A stretch of DNA of 64,000 bases, taken from contig NC_087252.1 in the NCBI RefSeq assembly GCF_037042905.1, positions 21,948,001 to 22,012,000 on the forward strand. Reading direction: 5' to 3'. Shown here in pieces: positions 1 through 64,000 of the stretch (within the stretch, counting starts at the first letter, position 1; the number at the start of each line of letters is the position of its first letter). The stretch is from Lytechinus pictus. Lineage: Eukaryota. Under the pieces are notes generated by a model, which had not been told where the DNA came from, did not search any database, and worked only from the letters and a program-made list of their open reading frames with translations. Made by a program: the position numbers and the translations under genes.

Positions 1-557
1 TTCACGAAATGCCAAACGATGCAACCCGAAGTGTTGTTGAAGTCTATGACGAAGTCGGGAATCGTCGAAAAACCGAACCAGAAAAGGATCGATGCAACCC
101 ATACGGAAATATTCGCGTAGATCGCCTTTCGCTTGCTCCTGGTGGTGAAATGCCCGATGGGATCGTAGGTTGCTCGGTGTCTATCGATGCAGATGGTGAC
201 GATGATCAGATTTGATACAAACTGGACGCTGCTGAAGACACCGTAGAAGATCCGGCACGAGTTGTTACCCGGGAATGGGAATCGTCTAAAATAGGTGTGC
301 AAGGATGTCACGATAATGACAAACCCAAAGAGAAAGTCCGAGATTGTAAGGTTTATAATGAAGTAGTTGTTGTAGCCACGGAGTCGTTTCTCGACCGCAA
401 AGGCGGCCAGGCTGAGGCCATTGGTCGTGATGATGAGGGCCACTAGAAGCAGCGGTAGGAGTAGGGCGTGGAGACCTCGTCTCTCATCATCCGTTCCCGT
501 CGCTACTGTTTCGTGTTGCTCCTGAAAAACATCGGTCGTATTCCCGTCCCCGTACAT
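1..557 (-). CDS. GPCR A, exon 1 (partial; class A orphan receptor, TM1-ECL2), closest paralog of gene F
   Basis: Manual translation from ATG at 557: MYGDGNTTDVFQEQHETVATGTDDERRGLHALLLPLLLVALIITTNGLSLAAFAVEKRLRGYNNYFIINLTISDFLFG...SCRIFYGVFSSVQFVSNLIIVTICIDRHRATYDP...; open to the window edge, so absent from the ORF track. Confidence 0.93.
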   Translation of the reverse strand, partial: MYGDGNTTDVFQEQHETVATGTDDERRGLHALLLPLLLVALIITTNGLSLAAFAVEKRLRGYNNYFIINLTISDFLFGFVIIVTSLHTYFRRFPFPGNNSCRIFYGVFSSVQFVSNLIIVTICIDRHRATYDPIGHFTTRSKRKAIYANISVWVASILFWFGFSTIPDFVIDFNNTSGCIVWHFV

Positions 558-1284
558 GACTCTTTCTATTGGGCTGGTAATTATATGTTTCTAAATTTTG
601 AATTTTACTAGTGGCACTATAATCGTTGTTTAAAGGATAACTTACTACTGTTACATTCTTATCAAACCCAATGCAAATAGGGCTACATGCTCTTGCTAAC
701 CGTCATTCAAGGTAGTACTTCGATACTAAAACGCTTTGACTTATATACGTGGCAGTATCCCTTGAAAGGAATATCATACAAGGCAGTGTCCTTTGATATG
801 GATATCACCTTTTCAATAGATAGTTAGGATCAAAAGAATCAGTGACGAAAGGTACTATTTCGTTGTAAGATAATGAGTAAAAGCGTTATGTATAACACGG
901 TTGGGGAGAAGTGGTTGTGTAACTATATCGATCTGTTGGTTAATAAAGGTATTTTTTTTATAGAGTACAGGCCTGCGTGTATTGAGGACACGACAATATA
1001 GGCCTATAGATATCTTAAAGGATATCACATGGGATAAATCAATAGTTCATAATTCATAAGAACATTGAAGACAGAAGAGGATACAATGCAGTGAACAGTG
1101 ACATAGTGAGCTAAATACTAGGACCGCAGCATTGCGTATGTCTGGGTCAAGGTTTCTAAAAGATCGGGAACAAATAAAGAGAGAAAGTGAAAATATTTGC
1201 CTTTTTAAAATGGAATTCTTAATTTTGATAAATGATGACATGGTATTGATCACGTTGAAATATTATCACACGTCATCGTTCAAT

Positions 1285-1485
1285 TCCGTTCCCGGCCGCG
1301 TCAGACCAAAAGACGTTAAAAGATTGGAGTTGCTGCTAACCTGTTTGGCGTTCAACGATTTAAGGGATAGAGCTTCGTCGATCTGGCTCTGCAGAGCGGC
1401 TGCCGGGCCGACGATCAATATTGGGCAAAGCTTATTTTCGGAGTATTTTATTTCATTTCTATTTCGAATAATAGAATATGGATTT
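1285..1485 (+). mobile_element. Headless SINE fragment resembling a Meta-domain SINE; related copy at ~6905-7060
   Basis: cccggccgcgtcagaccaaaagacgttaaaa...gctgctaacctgtttggcgttcaacgatttaagggatagagc; absent from the duplicated position upstream of F; family name is from recall. Confidence 0.5.
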
Positions 1486-2713
1486 TCATCTTTTCTTTTC
1501 CCCTACTTTTGTTTTCTTGGTCGTGAAACTTTGGAGACTAGCGCCCAATGCCCCTGTATCTATACGGCAGCGATATCGACGTGTCCCTGATTAATTCATT
1601 CATCACCTCTGTCAAAAAAAAATTTCGTTTCTATTAGGAATATTTTTTTTCCAACTGTTCTTACAAAGACGTTGGCCTTCGCGATAAAGTGCTTCTATTC
1701 ACACCTTAAAAATGTTTTATTGTCCTAGTGGAAAGAGAAAAGGCAAGTACATGTAGGTCTATCTAAGAAGATTTTTTTTTGCAAACCAAGGCAAAGTATG
1801 GCAATGACATCAGGTGTTGGGTAACTAAAATCATTTCTGTCATTTAAGAAAACAGCTACGCTTTCGTAACAGCTTAACCTGGAAACAGAAAGAGGTTATG
1901 ACATACTTGCATATCAATTTGAATGATATTGCACCCCAAGATTTTCTCTTTCTCAAATACCCCCTTTGTCTTTGACCACGCTGCAGAATTAATTTCCTGC
2001 AAAATAGACCATATATATTTCACGAGGATGGTGAGGTTTTTTAATGATAATGGTAATGATGATGATGCCATGATGATAATGATGATGATAGTGATGATAA
2101 CATAAAGAAAGAAACGTTGATATATGCATGTGAGAGAGTGATAAAAATCTTTAGAACTCTGGTCTAATTTTGTGGTTTAACTATGGATAGCCAATTGTGA
2201 CACCAATCTCTAACATTACAGGTTCATTCCATAAGTACATTCGACATTCAAACCATTTATAACTCTCTGGGGATGGCGAATAAAGGAAGGACAAAAGACC
2301 GCTGTAAACGTAAGAAACATGCAATGTAAACAGAATTTTGACATGTTCAACAAGTTAAGATTGCTTTCAGAAAACGGGCTATAGTGCACATGTGAGAGTG
2401 GACACAAGGATAATAATCACTGGTTTAAGTTACCACGTAACACCAATTCTATTTTTTCACCAAACATATACCTGAATGATTACTTATTTGTGTGTCTGAA
2501 CATCGTACAACAGACCAAAGTGTCGGGGCATTAATTTGCCATAGAACATGATGACAAACGGTGATTTCGTGTTCATATTCATCTTCTATCTTAACAAAAC
2601 GTGTGTTTAATTTTACAGTCATAAAAGTTCTACAATATATTTTGAAACTACGTTTTGTAATAAACCATGGTTCTGTATCTGAAAAATGGTGAAGGCGGGT
2701 GGGGGTAATTATC

Positions 2714-3016
2714 CTAGCGACGACAATACCGGATAGGGTGGCAGAGCAAACCAAATACGGTTTTCCTAAAGAGCGGTTGGGAGATGACGTAACAGATCGG
2801 ATTGAGTAGACCGTTCACATAAACGAGCCAAATAGATCCCCAATAAGCCCAGAAGGGTAGCTGCGGATAGGCGAGCGTTGGATCGATAGTGATGACGATC
2901 GATATCACAGTCATGGGGAACCACGTGATGAAGAAGGCCATGGCGATGAAGAGTAGGGTCTTGGTTGCCCTGCGAACCTCAGAGGACGACTCGCGAATAG
3001 CAGCTTTCTGAACTCC
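2714..3016 (-). CDS. GPCR B, exon 2 (TM6-TM7-helix 8)
   Basis: ttttatctAG acceptor, then GVQKAAIRESSSEVRRATKTLLFIAMAFFITWFP...WLVYVNGLLNPICY...YCRR*; 303 nt in frame with exon 1. Confidence 0.95.
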   Translation of the reverse strand, partial: GVQKAAIRESSSEVRRATKTLLFIAMAFFITWFPMTVISIVITIDPTLAYPQLPFWAYWGSIWLVYVNGLLNPICYVISQPLFRKTVFGLLCHPIRYCRR

Positions 3017-3506
3017 CTAGATAAAAGGAACCGATAAATGAACAAACAGGCAGTTGTAAGTGAATAAAATTAATGAAGAACCTCAACAATATATTCAGTC
3101 AAGTACTCAATAAAGTAGACGATAAAAACCAAGTAAATATTTATTTGAATGAAGAAAGAAATCAACATTTTTGGTTAACGTATCGGTTGCGATTTTTCTC
3201 ACCGCCACGCAGAATGAATTCTAGTAAATGTATTGAAAATGTCCGTCGAATGACAATGAATAGCTGTTAGGTCTTTGCCGACATTTGGTGAACCGGAACA
3301 GCAGTTCGTCTAAGTTTCTGAGCTGACGGAAAATTGCAAATATGTCGTTTGTCCAGAGTCCAGGACGAAAATGCCGTTTTGATTCACCACTTTTCGACAA
3401 ATATTTCTTGGTTGCTAATTGTCATGAATGGCATTTGACAATACTAAAAGCGTTCCCCCGTGACAACACCTAAACGGAACAGAGAAGAAAGAACTGTACT
3501 ACTTAC

Positions 3507-4292
3507 AGATATTGTCTTTACTTGAGGGCGCTGTTTATTTTCCTTGACATCACCTTCTGCTAGGCCTTGATCTGACACTGTGGTGTCTTTTGTAAACTCC
3601 TTGTCGATGTGCTTTCCACCGGCGATCCCTTGAATCTTTACGAAGATCCGTATGTAGAGAATCAACGTTATGGTGAAAGGGATGATGAAGCGGATCAGTA
3701 CAGTCGACAATTGGGCGATTGGGAACACAGAATACCAGTGAAAACACCTTGAACCAAGGCGAAACTGTAGGAAATAGTCAGGAACCGTCGTGAATGAAAA
3801 CCAGAAAACAAGAGAAACGATCCACACGCAGATGTTGGTGTAGAGCGCCGTTCGCTTTCTCCGTCGTGTGAAATGTCCGATGGGATCGTAGGTTGCCCGG
3901 TGTCTGTCAACGCAGATGGTGACGATGATCAGGTTAGATACGAATTGGATGCTGTTGCTGACACCGTAGAACACCTTGCACCTAACCGGAAAGGGAAAGG
4001 GAAGACGCCCAAGGTACATGTGTAAGCATGTAATGACGAGAAAAAACCCGAAGATAAAGTCCGAGAGAGTGAGGTTTATGATGAAGTAGTTGTTGTAGCC
4101 ACGCAGCCGTTTCTCGACGACAAAGGCGGCCAGGCTGATACCATTGATCGCAATCATAATGATCACGAAAACCAGGAGTAACAACGGGATCCATCGATTT
4201 ATATCAGGCTCTGTACCTACTTCTGTAAGTTCTGTACCTGCTATTTCTGTATATTCTTGAAGTAACTCAGTTGTATTGCCTTCAGCGTACAT
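3507..4292 (-). CDS. GPCR B, exon 1 (TM1-TM5 + ICL3, 262 codons)
   Basis: ORF 3444..4292 with NLxxSD (TM2), C3.25, DRH, W4.50, RFIIP (TM5); GTAAGT donor at 3506 after ...VKTIS, phase 0. Confidence 0.95.
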
Positions 4293-7049
4293 GGTCGATT
4301 ATTGGCTCTGTGATCTGACAAGTACACTTCCAGGTTTAAAGAATCTCTCTTCTGAAGAGGATTGAAAGATACTCTCAGTGTCTTTGGCCAAGTTGGTCTG
4401 ATCTAATTTCCTAATTGCTGAACAACTCTATTTAACCCATCACTAAATATATGTATATTTGCAGTCACGCCTATTACACGCCCCATTCGCGTGACACGCA
4501 ATATTATTTTTTCTCAACTCATAAAGGTTTTGCATTAAATTTCAACTAAGTGCATTTAGTATCGTAATGATTCAAAAATTCATTTAATTTAAAGCACTTA
4601 TTGAACATTTTGTAAAACTAAATCTATCGATTTGATGACATAGATAGATGAACCCACATGCGCAAATTTTGAAGAGATAGAAAAAAAAAAGAGTGGGGGA
4701 GGAGAATGAGAGGAAGAGAGGGCGAGAGAGATGGGGGATGACAGGAATCAACTAATGCAATTTTAGAACCGAAAAAGAATCTTGACAAATTCAATAAAAT
4801 TTGTTTCGGGCACCGTTTACACAAATATTTACAATCAATTAAAAAAATTTACAACGCCGAAACGAGAAAACGGTCGAAATAGCATAATGATCAACATACA
4901 CATTATGATGATTATCAAGCTATGAACATCGTTTTTGCTATTTGAAATTGATCACAAATCTTTGTGTTACCGTCCTCGTAGCGTGTTCTTTTGCCAAGCG
5001 AAAAATCGATTTCCCCATGAATAGGGGAAATAAAAAGAAAAAAAGTATTCCGTTGACCGTTGGTTTCTACTTTTTGAAAAAGAGATCGATTTTTAATGTT
5101 TTATAAGGAAATTATTTCGTTTGGTAAAAAAACTAGGACAACCTCATTTTAGATTGGCAACACTAATCTTCAAGTAGGCTAAGTGTATCATACATGAAGG
5201 TTGAGAATAGTCTCTTGATATTTTCCGAAGAAAACAAACTTAAATTGTAAAGAATATAATCAATATCACCCAACTGAATAAGTCTTAATTCTGAATCATC
5301 TCTTTTACAGTCAATACAAGATCTCTAAAACTTGTTATCGTTAAATAGTGGTGCGGCCTTTTAAAGATTGAGGGGAAACAGGTAAACTTTTACTATTGAT
5401 GTTTTCAGAACGACTTAGTATTTCCGTTTATTCCCGTGAATTGATTGATCTTCATCTTGATTTCGTTGAGGCATTATTACCATACGATCAGAGTTTCTCA
5501 ATTTAAAACGAAGACTTTGAGTTTGAACTGATTTATGTGTTCAAATCATGTCATAGAAAATGAATACTTGCGTTTATCATTTATAGAACAATGATTTAAA
5601 TTGGTGTAGTGATAACATAACATAATCGGTGTGTTCGCTCGATAAGTATAGCGTAACAGGGGCGTAGTAGGGGTCGGTGGCCGGGGTGGGGGGAAGGGGT
5701 CAAGAAAAGCCAAAATTTCCCGGTCATATCATGATGTGAAGAATTGTGAGCATAATTTTTCATGATTGTACGCGAGCGTTAGCGCGAAGCTCTACGCGGT
5801 AGTAGCGTGATCATAGAGATTTTTATTAGCGTGATGACCCCCCCCCCCTAAAAAAGAGTGGGCACAGTATGTGGTATTTTTTCCTGATATTCCCGAGCGA
5901 GCGAAGTAAGAAGTAAAAAAACACACCTTTTTATTACAATCTTACTTAGTGACAGATTTTGACATGATATTCAGGAAACAACATTATATCTTACATTTTT
6001 TATTTTCTCCTTTTCCTTTATATTCTTGGTCGTAGAAATTTTGGGAGCCATGTCCCCAAACCCTTCCATTTGTACATTTTGAGGGGGCACATCGTGGCAA
6101 ATGTGGGCAAATTCTTAAGCGTTGGCGAGCGAGCTTAGCGAGTGAGAAAATTTTTGGCCTTTTTGAAAATGAAATTTTAATGTAATTGAAGAGGCGTGTC
6201 CAGCTCGTTAGCCTTTGGAGAAGGACATAGCCCATGCTTGGGCCGTATATCCGCAACTTCTTGAAATTAAGTATTTTCTGTCTTGATTGCGACCGTTGTT
6301 GCATGCAATAAGCCAGTTCGTAGTTCCACTCTGCGCATGATCAGAAGATTCGGCGCATGATCAGAGGAAGGTCATTTGTACTAAAGTGACATGGTGGTTT
6401 AAAATTTAATGAATTAAGCACTAAATTCGATGTCTTGGTTATTCATTATAAATCATTCTTTTGAAATGTGTTTTTCATTCACATCCACAAAAAATGCGTC
6501 CACGAATGACTAATATATTTCACAGTTTGCCAAGGACATTGTACAACATCCTCTAGTATGCATTCAAAGTAGAAATGCAACGAATAACTTCATAGAGTGT
6601 TCATTGATGTTCTATTCTAGTCACCTTGTCTATTCAATTTCTTCATCCTGCTATGTAAGGCATGCATACGTAATATCTTGCTTTGAAATCTAATTAATGA
6701 AAGAAATGAAAGGTCATTTGACCAAAATTGTCCCAGAAGTAACTACGAACTGGTCTATTTAACAAGCCTATATTGACTTCATACATATACGCTATACTCC
6801 TTCTTTCTTCCCGCTTTCCATTTTTAATCCTCAGCAAACCCGACAGTGTTTTTAAATTCTTCTTTTTTTTTGTCTTCCTTCTTCCTCATTTTTTTCTACT
6901 TTCATGTAAAAAAGATGGAAGCTACTGCTACCCTGCTTAGCGTACAAAGATTCAAGGGATAGAGCAACCTCGATATGCTGCCGGGCCCACGATTAATATT
7001 CAGCAAATTGAATTTTGGGAGGATTTATATTTCTGATTTCTATTTCGAA

Positions 7050-7175
7050 CGATATAATATATATTATTGTTATTATTATTATCATTATTATCATTATTAC
7101 TACTCTTATTATTATTATGACTATCATTATTATCATTATTATAATTGAAAATATAATTATTAAACATATAATTTT
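7050..7175. repeat. (ATT)n low-complexity tract
   Basis: Direct inspection. Confidence 0.85.
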
Positions 7176-7556
7176 ATACAATTTTCAGAATGAACGTGAC
7201 AGCAAGAGACCGCCATTGGGAACAGTTTTATTTTGAATTACGCTAAATTTCTAAGACGTAGTCCATGCTTAAAATTATTAAATCTAAATGAATAAAAAAA
7301 AAATCACCGAGCGGATCGTTGAAATTCCACCGAAATCTGATAATAAGCAACAAAGGTATTGCATTTTAAAATTTAGCCTTTTATGTTAAAGCAGCTATAT
7401 ACACGTTGTCATGAATATGCATCAGGTGAGCGGATGATGTCATGTATCCACTTTCCCATTTCTTATGCTATCACATGAAATCATGATTATTTCATATTTT
7501 CATACAGTATGACAATGTCTCCTTTGTAAGATATTGCAGAAATAATTATCTTACAC

Positions 7557-7817
7557 GGGTCGTGTGGTCCAATGGTTAGAGCATTGGACTCATAATCGCA
7601 AGGTTGTGAGTTCGAATCACCACTCTGGCATTGTCTCCACTTTGATAAAAAGACCCGAGAGTGATATCTGTCGTCTATAACGTCAGCCACTATGACTGAT
7701 TAACCTAGACGTAAAATGTTTCCTAGGTAATTGGTTATATACCAGCTTGGCGTTTACCAGCAAAAGTTGTCCTGTCGAATTCCTACGGGAGTTACCATAA
7801 ACAGAAACAGAAACAGA
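7557..7817 (+). mobile_element. tRNA-derived SINE
   Basis: A box TGGTCCAATGG, B box GTTCGAATC, ~180-nt body, (AACAGA)n tail. Confidence 0.8.
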
Positions 7818-8509
7818 TATATCCTCAGTAGTCAATCCATTTTTCGTTCTTGGAGGACACTACGTGAATAAATATAATGTCATAAAATAAATACAGAAGA
7901 ATAAATGGGGATGTGACATCAGCAGCTTGCTAATTTGCATATTCATGAGGACAATGCATGGAACTATTTCTCCGAAACAACGCAAAACCTTTAAATATCC
8001 TAACATTATAAATCCTTGGCCGATTTGATAAGATTTTAGGGTTAGTTTTGTTTGTTTGATTTGGCTTTATATATTCTATTCGTACCACTTTCAACCTGGA
8101 GTAGGGCCAACCCCTTTTAATAACAATCTAAAGTTTTTGATGAAATACGCCGAATATCATGTTTAACATGAAATACAGAGTAGTAATTTTCATTATTTGT
8201 TAGTGTTATCCGGTTGATTCCCTGACAAAGTGACATAAACAAAAAATATGAACCGGTAAATTCATATATGTTTTTGATGGATCGTTCATTTATCGATTAT
8301 ATTGTTTTTAAGGTGACATTCTCTAATTATTGACGCTCACTCATCACTACCCTAAATGTCATACTTCTTTCAATTACTATTTATTGCCACTAGATATACC
8401 GCAATGAGAGAGAGAGCGAGAGAGAAAGAGAGAGAGAGGGGGAGAGATAGCAAACCAAATAGGCCTATACTGTCTGTCTGTCGTTTTATTATTCAGTTGG
8501 CTGTTCATT

Positions 8510-8820
8510 GGGTGGGGTTATATGGGTGTGTCGGAGAGGGTGTGTGTGAGGGGGGTTGTCTGGGCGTGTGTGAGTGGGATGTGTTTGTTTGTATGTGTGT
8601 GGTGGGCGAGTGTGTGTGTGTGTGCTTGTTTGTGTCCAAGGATTTGTATGAGTGTAAGGGTGTGTGTGTGTGGGGGGGGGTGTCTGGGCGTGTGCGCGTG
8701 GGATGTGTTTGTTTGTATGTGTGTGGTGGGCGAGAGTGTGTGTGTGTGTGCTTGTTTGTGTCCAAGGATTTGTATGTGTGTAAGGGAGTGTGTGATGGTG
8801 TGTGTGTGGATCGTGGTGTG
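8510..8820. repeat. GT-rich minisatellite (two ~120-bp units)
   Basis: Duplicated 'tgtctgggcgtgtg...tgtgcttgtttgtgtccaaggatttgtatg'. Confidence 0.85.
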
Positions 8821-9769
8821 AATGTTGATGCTTGATTTTGTAATGGTTATTTTCAATTCCCCCTCTCTTGTTTCAATCTGATTTGAAGATTCTTTTTTTT
8901 CTGTACCCTATTTCGCAAAATGATTTAAATGTACATGAACATAATTGTATATATATGTGTTCATGTATGTGCATGTATGTGGATGTCGGGGTGTGTGTGT
9001 GTATAATTATGTATATGAATGTTGCAGCTCGATGTAAAATGGGATTAGGGATGCTATGATATGTTGATTTTTTTTCTGCAAATCATTCATTATTGATTAA
9101 TTGAGGGTTAAAGGCTCAGTTTAGTTGGGTTTTTTAGGTATAACATATTTTTAAAGCATTCATTCCATCCTTATTTGCTTCAGTTTTTTGGTTAATATTT
9201 TTGTGTAATCTTGTTGATATAAAATTAATGAGGATATGAAAATGTTGGTGTATATATCTTGAGTTCATGTAGATTATTATTAGTAGTATTATGTAAATTA
9301 CAGGGTGCATTTGTGTGTGGTATTAGTCATATAGAGACTACTTTCCCATTGATATTGGTTGAAGTAAAATCAATAAACATATGTAAAATTCTATATTAAA
9401 CAAAAAGAATGCTTGAAATGCAAGCAGTGCTCAGACCTTTTTCACCTTGTGTTGTATGGACTGCAGAAAGCGTGCGCTGGGCTTAGCAAATGAATATCTT
9501 TATCGATGAACCTCATGGCGGAGATATCGATTTCACGATGGTTTGGTAGGAAGGCAAAGGTGAACGGATGAACGGCACAGACTTTTTCCATTCGAATCAA
9601 GTTTTCCCTGGCCATAATGGTAAATAAGATGGCACTGTTATCGATTTTTATCTTCAGAAAATTTTAATCATGAACAAAACGGTGAAAGGACACAAAAAAT
9701 GATGAAGGTTGTGGAATTATGAAGAGCCATTTTTTCAATGATACAATCAACAGGCAATATTGACTCCTG

Positions 9770-10062
9770 GGTCCCGTAACACAAATGTTAGCAATTAATC
9801 GTACGCTTGATTTTTACGATTGATTGTACATAGTATTCAATGCAACCAATCATAGAAAAATGCTCTACGATCATTGCTAAGCGTTGTGTTACGGGCCCCA
9901 GGGCTCCGTAACAAAGATTAGCGATCAATCGCTAAATGGAGCGACCAATCGCGATCAATGTTGCACGCGCATTTGGTTAAAAATACTGACAAGGAACCAA
10001 TCAGAAAGTTTCTTACATATTTGCGATTTATTGCTAAGCTTTGTGTTACGATACGGGGGCCC
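9770..10062. mobile_element. Two head-to-tail Harbinger-like MITEs (duplicate at ~30148-30440)
   Basis: CTG|GGTCCCGTAACACAAA...TTGTGTTACGGGCCC|CAG|GGCTCCGTAACAAAG...; CWG flanks. Confidence 0.65.
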
Positions 10063-10541
10063 GGGCCAACCGAAACGATAGCGTTTAATTCCAATGATAA
10101 ATGCCTACTATCGATCGGTTTAGAGTCGGTTTCGTTGATGTGACTGTAGCGGTAAAGACATATGAAGTCTATTTAAATCGGTGACAAGACATTTGCTCCG
10201 GCGACAATTGCTTCGGGATATATTTCGTCTAAGATGTATATGGTTGGGTAAGGGTTGCAATAGGAGGTTTATGTTAGGTTTAGGGTAATAGCTTTAGGAT
10301 AGTGTTAAATCCAAGGTTAAACTTGCTCGTTTCATTTTTGTGTAGAATGTATAGAGAAGCAATTGTCGCAGGAGCAAATGTCGTGGAAACTTTGAAATCG
10401 TGATCGCTGGGACACGAAAACGGCCCTCATTCTTGGGAGAAATGGTGATTCCAGAAGGGGGACATACGTTAACAACAATGGTAGGGTTGATGGAGAAATA
10501 TTATCAATTTTAAAAGCTTTTTTAAAGTGATATGTATTTAA

Positions 10542-11126
10542 AGGAGAATGAAACCTTTGGAATAAGTAGGCTTGTGTCGAAACAAAAAAATCAAAGAAAA
10601 AGAACAAAGAAAGTTTGAGAAAAATCGGACAAATAATGAGAAAGTTATGAGCATTTGAATATTGCAATCACTAATGTTATGGATATCCTCCCATTGGCAA
10701 TGCGACAAGGATGTGTGATGTCACATGTGAACAACTTTCCCTGTGAGGGACTATAAAATACCCCTAAAATGTCCCTTTTTGCACTTTCTTATGGTGATAC
10801 AAACTCTTTATCCATGATGTATTTTTTTTAACTCTGTATTACATGCCCTCCTATAGAAAGAACACATGATCTACTGATAGATGTGATAAAAGAGGCAATT
10901 TAAGCGAAATATATACTAAAGTAATGGGGAGAGTTGTTCGTAAGTGACATCACACATCTCTGTCGTATTGCCAATTTGAGGATCTCCATAGCATTAGTGA
11001 TCGCAATATTCAAATGCTCATAACTTTCTCAATATTTGTCCGATTTTTCTCAAACTTTCGTTGATCTGTTTCTTTGATTTTTCTGTTTTCACACAAGCTA
11101 TCTTGTTCCAAAGGTTTCATTCTCCT
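10542..11126. mobile_element. Non-autonomous Kolobok-like DNA transposon with ~200-bp TIRs
   Basis: TTAA|AGGAGAATGAAACCTTTGGAA ... TTCCAAAGGTTTCATTCTCCT|GTAA; absent from the D block. Confidence 0.8.
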
Positions 11127-11464
11127 GTAAAAATGACTCATATTAACAGTAAAAAAAAATTTTTTGGGGGTAAACAAGTGCATACATACATAGTTACTAA
11201 GAATGCATATAACATTTCTATTTAAATGCTGGATAAAAGAGCACTGTTGATTTCAATGATCTTAGGCATTGGTGCCATGGCCGGGGATCGAACCCCGAAC
11301 TCTCACGTGTCAGGTGCTTAGCCACCCTTCCACATGATAACAAAAAATCATAACTTGAATGATGATTCCAGTGAAAAGTAAGGCTAGTGACGAATTTTTA
11401 GCACGTGTGAAACCAAACTAGAATCACGAATTCGAATTCTACTCCAGAGGTGAATTCCAATTAA

Positions 11465-12061
11465 AGGGGAATCCAGCCATGGCCATAAAATGTTGTGTTG
11501 GGAAGGAGAAAATAAATTTAACAGAATGGTGATAGTTTGAAAGAAATCGGACAAGCAATAAGAAAGTTATAGCTGCTTTAAAATTGAGATCGCTAATACT
11601 ATGTAGATTTCAAATTGGCAACTTTGTAAGTAAATTATGACAAGGGGCAAGGACAATTTTCCCATAGGCCATGTACTTTATTATCAGGGATTTGTGGTTT
11701 TCTCCTAAGTACCCATTCCCCAGGGGCAGTAATCTAAATATAACCCAGGTAGTATATTGTTTTAAGTCCTCATGAAAGAAAAATATAATTTAAAAAATAA
11801 AACTTTTGGGAAAAATGAAATTTTAGACATAATATGTATTGGAGTACATGGAAGAGTAGTCCTTGCCTTACATCACTATGACATCCCATATGCGGCCAAT
11901 TATGAAGTCTCCATGGGTATAGTGATTACCAATATTTACGACATTTAAAAATTCATAACTTTCTTGTTGTTTGTCCAATATTGTTCAAACTTTCACCTAT
12001 CAACTTGTCTGATTTTTCTTTTCCTTATAAAAACAAGTTTTTATTTGGGTTTGATTCCCCT
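11465..12061. mobile_element. Non-autonomous Kolobok-like element
   Basis: TTAA|AGGGGAATC ... GATTCCCCT|TTAA with imperfect ~120-bp TIRs; absent from the D block. Confidence 0.8.
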
Positions 12062-13229
12062 TTAAGTTTCACTCAAATTATGTACGGTACGAATTTCACG
12101 TGTGAAAGGCTTGACCTCCAAAACACCTTGGGGCGGAGGTTACGTCTCCTTTCAAGCACTTCCGTAGATAATACAATTGTCATACACTCGTCGTATCGAT
12201 GCAGTGCTTTGATTGACAAGTCACCCAAGGTCACATACCGCATTCGCTCGGGAATTCGAATTCAAATTGCACTTTCGAGTGTGCGTGTGAAAGGTCCAGT
12301 TATTCTAAAGACGATTTGTTCAACATTGAGAGAACATATCGAGCATGAGCATGCACAGTTCTGCCCATAAAAGTGTATCGAAAAATATACGGAGCTGGAA
12401 GAAAACTATACGGAGCTATTTGCAGCGATGTGTTTCCCTATCAAAATTATACTTTGTCACATGATGACAAATTAGGCTTTGAGAAAGTATAGTGGGACTT
12501 ATGGCTCCGTCATTATCATAAAAACATTGAAATTTGATGAATAATTGTTAAAACATAAGGCAATGTATTACACAGTACTAATAAATTTAAATTTGATAAA
12601 AAAATAACAAGGAGAAGACATACCGCATCAGTTGGTCATCTTATAACTAAATATACATTAAAAAAAGGAACAACAAAAACGACATGTTTCAACGTAAAGA
12701 TATATGGAAGGAAAGGTGGGTGATTAAAAGAAAGACAGGAAAAGAATAGGAATCGAGATTAAATGTATTATAGGAACGGCACGGACAACGGACAATAGTG
12801 AGTGATACTGTTATACCAAGCTTACTGATTAAAAGGAACGATGTGATATGTTTACATGTGTTTAAGTAGGTATTTGAATGAATGAAGAGATTTGTAATAC
12901 CTTATATGCTCAGGCAGTTGATTCCAATTGAATGAGCTTATATAGGTACAGGATGTCTTTATCTCATGTAATGTTATTCACGAGAGTTTTCCTTTAGATA
13001 TGATTAATCAATGATGAAAAGTCCTTTATTCTAGTCAAGTCCCCTTATCATTTGAAATACAAAAAAGAAGAAAGTATTGAAAAATATCGGTGGCCTTTTA
13101 TCATTTGAAGTATAAAAGCGTCTACGAAAATGAGCTCTGGAATCTCGATGCCCTATCAAAAAAACATTTTAAAAAGCTCAATTTCCAGTTTTCTTTTATA
13201 TCTATTGATTTTTATATCTATTTATAACT

Positions 13230-14180
13230 GGCTGTCGGTTTAGTTTGAGAAAGCATCATAATACACTCACATGCTATCCTGCCTCTCTTCAATAAAGTAG
13301 CAAGCTCTCTTAATAATAGTTCCCATACGATAGGAATGTTCTTAGATTTCTCTAAAGCATTCGATACGATAAACCACGGAATTATTTTATATAAACTGTC
13401 ACATTATGGTTTCAGAAATAATGATTTAGATTGGTACCGTAATTATTTACATGAACACCAACAACATGTCTGCATTAACAGTAATATGTCACAACTGAGA
13501 ATTCTGACTGCAGTGTTCCTCAGGAATCCATACTTGGCCCGCTGCTTTTTTATACTTTATATCAAGTATTTTAGCAGATCCTCGGATTTATTTTCATTTA
13601 CTTTGTATGCAGATGACACCAATCTTTTTTTTTTTACACAAACATCGAACTCTTTGTCAGGTGTCAATTCCGAATTAAATTCCTTGGCAACATGGTTAAG
13701 GCCGACAAATTATCCCTTAATCTAGAAACCAATTTCATGTTATTTAGTAATACATTAATCGAATTCTAATAGATAACATACAAATACAGCAGGTAACTAC
13801 CACAAAGTTTTGAGGTATATTCATTGAGGACAAACTTTCATTGTCAAAACATCACATTGACAATTGGTGTTATAAACAAACTCAAATGGATATTCCCCCG
13901 AATATTCTTAAATCATTATGTTCAACGTTAGCCCTACCCCCACTTAAATTACGGAATACTATTACTAGCATTGGGAAATAGTGCGATATATACGTTAAAT
14001 AAATTGTCACTGTTACAAAAAAAAAATATGCAGATTATAAGTCAGGTTAATCTAAGACTCGGATTTATTTTCATTTACTATGTATGCAGATGACACCAAT
14101 TTTTTTTTTACAAAAACATCGAACTCTTTGTCAGGTAGTCAATTCCGAATTAAATTCCGTGGCAACATGGTTAAGGCCGA
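13230..14180 (+). mobile_element. 5'-truncated CR1/L2-group LINE relic (reverse transcriptase)
   Basis: [23 protein letters not shown] and LYADDTN RT motifs, many frameshifts. Confidence 0.88.
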
Positions 14181-15683
14181 AACATTGAAAAATTTATTCA
14201 GAATATCGGTGGTCTTTTACAATTTGTATGAAAAAAGGATACAAAAAGAGCTCTTGAATCTCGATGCCCTAATACAAGAAAATGAGAAAAAAAATTAACC
14301 TATAATATCAAGTTCTCACTTTCTTTTACTTCTTATAATTTTCTATTTATAATCATTGATTTGATTTTTTTATGTAAAAGAAAATATTGAAAACTTAACT
14401 CCGAACTCTCGGTGTCCTTTTATAATCTGAAATATAAAAGAAAATATTTAAAGAGCTCTAAAATTACCTTGATTATATCGATTTCTGTAGTGACTAACAA
14501 AATTTTACTTTATATAAAATCATGATGCTCTGTTAAAATGATTATATTGTATTCTGTAATGTAAAAGAATTACTTTCTATGACCATTTAATTCTCGCCGA
14601 TCTTCCGCTTCTTTCGAATACAACCTCGATATCGCATTCGTTCTTTAGCCCCTCATTACATCCGGGGCCTGTTTCAGACAGAGTTGAAATCAGACGCAAC
14701 TCTACAAATCAATCGGAAAGTGATTTCCAACCAATCAACAGAAACACTAACATGAAAGATCAATTCTGATTGGTTCCGAGTCAGTCTACTGAGCAACATG
14801 CGTATGCAACGATGATCTTGATAGGCCATTTCATTTAGCGATTAATCGCTGAGCTTTTTTGTTATGAGGCCCAGATGTACTTTATTTGATTAAAATCTAT
14901 CGTATCATTTAACCCCTTTTTGATATCCAGGCAATGCGTTGTATGTATTTCTTTAAATGAAAAAAAAATGCGTTCATTTGCTGCAATATAATGGGATGAA
15001 TTTTAGATCTTGAACATTCTTCGCACGAATCAGTGGAAATTCCAGGCAATTCTCGTTAACTCGATCTACTGCACTGCATGTCTCGGCCTAGACCCACTTG
15101 TGCAGATTCGTTCAACATTTCTTGAAATTAGACATTGCGAGCAACACTTGGTCCGATTGAATATCTTCGAAATCCCGATGGAGAGAAGTTGGTAAATTAG
15201 TAAGATACATTCGTCTGTTAAATTATCTGGACTGTGTGCGGGCAAAGATGCGACGGAATTGCTGCAGGATCAAACAGAAACCGTAGCTGCGTCCCTGGTA
15301 TTTAACTCACTGGTTACTGCACTGTATCCTCTTCTGTTCTCAATGTTCTTGTGATTTATAAACCATTGATTTATCCGATATGATATCCATTAGGATATCT
15401 ATATCGACCTATTTTCGTGTCATCGATACAGGCAGGCTTATACTCTATACCTTTATTAACCAACATATCGATATAGTTACACAACCCCTTCTCTCCAACC
15501 GTGTTATACATAAAGCTTCTACTTAAAATCTTACAATGAAATAGTACCATCCGTCACTGATTCTTTTGATTTTAACTATCTCTTGAAAAGGTGATATGCT
15601 TTTATTTAGTATCGAAATACTACCTTAAGTGACGGTCAGCAAGAGTGCCACAACATATAATTACCAGCTCCGTAGTGACAGTC

Positions 15684-16466
15684 ATGTACGGGGACGGGAA
15701 TACGACCGACGTTCTTCAGGAGCAAGGAACAGTAGCCACGGAAACGGGTGATGAGACACGAGGTCCCCACGCCCTACTCCTACCCCTGCTCCTAGTGGCC
15801 CTCATCATCACGACCAATGGCCTCAGCCTGGCAGCATTCGCCGTCGAGAAACGCCTCCGCGGCCACAACAACTACTTCATCATAAACCTTGCTATCTCGG
15901 ATTTTCTCTTCGGGATCGTCCTGATTATCCCCTGCATACACACTTATCTTGGTCATTTTCCACTCCCCGGTGATGACTGGTGCAGAGTTTTTAACGGCGT
16001 CAGCAGAAGTGTCGAATTCGTATCTAATCTGATCATCGTCACCATCTGCATCGATAGACACCGAGCGACCTACAATCCCATCGGGCATTTCACCACTAGG
16101 AGCAAACGAAAGGCGATCTACGCTAACATCGCCGTGTGGGTTGCTTCGCTTCTTTTCTGGTTCTCGTTCTCGACAATTCCTGAGTTCATTCTTGGGTACA
16201 CCGGCAGTTCAAGTTGTTTACCATGGTATGCGAAAAACCCAACCATTAATTTTGTGACCATCTGCATCCGGTTCATCGTGCCTTTCACCATCATCCTAGT
16301 CCTCTACATACGGATCTTCGTCAAGATTCAGCAGACGACGGGTCGGAAGCACATCCGCAAGGAGTTCGTTGCCAGCATTAGCCAGTCAGGACAGGGGGAA
16401 TCGGAGCAGGAAGGCGAGGAGGATGGAAATGACATGGAACAGCGCCCTCAAGTTACCAAGGAGAAG
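15684..16466 (+). CDS. GPCR C, exon 1 (261 codons)
   Basis: ATG of MYGDGNTT at 15684 inside ORF 15645..16523; same 5-TM motifs; AAG|GTAAT donor at 16467. Confidence 0.95.
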
Positions 16467-16535
16467 GTAATATTCAAACAGTCCAATTATTCTGCAAACA
16501 CAGACTCAAGTTTGACACTTTAAAGAATATTTTAT

Positions 16536-16733
16536 GGGCAATTCCATAAAATATGTACATCCGACCCATACATGTGGGACATTCATGAAATTTTCTGTCT
16601 CTGATTTCTTGTTCTTTTGACAGTCTGTAAGTTCTCAAAGGACAATGACTTGGTCAATTATGAAGTGAAGTAAAACTTGAGAAAAATGGGGGTCGGACGT
16701 ACAAAAATGTTGATTATTTTATGGAATTTCCCC
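16536..16733. mobile_element. MITE in gene C intron
   Basis: TIR GGGCAATTCCATAAAATA / TATTTTATGGAATTTCCC; right end deleted in the D copy. Confidence 0.7.
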
Positions 16734-19234
16734 TATTTTTAGAGTGAAGTCTAGACTCCAAGCTCTCTGCCTGTGTCAACTTAGTCTCACTTCTTTGAAC
16801 TTTACATTATTCACCTCAAAAGTCCTCAAATGGGGAGGGGGGCTAACTTGGGTAAAACGGTATATTTACATTACAAATTTTGATTATGGCTCTCAACTTG
16901 CAGTGGCATATCAGGCGGGGGGGGGGGGGGGCAAGCTGCCTCCCCTTGCGGATTTCACCAGGAAAAAAACGGGAAAAAGAGAAAAGTGGGAAAGAGAAAG
17001 GGAAGGAAAGAAAGAAAAAGAGGAAAGGGGAAAGAGAAAGGGAAAAAAATGAAAAGAAAGGGGAAAAAAAGAAAGAACATAAATAGGGAAAATGGAAGGA
17101 AAGCGGGAAAAGGAAAGAAGAACACGTCAAGTACAAATATCCTGAAATACTAATACATACGCATGATTAGCAAAAGAGGGATATAAATCAAAAGATATGA
17201 TTCAATGGCACTGGCAAGAATGGTGGGAAAATGGGAGAAAGAGGCAGAAAGAAACGGGAAATGAAGGTAGAACCAAAAGCTTGATTGGAAAATCAAAATA
17301 TAGAGAAAAGGGACGAGAAAAAAAGAGAATGACCTAATAACAAGACCGGGTTGCCAAGGATTGAAAAATATAAAGAACGGGGAAGAAAGGTGGATGGCGT
17401 CTATTATAAGCTTGCTAAATTTTATGCAATAATGGTCACAGTCAGGACAAACAATCCCGGGAAAATCCTTAGCCAAAGTTGGATTAGCCAAGGGCTAGTT
17501 ATATCCCCCGATATTATGTCCTAAACCTAAGTAAAGCTTTGCGCTGGCTAGATTTACCGTAAAAAGTCTGTTTACTTTGGCTTAGTTTCCAAAGCTACTA
17601 TCAAATTAGTAGAATTTAATCATTCTCAAAGGCCAATTTTTTTCTGCCTCGCTTCGCTCGCTGGCGAATTTTCCAAATTTATCCACATTTTGCTATGTTG
17701 TGCTGCCTCAAAATATTTAGTTTATTATCCGCAACTGCGTTGAAGTTAATGTGTTGTGTATGTACCCGCGATTTAATGAAACAGTGGCCATCTGCAATGT
17801 TTAAAAATATCACGGGGCTCCGGGGGCTTCGCCCCAGACCAGTGGCGGCTCCAAGGGGGAGGCACTGAAGGCATTTGCCCCCAGTGAGTTGGCCTCACCC
17901 CCGAAATTTTGAAAAAAAAATGTATAGTAAGTGTTGTCATAAGCATCCTACTAAAGCTGCAAAGTGCTCCAAAACAGCTTTTTCGTTCCTTAAATTTTGA
18001 AAATTCAATTCACTGTTAGCTCCCAATAATGTCACTAAATCTTTCAGATCATTATATAAAATTCAAAATTTCGCCTGCGCTACACACGCCCGCAGTAGCT
18101 GTCGACTGAGATAAGTACATTATCTGTTCAAATGGGGCCTTAATCCAATTTTCAAGTCAATATGCCTATGCTTCTCTCGATACGCTTCCTGCCTTCTCAT
18201 AATTTTCATAAATAAATAAAAATTCAGCTCGCGCTACGCGCTCGCATTAAAGGTTTAATTTGATAGCCATCCAGTTCATGATTACAAAAAGTGCTTATAG
18301 AACGTCCAGTTATTATCTCGGAATGTCAAAAATTTTCAGCTCGCGCTTCGCTTATAGAACGTCCAGTTATCATCTCGGAATGTCAAAAAATTTCAGCTCG
18401 CGCTTCGCGCTCGCATTATTTATTTGGTGAAATATCATTTTCATGGCCCAATGCAGTAGGGTCTACATTGAAAAAAGAATAGCTCGCGCTTCTTGCTCGA
18501 TTTTGAGATATTAGCAAAATATTTGTGTGTTGACACGCCCCCACATGTTCTTTTGCCTCCCCCGAGGTTAAAAATCCTGGGGCCGCCATTACCCCGGACG
18601 CGATCCGCATAGCACTGGCCCCCGAAAGTTCTAACAAAAAAGAAAAGATGAATGAAAAGGAAAGGAAGATGTAAGATATGATGTGATTTTCTGAATACCA
18701 TGTCAAAATCAATCTCAAAGTTAGATTCTCATGAAAAGCTGATTTTTTTCTCGCTCGCTCAGAGAGTGGAAATTGTGCACTTTTCAAGCTGGATTGAAAT
18801 GAATCAAATGACCGGGGTAATAATATGCTGTAAAGTGCTTTTAATATGGGAAAAGCGCTATAAAAATAAGCTATTATATCATTATTATTATAAATGTTTA
18901 TGCACTGAGTTATGACTTGGGAACTGATAATAACCATTGATATTTTGGTATTACATTTTAATCCTGGTTGATTAAATGCACCCTAGACACTCGAAATTAA
19001 TATAAGTAAGTTATTATTTCCACTCATTGTTTTTTCAATTTCATGGTAACGAAGCAAGCTAATTATTTGAAATGGCTGAATCCAAAAACGTAAGCGTCTT
19101 AAGGGCACACATTTCTGACTTAATCCTCTGAAAATAAGTAGGGTTGTTGCATCCACAAATGTAATAAACGCCCATAAATGTAATAGCTTTTGACGAATCT
19201 CCCAAAGACCCCATAGTCTTATCAATGTTAAATA

Positions 19235-20155
19235 ACATGGAAATATAGCCTAGTCCTTTCTACAGACCCAGTAAATCTAAGACCCAACAATCCTTTAAAC
19301 TAAGAACCGGGGTAGTGTTTCATCAACATTTTCATCCGACAAGTTGTCAGATCTGACATCTTTCTTTGATGTTGATTGGCTGAGAGGTACTGTTACTATG
19401 GTAACTGTTGGATGAAATGGGACTTGACGGATAAAACGTCCGACAAGTCCTTTCATAAAACGCTCCCCTGAAATAAACAAAGGTTTAGAACGTTGTCTTT
19501 ATTCCAGACCTTATTATTTCAAAAATTAAGAAAAGAAATCTTCAAAACAAGGATCCAATCACACCCTGATTCATGTGGAATAAAACGAGTATTAAAGCGT
19601 AGTCTTTCCTTTAGACCTGGCATGATTTTAGATTATAAAAAAGCAAATAAAAAACGAGATTATTAGATCCCACCATCTCCCTTACAACGAATAAGCAGCA
19701 ATCAATATTTAATTAAAATAGGTGTGTCTTATTTTTAAGGTTAATGTTTTGTTGTGTTTTTATTTATTTTTTTATAACTGGGTGTGGGTTAAAGAAAACG
19801 CTCTAAAGCAATATTCTTTCACTGCGTCAAAATTCTTAGGATATGTGTTAGTTTTGAAGTTTTTTTTTTCATTTTTAAAATAACCTTGTCTGAAAGAAAG
19901 ACTACGCTTTAATACTCGTGTTACTCCACAAGAATAAGAAAATGATCGGGTCTTTAGTTTGAAGATTGTTTTTTTTTTTTTTTTCAAATGACTAGGTCTG
20001 GAATAAAGTCAACACTCTAAAACTTTGTTTCTAAAAAGGTTCTTAGTTTGAAGGATTGTTGGTTCTTAGATTTAAATTTCGTTTTGTTTTGTTTTGTAAT
20101 ATTTGGTATTTTGAAAAAAATTGGTCTGGAGGAAAGACTACGCTACATCTCCATA
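19235..20155. mobile_element. Foldback-type element with long (~400-bp) imperfect inverted arms (D copy ~39040-40470)
   Basis: ctttattccagacctta / taggtctggaataaag, aacaatcctttaaactaagaacc / ggttcttagtttgaaggattgtt, gcgtagtctttc / gaaagactacgc. Confidence 0.7.
19309..19468. mobile_element. 160-bp MITE, C-specific
   Basis: GGGGTAGTGTTTCATCAA / TTCATAAAACGCTCCCC; empty site 'aagaacctgaaat' at ~39149 in D. Confidence 0.75.
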
Positions 20156-23113
20156 TCCCATGCTCCGGTACGGGTGTCGGATTGGAGCTGTGATTTTCCT
20201 CATTTCTTTTCTCTGTCATCTCCATCCTAGGTTCACTTGCATACTAGTAGGCCTATACATCTAACATATTTTGAGTAAAAGCCCTGGTTTTAATTTTTGA
20301 GACACACCTACTCGACTCTAAATCCTCGTAGATACCCTAAAAAATAATAACTAGATTTTAATTCGTCATGAGGACGAATTAGGTGGTCTGTCATGATTTT
20401 TCGTTCAGTGTCGGCTAATGTTGTATGAAATGAATCATTTATATATGATTGATAATCTTGATCATAGGCATCATGGGAATAAATTTTTACCATTGCTTAA
20501 TGTGATTATCAATGTGGTGATGACAATCGTGATGATTTTAATGATGTTGGTGATAATGCAATACGGTAAATACGAAATGAAGTTTGGAGCACGTAAAACG
20601 CCTTAAAAACTCCTCAAAAATTTCAGACGATTTTACCGAAATTGGCTTTCCAAAATTGCGCAATGAAAGGCGCCTTAATTTTCACAGCAGCAAATTTTTG
20701 ATGTTTTTATGCAAAATCTAAATTTTCACAGCAGCTAATTTTTGATGTTTTTATGCAAAATCTTTTAAAAAATTCTATGTACTGTCAGCAATTTTTTTCA
20801 AGATTTCAAGCAAGAATTTTCACAATGTCTGTTGGTATTAATTTCACAGAATACTTGAAAATTCATAGGTGATACTTTTTGAAAACTAAAATATCTTAAA
20901 TATTTTTATTCAAAATTTCTGCTAAATTTCAATAATTTTTAATGAGAAGTTTCACAATGCTACAATTTCACAGCATTCACTTCAAAACTCATCAGTGATG
21001 TATTTGATAAAAGAATTAAATAAATTTTTTTGTGTAAATGTTTGCAAAATTTCTGCAAATTTCTAAACATTTCACATAATATTTATCGTCATGAGTTTTC
21101 AATATCCATCTATTAATTGTGTATGACTTTGACATTTACTTGAAAATTCTTTCTTGATGATTTTTAATGAAAAAAGTCAGGTAAAAGATTCAAATACTGG
21201 CGATTTTCCTGCAAAATTTCGGGAAAATGTGTAATTAACTAAATTGCACAATTTTTCATTCACAGAAGGTACCTGAAAATATGTTATACGTTATATTTAA
21301 TAAAAATGACCAAATAGAAAAAAAATCCAGGAATTTCCGCAAAATGTCCGGAATAAAATTTTTCAACCCAATAGCGTTTCAATATTGCGGCGTTTACTGA
21401 AAAAATACATAAATGATGTTTTACAATGTTAAAATTACCCCTTAAAAAGTTCTGGCAAAATAAACAAAAATTCATACATAAAAAAACGCAAAGCAAGTGG
21501 GCTTGAAAGTTTCAGCAAGACCGTACAATTGATTAATGAAGCATTTTCTTTAAAAAAATCTCAAATATTAGGTCCAGAAAAAAAATTGCAAAAACTTAAG
21601 TCATAACACATTGATGCTGTGGCCGAAAGTGAAAATTATTCACACGTTATTTGTAAAGAATTGTCGTCACGACATCATATCAACATTTGGAAGAAAACTG
21701 AACACTAATATGCATAAATACATTGACGTATGTTGCGAAAATATGTAATTTTCACTTCTAACGTAATTTTGACGTATAATTACAAAATCTCCAAATGAGA
21801 TATTGACTATATCCAAGAGTGAGGAAAAATTGGGGGTCAACGGACTCCCTGAAGAGCTACAGTGGATCTTATATAGGCATATTTTTGCCAATTTATGACT
21901 TATTTTGCGAGTTTGCACGCGCGAGTAATGCAAATTTGAATGGACGCGCATTCCCGTATTATTGGTCGTATGAGGCTGAGTGAGGTATCGAATTAATCAG
22001 AAGATAATGGACAATGGACAGACATAAAATAAATGGTGACTCGAAGATGCATACCGATGGTAGGTGCAAGAACGCGCACGCATACCTGTGCGCGCGCAAA
22101 TTGTTGACATGCTCAAAATGACCTGAAACGTACCCAAACTTGACCACGGTCGATTTGGGGAATTTTAAAAATTTGACGCGCGCGTATGTGCGCGTCGTGA
22201 CCTTTGCATGACCTATGATGACGTGTCCTGATGACCTGTCACTTGAACTTGATATGATGCAAATATGGATGATTTTTAATGATTAGTTGCGATGATATGA
22301 TCAATCATTTAATTTTACAAAATGGCGCCTCGATGACGTCATCATGATTTGATAACCTTGAAAAGCTTCGTTACACATGTCCATAATGATGTCCATACAT
22401 TACATGAAAATCAAGAAAATTGACATGCCCGATTTTGAGATAAAGTGGGAACAAAATTTGGCAATAAAAATAAAGAAAATTCTGACGAATTTTTTGAATA
22501 TTTGAATTTCACTTTATATAAATATATATATATATTTCTTCTTCAAAGAAAATAAAGTGAATAATACAATATTTATGATGGCGAAAATAGTCAGATTGAC
22601 TGGTTGCCAAATAAAAAGAAGACCCCCCCCCCATTATTCAGCATTGATAATATTGTGGGGTCTTTGCCTAGAAGCTCTGTTAAATATTTAAATAACCGAG
22701 TCCGGACTTTGCACCTATGCGCTATATGCATGCATTACGACAGGGCTTTGGCTTAGAACAAATTCGTCAAAATATCCCTTCAAATTGATTAAATTTGTGA
22801 GTAAAGTCATTATTACTATTGTGGGTGATGAAAAATTATTACATTTGCGGGTTAAGTATTATTACATTGGCAGATGTTATTGCATTTGTAGGTAAAGTGG
22901 GTTGTTACATTTGTGGGCGTTGTTACATTTGAGGGCGCTATTACCTTTGTGGGAATTATTACATCTGTGGGTGTAACAAGGGTCCACTACTTGCTTGGTT
23001 ATTATTTTTTTTTATCCTAACCCCCCACCCCCATATTGATGCATGAACTATTGGTATTTATCCATCTGTACTACTTTTATAAGAATGTATTCATTTCAAT
23101 ATTTTCTCTATAG

Positions 23114-23416
23114 GGAGGTCAGAAAGTTGCCAAGCGAGAATCGGCCTCTGAAGTTCGCAGCGCCACCAAAACGCTTCTCTTCGTCGCCATAGCTTTATTC
23201 ATCACGTGGTCACCAATGTGCATCGTCACGATAGCCTACTCGATCGACCCGGCTTTCGTCAATCCGCGGCTCCTGGGCTGGTTATACCTGGTACCGTTGT
23301 GGCTGGTCTACGTGAATAGTCTACTCAATCCGCTTTGCTACGTTGTCTCGCAGCCGCTCTTTCGAAAAACCGTATTTGGTTTGATTTCCAACCCTATCCG
23401 GTATTGTCGTGGTTAA
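23114..23416 (+). CDS. GPCR C, exon 2 (TM6-TM7)
   Basis: ttttctctatAG acceptor; GGQKVAKRESASEVRSATKTLLF...FITWSP...NSLLNPLCY...YCRG*; 303 nt; intron 6647 bp. Confidence 0.93.
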   Translation, partial: GGQKVAKRESASEVRSATKTLLFVAIALFITWSPMCIVTIAYSIDPAFVNPRLLGWLYLVPLWLVYVNSLLNPLCYVVSQPLFRKTVFGLISNPIRYCRG

Positions 23417-23435
23417 CGTAATCGTGGATAAATAT

Positions 23436-24100
23436 TTGATTGATTGATTGATTTTATTTGGCAAGTCACCACAACATATATGCAACATGCTTGCACCGGA
23501 TGACCCACGAAAGCTCGAAAACTTATTTCCAGTGGGGTCATCTCGAGTGAAAGATATTCTTTCAATTTCCTCTTAAAATGGAAAAAAGTATCCTATTCCC
23601 TATAAGTCATTGGGAAGAGAATTGCAATGTTTTATAGCATTGTAATAAAAGGAGTTACCAATACTACCTGCTTTCGGGTAAGCAGAAGTTGTAATGGCTA
23701 TTTCGTGTATTATAGTTATGTAATTTGGTAACTAGTTTAATTAAAGTTTGATCTAATATAAATATTCGATCTATTGTGATAGATTTTATGCACGTAGTGC
23801 ATACTAAGCTGTTTTGATCTTTTGCTGACTTAAAAAAAAATCTGCTCCAGAGAGTTCGGTGTAGCCAACGTGGGTTCTGGGACCAGAACAGTTAATGAAT
23901 CTAACCTTTTTTATTCTGTATAATTTACAACTTCTTTTGATCGGATTTGTCTATGCCACTAAACCAAGCAGGGTTAGCATAGTCAAATAAACTCTGAATA
24001 AGAGCAACACAGAAAATAGTCTTGCTTTCTGATCCATACAACTTTGATACCTGTACATAAATTTCAGACGGGCATTCGCCTTTTTTACGATTGATCATAC
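23436..24100 (-). mobile_element. LINE 3' fragment antisense just downstream of gene C
   Basis: ALIQSLFDYANPAWFSG..KKL; (AATC)n tail about 20 bp from the C stop codon. Confidence 0.75.
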
Positions 24101-25715
24101 TGAAGATAAACATTTCTTTCCCAGGGGGTGCTGATGTAAATTTGACGAGCAAAAAAAAAAAGAAAAAAGAAAAGGGTTTCACTATAAAATGAAGGTCATT
24201 TTGGTTCCGACAAATTTGACAAGCAAAAAAGAGAGAAAGTTTCACTACAGAAGGAAGGTAATTTTGGTCCCAAGAAATTTGACAAGCAAAAAAAAAAGTT
24301 TTCTATACAAAATGTAGGTCATGTTGATTACATTTCTCCATTTTGTCACACCTACATCAAATGGGTGCATTAAATTGAATTGGATGTAAGAAAATTGAAA
24401 TCCAGTGGTAAGTTCATGCACATAATAAAATCAAACATTTCTTTTCCTACAGTCTTATGATAGGTCATCCAAAGTTTGACTGTCCTTGTGATGTGTAGAA
24501 TTAAATTATAAGAGCAGACAATACACGAAATCAAGAGAGAAAATGTTAATATTTTTGCCACATTATGATGACATTACTAAAGGGGGCAGAAAGAGGGGTA
24601 TCAGATGAGGTGCAGTCACATTTCCCATGCGGCGGCCTATTGGCGAGTCGATAGCAGCCCTTTTAATACTACCACCTTTATCATGTACATGTGAGTTTAG
24701 AAACACATAAAACGTCACTTTTTCAGCTCGCCGGATGGGAAGTGTGACAGCGCCATGAGTAAGAACAGAAAAAACGTAAAAGGGAAAGTGGAGAAAGATA
24801 GGAAGAGGGAGTGAGAGGAGAGGGGAGATTGAAAAGGGGGAGAAGGAGAGCAAGGCATGAGAGAGAGAGAGAAAGTAAGGGAAATATAGATGGAGAGATT
24901 GAGAGAGAGAGAGGGGGAGGGGGGAGACATGACACTTAGGGAAACGTGCAAGATGACAACATAATGAAGGTTCGACAGTTCGAACAAGTGTTGGAAAAAG
25001 CTGTCATGATGGTACTCTGTTCAAGAAAAAATATATATTTACGATTACCAGTAACCGTCTCGCATGGCTTGCCTAAGGAATTAGATTCAATTAAAATGAG
25101 ACCCAATCTCCATCTTTATTACATCATCATCTTAATTCTATAGTGCCATATTCCATGTAACAATGTAAAAGGGATATGTAATGTGCGTTTGGTTGGGAGC
25201 GGATCGAAAAATTTAAAGATATTGATACAAAAAAGAGGGGCAATAACCACAGTGGCAATGAGACGGGCGTTCTTACCATCAAAGTAATATAAATAATCAT
25301 CTGCCTTTGCTCCGTGAGCAATTCAAGAAAGCCATCATATAATCTATTTTTTCTAAAGAGAACAATGAATTGCATGGATGAAGAATACCATTATGACGTG
25401 CTTAATGATTGTTTTAGTGGCCCAAACATGTAACCGAAAAAAGGAAAAAGCGCGATATCAAATCGTCGGCGGTCATCCGAACCCATTTCAGAGAATATCG
25501 ACTTCAAAGTTTACTATAATTTTTACACTTAGTACCCTAGCGATACTCATTGCTAGAAAAATACATGGTTGGAAATATGGATGAAATGTGGATGACGATG
25601 ATGAAGATGATGATGATGTAGTGATATGTAACTACGTGAAGACAGTAAAAAAGAAACTAATTTACTATATTTCTTTTTCTTTCCGAATTACTCTCCGACA
25701 CTCGCAACCCCCTGC

Positions 25716-26660
25716 TTTGATGTCAGACGAAAAGGAAACAGAACCTTTGACCTGTTTATTGCTTCCGTTGGATTAACTGATGAGGGTGTATACATCTGCC
25801 AGATGAATACGAAAATCCCAACATCTCGACAGATCGAGTTACGTGTAGGACGTAAGCTGATTAATTTGTCTGATTTTCCTCCCTTATTATCCTTACCAAA
25901 TGATGGATGCGATACGAATTGTGGCATATTAGCGCATGCGCCGCCTTTCTTCCTAATATTTTGTTTCATAACACACCATACACAATCGCAAACCCACACT
26001 ATATCCTTTTCTTCCCGCTCGAAGACATCCTCTCCCCCACATACACACACACTCCCATAAATGCACGCGTGCACGCACCCACACCCAGACATGCACAACC
26101 TTCCCCTTTGGCTTACATACTTAATATTTACCCGTGAGATGTCAAAGTGAGAGGCAAAATATAGCTTCTTACGAAAATGAATATCCAACATCCGTTAATC
26201 TCTCGATATTTTGACCCCAGAAATTTCAAAAGAATTGCATTAAAGACGTTTTTCTATCGACTTAGATTCGATAGATTCTCATCGATTTTTGTTTTCCCTA
26301 TTCATGTCATCGATTCATACTTTTTCCGTTCCTCATTTTCGCAAGGACCGTCATTTATCCAGGCCATCAACTATGGAGAAAGCGCCATTGATCTACAGGT
26401 CCAAACTCCTCTCATTACCGCCAACGAATCAGAATCGTTCTACGTGGATTGCATCATTACTAGATTCCCACCCCGCTCTTACAATGGATCTCATTGGCCA
26501 ACGATATCGATTCGGCAATGAATATGCAATAGTTAACGTAAATGGAGGAATCCGATTGGTTGTTGATAATGTATCAGGTGATGATGGGGGCGACTATACG
26601 TTTGCAGAGCGAGCAATTCATACGGCGAAGCGGAGAAAATAATCAGCCTGGTCGTGCTAT
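25716..26660 (+). pseudogene. Ig-superfamily relic, two exons (~25716-25851; 26346-26660), frameshifted
   Basis: FDVRRKGNRTFDLFIASVGLTDEGVYICQMNTKIPTSRQIELRVG then GTAAG (phase 1); next exon PSFIQ...TANESESFYVDCII / LVVDNVSGDDGGDY / VCRASNSYGEAEKIISLVVL then GTAAGT; DxGxYxC motifs of Ig V/I-set domains. Confidence 0.82.
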
Positions 26661-27565
26661 GTAAGTTGTACGCCTTCTTCATTTCTCGAAAGAAATAATA
26701 AAGCTTTGGTAACGGGTCAATAATGTGAATTACTGTTTAAGTAATCATTTTACATTCCCATCACAGAATTGTAGTGGTCCTTCTTAATTTTAAACCTATA
26801 AAATACAACTTTGGAACTGCATCGTATTAAGTACATTCTCTCGATAATGTTTTCACTTTCACTTTGAAACAGCCTTTTGATAACTAATAGGCCTACCTTA
26901 CAAATTTAGCGAAAGACTGGTTTATGTTGGTATAAATGCAGCATCACGCCTACACTTTTCAATTCCTCTGGGTTGGTGACCTCTTAATGCATTAAGATAT
27001 TCTATATAGTATTTGGTTGTAATTTGACAGGACACTGGTGAGATAACCTACTTCAACACTTCAGTTTGCTTTTGCCCCTTCCTGGCCAAAATCATTCCCT
27101 AGCTGGCTTGAAAAGAAACCCTCCTATAAGCATGATAAGGGGTATATTATTGTCACCCCAGTGACTCTTTATAGGTCATTTACAGTCATCGAAGTACGCA
27201 TATTTTTTTTCCTGGGGAGGACGTCTGTGCAAGACACGCAATATACATCCGGGGGGGGGGGGAGAGTCCAGGTCCAATAAATTTCCAAACACCCCCTAAC
27301 ACTAACAGTAACACTAACAGTAACGAGCTTTTCTCTGTGTGCAAAATTACTAGTAATACTGCACTTCCAAGTTCCAGCATGTTTTTATGCTCACATTTAT
27401 GAGGCTCAATATCTACGATTCACAAAACTGTTTGAATTCCGACTTCTAGAATTCGAGTTCTTGTCATCTTTGACTTCGTGATACAAAAACGGCTTTTCGT
27501 GGACAAAATACGATTGCGTAATCTTACTATTCTGTAATACGTCTAACAAAAAATCTGATGCTATA

Positions 27566-28550
27566 CAGAGTGAGTCAGAAAAAATGTCCCACTTTTGTAA
27601 AGTTGAATTGTTTAAAATATGAATATTTAATCATTAGTTTCATGATATGTCTTGATAGAGGTATCCTCCCAGTACATTCAGGTACCTTTTTCATTTGATC
27701 CCCTGCACGCATGACTGAACAGCGGACAATCTTTAGAAGACTGTCAGACCTCACTTGCGCCAAGTTACAGGGTGGGGAATAAAACACTCTTTTGAACAAA
27801 GATAGTCCGACAGACTGAAACACACACACACACACCCACACTCACACGTACACACACACAAACACACCGACAAGGCCGACCCAAACTGTAACTTTCTGTC
27901 GTGAATTCTTCTTCTCGTACGAAAAGTTGAGTGGCCGCTGTCCTCTTGGGGAGTACTGGCGGATGTTGTGCGTGTTGAGCGAACTGTTCAGCGAAAAACA
28001 GGCTTCATCACCGATGACAAGATCTTCAACAAAGCGAGGACGTCTTTGCAGTAGCCAGTTCGAAAATTGCCAGGAGCTCATGCCTACGTATCATCTGGTA
28101 CGGGTGATATCGTACATCAAGCCGGGCGATACGGTTGAAGGTGCTCTGGGTCAGCTGAAGCCCGTTCCTCCGGGACGAGATCCGTTGGTTGTTGTGTCGA
28201 ACGTGCCCCAACACCTGCCGAACTGCTTCGATGTTGGGCTGACTCCTTGCTGTTCTGCGACGACCTGAATGCCCTGAGTTGAGGTTGGTACTCGTTCCTG
28301 TTCGGTGATATTTCTGAACATTCCGGAGAACAGTCTTTCTGCTGGGACACCAAACATCTGGGTAACGGCGGCGAAACCCTTGCAAAACAACTGCTACACT
28401 CTGAGTCCTTGCATACTCGGTGACCATAAATGACCTATGTTGTGGTGTGAATTGAGGACGAACCATGATTCGTGTACTTTTGCTACTGTAAAAAGAGGCT
28501 CAAGTGACTGCTGCCAAATCAGGCAAGCCCTTTTATAGGCAAGTGCAACA
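27566..28550 (-). mobile_element. Decayed Tc1/mariner-superfamily transposon (DUF4817-type HTH + start of DDD/E domain)
   Basis: ORF 28026..28466 (FRRRYPD..PSRKT..KYHRTGT..SGRRRTARS..YHPYQ) frameshifts into 27842..28081 (LVIGDEACFSLNSSLNTHNIRQY...KVTVWVGL); TA|CAGAGTGAGTCAGAAAAAATGTCCCAC terminus at 27564-27592; truncated by (CA)n; other end not found. Confidence 0.85.
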
Positions 28551-31150
28551 AAAGCACAGACATCCATTGTAAATTTTCATTGTTAACCAACAAAAGACAT
28601 AACCAGCATATTGGATTTATATGCACTTGATGATGATGATGAAGATGAAGATCAAGATCAAGATGATGACAATGAGGATGATGATGATGATATGATGGTG
28701 GTAGTGAATGTGTTTTAAGGGGAAAGATTGTCGGGAATTGCCACTTAAACATTCAGCGATCTTGCTAAAAATCAATGCTTAATCAGAAAAGAGAAAATTA
28801 TGAACCAGTTATTACCATGTGTGGTGTGTGTGTTTGTGTGTGTGTGAATCGTGGTGTGAATGTTGATGCTTGATTTTGTACTGGTTATTTTCAATTCCCC
28901 TCTCTTGTATCAATCTGATTTGCAGATTCTTTTTTTTTCTGTAGCCTATTTCGCAAAATAATCTAAATTAACATATTTGTATATATGTCTGTTCATGTAT
29001 ATGCATGTATGTGGGTGTTGGGGTGTGTGTGTAAATGAATGTTGTAGCACGATGTAAAATGGGATTAGGGATACAATGATAATATGTTTTGTTCCGTTCT
29101 GTTCTGGGATGCAATGATAACTAATATGTTCTGTTCTGTTCCGTTCCCTCCGTTCTGTTTTATATAGTTATTAGTCAAAGTTACTTTAGTTCGCATTAGT
29201 TCTCATTGTTTATACCTTCTAATTCTTATGCATTATTCCAATTGATATTGTACTTTAAATTTGACTATGTATTGTTACTTTGATTTTGTTGTGCTTTGTG
29301 AACGGAAAATGAATATAATCTAAATCTAAATCTATGTTAGGTTGTTTCTGCAAAAATGATAGATTATTGATTATTAAGTTACATACTGTAACAGAGGGTT
29401 AAAGGACTCAGTTTACTTGTTGTTTTCTCTTAGGTAAAACAGTATATTTCAAGGTATTTCATTCCATCCTTATTTGCTTCAGTTTTTGGTAAATATTTTT
29501 GTGTAATCTTGCTGATATAAATGAAGATTTGTAAATTATGGTGTATTTATCTTGAGTTCATGTAAATCATGTAAATTATTGGAATGAAATCGTTAATAAA
29601 AACATGTTGGAAAAAAAGTGTGTGAAGGGCTTTTATAAGGGCGGATGTGTTCGTGTGTGACAGAGTGCATTTGTGTGTGGTATTAGTCTTGTAGAGATTA
29701 CTTTCCCATTGACATTGATTGAGGTAAAATCAATAAACATATGTAAAATTCTATTTAAACAAAAAGAATACTTGAATGCAAGCAGTGCTCAGACCTTTTT
29801 AACACCTTGTCTTATATGGACTGCAGAAAGCGTACGCTGCGCTTTCGCAAATCAATATTTGTGTCGATGAACCTCATGACGGAGATATAGATTTCACGAC
29901 GCGCACAAAGATATTTTGGTTTGGTAGGAAGGCAAATGTGAACGGATGAACGGCACAGATTTTTTCCATTCGAATCAACATTTCCCTGGCCATAATGGTA
30001 AATAAGATGGCACTGTTATAGATTTTTATCTCCAGAAAATTTTAATCATCATGAACAAAACGGTGAAAGTACAAAAAAATGATGAAGGTTGTGGAATTAT
30101 GAAGAGCCATTCTTTATGATACAATCAACAGGCAATATTGACTCCTGGGTCCCGTAACACAAAGGTTAGCGATTAATCGTACTCTTGATTTTTACGATCG
30201 ATTGTACATAGTACTCAATGCAACCAATCGTAGAAAAATGCTCTACGATCATTGCTAAGCGTTGTGTTACGGGCCCCAGGGCTCCGTAACAAAGATTAGC
30301 GATCAATCGCTAAATGGAGCGACCAATCGAGATCAATGTTGCACGCGCATTCGGTTCAAAATACTGACAAGGAACCAATCAGAAATCTCCTTACATATTT
30401 GTGCTTTATTGCTAAGCTTTGTGTTACGGTACGGGGGCCCGGGCCAACCGAAACGATTGCGTTTATTTCCAATGATAAAGGCCTACTAATCTACTATCGA
30501 TCGGTTTGGAGTCGGTTTCGTTGATGTGACTGTAGCGATAGAGACTTATGAATTCTATTTAAATCGGTGACAAGACATTTGCTCCGGGATATATATTATA
30601 CTTGCATTTTGTATTTCTTTCAAATATTCATTTATTTATCTATTTATCTACTTTATTCATTCTCGAATATTGAAACAGGGTGGCCTGTTCAGCATAAAAA
30701 CATACAATATTTGAAGAAGATAGTAACATGATATTATGAGATACAAAAAAAAACCCCGGAACAAACAAAAAATAAAAATACGATAATACGTTACGAGATA
30801 CAAATGACAAGATACATATTCAAATACAAACATTAAAAGCTGGTCTTCTTCAGGGCTCTTTCATTATTATACGAATATTAAAAATTGATGAGTGAATGTT
30901 TACACAATTATACACATATGGCGATGTATTACATAGTACTAATAAATTTAATTTGGGAATAAAGAAAACAACAAGCAGAAGACATACCGCATCAGTTGGT
31001 CATCGTATCAATAAATATACATGTACATCGAGAGAAAAAAAGCAACAAGAAAAACGACCTTTTTCAATTTTAAAATATATGGAAAGAAAGATGGGTGATT
31101 AAAAGAAAGGAAAGACAAGAAAAGAATAGGAATAAAGAAGTGTATTTTAG

Positions 31151-31696
31151 GCCGGGGGGGCACTTAGATTGACCAGTGGATACCATGCGCGACTTAAAAA
31201 CACGTAAAAAGGATGTCTTTTTTCAAGATAGGGCCTGTTACTTACGTAACGTAACAAGGGTGTCAAAAACACTAAAATTATGAAAAAAAGTATCTATTTT
31301 CGCCAGGAAGGCTACGTGTTTAGGGTCACATTTGCGAGGGTATAGAAAAATTAAGACTAAAATGTTTTATAAAGCATACACTTTTCGCCCCAAGAGTCAA
31401 CACTACGTGTTTAGAATACGATTTGCGTGAGGACTGTGGGAGGTGGGGCTGTACTAAACCCAATGATGTAGGTAAAGGTAAAACCGACGGCCGACCTCCG
31501 TGACATAACAATTGAAATGTCGCTGTACTTGTTTAGGGGTTCAATTCAGAAAATACTTGCCAATAGTATCGTTTTGTTTCCAATACTTGTTAAGGGGGTG
31601 CATTTTCAGAATATGGAAAATACGTGTCTAGGGTGCTTTTCGAGACCCCATGGTCGCGCATGGTATCCACTCGTCAATGGAAGTGGCCCCTCCGGG
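31151..31696. mobile_element. Non-autonomous DNA transposon with ~45-bp TIR and ATTTTAG(G) TSD, D-specific
   Basis: gccggggggggcactt...agtggataccatgcgcgac / gtcgcgcatggtatccact...aagtggcccctccggg; empty site at ~12765 in C. Confidence 0.8.
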
Positions 31697-32339
31697 ATTT
31701 TAGGAACGGAGCGGGCAATGGACAATATTGAATGATAGTGTTATAACAAGATTACTGGTTAAAAGGAACGATGTGATTTGTCTACATGTGTTTAGGTAGG
31801 TATTTGAAAGAATGAAGAGATTTTGAAAATATTTAATGCTCAGGCATTTGGTTCCGATTGAATGAGCTTTGGGTACAGGAAATCTTTATTTCATGTAATG
31901 TTATTCACGAAAGTAATTTTTTTTTACTTTAGATATGATTAATCAATGATGAAAAGTTCTTCATTCTCATGTTCCCATTTTATATTATTAATACTTATAA
32001 TTATTATTTTTTGGTTCCAATTGAATGAGCTTATATAGGTACAGGATATCTTTATCTCATATAATGTTAATCACGAGCGGAATTGAATTTTTCCTTTAGA
32101 TATGATTAATCAATGATGAAAAATTCTTTATTCTTAAGTTCCCATATCATTTGAAATAAAAATGAAAAGAAAATATTGAAAAATCTCGGTGGTCTTTTAT
32201 CATTTGAAGTATAAAAGGGTATACGAAAAGGAGCTCCGGAATCTCGATGCCCTATCAAAAGAAAACATATAAAAAAATCATCTTTAATCTCAAGTTCCAA
32301 TTTTCCTTTACATCTATGGATTTTTATACTCATTTATAA

Positions 32340-34260
32340 CTGGCTGTCGGTTTAGCTTGAGAAAGCATCACAATACACTCACATGCTATCCTGTCTCTCA
32401 TCAATAAAGTAGCAAGCTCTCTTGATAATGGTTTTCATGCAATAGGAATATTCTTAGATTTCTCTAAAGCATTCGATACAACAGACCACAGAATTCTTTT
32501 ATATAAACTGTCACATTATGGTTTCAGAGATAATAGATCGGTACCGTAATTATTTACATGAACGCCAACAACATGTCCGAATTAACAATAATGTATCACA
32601 GCTGGGAATATTACCTGCGGTGTTCCTCAGGTTTCCATACTTGGCCCGCTGCTTTTTATACTTTATATCAACGATTTTAGAAGATCCTCGGATTTATTTT
32701 CATTTATTATGTATGCAGATATGACACCGATCTTTTTTTTACAGAAACATCGAACTCTTAGTCAGGTAGTCAATTCCGAATTAAATTCCGTGGCAACATG
32801 GTTAAGGCCGACAAATTATCCCTTAATCTAGACAGAAACCAATTTCATGTTATTTAGTAATACATTAATCGAATTATAATAGATAACATACACATACAAC
32901 AGGAAACTACCACAAAGTTTTGAGGTATATTCATTGAGGACAAACTTTCATTGAAACATCACATTGACAATATATGTAAGACACTAGCGTACCTACGGGG
33001 GGGGGGGGGCAGAGGGGGCAGTCTGCCCCCCCTGACGAGCTACAACCCATGCAAAGGACGTATCCCTGCCCCCCCTGACAAGCTTGAAGATCTTTATTGC
33101 CCCCCCCCCCCTGACGAGCTTGAAGACCTTTTTTTTTTTTTTTTTTTTTTTTGCTTGTCAAATTTTTTGGCGGACGATTTTGCCCCCCCCCCCCCTGTGA
33201 AACATCCCAGGTACGCCACTGATGTAAGATGATATCTAGAAACGTTGGTGTTATAAACAAACTCATATGGATATTCCCCCGAACATTCTTAAATCATTAT
33301 GTTCAACATTAGTCCTACCCCCCTTAAAATTACGGAATACTAGCATTTGGGAAATAGTGCGGCGTATATGTTAAATAAATCATTATTGTTACAAAAAAAA
33401 AACTTTGCGGATTATAAGTCAGGTTAATTTCAGACACATAGACGGTCTCTTTATGCAAACAATAGTCTAAAAATTAACGATATTCATCGATTGAATCTGG
33501 CAGTATTCATGTACCAGTGTAACAACTACGAATTACCTTCCATTTTTGACAATATTTTTCGAATAAATAATGAAATTCATCATTACCCAACTAGGCAAAT
33601 TAAGTTGTAACACCTGCCAAGAACTCGTACAGCACTTTCACAGAACACTTTTATATTCACTGCCCCCACAGTTTGGAATTCTCTTCCTCTGATTATAAGA
33701 GAGATTTAAAGCTTAAAAACATTCAAACTAAAAGTTACAAAATCACTTTTTGCCTCCTACTCCCAACAAACCCCCTCGAATATTTGTTAATTTACAGATC
33801 CCATCTCCGACCCTTTCCCCCACTCTGTTTTTTCTTCCCCCTCATCTTCTCCATTAATATTCTGTTGTATCTTTTTCTTTGTGGAGCACCTCACAGCTTT
33901 GTTCAGTTATTTTTATCATACATGGTCATGCATTTATCATCCGTGAAATCAACATCTGCTCACACTATAATCTCCTACTTACGTTCTTTCAATATGTCCG
34001 TACTGTTCAAGAGATCACACAAGCATTGCTTCTAAGCTGGTCTCTTTTTTAATTTCCTTTCCCCTTTTTCAAGCATACATACATGTACAGCGATCATGTT
34101 CTTTGAAAAGGATTTGATTTATCTATGATGTTTGTTGTATATTGTTTGTCATTACGAATTTGCAAGTGTATGCGCTTCCTATGATTGATTTGAATTGATT
34201 CTGTATTTGTTTCTTTCATTTGTATTATGGAAAAATAGATAGAGAAATTAAATAAATCTA
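32340..34260 (+). mobile_element. Duplicate of the LINE relic, retaining its 3' end; interrupted by a hAT MITE
   Basis: Homologous to 13230-14050; continues through IHHYPTRQ / APTVWNSLP-like C-terminus and 3' UTR. Confidence 0.85.
32982..33221. mobile_element. hAT-type MITE, 8-bp TSD ATGTAAGA
   Basis: ATGTAAGA|CACTAGCGTACCT ... AGGTACGCCACTG|ATGTAAGA. Confidence 0.85.
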
Positions 34261-35301
34261 TAAATTCTAAAATTCAAAATGTATTTATTAATCATTGATT
34301 TCATTCGAAACTTAACAAAATTTATTCAGAATATCGGTAGTCTTTTATAATTTGTATGAGTAAAGCATACGAAAAGAGCTCCGGAATCGCGATGCCCTAC
34401 TAAAAGAAAATGAGAAAAAAAAATAAACCTATAATCTCAAGTTCTCACTTTCTTTTATTTTTTATAATTTTCTATTAATGATTGATTTGATTTGTTATGT
34501 AAAAGAAAATATTGAAAACTTAACTCCAAACTCTCGGTTTCCTTTTATAATCTGAAATATAAAAGAAAATATTTGAAGACATCTGAAAACTCCGTGCTCT
34601 ATAACCTTGATTATATCGATTTCTGTAATAACAAACGAAATTTAACTTTCTATAAAATCACGATGCTCTGTTAAAATGATTATATCGTATTCTGTAATGG
34701 AAAAGAATTACTTTCTATGACCATTTAATTCTCGCCGATCTTCCGCTTCTTTCGAATACAACCTAGATATCGCATTCTTTCTTTGGCCCCTCGTTACATC
34801 CGGGGCCTGTTTCAGACAGAGTTGAAATCAGACGCAACTCTAAAAATCAATCGAAAATTTCCAACCAATCAACAGCGCGCATTTCTGTTTGACTTGCGTA
34901 TAAACGCAACTCTTTCTGTAACGGGCCGCCAATCGATGAATGACTAACATGAAAGAACAATTCTGATTGGTTCCTAGTAAGTCTACTGAGCAACACGCGT
35001 ATGCAACGATGATCTTGATAGGCCATTTTATTTAGCGATTAAACGTATATCTTAAGCTCTTACTTAATATCTTACATTGAAATAGTACCAATCGTCTTTG
35101 ATTCTTTTGATCTATTGAAAAAGTGATATGCCTATCAAAGGACACTGCCTTGTATGATATACCTTTCAAAGGAAACTGCCTCGTATATAAGTCGAAACAT
35201 TTTAGTATCAAAATACTACCTTAAGTGATGGTCAGCAAGACGGCCACTGGTAAAATTCAAAACTTTAGAAACATATAATTTCCAGCTTCGTAGTGAGAGT
35301 C

Positions 35302-36078
35302 ATGTACGGGGACGGGAATACGACCGACGTTCTTCAGGAGCAAGAAACAGCGACGGAAACGGATGAGAGACGAGGTATCCACGCCCTACTCCTACCGCTG
35401 CTCCTAGTGGCCCTCATCATCACGACCAATGGTCTCAGCCTGGCAGCATTCGCTGTCGAGAAACGACTCCGTGGCTACAACAACTACTTCATCATAAACC
35501 TTGCAATCTCGGATTTTCTCTTCGGGATCGTCCTGATTATCCCCTGCATACACACTTATCTTGGTCATTTTCCACTCCCCGGTGATGACTGGTGCAGCGT
35601 TTTTAACGGCGTCAACAGCAGTGTCGAATTCGTATCTATTCTGATCATCGTCACCATCTGCATCGATAGACACCGAGCGACCTACAATCCCATCGGGCAT
35701 TTCACCACAAGGAGCAAGCGAAAGGCGATCTACGCTAACATCGCCGTGTGGGTTGCTTCGCTCCTTTTTTGGTTCTCGTTCTCGACAATTCCTGAGTTCA
35801 TTCTTGGGTACACCAGTAGTTCAGCTTGTTTACCATGGTATGCGAAAAACCCGACCATTCATTTTGTGACGATCTGCATGCGGTTCACCGTGCCTTTCAC
35901 CATCATCCTAGTCCTCTACATACGGATCTTCGTCAAGATTCAGCAGACGGCGGGTCGGAAGCACATCCACAAGGAGTTTGTTGCCAGCATCAGCCAGTCA
36001 GGACAGGGGAAATCGGAGCAGGAAGGCGAGGAGGATGGAAATGACATGGAACAGCGCCCTCAAGTTACCAAGGAGAAA
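35302..36078 (+). CDS. GPCR D, exon 1 (259 codons), tandem duplicate of C
   Basis: ATG at 35302 in ORF 35293..36231; AAA|GTAAGT donor at 36079. Confidence 0.95.
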
Positions 36079-39000
36079 GTAAGTATTCAAGCAGTCCAAT
36101 TATTCTGCAAACACAGACTTAACTTTGACACTTTAACGAATATTATGGGCAATTCCATAAACTATTTACATCCGACCCCTATATGTGGGACCTTCATGAA
36201 ATTTTCTGTCTCTGATTATTTGTTCTTTTGACAGTCTGTAAGTTCTCAAAGGACCATGACTTGGTCAGTTATGAAGTGAAGTAAAACCTGAGAAAAAGGG
36301 GGGTCGGATGTACATAAATTTTGATTATGGCTCTCAACTTGCAGTGGCGTAACAGGCGGGGGGCAAGCTGCCGCCCCCTTGGCGGTTTTCACCGGGAAAA
36401 TAAAAAAAAACGGGAAAAGAGAATAGGGGGAAAGAGAGAAAGGGAAAGGGGAGGAAAGAAAGAAAAAGAGGAAAGGGAAAAATGAAAAGAAAGGGAAAGA
36501 AAGAATGAACACAAATAGGGAAAATGGAAGTAAAGCGGGAAAAGGAAAAAAGAACACGTGAGGAAATACAAATATCCTGAAATACTAAAACATTAGCATG
36601 ATTAGCAAGATAGTGATTTAAAATCAAAAGATATGACTCAATGGCACTGGCAAGAATGGCGTTAAAATGGGAGAAAAAGGCAGAAGAAACGGGAAATAAA
36701 GGTAGAACCAAAAGCTCAATTGGAAAATCAAAATATAGAAAAAAGGGACGAGAAAAAAAAGGAAATGACTAAATAACAAGACCGGGTTGCCGAGGATTGA
36801 AAAATATAAAGAACGGGAAGAAAGGTGGATGGCGTCTATATAAGCCTGCTAAATTTTATGCAATAATGGTCACAATCAGGACAAACAATCCTGAGAAAAA
36901 TCCTTAACCAAGGGCTAGTTATATCCCCCGATATTATGTCCTAAACTTAAGTAAAGCTTTGCGCTGGCTAGATTTACCGTAAAAAGCCTGTTTACTTTGG
37001 CTAAATTTTCAAAGCTTTCAAGAGTTAATTTGGCCCGCTGCTTTTTATACTTTATATCAACGATTTTAGAAGATCCTCGGAGAGTAGAATTTAATCATTT
37101 TTAAAAGCCAATTTTTTTTATGGCTCGCTTCGCTCGCTGGCGACTTTTACAAATTTATCCACATTTTGCTATGTTGTGCTGCCTCAAAATATCCGCAACT
37201 GCGTTGAAGTTAGTATGTGCTGTGTATGTACCCGTGATTTGATAAAACAGTGGCCATCTGCAATGTTTAAAAATATCACGAGGTTCCGGGGGCTCCGCCC
37301 CAGACCAGTGACGGCACCAAGGGGGAGGCACTGAAGACATTTGCCCCCAGTGAGTTGGCCCCACCCCCGAAATTTTGAAAAAAATGTATAATAAATGTTG
37401 TCATAAGCATCCTACAAAAGCTGCAAAGTGCTACAAAACGGCTTTTTCGTTCCTTAAATTTTAAAAATTTTATCATCCATTCACTGTTAGCTCCCAATAA
37501 TGTCACTAAATCTTTCAGGTCATTATAAAACATTCAAAATGTCGCCCGCGCTATACACGCACGCAGTAGCTTTTGACTAAGATAAGTAAATTATCTGTTC
37601 AAATGGGGCTTAAAATCCAATTTTCAAGTCAATATGCCTATGCTTCTCGCGATTAGAGTTTTCATTATTCGTTTTAGCAAGATACGATTCCTGCCTTCTC
37701 ATAATTTTCATAAATAAAAAAAATTCATAGAAGTTTAATTAGTTGGCCATCAAATTCATGATTACAAAAAGTGCTTATAGAACGTCCAGTTATCATCTCA
37801 GGATGTCAAAAATTTCAGCTTTCGCTTCGCGCTCGCATTATTTATTTGGTGAGATATCATCTTCATGGCCCAATGCAAACAGCTAGTCCCTAACAGGTCT
37901 CTGTTCAAGTCAGTAGGATCTACATTAGAAAATAATAGCTCGCGCTTCTTGCTCGATTTTGAGAATTTTGCAAAAATATTTGTGTGTTGACCCGCCCCCA
38001 AATGGTTTTTTTGCATCCCCGAGGTTAAAAATCCTGGGGCCCCCATTGCCCCTGACCCGGTCCGCAAAGCACTGGCCCCCGAAAGTTCTAACAAAAAAGA
38101 AAAGATAAAAAAAGGAAAGGAAGATGTGAGATATGATGTTATTTTCTGAATACCATGTCAAAATCAATCTCAAATTTAGATGCTCGTGAAAAGTTGATTA
38201 TTTTTCTCGCTCGTTTCGCTCGCTCGGAACTTATATTTAGCATCTTTTTGATGCTCGCGCCACGCTGTGCCCCCTCTTTTTTTTTTTTTTGGGGGGGGTA
38301 ATTATCACGAATTGGGCTTCGCCCTAATGCTCGGGGCACAATCATAAAAATGTATGTTCATACCATGATATGACCAGAAAATTTTTGGCTCTTGCCCCCC
38401 ATGGCCACCAACCCCTGTTACCGGCGCCCCTGCTCTCAAGTGGGGAGGGGGACTCACGGGCCGCCTGCCCACTGGATCCGCCACTGCTCCCCAGGGAGTG
38501 GAAATTGTGCACTTTTCAAGCTGGATTGAAATGAATCAAATGACCAGGGTAATAATATGCTTTAAAGCGCGTTGAGCCGTTATGGGAAAAGCACTATAAA
38601 AATAAGCTATCATATCATTATTATTATAGATGTTTATGCACTGAGTTATAAAAATGCTTAAGCACTGATGATAACCATTGATATTTTGGTATTACATTTT
38701 AATCCTGATTGATTAAATGCACCATAGACACTCGAAATTGATATAAGTAAGTTATTATTTATATATCATGGTAACGAAGCAAGCTAATTATTTGAAATGG
38801 CTGAATCCAAAAACGTTAGCGTCTTAAGGGCATACATTTCTGACTCAATCCTCTGAAAATAAGTAGGGTTGTTACATCCACAAATGTAATAAACGCCCAT
38901 AAATGTAATAACTTTTGGCGAATCTGTTCCAAACTATAGCATTCATATGGCGCAAAGGCACAAAGTCTCTTCTCCAGACCCGTATATTTAAAACATTATG

Positions 39001-39497
39001 ACGAATCTCCCAAGACCCCATAGTCTTATCAATGTTGAATAACATGGAAATATAGCGCAGTCCTTTCTACAGACCCAGTTATTTCAAACTTACAAATCAT
39101 ACAAAACCAAAAAAAATAAAAATCTAAGACCCAACAATCCTTTAAACTAAGAACCTGAAATAAACAAAGGTTTAGAATGTTGGCTTTATTCCAGACCTTA
39201 TTATTTCAAAAATTAAGAAAATAAATCTTCAAAACAAGGATCCAATCACATCCTGATTCCTGTGAAATAAAACGAGAATTAAAGCATAGTCTTTCCTTTA
39301 GACCTGGCATGATATTAGGATTTTTAAAAACAAATAAAAAACGAGATTATTAGATTCTACCATCTCCCTTACAATGAAATAAGCAGCAATCAATATTTAA
39401 TTTAGTAGGGGGTCTTAGTCTTAAGGTTAATTTTCTGTTGTGTTTTTTAATGTGTTTTTAGAACTGTGTGTTGTTCATTGAACAACACACAGTTCGT

Positions 39498-39797
39498 GTG
39501 TGTAGCTTTGAAATTAAGATAAATTTATCCTTGTGTAGCTTTGAAATTAAGATAAATTTATCCTTGTGTAGCTTTGAAATTAAGATAAATTTATCATCTT
39601 GCAGCCTTGAAATCAAGATGAATGTATCCTCATGTAGCCTTGAAATGAAGATAAATTTATCCTCCTGTAAGCTTTGAAATGAAGATAAATTTATCCTCGT
39701 GTAGCTTTGAAATGAAGATAAATTTATCCTCATAAAGCTTTGAAATGAAGATAAATTTATCATCGAGTAGCTTTGAAATGAAGATTAATATATCCTT
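39498..39797. repeat. 33-bp minisatellite, ~9 copies
   Basis: (TGTGTAGCTTTGAAATTAAGATAAATTTATCCT)n; gives 11-aa periodic spurious ORFs. Confidence 0.9.
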
Positions 39798-40746
39798 GTA
39801 TCAGCAAGATGAATTAATCCCTATAATTGAAATAGATTTGTATGATATATTTATTTGATGTTATTCCTATTAAATGGTTGTATTAATTCAAATGCTGTTC
39901 CCGTTTGTTTCTTTTATTGTTAGAGATTTGCAAACATACATTGAATTGCCAATAGCCATTAAATAGAGTGATGGGGAGAATGTGTAGAAGAGAGAACAAG
40001 TCATACAAGTGGTTGTTAAGTGCAAAAATGTAAAATAAATATTGTGTAATGAATATGATGAACATTTGAAGAAAAATGAACAAAGATTCGTTCATTTTGA
40101 AAAGATTTACTGTTTCAATTAAAACGCTCTAAACCAATATTCTTTCACTGGGTCTAAATTCTGAGGATAGGACTTAGTTTTGAAGTTTTTTTTTCATTAA
40201 AAAAAAATATCTTGTCGGAAGGAAAGACTACGCTTTAATACTCGTGTTACTCCTCAAGAATATGATAGGGTCTTATAATTTAAAGATTTTTCTTCTTGTT
40301 TTTAATTCAAATGACTAGGTCTGGAATAAAGTCAACACTAAAAAACTTTGTTTCTATACAGGTTTTTAGTTTGAAGGATTGTTGGGTCTTAGATTGAGAT
40401 TTTTTTGCTTTGTTTTGTAATATTTGGCATAAAAAAAAAAGGTCTGGAGGAAAGACTACGCTACATCTCTATATTATAAGCTAAAACAACATCAACAAAA
40501 TTATTCAGCATTGATAATATTGTGAGGTAACTTTGCCTAGAAGCTCTTTAAAAATATTTTTAATAACCGAGTCCGGAGTAAAGACTTTGCACCTATGCGC
40601 TATATGAATGCATCACGACAGGGTTTTGGCTTTGAACAAATTCGTCGAAATATCCCTTCAAATTGATTAAATTTGTGAGTAAAGTCATTATTACTTTTGT
40701 GGGTGATCAAAAATTATTACATTTGCGGGTAAAGTATTATTATATT

Positions 40747-41800
40747 CAGGCGCGGATCCGGGGGGGGGGGGCCGAGCCGCCCCCTATATTTTGGCAACCC
40801 CCCCAAAAAATGTCCTTTTAACTTGAGAGAAACGCTGAAAAACAGAAAAAGTACGAAGGAGGTATTATACCCATGTTTAATTTGCGGCCTCGTAACGGCC
40901 GGCCCGATCCCCACAGGCCTACTCGCAGTGGCACTGCATTCTGTTGGTTCACATGTAAGCAAATCCCGCTACCGCAACTGACATTCTCCTTCACTCCATC
41001 AACGGCCGATTAGCTCTGCATAGGATTAACATATGCGCACAAGCAGGCCGTAAAACAATATTTAAAAATGCTTAAACAGGCGCACGCAATAGATACGCAA
41101 TTTGTTCTTTATTCGGAACGTGCTAGAATTATCCAGTTTCTTCTCGCGCTTCGCGCTCGCATCATTAATGTAGGAAGATGCTCAATTAGTCATCCTTTTC
41201 GTGATTTACGAACCATAGTGTGTCCCATTTTTAGGTCTAAATCTCTTTTTTTTCGCTCGCAATAAATGTTTAGTTATATATCTATCCTGTTTATAACAAA
41301 AAAGTGCTTAGAATGTGCATTTTTAAGGTCAGAATGTCAAAAAATTTCAGCTCGCGCTTCACGCTCGCATTATTTGATTGATGAAAAATGTATTGTTTTT
41401 ATGGGTAGCTGCAAACAGTCCTTAAGGTATGTTTTCCCATCAGGCTAGAACGTATGTTAAACATTTCTGATCGCGATTCGCGCTCGCAGTGATTATTTAG
41501 TTACATAAACATCTTGTTCACTATCACAATCATTGCTCAGAATGTTCAATTCTCAGGATAAAATACATAAAATTTCCTAAAAAGTTAGCTCGCGCTTCGC
41601 GCTCGTACTAATCAATTCGGGCTTATATATGAGATTATTATTTATTTATGTTTTGTGAGAATAAAGCTAACAAGTGACTATTAGGACTACCACTTCAAAG
41701 AAACAAATAAAAATCAACTTTGAGCGGCCGATCGGCGAAAATATGGGTAATTTTTTTTTCGCCCCCCCCCCCTTATTGGCGAAAGCTGGATCCGCCCCTG
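40747..41800. mobile_element. hAT-type non-autonomous element, D-specific
   Basis: CAGGCGCGGATCC ... GGATCCGCCCCTG; TSD ATTATATT/ATTGTATT; internal GCTCGCGCTTCGCGCTCGC repeats. Confidence 0.8.
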
Positions 41801-42038
41801 ATTGTATTACATTGTGGGTAAAGTGTTGCTACTTTTGTGGGCGTTGTTACATTTGTGGGCGTTATTACCTTTGTGGGAATTATTACATCTGTGGGTGTAA
41901 CAAGGGTCCACTACTTGCTTCGTTATGACTTTTTTTTATCCTAACCCTCCCACCCCCATATTGATGCATGAACTATTGGTATACATCCATCTTTACTACT
42001 TTTATAAGAATGTATTCATTTCAATATTTTCTCTATAG

Positions 42039-42341
42039 GGAGGTCAGAAAGTTGCCAAGCGAGAATCGGCCTCTGAAGTTCGCAGCGCCACCAAAACGCT
42101 TCTCTTCGTCGCCATAGCTTTCTTCATCACGTGGTCACCAATGTCCATCGTCACGATAGCCTACTCGATCGACCCGGCTTTATTCAATCCGCGGCTCCCG
42201 GACTGGTTACACCTGGTACCGTTGTGGCTGGTCTACGTGAATGGTCTACTCAATCCGCTTTGCTACGTTGTCTCGCAGCCGCTCTTTCGAAAAACCGTAT
42301 TTGGTTTGATTTCCCACCCTATCCGCTATTGTCGTGGTTAA
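42039..42341 (+). CDS. GPCR D, exon 2
   Basis: Same acceptor as C; 303 nt; FITWSP and NPLCY motifs; intron 5960 bp. Confidence 0.93.
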   Translation, partial: GGQKVAKRESASEVRSATKTLLFVAIAFFITWSPMSIVTIAYSIDPALFNPRLPDWLHLVPLWLVYVNGLLNPLCYVVSQPLFRKTVFGLISHPIRYCRG

Positions 42342-42359
42342 CGTAATCATGGATAAATA

Positions 42360-43050
42360 TTTGATTGATTGATTGACCGATTTATGGATGGATGGATTGA
42401 TTGATTGAATTTATTTGGCAAGTCCCCACAACATATATACAGTAGCATAAATAAACAACAGGCTTGCACCGGATGTTCCACAAAGCTCGAAAACTTATTT
42501 CCAATGGGGTCATCTCAAGTAAAAGATATTCTTTCAATTTTCTCTAAAAATTGAAAAAGTCTCCTGTTTTCTTTAACAGATTTAGGTCATTGGGGAAGAG
42601 AATTGCAATGTTTTATAGCATTGTAATAAAAGGAGTTACCAATACTACCTGCTTTTGGGTAAGCAGAAGTTGAAATGGCTGTTTCTTGTATTATAGTTAT
42701 GTAATTCGGTAACTAGTTTAAAGTTTGATCCAATAGAATGATTCGATCTATTGTGATAGATTTTATGCATGTAGTGCAGAACAAGCTGTTTTGATCTTTT
42801 GTTGACTTCAACAAAAAAATCTGCTCCAGAGAGTTCGGTGTAGTCAACTAGGGTTCTGGGAACAGAACAGTTAATGAATCTAGCCTTTTTATTCTGTATA
42901 ATTTTCAACTTCTTTTGATCGGATTTGCCTTTGCCACTAAACCAAGCAGGGTTAGCAACACAGAAAATAGTCTTGCTTTCTGATCCATACAACTTTGATA
43001 CCTGTACATACATTTCAGACGGGCATTCGCCTTTTTACGATTGATTCTAC
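42360..43050 (-). mobile_element. Duplicate LINE 3' fragment downstream of gene D
   Basis: ORF 42645..43013: KKLKIIQNKKARFI...LHNYNTRNS..FCLPK. Confidence 0.75.
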
Positions 43051-46017
43051 TGAAGACAAACATTTTTATCCAGGGGGTGCTGATGTAAATTTGACGAGCA
43101 AAAAAAAAAGGAAAAGGATTTCACTATAAAATGAAGGTCATTTTGGTTCCGAGAAATTTGACAAGCAAAAAACAAAAGGTTTCTATACAAAATGTAGGTC
43201 ATGTTGAATACATTTCTCCATTTTGTCACACCTACATCCAATGGGTGCTGCCTATATGGAGAATAACATACGCACCCCCCCCCCCCCCCCCCCGCCGTTT
43301 CACAGGGCCATGGGCATACAACGTTCAAAAGACCAGCAGAGTTTCTATTTTTTATTCCCTGCTTTCTTTACTTTAAATATTTTTGAATTATATTACAAAT
43401 ACTTTGGTGGTAATTTCATTAGATTACTGTCCGAACTCATTTTGAGATCGTTACCACAGCTGGTAGGCCTATATTTAATTCCAAACTTATACGTTTACTT
43501 AAGTTAAACCTATGAGATAAAAAAATAATGCCCAATAGCCTACGCTAGCCATGGCTTAGCCTAGCACTTTGTCTTCTCATTAATGACAATTTGATAATTT
43601 TAAGATAAGTTTAAGAATTGGATCTAGATATAGATCCAAGCCTTAGGTATAACGTTAGAAGGCTGGTAATTCGAGGGTGCTGATTCATTCATGGCATGCA
43701 ACATGAACGACCACAATTAAGTCTACGCGCATGCGTACTCTTATTCCGAAGACGCAAGTCATAAATATTCATATTGGGGTCCGGAACTGTTGTGGGAAAA
43801 ATAATTCCGCCCCCTGCTCTTTTACCGTTGCTTATATGTATCATTGTATAATTATTCACATTTTCAATTTATTCTTAGTGTTATGTATTATACAACTTTA
43901 CATAGTCCCTTCATGTTTTTCAGCACAAGAAAATGAATAGGAATGTTACGATATCCGAAGATTACAAGATCTTTATGTTTTATCTTGTTTTATCATTGTT
44001 TGGGGCACGTCTTGCAAAGAGTTAAGCTCGATCCGATCAACCTGAACTGTATGGAAATCCATCAATGTCATAATTTTGTCTACAGGAAAATTGCAAAGTG
44101 TCCTTTGTAAACAAACAGAAGCACACTGACTTTTCATGAAAAACGAAGAATGTGTGAATATACATCCTATCTAGCATAGACTTTGAACAAACATGCATTT
44201 TAGATGTTGAGGAGCTGGCCTTCAATAGTTGTGGTTTATCGGATCAATTGTAACCCTTTGTAAGACGGGTTAATTACTTGTAATCTGTGTAATTCAGTTG
44301 TTTTCATTTGCACTTTACTGTACACTTTTTTATGTGTATGCGTCAAGAGTCCGAGAATGATTTTGGTATTTCAAAGCATAGACTAGACTAATACAAATGA
44401 TTGAATTGCATGAAATTGAATTGGATGTAAGAAAATTGAAATTCAGTTTTAAGTCCATGCACATAATAAACTCAGACATTTTCTCTTTCCTCTAATTTCC
44501 ATCCTATGACAGGATATCCAAAGTTTTAGTGTCCTTGTGATATGTAGGATTCATTGTAAGAGAAGACAGAATACGAAATCAAGAGAGAAAATGGCATTAC
44601 TAAAGGGGGCAGAAAGAGGAGTATCAGATTAGGTACAGTCACATTTCCCCTGCGGCGGCCTTTTGGCGAATCGAAAGCAGCCCTTTTAATACTACCACCT
44701 ATCATGTACATGTGAGTAATTCGTTTAGAAACACATAAAACGTCCCTTTTTTTCAGTTCGCCGGATGGGAAGTGTGACTGCACCACGAACGTAAAAGATA
44801 AGGAGAGGAGAGGGGAAATTGAAGAGAGAGAGAGCAATGCATTAGAGAGGGAGAGGGGGAGACATGACATTTAGGGAAACGTGCAAGATGACAACATAAT
44901 GAAGGTTCGACAGGTCGAACAAGTGTTGGAAAAAGCTTTCATGATGGTATTCTGTTCAAGAAAAAAATACATATTTACGATTACCAGTAACCGTCTCGCA
45001 TGACTTGCCTAAGGAATTAGATTCAATTAAAATGAGACCCAATCTCCATCTTTATTTTATCATCATCCTAATTCTATAGTGCCATATTCCATGTAACAAT
45101 GAATAAGGGAGATGGAATATGTGTATGGTTTGGAGCGGATCGATGAATTAAAAGATATTGATAAAAAAAATTAAAAAATACATGGTTGTAAAGACCAAGA
45201 CAATTGCTTGACATTGGTATCCTTATTTTGACACATAACCAAGGATTGGGGAGAATATCGCAAAAGAGCTACATGCTGGTAATTTCAAGTCTGAGCTGTT
45301 TATATTTTCCCTGTACAAAAACGCTATATGGAAAAAGAGATACATTTTGACTGAATTTCAATGCGCGCGATCAGTCAAATCGTCGTATCTCTCTTTTACG
45401 TGCAAAGTCAAAGCAGTGCCGATACGACGGTTTGGCTGACCGTGCGCATTGAAATCGCGGTCAGTCAACTTTTTGGTGTCATTTGAAAGTTGACTTTATT
45501 GGCTTTCCATATATATAAGTCTTTCCCTCCAAAGTGATATAATTTTTATTTGGCAGCCATTTCAAAAGTGTATAGTTTCTTTTTTGGGGGGGATTGGAGA
45601 GTAATAATATTGGGAATGAAATTCTAACCCCATTTAAATGCTTTAGGGCTATATCTTTTACAGGGAAAGTATATGCGTCTCGTAGCTTTAGCTACTATAA
45701 CAAAGAGGACAAGATGGCCATGTAAACATCGGTAAGTTAAATCTCATCTTCTCATAATGAATTTGTGTAATTTTTTATTAATATTGTTTTCAAAATATAA
45801 TTAATATTGAATAAGTGTCGGAAATGAAGTTCTAGCCCATGCTGGTACAAGAACATTGATTAGCTAGTGGCAGCATAGTTGTAAAATCCATGTAAGAAAA
45901 GTCACAACTGTTCGGATACTAAGCGTATATAAATCACCAGTTTAACCATTTTGCCCATTTTGGCGTGACATGGCTAAAAGAAGACCCTGTACAATGTGAG
46001 TTAGGGTGGTGACGATG

Positions 46018-46165
46018 NNNNNNNNNNNNNNNNNNNNNNNNNNNNNNNNNNNNNNNNNNNNNNNNNNNNNNNNNNNNNNNNNNNNNNNNNNNNNNNNNNN
46101 NNNNNNNNNNNNNNNNNNNNNNNNNNNNNNNNNNNNNNNNNNNNNNNNNNNNNNNNNNNNNNNNN
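46018..46165. other. Assembly gap (148 N)
   Basis: Run of N. Confidence 1.
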
Positions 46166-46227
46166 GTGCTGCTGATGATGACGATGATGGGGAGCATGAC
46201 TGTGATGGATATGATAATGATGATGGC

Positions 46228-47125
46228 TTTGATGTCAGACGAAAAAGAAGCACAACCTTTGACCTGTTTATTGCTTCCGTTTGATTAACTGATGAGGGTG
46301 TATACATCTGCCAGATGAATACGAAAACCCCAAAATCTCGACAGGTCGAGTTACGTGTAGGACGTAAGCTGGTTATTTGTCTGATTTTCCTCCCTTAACA
46401 TCCTTAACAACTGATGGATGCACTACGAATTGTGGCATTTTAGCGCATGTGCCGTCTTTCTCCCTAACATTTTGTTTCATAACACACCATACACAATCGC
46501 AAACCCACACTATAGTCACACACACACTCTCCCACAAATGCACGCGTACACGCACCCACACCCAGACATGCACGACCTTCCCTTTGGCTTACAGACTTAA
46601 TATTTACCCGTGAGATTTCAAAGAGAGAGGCAAAATATAGCTTCTAACGAAAATGAATGTCTATGTTGATATCTTGACCCCAGAAATTTAAGAAGGATTG
46701 CTTCAAAGACGTTTTTTCTATCGACTAAGAGATTCGATAGATTCTCATCGATTTTTGTTTTCCTATTCATGACATCGATTCATATACTTTTTCCGTTCCT
46801 CATTTTCGCAAGGACCATCGTTTATCCAGGCCATCAACTATGAAGAATGCGCCATTGATCTACAGGTTCAAACTCCTCCCATTACCGTCAACGAATCTGA
46901 ATCGTTCTACGTCGATTGCATCATTTCTGGATCCCCACCCCGCTCTTACAATGTATCTCATTGGTCAACGATATCGAGTCAGCAATGAATACGCAGTATG
47001 TTAACGTAAATGGAGGAATCCGATTGGTTGTTGATGATGTATCACGTGATGATGGAGGCGACTACGTTTGCAGAGCGAGCAATTCATACAGAGTAGCGGA
47101 AAATTCATCAGATTGGCCGTGCTAT
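46228..47125 (+). pseudogene. Second copy of the Ig-superfamily relic (46228-46363; 46813-47125)
   Basis: Same exons; GGA>TGA stop at 46282-46284; DDVSRDDGGDYVCRASNSY; frameshifts. Confidence 0.82.
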
Positions 47126-47779
47126 GTAAGTTGTGTGCCTTCTTCATTACACGAAAGAAATATTAAAGCTTTGCTAACGGGTCAATAATGTAAATCACTT
47201 TTTAACTTATCATTTAATATTCCCATCACAGAATTGTAGTGGTCTTTCTTGATTCTGAACCTAGGAAATACAACTTTGGAACTGTATCGTATTAAGTACC
47301 TTCTCTCGATAATGTTTTCACTTTCACTTTAAAATAGCCTTTTGATAACTAATTAGGCCTACCTTACAAATTTAGCGAAAGACTAGTTTATGTTGGTATA
47401 AATACAGCATCACGCCTACACTTCTCAATTCCCCTGGGTTGGTGACCTCTTCATGCATTAAGATATTCTAGTATTTGGTTGTAATTTGGTTGTAGTTTGA
47501 CCCTTTCTGGCCAAAAATTTCCCTCCTATAGGAATTACATCATTGTCACCCCCAGCAAGGCACGTAATGGTTATTTTTTTAAGAAACTCAAATGAAGGGA
47601 GTGAAGCGACCGACCTTGTCATGTGGGCATTAATGTATTTTCTAAAGTGAAATTGAAGGATTTTTTAAAAATGTTGGTGAATTCTGTGAAAATCTTCCTT
47701 CCAAAAATGTATGTTTAAAAAATTTCCTGGGGGCAACTACCCCCCCCCCCCGGATGCGTACAACCATATTAAGTCAAAT

Positions 47780-48345
47780 GGTCAAACCAGCAAAGTATAT
47801 CCAATATGTTATTGGTCAAGCAAGAAAAGTGGTAGGTGGCGACTTCACCTTTGACCTTCTGACCTTAAAATCAAGAGAATTTCTAGGATCTATGGTAGTA
47901 TCATACACACCAAATTACATGAGCCTAGGTTAAGTTAAACTGAAGTTATCGCGTTTACAAAGACTGCAGAAGGGTAAGATGAAAACAGGTCAGTGTGATC
48001 TTTACCTCTGTTATTTTGACTTCAAAATCAATAGGCTTCCTGTGATTCATGCTAGTATCATACACACCAAATTATATGAGCCGAGGTTAAGTTTAAAGTT
48101 ATAGCATTTACAAGGACTTCAGAAGGGTAAGATGAAAACATGTCAGTTTGACCTTGACCTTGATATTTTGACCTCAAAATTGATAGGCTTCCTGCGATCC
48201 ATGCTAGTATCATACACAATTATATAAGCCTAGGTTATGTTAAACTTAAGTTAACGCATTTACAAGGAAAAGTTAACGGACGGACAGACAGACGGACGGA
48301 CACCGAGCGTGATACCATAATACGTCCCTGTAGGACGGGCGTATA
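47780..48345 (+). mobile_element. Helentron-associated non-autonomous element (HINE-like)
   Basis: ~160-bp internal tandem units with TGACCTTGACC, (ACGG/ACAG)n tract at 48276-48300, 3' hairpin TACGTCCC...GGGCGTATA. Confidence 0.6.
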
Positions 48346-50752
48346 GAAACTACTTTCGGAAATCCCGCTCATTAAACTTATAATCTGCAAATTATTAACT
48401 CTCCTCCCCCTTTATTAAACTTATAATCTGCAAATTATTAACTCTCCTCCCCCTTTATTAAACTTTTAAAATGATAATTAATGCTTTATATCGAACATAA
48501 TGTAAAAAACCCCATCATTTATCAAGTCTCCGCTACATAAAACCATTCGTAACTTGAGCTATTTATACAAAACAGTAGCACAAATAATTAATACATGAAG
48601 GAACTCGGGCAGGACCGTCGCTATAGGGGGTGGGGTGCGACATCCCCTCCCCCACTACTCTGGATATCGTCGGTAATTCTGCGCTACCGTCAGAAAAAAA
48701 TGAAAGGGGCAAAAAGAAAAAAAAAAGGAAAATGGAAAGAGGAGAAAGAAAAGAAAAAGAAAGTAAGAAAGAACAAAATAAGGAAGAAAGAAATGAAGAA
48801 AAAGGGAAGAGAGAGAGAGAGAAAGAAAGAGGAAAACAAAATAAAAGGAAAACAACATGAAAGAGAAAACCAGATAGAGAAGGGGCGGGGTAGACGAGGT
48901 TTTGAATAGGTCCGTCCGCCCTGCTTGTAGGTGTAACTAAAAATGCGGATCGTGAGATGTTGGAAAAAGGATTTACTGTCTGTCACCCAAGCGCAGGTCT
49001 GTTGGACTGATTGATGTCTGTCGGAAAAGTGACGAACTGTCGGCACAACAATTTGTCATTTTCCCGACAGACGTCTTTTTTACACATTTTTCACAAATTA
49101 TTTTACTCCTTGCTCTGGAATTTCATGACAAAAAAAATTGTCACATGCAACATACTCTGCCCACTCTTTTTTTTAAGGGGAGGGGGTCATCACGCTAATA
49201 ACGATCTCTGTGATCACGCTATTCCCGCGTAGAGCTTCGCGCTAACGCACACGAACAATCACGAAAAATTATGTTCACACTGCTTCACATCATATGACCG
49301 GGAAATTTGGCTCTTGAACCCCCACCGGTCACCGACGCCTACTACGTCCCTGTTACGCTCTACTACTGAGCCATCACACCGATTATGTTTTACTAATCTA
49401 AACAATACATCATTGTTCTATAAATTATAAAGGCAATTATTCATTTTCTATGACATGATTTGAACGCATAAATCAGTTCAAACTCAAGGTCTTCGTATAA
49501 AATTGAGAAACTCTGATTGTGTGTTCATAATATTACTTTGTACAAATGTATGCCTCAACGAAATCTAGATAAAGATCAATCAATTCTAAACGGAGAAACT
49601 AAATCGTTCTGAAAGCATCAATAGCAAATGATTGCCTCTTTCCCCACAATCTTTAAAAGGCCGCACCACTATTAATTTTAAAGATGTTTTATAGATCTTT
49701 TATTGAATATAAAAGAGATGATTCAGAATTAAGCCGTATTCAATTGGGTGATATTGATTATATTCTTTACAATTTAAAGTTTGTTTTCTTCGGAAAATAT
49801 CAAGAGACTATTCTCAACCTTCATGTATGATACACTTAGCCTACTTGAAGATTAGTGTTGACAATGTAAAATGAGGTTGTCCTAGGTTTTTATAAAGCGA
49901 AATAATATCCTTATAAAACATTAGAAATCAATATTTTTTTCAAAAAGTAGAAACCGACGGTCAACGAAATGCCTTACTATATCATTTTCCCTATTCATTG
50001 GGAGATCGATTTTTCGCTTGGCCAAAGAACACGCTATAGGGACGGTAACACAAATATTTGTGATCAATTTCAAATAGCAAAAACGATGTTCATAGTTTGA
50101 TAATCATCATAATGGGTATGTTGATCATTATACTATTTTGACCGTTTTCTCGTTTCGGCATTTGTTAAATTCTTTTTTTATATTGATTGTAAATATTTGT
50201 GTAAACGGTGCCCGAAACAAATTTTATTAGATATAATGCTCAATTGTTAAGATTCTTTTTCGGTTCTAAAACTACATTAATTCATTCCTGTCATCCCAAT
50301 CTCCCTTTCTCTCCCTCTCTCTTCCTCTCATTCTTCTCTTATCCTCCTCCCCCACTCTTTCTTTTTCTATCTCTTCAAGATTTGCCAATGAGGGTTCATC
50401 GCTCTTATCATCAAATCAATAGATTTAGTTTTATTATATTTTCAATAAGTGCTTTAGATTAAATGAATTTTTGAATTATGACGATACTAAATGCACTTAG
50501 TTAAAATATAATGCAAAACCTTTATAAGTTGAAAAAAAATAATATTGCCTCTCACGCGAATGGGGCGTGTAATTGGCGCGACTGCAAATATACATATATT
50601 TAGTCATGGGTTAAATAGAGTTGTGCAGCATTTGGGAAATTAGATCAGACCAAAGTGGCCAGAGACCTATAAGGGTATCTTACAAACGTCTCTAGAAGAG
50701 TTTTTTTTTTACCAGGAAGTGTACTTGTCAGATCACAGAGCCATCATCGACC

Positions 50753-51538
50753 ATGGACGCTGAAGGCAATACAACTGAGTTACTTCAAGAACAAACAGAA
50801 ATAGCAGGTACAGAACTTACAGAAGTAGGTACAGAGCCTGATAGAAATGGGTGGATCCCGTTGTTACTCCTGCTTTTCGTGTTCATTATGATTGCGATCA
50901 ATGGTATCAGCCTGGCCGCCTTTGCCGTCGAGAAACGGCTGCGTGGCTACAACAACTACTTCATCATAAATCTCACTCTCTCGGACTTTATCTTCGGGTT
51001 TTTTCTCGTCATTACATGCTTACACATGTACCTTGGGCGTCTTCCCTTTCCCTTTCCGGTTAGGTGCAAGGTGTTCTACGGTGTCAGCAGCAGCATCCAG
51101 TTCGTATCTAACCTGATCATCGTCACCATCTGCGTTGACAGACACCGGGCAATCTACGATCCCATCGGACATTTCACAAGACGAAGAAAACGAACGGCGC
51201 TTTACACCAACATCTGCGTGTGGATCGTTTCTTTTGTTTTCTGGTTTTCATTCTCGACAGTTCCTGACTTTTTCCTGCAGTTTCGGCTCGGTTCAGAGTG
51301 TTTTCACTGGTATTCTGTGTTCCCAATCGCCCAATTCTCGACCGTACTGATCCGCTTCATCATCCCTTTCACCATAACGTTGATTCTCTACATACGGATC
51401 TTTATAAAGATTCGAAGGATCGCCGGTGGAAGGCACATCGACAAGGAATTTACTGAAGACACCGCAGTGTCAGATCATAGTCTAGCGGAAGATAATTTCA
51501 AGGAAAATAAACAGCGCCCTCAAGTAAATACAATATCT
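50753..51538 (+). CDS. GPCR E, exon 1 (262 codons), inverted-duplicate sister of B
   Basis: ORF 50753..51574; TCT|GTAAGT donor at 51539. Confidence 0.95.
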
Positions 51539-52423
51539 GTAAGTAGCACACTCCTCTCTGTTCCGTTTAGGTGAAGTCACGCGGGAACGATTTCAATAAC
51601 ATAGATGTATTATCAAATGTCATTCATAATGAGCAACCGAGAAATATTTGTCGAAAAATGGTGAATCAAAACGGTCCTGGACTCTGGACAAACGACATAT
51701 TTGCAATTTTCCGTCAGCTCCGAAACTTAGGACGAACTGCTTATCCGGCTCACCAATTGTCGGCAAAGTCCCCCGCAGCTAGTCATTGTCATTCGAGTGG
51801 CATTTTCAATAAATTTATTGTGTTCGAAAATTCTGCGTGGCGGTGAGAAAACTGTTATGTTAACCAAACCAAAGTTGCCTATTAACAATTTGAATTGTCT
51901 TGTTAGTTAAAAATCAGTTCCAATACATTTATAATTATTATATACCTAATGGATACGGAAACTTTATACAAAAATTGGGATAAAACGAGTAACTACGCTA
52001 AAAGCCATGTCTGCATAGTTTGGAAGAGTATATGAATGCCACTTTTATGGACTTATGAGCAATTGGTTCACAAAACATCATGATTTTAACTAAGACCAAA
52101 TGGTTTACTGTGCTTTTACCAACCTTGCGAAAGAAAGACATCACGAAAATTAACGTTGTTGTCTCAAGACAATGCCATCGGCGATAATAGCTAACACATT
52201 CTCATATCTTAGAATTGTTTTCTTCTCTGTTGCGATTCATCTGGACGTATGCCCGGAATGTCGTAGGTGTCACAAAAGTTCATATCTTTCTTCATTCATA
52301 TATATATTTACTTGTTTTTTATCGTTTAATTTATTGAGTAATTGACTATTTTGTTGAGGTGCTTCATTAATTTTGTTCGCTTACAACTGCCTGTTTGTTC
52401 ATTTGTCGGTTCCTTTTCTCTAG

Positions 52424-52726
52424 GGAGTTCAGAAAGCTGCCATTCGTGAGTCAGCCTCTGAGGTTCGAAGCGCCACCAAGACTCTACTCTTCATCGTATT
52501 GGCCTTCTTCATCACGTGGTTGCCAATGTCTCTTATGTCGATTGTCATCACTATCGATCCAACGCTCGGCTATCCGCGGATACCCCTCTGGGCTTATTGG
52601 ATACCTATATGGATCATTTACTTGAACGGTCTACTCAATCCAATTTGTTATGTCATCTCCCAACCGCTCTTTAGGAGAACCGTATTTGGTTTGCTCTGCC
52701 ATCCTATCCGGTATTGTCGTTGCTAG
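52424..52726 (+). CDS. GPCR E, exon 2
   Basis: ttttctctAG acceptor; GVQKAAIRESASEVRSATK...FITWLP...NPICY...YCRC*; 303 nt; intron 885 bp. Confidence 0.95.
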   Translation, partial: GVQKAAIRESASEVRSATKTLLFIVLAFFITWLPMSLMSIVITIDPTLGYPRIPLWAYWIPIWIIYLNGLLNPICYVISQPLFRRTVFGLLCHPIRYCRC

Positions 52727-54309
52727 GATAATTACCCCCACCCGCCTTCACCATTACACAGATACAGAACCACCGTTTATTACAAAACGTAGTTTCAAAA
52801 TCTATTGTAGAACATTTTGGACTGTATAATTAAACACACGTTCTGTTAAGATAAAAGATGTGAATATGAACACGAAATCACTGTTTGTCATCGAGTTCTA
52901 TGGCGAATTAATGCCCCGACACTTTGATTTGTTGTACGATGTTAATAAGTCTAGTAATCATTCAGGTATATGTTTGGTGACAAAATAGAATTGGTGTTAT
53001 GTGGTAACATAAACAAGAGATTATTATCCTTGTGCTTACTCGCGCAGGCGCACTATAGCCCGTTTTTTTAAGGCAATCTTAACTTGTAGAACATGTCAAA
53101 ATTCGGTTTACATTGCATGTTTCTTTCGTTTACAGCGGTCTATTGTCTTACCTTTATTCGCCATTCCCAGAGAGTTTTAAATGGTTTGAATGTCGAATGT
53201 ACTTATGAAATGAACCTGTAATGTTAGAGATTGGTGTCACAATTGGCTATCCATAGTTAAACCACAAAATTAGGCCAGAGTTGTAAAGTAAACACGGGTT
53301 CAGAATATGGTTCCTAGTCTCTTTCTCACTCTCTCACACACATATTACAATGTTTCTTTCTTTATTTTACCATCACTATCGTCATCATCGTCGTCGTCAT
53401 CACCATCATCACCATCATCATAATCAAAAGCATCAACACGACCGTGACATATTTTATGGTCTATTTTTCGCTAAATTTATTCTGCAGCGTGGTCAAAGAC
53501 AAAGGATATTGAGAAAGATAAAAATCTTGGGGTGCAATATCATTAAAATTGATAAAGTATGTCATAACCTTTTCTGTTTCTAGGGTAAGTTGTTACGAAA
53601 GCGTAGTTGTGTCCTTAAATGGCAAAAATGATTTCAGTTACCCAACACCTGATGTCCTAGCAATACTTTGCTTTGCTAAAAATAAATTCCTTCTTAGATC
53701 GACCTACAGGTAATTGCCGTTTCTCTTTTTACATTCTCCTAGGAAAATATAACATCTTTAAGGTGTAAATAGAAGCACTTTCTCGCGTAGGCCAACGTCT
53801 TTGTAAGAACAGTTGGAAAAAAATAAATATCCCTAATAAAAACTAAATTATTTTTTTCAAAGGCGAAAAATGAATTAATCAGGGACTCGTCGATATCGCT
53901 GCCGTACAGGTACGGGGGCATCGGGGCGCTGGCCCCATAAGTTTTACGATCAAGAAAAAAAAAGGAGGGGGAAAGGAAGGGGAAAGAAATGGTGAAATGT
54001 GCTATTCTATTTCAACATGATCAATACCGCGTCAACATCTATCAAAATTAAGAATTCTCAATATTCTTATGAGTTATGAACCATTGATTCAGGGGTGGAA
54101 CCTGGATATTCCAAAGGGGGGGGGGGGGGGCATTGAAAAAAAAAGGTTTTCACCAATACCTCTATTAACCAACAGATCGATATATAGTTACACAACCCCT
54201 TCTCTCCAACCGTTTTATACAGAAAGCTTCTACTTAATATCCTACAATGAAATAGTACATTTCGTCATTGATTCTTTTGATCCTAACTATCTATTGAAAA
54301 AGTGATATG

Positions 54310-54375
54310 CATATCAAAGGACACTAGCTTGTATGATATTCCTTCCAAGGTAAACTGCCTCGTATATAAGTCAAA
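54310..54375 (+). promoter_or_regulatory. Candidate core promoter block (ATCAAAG + TATATAA) shared by genes F, D and A
   Basis: TATATAA at 54363, 35184 and 741-747(-), 115-190 bp before the ATG; deleted in C. Confidence 0.35.
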
Positions 54376-54536
54376 GCATTTTAGTATCGAAGTACTACCT
54401 TGCGTGACAGTCAGCAAGATCATGTAACCCTATCTGGATTGGGTTTAATACGAATCTAACGGTAGTACGTTTTCCTTCATGTAACGATTATAGTGCCACT
54501 GGTAAAATTATAATTTCCAGCTTCGTAGTGAGAGTC

Positions 54537-55316
54537 ATGTACGGGGACGGGAATACGACCGACGTTGTTCAGGAGCAACAAGAAACAGTAGCGACGGGAA
54601 CGGATGATGAGAAACGAGGTCTCCATGCCCTACTCCTACCTCTGCTCCTAGTGGCCCTCATCATCACGACCAATGGTCTCAGCCTGGCCGCCTTTGCCGT
54701 CGAGAAACGACTCCGTGGCTACAACAATTACTTCATCATAAACCTTACAATCTCGGACTTTCTCTTCGGGTTTGTCATCATCGTGACATCCTTGCACACC
54801 TATTTTAGACGATTCCCATTCCCGGGTAACAACTCGTGCCGGATCTTCTACGGTGTTGTCAGCAGCGTCCAGTTTGTATCAAATCTGATCATCATCACTA
54901 TCTGCATTGATAGACACCGAGCAACCTACGATCCCATCGGGCATTTCACCACCAGGAGCAAGCGAAAGGGGATCTACGCGAATATTTCCGTGTGGGTTGC
55001 ATCAATCCTTTTCTGGTTCGGATTTTCGACGATTCCCGACTTCGTCATGGACTTCAACAACACGTCCAGTTGCTTCGTTTGGCATTCCGTGAACGCGATC
55101 GGCCAGATAGTACCAGTATTCATCCGGTTCATCATCCCTTTCACAATCATGCTGATAATCTATGTGCGGATCTTCGTGAAGATCCAAAAGATAGCCGGTA
55201 GAAAGCACATCGGCGAAGAATTTAATGGGGACACTTCATGGTCGCGGCAGAGCAAATCGGACGGCGGCGACGACGCTGATGATTCCAAAGAGGGTCCCAT
55301 CACTACCATAGAATCT
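54537..55316 (+). CDS. GPCR F, exon 1 (260 codons)
   Basis: ATG at 54537 in ORF 54528..55331; TCT|GTGAGT donor at 55317. Confidence 0.95.
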
Positions 55317-55959
55317 GTGAGTATTCATTAACTCCATATCAAAGCCCGTAGTCGGGGGGGGGGGGTTGTTCAGGGGTTCGAGCGAGCCCCTAACTTGAAA
55401 ATTTTCAAAAGCAAGAAAAATATGGGGAGGAAAAGGAAAGGAAGTGAAAGGGGTCGAACCCCAAATTTGAGAACCGTGCGTGACTACAGGCTTGCATACT
55501 CCTTCATAATTCCATTCCTTTTTTATTCATAAGGGAGTGCACAGCCCTGTGTTTGGATACGGTACGTCAGGAGACAATGCAATTCCAAGAACATAGTCAT
55601 CCTGCATAGGCAAAAATCAATCGCATTCCATCTCCATGTTTTTCACGACACCATACAAAAAGTTGGTTCCATAAAAAGGAAGAAGAGGTCGACTTGATAA
55701 AAAAACGAGTGACTTATACGCGCACTTCGATCGAGAGTTTTCAATGTCTTGAAAGCAATCCCGGCATATGGTACACTCCTTTTCTCGTTCAGAAGACTGG
55801 CCTCTTGGGAAAAAATGTAAGTCAAGGCCCTACCTGGTCTGCTTCGGAAAATGACAGAGATCGTAAACACAGATTCAGGGATGTGGGCCATAATGAGGCA
55901 ATGGATTGAATAAAGAGAGCATTACGTATCCATTATTGTCATAAAAGTTAATTCATGTA

Positions 55960-56220
55960 GAGGTGTGGCGCCCCAGTGGATAAGTCTCCTTGACTTTGAA
56001 CCAAAAGGTCTAGGATTCCAATCTCAGCGCAGCATCAATCTACATCCAGGTGTAGTAAATGGGTAGACCTACCTGGTTGGAAGAAATTCCTTGAATGCTC
56101 GAGCGTCTGATCAGGGTACCCATACTAGTTCCGGGGTAATTGTATGCAGCGCTTAGCAACATTGCATTAAGAGCTACATAAATGTTCCATATCTTTATCA
56201 TCATTTTTATTATTATTAAT
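55960..56220 (+). mobile_element. Decayed tRNA-SINE with L2-like tail in the gene F intron
   Basis: tRNA-like head (tggcgccccagtggataag...gattccaatc), 'ccaggtgtagtaaatgggta' central segment, 'aagagctacataaatg...tattattatt' tail. Confidence 0.6.
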
Positions 56221-56361
56221 TAATTCTTTATTCTGGTGATGCACACAATCAGTTACTACGTACATGTATAAACCAATGTTGTAACGTCCCGTATGTAAGC
56301 TGACATCATACATATGAAATTCATGACTTTTATTTTTATCCATGAATCTTTTCCCAATTAG

Positions 56362-56667
56362 GGTGGTCAGAAAGCAGTCAAGCGTGAATCAACATCCGAG
56401 GTTCGCAGCGCCACAAAGACACTCCTCTTCATCGTCATCGCTTTCTTTATTACCTGGTCTCCAGTTTCTGTCATCTCCTTCATCTACTCGATTGAACCGA
56501 CACTCATCTATCCACGGCTTCCTGACTGGGCGCTTTTGGTACCCGGTTGGCTGGTCTACGTGAATAGCCTACTCAATCCGCTTTGCTACGTTGTCTCGCA
56601 GCCGCTGTTCCGGAAAACCGTGTTCGGTTTGATCCGCCACCCTATCCAATATTGCAGAGGGAAATAA
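56362..56667 (+). CDS. GPCR F, exon 2 (not in ORF track)
   Basis: tcttttcccaattAG acceptor; manual translation GGQKAVKRESTSEVRSATKTLLFIVIAFFITWSPVSVISFIYSIEPTLIYPRLPDWALLVPGWLVYVNSLLNPLCYVVSQPLFRKTVFGLIRHPIQYCRGK*. Confidence 0.94.
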   Translation, partial: GGQKAVKRESTSEVRSATKTLLFIVIAFFITWSPVSVISFIYSIEPTLIYPRLPDWALLVPGWLVYVNSLLNPLCYVVSQPLFRKTVFGLIRHPIQYCRGK

Positions 56668-56689
56668 TCGTCGGTTTCATGTGATTGTT

Positions 56690-57610
56690 TTATTTATTTA
56701 TTTGTTAAAATATCTTTATACAGGATAACAAGCTCAGATTGACTGTTTTTCAGCATGGTCCTGTTGACATAAAATAACAAAGATAAAAGTGTAACTTAGG
56801 TTCTGTACAAGTAATGAATGAATTAAATGACATTTAAAATCAGAATTTATCACTAACACAAAAGTTGTTCAAAGATAACATTAATTTTTTTTCTCGAATT
56901 GATGAAATGAGAAGTATTATCATGTAGACAATACAATAACAGTAAAATATAAACTAAGATGTATGATATCATTGACATAGTAAATAAAAAAATCAACAAA
57001 ATTTATGAAGGAAATTAGGAATCTAATTATTATTGAGCATATCATATTAGACTTAAGTAGAAAATTTTACAAAATAAATATCACCAAGCAAAGTAATGGA
57101 AGCGTATTTGCTAAGAGTACGAATTATATTATATAAATACCATTCGTTCTAACATTGGATAACACAAATCATTAACACAATCAAAAAGAGAAATATAGAG
57201 TAAGATGGAACAAAAAAAAAGCATCTAGTACTAATTATTGAAATTAAACTTCTTATAAATCAATTTAAATGTTTCGACAGTTTGTGCATTTTGGATATTA
57301 TTGGGTATGTCATTCCATCGTTTGGCACCGGAAAATCTTAAAGTAAGGAAAATTGAAGGTGAACAACGGGTGCAACTACGTTAAGGCTATCATTAGTTCT
57401 TGTATGGTAATTATGTCGGTCACAGACCATTTCAATGTCATTAAAAAGTGGGGGATTGGCTAATCCATGTATGCATTTAAACATTTGTGTGGCAAGAGAG
57501 CATTCTTTTCGTTCATCAATATTAGTCCAGGTAAGATTTTTACAGGTGTTTTAAGAGAAATGTTTTGATCAAAGTTATGTAACGTGCGGCCCTTTTTTGT
57601 AATCTACAAA
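56690..57610 (-). mobile_element. LINE 3' fragment downstream of gene F
   Basis: Minus-strand peptides VCDRHNYHTRTN and RFSGAKRWNDIPNNIQNAQTVETFK; (AAAT)n tail at ~56690. Confidence 0.65.
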
Positions 57611-59005
57611 TTATGGCGGATTTAGAATCGTTGCATTTGTGATTTAAAGTCTAATAATCAATGGACTGAATCTTACGATTCCCACTGTCTAGGCTCCTCA
57701 TAAAGATCGGTTAGGTTCTAAACTGTTAGAGCAAATTGGATTTAAAAATATACTTAACATCCAAACTCCCCTGTTTGGGACATCTTTTGAAAAGTTCTAT
57801 TCGGAACTAACACCAGATATTGAGGTTGCAATTGTGATTTTTCTTATTGCATAATCACAATTAAATCATCATGATCACTGGTTAATTCAATATATTGTTG
57901 AGTAATAGGAACGTAAGAATTAACTTGGTATTTTATGGATTGGCATTAGTATGTCACGAACACAAAGTGAGGTAAGGTAAAACAAAAATATTTAATTTCT
58001 GATGAGATGGTATCTATTTATATGGGTATATATGTAATGTAGTTATTTGTTTCACCACTCCCATTGATTTACAGCTACGAAATCAACGACAAAATGATTT
58101 GCTCTTGTCTATGTAATACTTGTGAAAACTGCCCGTTGGTTTGTCGGGTATGAAACGGTATAGATGGAAAATGAAAAGGGTTATTATCCCCCCTGTATGT
58201 TTGGAAGAAATTTATATCTGTTGAGAACCATCTTTATTGTAAATTTTTTCATTAATATTTTAGTTCAAAGTATATACTTGAATACTCTCTTTTGCTATAT
58301 ATTTGAGGTTCACGTGATTAATGCATCTTGTGTAATGACACGGCAGATCTTGGCTATGATATATAAAGTTATATTTATTTAGACAGTAAAGTATATATAG
58401 ATTTTGTGTTACATCTATGTATAAAGTCATAACAAACTGTCACTATCAATAATTTGACATCATGAACGAACTTCACTCTGTCTTAAACATACTAATCAGA
58501 ATACTCTCAGTATGATATGCATTATTTGTTTGTTGTTGTTCATCTTGTTCTTTTCTTTTCACACTTAGCGTCAAATCCCCCCATCTTCTTGTTTCTTCTT
58601 CTTGTTTATCCTTTCCTTATTATTTACCCTTTTCTTTTCTTCATTAGACTATTTGACTTCGACCTCTGTATTCGTATAGGAAAGAAAGTTGTTGATTGTG
58701 ACGGTGTTTGTGCTGATTTCGAGACGACGACGACGACGATAATACAGATTATGAACATTATTGTTGATGTCGTTATCAGTGGTTGGTGTGGATGATGTTG
58801 CTGATAGCATGGGCGGCGAAGCAGAGGATTATCTTTTGTGTTTGGGGGACGCAACAATAGATGTTCCCCAATGGACAAAGGATAAACCTCTCCACCGCCC
58901 ATGGCTGATAGTGATGATGATGATGATGACGATATTGGTGATAGTGATGATGATGGTGATGATGATGATAGTGATAGAGATGATGTTGGTGGTAATGGTG
59001 ATGGC

Positions 59006-59217
59006 CAGGGGCGGATCCAGGATTTTCAAAAAATTAATGATATTTCGTCCCCGGAAAAATTTGACAACCAAAAAAAAGTCTTCACTTTTGAAAGGGGAGG
59101 GGGGGCACACTTCTGTTTTAATGGCATTTTTACATTACAAATTTTAATTTTGCTCTTCAAGGGGGGGGGGGGGCGGGCCGGCTTTGACCCCCCCCCCCCC
59201 TCCTGGATCCGCCAGTG
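59006..59217. mobile_element. hAT-type MITE
   Basis: CAGGGGCGGATCCAGGA ... TCCTGGATCCGCCAGTG; TSD GTGATGGC/GTGATGGA. Confidence 0.8.
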
Positions 59218-59273
59218 GTGATGGAGGTAAGGATGATGAAGATGATGATGCTGACAGTGATGATAATGATGAT

Positions 59274-60186
59274 TGTCACGAAACCAAGCTGAAGTATATT
59301 CTCGCCTTGACGCAAAGAAATACCCGTGACTAAAAGCTTGCGAGAAGAAGTTGATTTTATTACAGGTTCAAGACTTCAAGATGAATCTTCCACACACATG
59401 TGTATATATTTCAACACAAGCGCAATAAAATACCAGCTCTGAGACATACGTCTCCCTCTCTTTCGTACCTATACTATCTTCTGACTAAAAGTCACTTTCC
59501 TTCCACTACTTATAACGTACCGTTACATAAATGTATCCCACTGTTACATAAAAATATATAAAGGAATATATAGAGAATTCTCTACCCTATGTTTCTCCTT
59601 GTCTGAAATTACATAAACTACTCTAGCCAATCAAGGCTCAGGACTGACTTATATAAGTTATAATATTCCTTAGCTTGGGGTGGAGATAAAGGGATACATA
59701 GAGAAACTACTTGGAACCAATCATCTCACTCTACCACCTTACATAAGCATTTGGAGGTGCCTTTAAAGAAATACATAACGAAACTTCTTTGAACCAATCA
59801 CATCATAGGAGTCCCTTACATAAGTTAAGTTGTTCCTTGTCTGGAGATGGATACAAAGAGTTACAAAGAATAACCACTTTTGGCCAATGATACTATAGGG
59901 CTATCTTGCATAAGTGTCTGGAAATTAACTAAAGTTTTGTAAAGAGAAACTCTTTCTGACCAATGGCAGTTTAGTACTTTCTTACATAAACTGTGTTTTT
60001 CCAGACAGGGGTAATGAATGTTTATCCCTCCCTTGACGTTTGTATCAAGGACAAGAACGTAAATTCTGGCATGTGAAATGGGTTACTGTATATACTATTA
60101 GGACTTTCACATGCATACTTTAATCTTAGGTACACACCTATCATTTAGAAAGAATATAATTTTACTGTGAGGACTACTTCGTCACA
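59274..60186 (-). mobile_element. Solo LTR (913 bp)
   Basis: Ends TGTCACGAA ... TTCGTCACA, flanked by ATGAT on both sides, no ORF; minus-strand AATAAA near 59357. Confidence 0.72.
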
Positions 60187-60420
60187 ATGATGATGGTGAT
60201 AGTGATGATGATAGCGATGATGATGATGATGATGATGTTGGTGGTAATGTTGATAGTGATAATGATGGTAATGGTGATAAGGATGATGATGAGGATGATG
60301 GTAGTGATTGTAATAATGGTGATTAGAATGATAGTGGTGATGATGAGGAGGAAGATTGCGATGATGGTGATGATGATGATGATGTTATTGATGGCGGTGA
60401 TAATGGTTATTGTGGCGTTT
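60187..60420. repeat. (GAT)n-like low-complexity tract (also 58905-59005, 59218-59273)
   Basis: Direct inspection. Confidence 0.9.
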
Positions 60421-61769
60421 ATAGTGCTGATTTTAACCCCGATCACCAGGGCCCCTACTCTTATAATTAACGTAGAAGATTTCACCTTTTCCCTGCTGCA
60501 TCAAGAAATACTCCCAATTTGTCAATACATATTTGTTCATCAAAAACAACAACACACATACACACAGTCATGTGCTGTGCCATCGACGCTATGTACGCAT
60601 ATAGCCTCACTTTTATTTGATACATACAGACGATACAATCAATGTAGGTTCTGCCAATCAATAATGTTATGGAAAAATGTCATTTTCCCATTCGAGTTGG
60701 CCTAGAGATTTGAATGAGCTATAGCGTAAGTATGATGGAAGAACATTTCATCATGCAACTTTGATCACGTGATCTTGAAGTGATATCATTTGGTTGTGGA
60801 AAGAATGCTCCAGTGAAAAGTTTGTGTGTAGACCTACGTCGATGTGTAAGAGTGCGTGTTTGTGCGGGTGCAAGCGTCGTAGTGTGAGGGTGATCAAAGG
60901 GTGTGTGGAGGCGTGAGAGAGGGTGTGAGAGGGGTGAGGTCAGTGCCAACGAACGTAGAGGGCAGCAACACACATCAGTGTTGCTCTAAGGAAGGTCAAC
61001 TCAATACGCGCATGTAGCTGAGCTGCGAGCACATTTTATCATTCATTCCAACGAAATCAAACGCCGATCAAATACAACATATTAATAGCGATTACGAAAA
61101 CAAAATGAAAGAATATGATGAAATGAAGAGAGTTGTATAACGTTTAAAAATTTTTTTTTTTTTTATTTCAATTTTTTAAACATGAGGTAATACTTAACAA
61201 TTTAGAGATATAATTTAGATAAACTAAAATCTTTATCGAATTGGTCATTGCTGTTATCAGTGATTTCATTAGACGGCAGTATTAGGTTTTCGCCAAAACT
61301 ATTTTTGTGACCACTCGCAAAGCATTTCGGGATTGATAGTGACAACCTTATTTTTTTCTGAGCTCTTCGCTGAGCCCATCATCACTGTATGCTTAAGCTA
61401 CGTCTTCTGCTTAGCTCCCAACCTCTAGCACTGGTTGTACTCGGCGGACGACGGGGAGGCCAACCCGTCGACCAACATTTACCCGCAGCCCATAGCTGCG
61501 ACTCTGATATTTTTTCTATCTAAGAACCGGCAGCAATGGATATAAATTTTATTCATCATCAGGCCTAGGCCTATGTTTTTCTTTTCAGCATTTTCCCAAA
61601 ACTTCTAAATCTACATCCCATCATTAGACGGGTCAATATACGACCAAAAATAGCCTTACCCGGAACAAATTGCAACAAATGATTTTTCAACGGTATTTTG
61701 TACTATTTGACCTCAGGAATAACATACTAAAAATCTACCAAAATCCGCATACGGGAAAGTGGTTATTTT

Positions 61770-64000
61770 CAAGATGGCGTCCAAGATGGCCGCCATTCAC
61801 TGAAAATGGATACAAATGACACATTATCCACCATATAATCCTAATTCGGTTCATATTCCATGGTCTGGGGGTAAAAAAATTGATTTAGGCTAGAATGAAT
61901 TATAAGCCCTCCAGTGTACCAGGCAAATCTAAGATGGCGCCCAAAATGGCTGCCGTAGGCTGAAAATCCACAATTCATCTAAATTTGTTTTTATTCAATG
62001 GTTTTAAGGGTGAAATAGTACATTGAAACAAGTTACAAGGACAGCCAGTGGTCTGGTGTGTCCAAGAATCCAAGATGGCTTCCAAGAATGGAGTTTAAAA
62101 TGGCTGTTGATAATTAAAATGGACATAGTTCATTTCATATCCGCCTGGGACATAATGATTTTGGTGTCTAGACCATGATTTCAATGGTCAAATAAGACAT
62201 TGGGACAAGTTACAAGGACAGTCAGTGGTGCAGTATGTTAACAAATCAAAGATGGCTTCCAAAAATGGAGTCGAAAATTGCTGTTGCTACTTAAAAAAAA
62301 CCCGACATAGTTTGCTCAATGTCCAGAAATATGATTTTTGTGTCTATACCATGGTTAAAATGTCTACTGTCTACCAGACAGTATTTTCTTTGATAATTTC
62401 GTTCTTAATAATGTTTCCACTACCAAATTCTTGGGTGTCCTTATCGACAACAAATTATCCTGGAAGCCTCATATCGATAGTATATGTAAAACAATTTCTA
62501 GAAACATTGGAATTATTAATAAACTCAAACATTTTCTCCCTTCTCGAACTTTGTTAACATTATACTACACACTTATTCTACCATATATTAATTACGGAAT
62601 AATTGCCTGGGGATGTGCAATACAAACACAACTAAATAGAATATTACTTCTCCAGAAAAAAGCTCTAAGAATAATTTTTCAAACACACTCTAGATCACAT
62701 ACTGATATCTTATTTTTTGAAAATAACAGCCTCAAAGTAAGTGACATATATCTCTTCGAAGTAAGTCAATTTATGTTCAAATTAAGCAAGGACGATCTCC
62801 CCACTATTTTCTCAAATATGTTCCATAAAAATGCATCCGTACACTGTTACCCAACAAGGCAACGACAATATTATCATCTCCCATTAACAAGAACTCTTTT
62901 TGCAAAGAATTCATTTGTCTTTTCCGGGCCTGCCTACTGGAACTCTCTGCCTCAAGATTTTAAAGAATCCCCTAATATAAATATTTTTAAACACAAACTG
63001 AAAAAAATTTTAATTTTGCAATACTCGTTGCAAGCAGATCATGCTGAATAACTGATTTATTCATACTCGGTTTTTGTGTTTTTTGTATTATATGCGCTCA
63101 TATTACATACATATACATGTATATTATTTGTTATTACTGTTTTCTTCTTAAAATTGCAACTAGCCAAAGTACCTGCTCCTGCTGCCCGCTTTCTTTCTAT
63201 GTTATGTACCCTGCACTTCTCTGTCCCTCCCCTCTTCTCCCCCTCACATTCCCCCTCTCTCCCTAATGCTATAAAACAAAATATTTCTCACATCAGTTAC
63301 TCTTTTTTTCGTAAAATGCACCAAAATTGTATTTATTGATACAATTCTATATATCATTACGACCCAGTGGTTTTTTTGTTGTTGTAATGAATCTAAGTTT
63401 ATTTAGGGGCTTGCCTTTTGTACAAGCTTTGCTTTTTTTCGGCAAGACCCTCCGTTTTACTTTAAAATACAATTGTCATACTAGGTAATTTTATTTATTG
63501 AATTGTGTTCCTTAAATCTAAGATTATGTTATATATATCTTATTACGTCTTGCATTATTTTCGACCTTGTTTTGTTATACTTATCATGTTGTGAAACGGA
63601 AATCAATAAATCAAATCAAATCAAATCAAATCAAATCAAATAATACATTGGGATAAGTTACAAGGAAAGTCAGTGGTCTGGTATGTGCAAAAATCCCCGA
63701 TGGATTTCAAAAATTGATTCTGAAATGGCTGCTAATACTTAAAGCGGACAAAGCTCATTTCATTTTGACCTGGGATATGTGATTTTCATGTCTAAACCAC
63801 TGGTTTCAAGGGTCAAATAATATATTAGGATAAGTTACAAGGAAAGTCAAAAATCGAAGATGGCGTCCAAAATTGATCTTAAAAATATGCTGCTGATACT
63901 TAAAGCGGACAAAGCTCATTTCATATCGGCCTGGGAAATGTGATTTTTGTGTCTAAACCACTGGTTTGAGGGCCAAAATAATACATTAGGACAGATTTTA
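61770..64000. repeat. Degenerate ~180-190-bp tandem array rich in CAAGATGGC motifs (probably the subterminal array of a DNA transposon), interrupted by a LINE
   Basis: Recurring 'acattgggacaagttacaagga..gtcagtgg...caagatggc.tccaa'. Confidence 0.7.
62362..63640 (+). mobile_element. Younger 5'-truncated CR1/L2-group LINE 3' end with (TCAAA)n tail
   Basis: Open 206-aa ORF GVLIDNKLSWKPHI...LILPYINYG..AWG...LQKKALR...HCYPTR...WNSLP; tail aataaatcaaatcaaatcaaa at 63605-63640. Confidence 0.9.

Follow-up and report, generated by a model that had tools for sequence, protein, structure and literature searches.

A segmentally amplified array of muscarinic-like receptor genes in the sea urchin Lytechinus pictus, with Asp3.32 lost and an arginine at position 5.46

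Do receptors with the build of an amine receptor, and without the residue that anchors the amine, still sense amines? The question is raised by a stretch of the sea urchin Lytechinus pictus genome (CM073233.1:21,948,001-22,012,000), 64,000 nucleotides long and called the window here, in which lie five complete class A GPCR genes of two exons each and, at its start, one partial gene (Table 1). Asp3.32 has been lost in these receptors and an arginine is fixed in their pocket, and therefore they probably sense a small molecule other than an amine. An earlier note on the same DNA had described a six-gene cluster, which is the right count for the window but undercounts the array: the six genes are the middle part of at least 12 intact genes over ~113 kb.

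Each gene has a single phase-0 GT..AG intron within ICL3, and the spliced proteins of genes B to F (359-362 aa) are identical to L. pictus RefSeq proteins. Exon 1 of gene A corresponds to the start of its RefSeq protein and has 95% amino acid identity to F. The only Pfam domain found is 7tm_1, which exon 1 matches at 81-95 bits and exon 2 at 42 bits (cut-off 30.5); with this score above the gathering threshold, seven helices and the anchor residues, the proteins belong to the class A GPCRs. The database sources of the array proteins are all genome annotation, with no transcript-derived record among them, and exact-protein look-ups of P0007 and P0008 for transcript evidence gave no match. P0037, an unrelated protein of the Q/R clade, was the only one found on short run-assembly contigs.

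Table 1. Receptor genes, duplicated segments and assembly gap, in positions of the window
Feature	Position	Strand	Protein	Remarks
Gene A, F-type, partial	exon 1 557..1	minus	P0195 (full protein, 361 aa)	F3.32; exon 2 outside the window
Gene B, E-type, exon 1	4292..3507	minus	P0205	N-terminus, TM1-TM5, part of ICL3; GTAAGT donor; S3.32, N3.33, R5.46
Gene B, exon 2	3016..2714	minus	P0205	TM6, TM7, helix 8, stop codon; AG acceptor, phase 0; M6.51, W7.40, Y7.43
Gene C	exon 1 15684..16466, exon 2 23114..23416	plus	P0201	intron 6647 nt; S3.32, R3.33, E3.36, R5.46
Gene D	exon 1 35302..36078, exon 2 42039..42341	plus	P0200	intron 5960 nt; N3.32, S3.33, E3.36, I3.40, R5.46
Gene E	exon 1 50753..51538, exon 2 52424..52726	plus	P0208	S3.32, S3.33, Q3.36, R5.46
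Gene F	exon 1 54537..55316, exon 2 56362..56667	plus	P0196	V3.32, R5.46, V6.51, W7.40, Y7.43
A+B segment	1..5872			inverted segmental duplicate of 49150-55093 (E+F), 85-90% nucleotide identity
C duplication unit	9300..27026			direct duplicate of 29660-47488 (D unit), 77-92% nucleotide identity
N run, assembly gap	46018-46165			intergenic, inside the D duplication unit, outside all genes

The array arose via repeated segmental duplication, and within the window both an inverted and a direct duplicate can be delimited. The assembly gap in the D unit starts 3.7 kb past the stop codon of D and ends 4.6 kb ahead of the start of E. Near the gap tblastn found no GPCR-like sequence, and on both sides of it the sequence runs collinear with the C unit, the paralogue of the D unit (one block ends at 45170 and the next starts at 46226, matching 25234 and 25714). 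We therefore rejected the idea that the gap belongs to a gene, and none of the claims made here rests on it. An open reading frame that spans it on the minus strand (45942-46307) is spurious and due to the N letters.

The closest characterised family, by profile and by fold, is that of the muscarinic receptors. The family profile matches M4 at 1e-47, H1 at 5e-39 and 5-HT2A, D2 and H3 at ~1e-35, which bears out the aminergic-like character claimed before; this ranking among aminergic families is the order of the PDB profile matches, and the named references in our tree are muscarinic ones. Foldseek likewise ranks muscarinic receptors first (TM by target 0.82-0.88), and the confident AF2 models (pLDDT 85, pTM 0.82) have seven helices plus helix 8. 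In the unrooted tree, which gives no order between the clades, the subfamily falls outside the mAChR clade. It is part of an echinoid-only clade with DRH in place of DRY, which is separate from the clade with D3.32 (both starred, 99). Asp3.32 is found in none of the 25 rows of the DRH clade. As the earlier note had foreseen for homology pipelines, automatic annotation gives these genes at least six mutually contradictory amine-receptor names, and the TAAR names that some RefSeq models carry were likewise assigned automatically. Such names would mislead counts of serotonin, muscarinic, adrenergic and TAAR receptors in sea urchins.

Residue numbers were checked against human M1 and the family HMM, with P5.50 and Y5.58 in register. 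On this numbering most of the residue states first read from the window stand: the six states at 3.32, none of them Asp (Table 1), DRH in every copy, M/M/M/M/V instead of an aromatic residue at 6.51, and Arg5.46 in every copy within (I/M)RFxxP. The TM7 motif had been drawn slightly too narrowly; every copy, inside the window and next to it, has W7.40 and Y7.43, but gene E has WIIYLN rather than WLxYxN. Thus the Trp7.40 and Tyr7.43 fingerprint of biogenic amine receptors is kept and their Asp3.32 is not. The core activation residues are retained (N1.50, D2.50, R3.50, W4.50, P5.50, Y5.58, W6.48, P6.50 and NPxxY), and the pocket residues W4.57, R5.46, F5.47, W6.48, W7.40 and Y7.43 are fixed in the subfamily. 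Position 5.42 is Thr or Pro, and Asp is absent from both 3.32 and 5.42. The description of the pocket as charge-reversed applies to genes B, E and F, which have no acidic residue at the 28 canonical pocket positions, together with an Arg5.46 that is invariant in the subclade; genes C and D have a Glu at 3.36, and this acid could neutralise Arg5.46 or else bind an amine. Position 5.46 has an established pocket-facing role in aminergic receptors, and given this role and the gap-free register with M1, the side chain of Arg5.46 would be expected to face the pocket.

The genes are under constraint, with dN/dS of 0.16-0.46, and their pocket positions are more variable than other TM positions. Taken over related sequences and with a generic pocket list picked by the analyst, the entropy is 0.92 bits in the pocket against 0.57 bits at other TM positions (p=0.005), and a Fisher test finds sister-pair differences at 11/66 pocket positions compared to 26/408 others, an approximately threefold enrichment (p=0.007). 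The parallel drawn earlier with TAAR-like diversification is upheld by these two tests, in which pocket positions change faster than the other helix positions. Tandem amplification and variation focused at ligand-contact positions, two marks of a chemosensory array, were both found. Positive selection in exon 2 of C and D was rejected: the 9:1 excess of non-synonymous changes has p=0.24 against neutrality and p=0.03 against exon 1.

With a confidence just above even, we read the array as functional, signalling-competent and echinoid-specific GPCRs of muscarinic descent, segmentally amplified, and each paralogue as the receptor of a small ligand that is not an amine. From a muscarinic-type aminergic ancestor they would have inherited the core activation machinery, with loss of Asp3.32, the counter-ion of the amine, and of the tyrosine lid of muscarinic receptors. 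The ligand would sit in the orthosteric pocket of each paralogue, where a polar or anionic group common to the ligands may be recognised by the fixed residues, the guanidinium of Arg5.46 among them. Specificity may be tuned at the variable positions 3.32, 3.33, 5.39, 6.51, 6.52, 7.35 and 7.39, as in arrays of the chemoreceptor type.

Arg5.46 might instead be structural. It would then join Q/E3.36, N3.40 and S/T/C6.52 in a polar cluster at the pocket floor that bridges TM3 and TM5, and the receptors would be orphans tuned by expression, with constitutive or ligand-independent signalling. Q/E3.36 and N3.40 are indeed nearly invariant beside R5.46 in the subclade, a salt bridge between Glu3.36 and R5.46 is possible in C and D, and with DRH for DRY and E6.30 missing there is no classical ionic lock. 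N3.40, however, is also found in members of the DRH clade without R5.46. Moreover, the pocket holds the fastest-changing TM positions and sister pairs differ there preferentially; such pocket-biased change would hardly be expected unless a ligand drives the selection, and it counts against a purely structural arginine, which we regard as rather unlikely.

Equally doubtful to us is that the receptors serve internal physiology rather than chemosensation, as receptors for an endogenous, lineage-specific messenger such as a metabolite or lipid mediator. The overall purifying selection would agree with it, as would the S. purpuratus orthologue P0211, which is of the F-type and has the same pocket residues. 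Furthermore, the array genes have an intron, whereas the candidates for echinoderm chemoreceptors in the literature are described as OR-like genes that expanded independently. On the other hand, the recovered copy number differs strongly by genus (L. pictus at least 12, L. variegatus at least seven, S. purpuratus one cluster), and such a difference in combination with pocket diversification is more typical of environmental sensing.

Binding of acetylcholine, histamine or trace amines by a non-classical mode is, in our judgement, very unlikely. In its favour, the array is closest to amine receptors and keeps W7.40 and Y7.43, and Glu3.36 of C and D could serve as counter-ion. Relocation of the anchor also has a precedent in some teleost TAARs, which lost Asp3.32, gained Asp5.42 and kept amine binding (PMC4695389). 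Against this, neither A nor B, E and F have an acidic residue at the canonical pocket positions, the muscarinic D3.32, Y3.33, Y6.51, N6.52 and Y7.39 are all replaced, and an ammonium group would be repelled by the cation that is fixed at 5.46. Finally, it is highly improbable that the copies are decaying or non-functional duplicates, and tandemly assembled haplotypes or other assembly artefacts were rejected on dS, arrangement and orthology: although sister pairs are 88-95% identical in amino acids and sea-urchin genomes are highly heterozygous, the 12 copies have no stop codon or broken splice site, dN/dS stays below 0.5, the pairs have a dS of 0.07-0.15 and lie in inverted and direct arrangements on one contig, and L. 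variegatus has orthologous copies; in the tree gene E groups with a protein of that species rather than with B.

Arg5.46 had been put forward as a conserved cation, and it is invariant in a subclade of the echinoid DRH clade, made up of Lytechinus and the one S. purpuratus orthologue, but it is fixed only there and is no family-wide hallmark. It arises independently elsewhere, and the tree needs at least four changes. A single origin was rejected by an AU test at p ~1e-6, for groups that were named after the tree was seen. One of the other lineages is an echinoid clade with Q3.32, R5.46 and R7.39 (P0037, P0039, P0042, P0043, P0045, P0046, P0050, P0052, P0053 and others). Like the array it is echinoid-only and muscarinic-like, lacks Asp3.32 and has Arg5.46 and W7.40. 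It differs as a separate starred clade (98) with DRY instead of DRH, a second Arg at 7.39, N6.51, a pocket that is fixed from Diadema to Lytechinus, and an AGA codon for R5.46 where the array has CGC or CGG. This clade bears a stronger signature of an anionic ligand than the array does. It is conceivable, though we consider it unlikely, that sea urchins turned muscarinic-type receptors into receptors for anions (carboxylates, sulfates or zwitterions) at least twice, with Arg replacing the Asp anchor. The two conversions would be the amplified R5.46 subclade and the older, pocket-conserved clade with two arginines. No anion-receptor lineage of aminergic origin would have come before them, and they would offer a candidate entry to echinoid chemical ecology, for instance to sulfated predator or algal cues.

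If Arg5.46 anchors an anionic group, the array would be an example of a re-purposed amine pocket that can be tested by mutation, and so would the dual-arginine sister clade. The members of the array would also be candidate receptors for feeding, predator-avoidance or settlement cues of sea urchins. If the arginine is no such anchor, the array is another lineage-specific orphan GPCR expansion in a phylum known for them. In either case it adds to the lineage-specific GPCR expansions already known from echinoderms.

Among known systems, the muscarinic receptors (M1-M5 and invertebrate mAChRs) share with the array N1.50, D2.50, C3.25, R3.50, W4.50, W4.57, P5.50, Y5.58, W6.48, P6.50, W7.40, Y7.43 and an NPxCY-type TM7, and TM3 and TM5 align gap-free. 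Identity is just ~18-24%, and the muscarinic orthosteric set (D3.32, Y3.33, S3.36, N3.37, T5.42, A5.46, Y6.51, N6.52, Y7.39 and Y7.43) is not present in the array, whereas the comparison sequences with D3.32 show the signature. Besides the five residues named above, S3.36/N3.37 and A5.46 are replaced as well, and of the orthosteric residues only T5.42 (not in the F-type), W6.48 and Y7.43 are retained. The array receptors further differ in DRH for DRY, a short ICL3 of ~50 residues and a C-terminus that stops just past helix 8.

The histamine receptors H3 and H4 carry Asp3.32 and Glu5.46. Their likeness to the array lies in the aminergic fold (profile E-value ~5e-35) and in a charged residue at 5.46 beside F5.47 and P5.50. 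The analogy made in the earlier note thus holds for the position only: the charge is of opposite sign, 3.32 is S, F, V or N, and the match is weaker than that of the muscarinic receptors, which are the nearest relatives.

The TAARs are a vertebrate offshoot of other amine receptors. The olfactory ones resemble the array as aminergic-derived, tandemly amplified receptors in which the pocket diversifies around fixed residues, but the two are not related by descent: the named nearest relatives of the array are muscarinic and the family is echinoid-only. Neither Asp3.32 nor Asp5.42 is found in the array, and B, E and F have no acidic replacement of the kind that Asp5.42 provides in TAARs.

Groups A-F of the surreal-GPCRs were reportedly defined by Raible et al. 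in 2006 on S. purpuratus sequences. The accessions of the S. purpuratus relatives of the array are absent from the supplements of PMC7042368 that were searched, and other searches of the literature returned nothing specific. The surreal-GPCRs and the echinoderm OR-like expansions (PMC5442662; PMC7042368) are, like the array, lineage-specific tandem clusters of rhodopsin-type receptors in both orientations, from which the array subfamily differs by its small size, its ICL3 intron and its clearly muscarinic-like character.

Five long ORFs of the window cover a class A GPCR from its N-terminus to ICL3 and five short ones cover TM6 to helix 8, as found by ORF listing and six-frame motif scans. Each complete gene has a single phase-0 intron, which falls in ICL3; its donor is of the GT(A/G)AGT type and its acceptor of the polypyrimidine-AG type, and the spliced products are 359-362 aa long. 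A sixth ORF with TM1-TM4, gene A, is on the minus strand and leaves the window at its start. A tblastn search of the window with the six proteins matched only 11 exon segments, all from A-F. 7tm_1 is the sole Pfam domain of the array proteins, which have an N-terminal NTT glycosylation sequon, the C3.25-ECL2 cysteine pair and cysteines C-terminal to helix 8. Apart from H3.51 (for Y) and V6.30, the G-protein-coupling machinery is unbroken. The extracellular N-termini carry a strong acidic charge, with 6-9 Asp+Glu against 0-1 Lys+Arg per 23-31 residues; the charge of this tail, which is disordered in the models, is the opposite of that of the fixed Arg5.46.

The earlier note had described a six-gene cluster. 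Six copies are indeed in the window, but the neighbouring loci extend the array to at least 12 genes over about 113 kb or more, with the left border beyond 21.908 Mb. In all flanking array copies 3.32 is S or F, and Q3.36, R5.46, W7.40 and Y7.43 are present. The closest database matches come from L. pictus and L. variegatus. Locus L001, on L. pictus chromosome CM073233.1 (GCA_037042905.1), coincides with window 385..1 at 100% identity, which sets the window at 21,948,001-22,012,000 of that record.

Features of the array and its surroundings (window coordinates unless given in Mb or on a locus; P numbers are protein handles; residues at 3.32 and 3.33 are from the family HMM alignment)
Feature	Position	Strand	Details
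Gene A (F-type, partial)		-	start of RefSeq P0195; 3.32 F, 3.33 S
Gene B (E-type)		-	identical to RefSeq P0205; intron 490 nt; 3.32 S, 3.33 N
Gene C		+	identical to RefSeq P0201; intron 6647 nt; 3.32 S, 3.33 R
Gene D		+	identical to RefSeq P0200; intron 5960 nt; 3.32 N, 3.33 S
Gene E (E-type)		+	identical to RefSeq P0208; intron 885 nt; 3.32 S, 3.33 S
Gene F (F-type)		+	identical to RefSeq P0196; intron 1045 nt; 3.32 V, 3.33 S
A+B block; E+F block	1-5872; 49150-55093		inverted copies, 85-90% nt identity
C unit; D unit	9300-27026; 29660-47488		direct duplicates, 77-92% nt identity
5' stretch of high identity, C and D vs F	15684-15860, 35302-35480 vs 54537-54720		by nt identity
RVT_1 fragment	13336-13725	+	Pfam, E=1.6e-7; upstream of C
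Paralogous copy of RVT_1 fragment	near 32011-32971		
ORF with DUF4817	28026-28466	-	helix-turn-helix domain, E=6e-7; between C and D units
N run	46018-46165		between D stop (42341) and E start (50753)
Flanks of N run	ending 45170; starting 46226		collinear with C unit 25234 and 25714
Acidic N-terminus (example)	50753-50845		
ATG/ATGATG-rich microsatellites	58906-59002 and 60187-60384		period 3, 66 copies; period 33, 2.9 copies
Met-rich ORFs	58761-59147 and 60187-60705		spurious, arising from the microsatellites
Left flank, E-type	21.909-21.912 Mb	-	
Left flank, F-type	21.918-21.920 Mb	-	P0012
Left flank, E-type	21.922-21.929 Mb	-	
Left flank, F-type	21.934-21.936 Mb	-	
Left flank, E-type	21.938-21.940 Mb	-	P0004; followed by A, B
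Right flank, P0009-type gene	22.019-22.022 Mb	+	past C, D, E, F
Right border, unrelated gene	L005:16727-22657 (CM073233.1, about 22.026-22.032 Mb)		weak SPATIAL-domain match

Exon 1 of E aligns to human M1 (HMMER) without gaps through TM3 and TM5, which places Ser opposite D105(3.32) and Arg opposite A196(5.46), with P5.50 and Y5.58 in register. In the family HMM alignment, position 3.36 is Q (E in C and D), 3.40 is N (I in D) and 3.49-3.51 are DRH. TM5 has R5.46 and F5.47, TM6 has T-W-x-P with M/M/M/M/V at 6.51 and T/C/S/S/S at 6.52, and TM7 has W7.40, Y7.43 and NPxCY. The position counts of the earlier note (3.32, R5.46, 6.51, DRH and TM7) are right, and the sole slip was to read TM7 as WLxYxN, which is WIIYLN in gene E. 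AF2 models (pLDDT 85, pTM 0.82) of P0002, at 93% identity to E, and of P0008, at 99% identity to C, have seven helices and helix 8, and pLDDT is ~97 for TM5 around R5.46.

As the pocket we took 28 canonical class A positions, chosen by us from general knowledge. Mean entropy among the 12 subclade members is 0.92 bits in the pocket vs 0.57 at 156 other transmembrane positions (Mann-Whitney p=0.005), and the three sister pairs (B/E, C/D and A/F) differ in 11/66 pocket vs 26/408 other comparisons (odds ratio 2.9, p=0.007), both tests being indicative only, with related sequences and an author-chosen pocket list. Position 3.32 or 3.33 is different in every sister pair, and W4.57, R5.46, F5.47, W6.48, W7.40 and Y7.43 are invariant among the 12 members. 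The data agree with a receptor array whose recognition core is fixed and whose specificity residues vary, for ligands other than classical amines.

Position 5.46 is established as pocket-facing in aminergic receptors. Because of this, and because the E- and F-type genes have no acidic partner, it is reasonable to suppose that the ligand may be anionic and touch Arg5.46. The arginine could also be structural or constitutive, as part of a polar floor with Q/E3.36, N3.40 and S/T6.52, which we consider unlikely, and an endogenous rather than sensory role is improbable to the same degree. There are no acidic residues at the 28 pocket positions of B, E and F, where R5.46 is the sole basic one, so that the proposed description as 'charge-reversed' suits the E-type and F-type genes. 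It is ambiguous for C and D, whose pockets gain Glu3.36, besides R3.33 in C and H5.39/H7.35 in D. Amine binding of a non-classical kind, most plausible in C and D by way of Glu3.36, we think less likely still than the structural and the endogenous readings.

At the protein level, identity is 88% for B/E, 93% for C/D, 95% for A/F and 58-77% for the remaining pairs. The same sister pairs have synonymous divergences of 0.14, 0.07 and 0.15, and the three gene types differ from one another by 0.75-1.2. In the ML tree, E is nearer to L. variegatus P0002 than to B, and therefore the amplification is at least partly older than the divergence of these two Lytechinus species. Over their first ~60 codons (N-terminus and TM1) and in the DNA upstream, C and D are 91-95% nt identical to F/A, compared to ~60-70% downstream in exon 1. 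This indicates gene conversion or unequal exchange at the 5' end between gene types. dN/dS is 0.42 for B/E, 0.46 for C/D, 0.16 for A/F and 0.22-0.31 for deeper pairs. Exon 2 of C vs D has nine non-synonymous changes and one synonymous, which is not significant vs neutrality (p=0.24), and its substitution pattern differs from that of exon 1 with p=0.03. That the copies are decaying, non-functional duplicates or assembly artefacts is very improbable, with no stop codon or broken splice site in any copy and dN/dS below 0.5.

The RVT_1 fragment is a retrotransposon remnant inside the segmental duplication, copied with the C/D unit, and the DUF4817 ORF is probably a DNA-transposon remnant. The N run is inside the duplicated block, and its flanks are collinear with the C unit, so order and orientation are consistent across it. 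When the window was searched by tblastn with the six proteins, no GPCR-like sequence turned up near it, and our claims are independent of it.

The family profile matches muscarinic receptors best in the PDB (M4, 1e-47), then H1 (5e-39), then 5-HT2A, D2 and H3 (about 1e-35). The Foldseek top hits, at 18-24% identity, are M5, M3 and M4 in the PDB and human M1 among Swiss-Prot models. In an exhaustive search of 1.84 billion representatives, 29 proteins matched with E<1e-30, followed by a long tail. We drew four groups by reading the pocket residues across all matches and then naming the proteins. Group (i) is the echinoid DRH clade (DRH for DRY) of Lytechinus, Strongylocentrotus and Diadema, where 3.32 is S/F/V/N/I/R/G and never Asp. 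Group (ii) is a second echinoid clade with the fixed pocket F3.28, Q3.32, N3.33, G3.37, DRY, R5.46, N6.51, R7.39 and W7.40. The holothurian groups (iii) are likewise without D3.32, and the tail (iv) has the full muscarinic signature D3.32, Y3.33, S3.36, N3.37, T5.42, A5.46, Y6.51, N6.52, Y7.39 and Y7.43. The ML tree (94 rows, quick IQ-TREE with PMSF) is unrooted and does not settle the branching order of the clades; support is 99 for the DRH clade, 98 for the second echinoid clade, 99 for the D3.32 clade and 100 for the window's 13-row subclade.

None of the second echinoid clade (P0037, P0039, P0040, P0042, P0043, P0045, P0046, P0050, P0052, P0053, P0055 and P0056) is in the window. This clade is echinoid-only and muscarinic-like, and its pocket is unchanged from Diadema to Lytechinus. 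With two arginines and no Asp, it would be a stronger candidate anion receptor than the window genes. One member has an uninterrupted ORF on short contigs of run assemblies (L002:404-1684), which suggests transcripts or an intronless gene. Furthermore, there are sea cucumber muscarinic-like proteins without Asp3.32 (P0044, P0047, P0057 and P0051; Holothuria leucospilota and others), with S3.32, H3.33, H3.37 and DRW, deposited under 'Muscarinic acetylcholine receptor M1'. Muscarinic-like genes without the amine anchor seem to be widespread in echinoderms.

By the tree and the pocket readings, R5.46 does not mark the family as a whole. Within the DRH clade it is limited to the window's subclade, namely all Lytechinus copies and the S. 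purpuratus orthologues P0006 and P0211, the exceptions being two partial S. purpuratus proteins (P0017 and P0018). P0028 has Lys, and in the rest of the DRH clade the residue is T, V, M, S or Q. On the tree, R5.46 takes at least four changes and D3.32 two at minimum, and the R5.46 codon is CGC or CGG in the array genes and AGA in one member of the second echinoid clade. From the scattered placement and the codon difference, R5.46 is therefore recurrent among Asp-less receptors. Constraining all R5.46 rows to a single clade, a group named once the tree had been seen, lowers the log-likelihood by 161 units (AU p about 1e-6). In the window's subclade, R5.46 has been fixed since before the Lytechinus-Strongylocentrotus split.

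The array genes are already annotated, under mutually contradictory automatic names, and in the literature searched we found no paper on a muscarinic-like, Asp-less, Arg5.46 subfamily. Aminergic-like orphan receptors that lack Asp3.32 are not rare. The observation of an Asp-less Arg5.46 array is solid and yields mutants open to testing; anion sensing, its striking part, we infer. The standard example of chemoreceptors derived from amine receptors is that of the vertebrate TAARs. In a teleost TAAR clade, Asp3.32 was lost and the acid relocated to 5.42 (PMC4695389). Lineage-specific GPCR expansions are well documented in echinoderms, among them surreal-GPCR groups A-F as well as OR-like groups in starfish and in sea cucumbers (PMC5442662; PMC7042368).

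Follow-up and report, generated by a model that had tools for sequence, protein, structure and literature searches.

Replacements at ligand-pocket positions 3.32 and 3.33 in a tandem array of sea urchin orphan GPCRs probably reflect ordinary paralogue divergence under purifying selection

The pairing of W7.40 with Y7.43 is an aminergic signature among class A GPCRs, and several described systems invite comparison with the genes treated here. The DREADD hM3Dq is the human muscarinic M3 receptor carrying Y3.33C and A5.46G (PMC11096383), an engineered protein in which Asp3.32 is kept, and it offers experimental precedent for the control of ligand selectivity by 3.33 and 5.46. The teleost clade III TAARs recognise amines in a non-classical manner, with Asp5.42 in place of Asp3.32 (PMC4695389). 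In sea urchins, lineage-specific expansions known as “surreal-GPCRs” were described for S. purpuratus and are outlined in the summary given in PMC7042368, and an omega below 1 was reported for echinoderm OR-like genes in the same source (PMC7042368).

The window considered here, namely the whole stretch of 64,000 nucleotides of Lytechinus pictus DNA that was analysed (C8, 21948001-22012000), carries six two-exon class A GPCR genes, designated A to F (Table 1). All six match PF00001 (7tm_1) above the gathering score, with E values from 3e-19 to 2.7e-27, and each is interrupted in ICL3 by a phase-0 GT..AG intron. They belong to an array whose 14 intact copies are spread over some 130 kb of C8 (21.89-22.02 Mb), the majority of them lying beyond the window. 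On the minus strand the gene order is B1 A1 B2 A2 B3 A3 B4 A B, nine copies in which B-type and A-type alternate; C D E F G come next, on the plus strand. With the loci outside the window included (L031-L042), the array extends over G000:C8:21879634-22022358 and takes in a C-type fragment of 74 residues at C8 21879634-21879855 beside the 14 intact copies. Canonical GT..AG introns and intact ORFs were found in all 14, and RefSeq proteins are identical to 12 of the 14 gene models. Copy A2 (C8 21918180-21919896, beyond the window) bears a 39-residue in-frame deletion by which TM4 to ECL2 is lost, is represented in RefSeq by a protein of 322 residues and is probably non-functional; in L. variegatus, a frameshifted A-type copy lies at L046:14498-15248.

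Table 1. Positions of the receptor genes and of their TM3 and TM5 features, counted from the first letter of the window; P numbers denote the RefSeq proteins to which the gene models are identical
Feature	Position	Strand	Remarks
Gene A, exon 1	1..557	-	start codon at 557; exon leaves the window at the left edge; full model P0076
Gene A, TM3 motif GVFSSVQ	242-222	-	F3.32 TTC 236-234
Gene B	2717..4292	-	exon 1 4292-3507, GT..AG intron, exon 2 3016-2717; P0082
Gene B, TM3 motif GVSNSIQ	3965-3945	-	R5.46 3692-3690
Gene C, exon 1 (N-terminus to ICL3)	15684..16466	+	PF00001 E 7.6e-27; P0071
Gene C, TM3 motif GVSRSVE	15996-16016	+	S3.32 AGC 16002-16004, R3.33 AGA 16005-16007, E3.36 GAA 16014-16016
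Gene C, R5.46 CGG	16269-16271	+	
Gene C, exon 2 (TM6, ECL3, TM7, helix 8)	23114..23413	+	downstream of a 6.6 kb GT..AG intron
Gene D, exon 1	35302..36078	+	P0070; R5.46 35881-35883
Gene D, TM3 motif GVNSSVE	35608-35628	+	N3.32 AAC, S3.33 AGC, E3.36 GAA
Gene D, exon 2	42039..42338	+	
Gene E (B-type)	50753..52723	+	exon 1 50753-51538, exon 2 52424-52723; P0085
Gene E, TM3 motif GVSSSIQ	51080-51100	+	S3.33 AGC 51089-51091
Gene F (A-type)	54537..56664	+	exon 1 54537-55316, exon 2 56362-56664; P0077
Gene F, TM3 motif GVVSSVQ	54852-54872	+	V3.32 GTC 54858-54860

Membership of class A is borne out by the PF00001 match and by the core micro-motifs, with DRH standing for D/E-R-Y: Cys3.25 and the ECL2 cysteine are invariant, DRH keeps Arg3.50, T-W-x-P keeps W6.48 and P6.50, and NPxxY is present. 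The resemblance to muscarinic and other aminergic receptors extends to a short N-terminus, an ICL3 of moderate length and the TM7 stretch W-L-V-Y-V-N-S-L-L-N-P, found in all copies, which supplies W7.40 and Y7.43. The nearest solved relatives are likewise aminergic, comprising by sequence the muscarinic M2-M5, H3, 5-HT2 and beta receptors (E about 1e-25, identity of about 20-22%) and by fold, using an AlphaFold2 model, M5, M2, M4, M3, H3, beta1/2 and 5-HT2A (target-normalised TM-score of 0.8-0.86). Unlike aminergic GPCRs, the urchin genes lack Asp3.32 and have DRH for DRY, Arg5.46 for Ser/Ala and a non-aromatic 6.51/6.52 (Met, Val or Thr at 6.51; Ser, Cys or Thr at 6.52), so that neither the aromatic pair nor the small or polar set at 5.42/5.43/5.46 of that class is found. 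At position 3.32, each of the 20 family members has Ser, Asn, Phe, Val or Ile, and wider echinoid relatives have Arg or Gly; every relative carries DRH and none has Asp3.32. Arg5.46 occurs in 20 of 20 family members and is absent from those wider relatives. Because the defining Asp3.32 is missing, the subfamily is not one of amine receptors despite its RefSeq names, and “muscarinic M4-like”, “TAAR13c-like” and “5-HT1F-like” are automatic names and not ligand assignments. In protein searches, members of the subfamily were found in L. pictus, in L. variegatus and as one truncated S. purpuratus protein only, the next relatives being at most 43% identical. On these sequence comparisons, the subfamily appears to consist of echinoid-restricted orphan receptors of aminergic-type descent.

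Set beside the known systems, the locus shows both likenesses and departures. As in clade III TAARs, the genes are aminergic-derived and tandem-expanded, the canonical Asp3.32 is lost and a charged pocket residue has moved or changed; unlike those receptors, in which an acidic residue binds amines, the urchin genes have a conserved basic Arg5.46, with an acidic Glu3.36 in C and D only. The top solved match, 8e9w (hM3Dq), and 8e9z (hM3R) differ in the alignments at exactly 3.33 and 5.46; the urchin variation is natural, unlike that of hM3Dq, and occurs in orphan receptors. As with the surreal-GPCRs, set here beside groups A-F by description only, the genes form an echinoderm-specific tandem class A cluster that has expanded independently under overall purifying selection, the A-type copies making up a species-specific clade. 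Unlike the surreal-GPCRs, they have one ICL3 intron and constitute a small subfamily, with 14 copies in L. pictus and fewer found in four L. variegatus stretches.

The six TM3 motifs of A to F that a sequence-only reading of the window had listed proved exact in sequence and in coordinates, and its numbering of 3.32, 3.33, 3.36 and 5.46 is right, as judged from the 25-residue spacing between Cys3.25 and Arg3.50 and from the alignment with muscarinic M3. In the phmmer alignment of gene C with that receptor, S107 lies opposite Asp3.32, R108 opposite 3.33, E111 opposite Ser3.36 and R196 opposite 5.46, and in the AlphaFold2 model all four residues of C are helical with a pLDDT of about 90. Judged from homologous structures of muscarinic and further aminergic receptors, 3.32 and 3.33 would line the orthosteric pocket.

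The same reading had regarded A/F, B/E and C/D as nearly identical sister pairs, every one of them with a replacement at 3.32 or 3.33, and had taken this as a sign of ligand tuning after duplication. The replacements themselves are real; the sisterhood fails for A/F and B/E, and near-identity is not borne out. At the protein level, C and D are 93.0% identical, A and F 95.0%, and B and E just 87.6%. In a codon tree of the 14 L. pictus and six L. variegatus genes, C-D is the sole sister pair among the three (support 100), with LvC1 as the orthologue of C/D, whereas E falls with the L. variegatus B copies, B with B2-B4, and F inside the L. pictus-specific A clade or at its base. The dS values agree: 0.074 for C-D, against 0.150 for A-F and 0.143 for B-E, the latter two being as deep as the distance between L. 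pictus and L. variegatus orthologues (0.15-0.20). Since just one pair is a sister pair, the argument from “three of three sister pairs” cannot be sustained. It shrinks to the divergence of C from D, together with a single change in E and another in F, because the remaining A-type copies (A1, A2, A3, A and LvA) are all F3.32/S3.33 and the remaining B-type copies (B1-B4 and B of L. pictus with three of L. variegatus) are all S3.32/N3.33. Relative to their types, E differs by AAC to AGC at 3.33 and F by TTC to GTC at 3.32. Were the differences placed uniformly along the genes, about one two-codon interval would be expected to be altered in all three pairs, against six overlapping intervals observed; these resolve into four hotspots (alignment columns 13-14, 30, 112-113 and 182), and 3.32/3.33 is therefore just one of several such places.

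Even the change in E may not be fixed, given that an earlier-annotation L. pictus protein 97.2% identical to E keeps N3.33; the S3.33 of E may thus be polymorphic. The distance between E and this protein is similar to that between C or D and their closest earlier-annotation proteins. It was also observed that N3.33S in E creates a perfect (AGC)3 run in the TM3 codons (window 51080-51094), AGC/AGT serine codons being abundant in the motif region of all copies.

Trees built from different segments of the genes are in conflict. The N-terminus to TM1 of C and D (window 15684-15870 and 35302-35480) groups with the A-type copies and not with the clade of their own TM2-TM5 core, and B-type relationships change between the exon 1 and exon 2 trees, which indicates gene conversion or mosaic evolution inside the array. 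The TM2-TM5 core tree retains (C,D) with a support of 97.

How unusual the two positions are depends on the background chosen. Along the tree, five amino-acid changes were counted at 3.32 and four at 3.33, the TM mean being 1.3; at least five changes were seen in 11 of the 189 TM columns and at least four in 17, so the two positions lie within the top 6-9% of TM columns by this count. Empirical Bayes gives posterior-mean nonsynonymous rates of 0.56 for 3.32 and 0.64 for 3.33 (ranks 21 and 17 of 189; TM mean 0.28), and the M8 posterior mean omega is 0.64 and 0.60, respectively (ranks 14 and 17 of 189; TM mean 0.29). When the synonymous rate is fixed at the average of the gene, the joint estimate of the nonsynonymous rate for the two codons is 0.8 (range 0.3-1.5), and rates of 0.3 (p 0.02), 1.5 (p 0.026) and 2 (p 0.0015) are rejected. 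The tuning proposal had been staked on the two codons outpacing the TM background. That much they do, the joint rate lying above both the mean (about 0.3, p 0.02) and the median (about 0.2, p 0.001) of the TM columns, but they are ordinary among sites of the extracellular half. The mean rate is 0.41 in the extracellular half of the bundle and 0.18 in the intracellular one (Mann-Whitney p 1.8e-12), and positions of the canonical class A pocket are faster than the remaining TM positions (p 2.5e-4). Among the 80 extracellular-half TM sites, 3.33 ranks 16 and 3.32 ranks 20, with 5.39, 6.58, 7.39, 7.35 and others being faster. The two positions are thus among the faster pocket sites and unremarkable for the extracellular half.

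The reading preferred here, to which a probability of about 0.65 is given, is that paralogues of a tandem orphan GPCR family have diverged at their pocket sites in the ordinary way, while purifying selection acts on the genes as a whole (gene-wide omega of 0.30 under M0). The Asp3.32 counter-ion would have been lost in an aminergic-derived family marked by DRH and a conserved Arg5.46, and 3.32 and 3.33 would no longer hold an invariant anchor role; replacement there may be tolerated because that role is gone. Relative to synonymous change, the two sites evolve at a rate of about 0.8, or roughly threefold that of the average TM position, a pace typical of the pocket-facing extracellular half, which runs at more than twice that of the intracellular half; it is because the rates fit this half that the differences between copies are read as ordinary divergence. 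Glu3.36 would have arisen once, ahead of the C/D duplication. The changes would probably still make the copies prefer different ligands, the most plausible case being that of C and D, which differ in charge at 3.33.

That positive selection drove the changes at 3.32/3.33, and Q3.36E on the stem of C and D, toward a new specificity in each copy is unlikely, although it finds some encouragement in the rates just described, which put both codons in the top 6-9% of TM columns and their joint rate above the TM background. The C/D pair speaks for it most directly: codon 3.32 has taken two hits at one nucleotide, 3.33 has undergone a change of charge, the pairwise dN/dS of C-D is 0.49 (0.15 for A-F and about 0.15 for A-type pairs generally, with B-E at 0.42), and the replacements reach further pocket positions (5.39, 6.52 and 7.35) as well as ECL2 and ECL3. 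The comparison of hM3Dq with hM3R at 3.33 and 5.46 shows, moreover, that 3.33 can set ligand selectivity (PMC11096383). Selection as the driver is nonetheless not supported by the codon analyses. These used 20 coding sequences (14 from L. pictus and six from L. variegatus) over 370 codons, aligned without the frameshifted L. variegatus A-type copy and with one L. variegatus B copy represented by exon 1 only. The models were fitted with our own GY94-F3x4 likelihood implementation, which was checked solely by likelihood agreement with IQ-TREE (M0, -7275.9; MG+F3X4+G4 in IQ-TREE, -7268.9) and by its false-positive rate at omega 1.

Both the M7/M8 comparison and the MEME-type site test that the sequence-only reading had proposed were run across paralogues and orthologues and were non-significant at 3.32/3.33, and no test puts omega above 1 there. 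With the 20 sequences, M2a did not improve on M1a (LRT 1.13, p 0.57) nor M8 on M7 (LRT 4.44, p 0.11), the M8 probability of omega above 1 being 0.028 at 3.32 and 0.010 at 3.33. A FEL-like grid gave alpha 2.0, beta 0.8 and p 0.40 at 3.32, alpha 0, beta 0.65 and p 0.21 at 3.33, and purifying selection at 3.36 (p 0.02); the MEME-like p values were 1.0, 0.27 and 0.53 at 3.32, 3.33 and 3.36. Branch-site tests, in which kappa and the branch-length scale were fixed, were non-significant with C and D as foreground (p 0.12), with C, D and their stem (p 0.09, close to the margin) and with C, D, E and F (p 0.49), and the posteriors of omega above 1 at these codons did not exceed 0.14. The copies being mosaics, the site test was run again for the TM2-TM5 core, using a tree of that segment, and gave the same outcome at 3.32/3.33. 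In simulations on the 20-sequence tree, the per-site false-positive rate was 2.3% at omega 1, and omega values of 3 and 5 were detected in 25% and 39% of cases, respectively; with power so low, the null result is weak against episodic selection, and gene conversion also blurs the trees used. Pervasive omega of at least 2 at the two codons is rejected (p 0.0015). The positions are no outliers among extracellular-half TM sites, the nine B-type genes of the two species together show a single change at these codons, as do the six A-type genes, and that of E is probably not fixed.

A further explanation, rather improbable, is that constraint has been relaxed, redundant C, D and E drifting, perhaps to loss of function, with pocket changes that are neutral or slightly deleterious. 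The dN/dS of C-D and of B-E lies above that of A-type pairs, beta at 3.32 and 3.33 jointly is indistinguishable from 1, and decayed copies accompany the array (the deletion in A2, the C-type fragment and the frameshifted L. variegatus gene). Expression was followed by RNA mapping on 50730-56700 (5,971 letters), using reads of three runs (about 6% of each, tissue unlabelled) and contigs of a fourth. Over the exons of E no RNA reads were found in that small share of the three runs, a result that fits drift and does not show silence. F is transcribed and correctly spliced: both exons are covered by contigs, and the spliced joint 55316>56362 (GT..AG) was recovered in one contig of run X1 at a depth of about 5. 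Standing further against relaxation, C, D, E and F keep their ORFs, splice sites and core motifs (Cys3.25, DRH, W6.48-x-P and NPxxY), their dN/dS is well under 1, and 93 of the 370 codons are significantly purifying in the FEL-like analysis. That the TM3 differences were copied from other paralogues by gene conversion and are not lineage point substitutions is scarcely credible, for all that the segment trees conflict, as the codon pairs of C (AGC AGA) and D (AAC AGC) and the GAA at 3.36 occur in no other copy of either species, and the core tree keeps (C,D) with the site results unchanged.

The preferred reading of ordinary divergence leaves the C/D pair as the best lead for real functional divergence, one that is statistically unsupported. 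The two proteins differ at about 25 residues, including 3.26, 3.32, 3.33, 3.40, 5.39, 5.45, 5.48, 6.44, 6.52, 7.35 and 7.46, together with two ECL2 sites and four ECL3 sites, and four of the 25 or so differences are packed into 15 residues of TM3. At codon 3.32 the second base is T in LvC1 and LvC2, G in C and A in D, and at 3.33 a radical Ser/Arg difference brings a change of charge. In exon 1, the codons that differ divide into 17 nonsynonymous and 16 synonymous; in exon 2 (23114-23413 against 42039-42338), 10 codons differ, nine of them nonsynonymously, which alone is not significant. It was further observed that Ile3.40 is found in D alone (region 35626-35643; Asn in the others) and Leu6.44 in C alone (region 23200-23215; Phe in the others). 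As 3.40 and 6.44 are part of the class A P-I-F connector motif, C and D may differ in activation too.

The claim that Glu3.36 was gained in C/D stands, in that codon 3.36 is GAA in C and D alone among the 20 sequences and CAA or CAG in the 18 others, and Glu3.36 recurs in the earlier-annotation proteins nearest C and D. The codons point to one C-to-G change older than the C/D duplication, the direction being read solely from the L. variegatus states. For Glu3.36, one turn below 3.32, the sequence-only reading had proposed a role as substitute counter-ion or as partner of R5.46. On geometric grounds a putative salt bridge of Glu3.36 with Arg5.46 would be plausible; the known TM3-TM5 pair of rhodopsin involves 3.37 with 5.46, not 3.36. 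It is a long shot that the charge of the pocket has been inverted, Asp3.32 being lost and Arg5.46 fixed, in a manner suiting the sensing of anionic small molecules, with a Glu3.36-Arg5.46 ion pair then switching the ligand class in C and D. Were this true, C and D, the former with a second Arg at 3.33, would represent a new geometry of the class A counter-ion that evolved in nature.

The main value of the present analysis is one of correction, since a comparison limited to the window had made ordinary pocket divergence resemble an adaptive signal repeated three times in three, and the resemblance was lost once the array was taken whole, another species was included and codon models were fitted explicitly; with low power, 3.32 and 3.33 do not number among positively selected codons. 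What is left, modest but usable, is an orphan GPCR subfamily, small and cleanly annotated, in which Arg5.46 is conserved and Asp3.32 absent. Its young C/D sisters, differing in charge at 3.33 and sharing a new Glu3.36, constitute a convenient natural pair for de-orphanisation and for swap mutants that probe how ligand class depends on pocket charge in aminergic-derived receptors.

Some minor observations may be added. The codon 7.37 (window 23291-23293) gave a MEME-like p of 0.0012 that was lost after correction for 370 sites. An omega above 1 is consistently supported at one codon alone, which lies nearby at column 323 in ECL3 (window 23276-23278, residue 316 of C), with a FEL-like p of 0.008 and an M8 posterior of 0.96, where V, D, L, Y, F, G and S are found across the family. 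Between the receptor genes lie ORFs that resemble fragments of retrotransposon reverse transcriptase and transposase (window 13336-13725 and 62431-63051 on the plus strand, 28026-28466 on the minus strand), and 46018-46165 is a run of N. Within the RNA-mapped stretch, short intronic or intergenic repeats (window 51674-51715, 53225-53267 and 56079-56114) draw many part-matching RNA reads and high-depth contigs, and look like transcribed dispersed repeats, not receptor transcripts.
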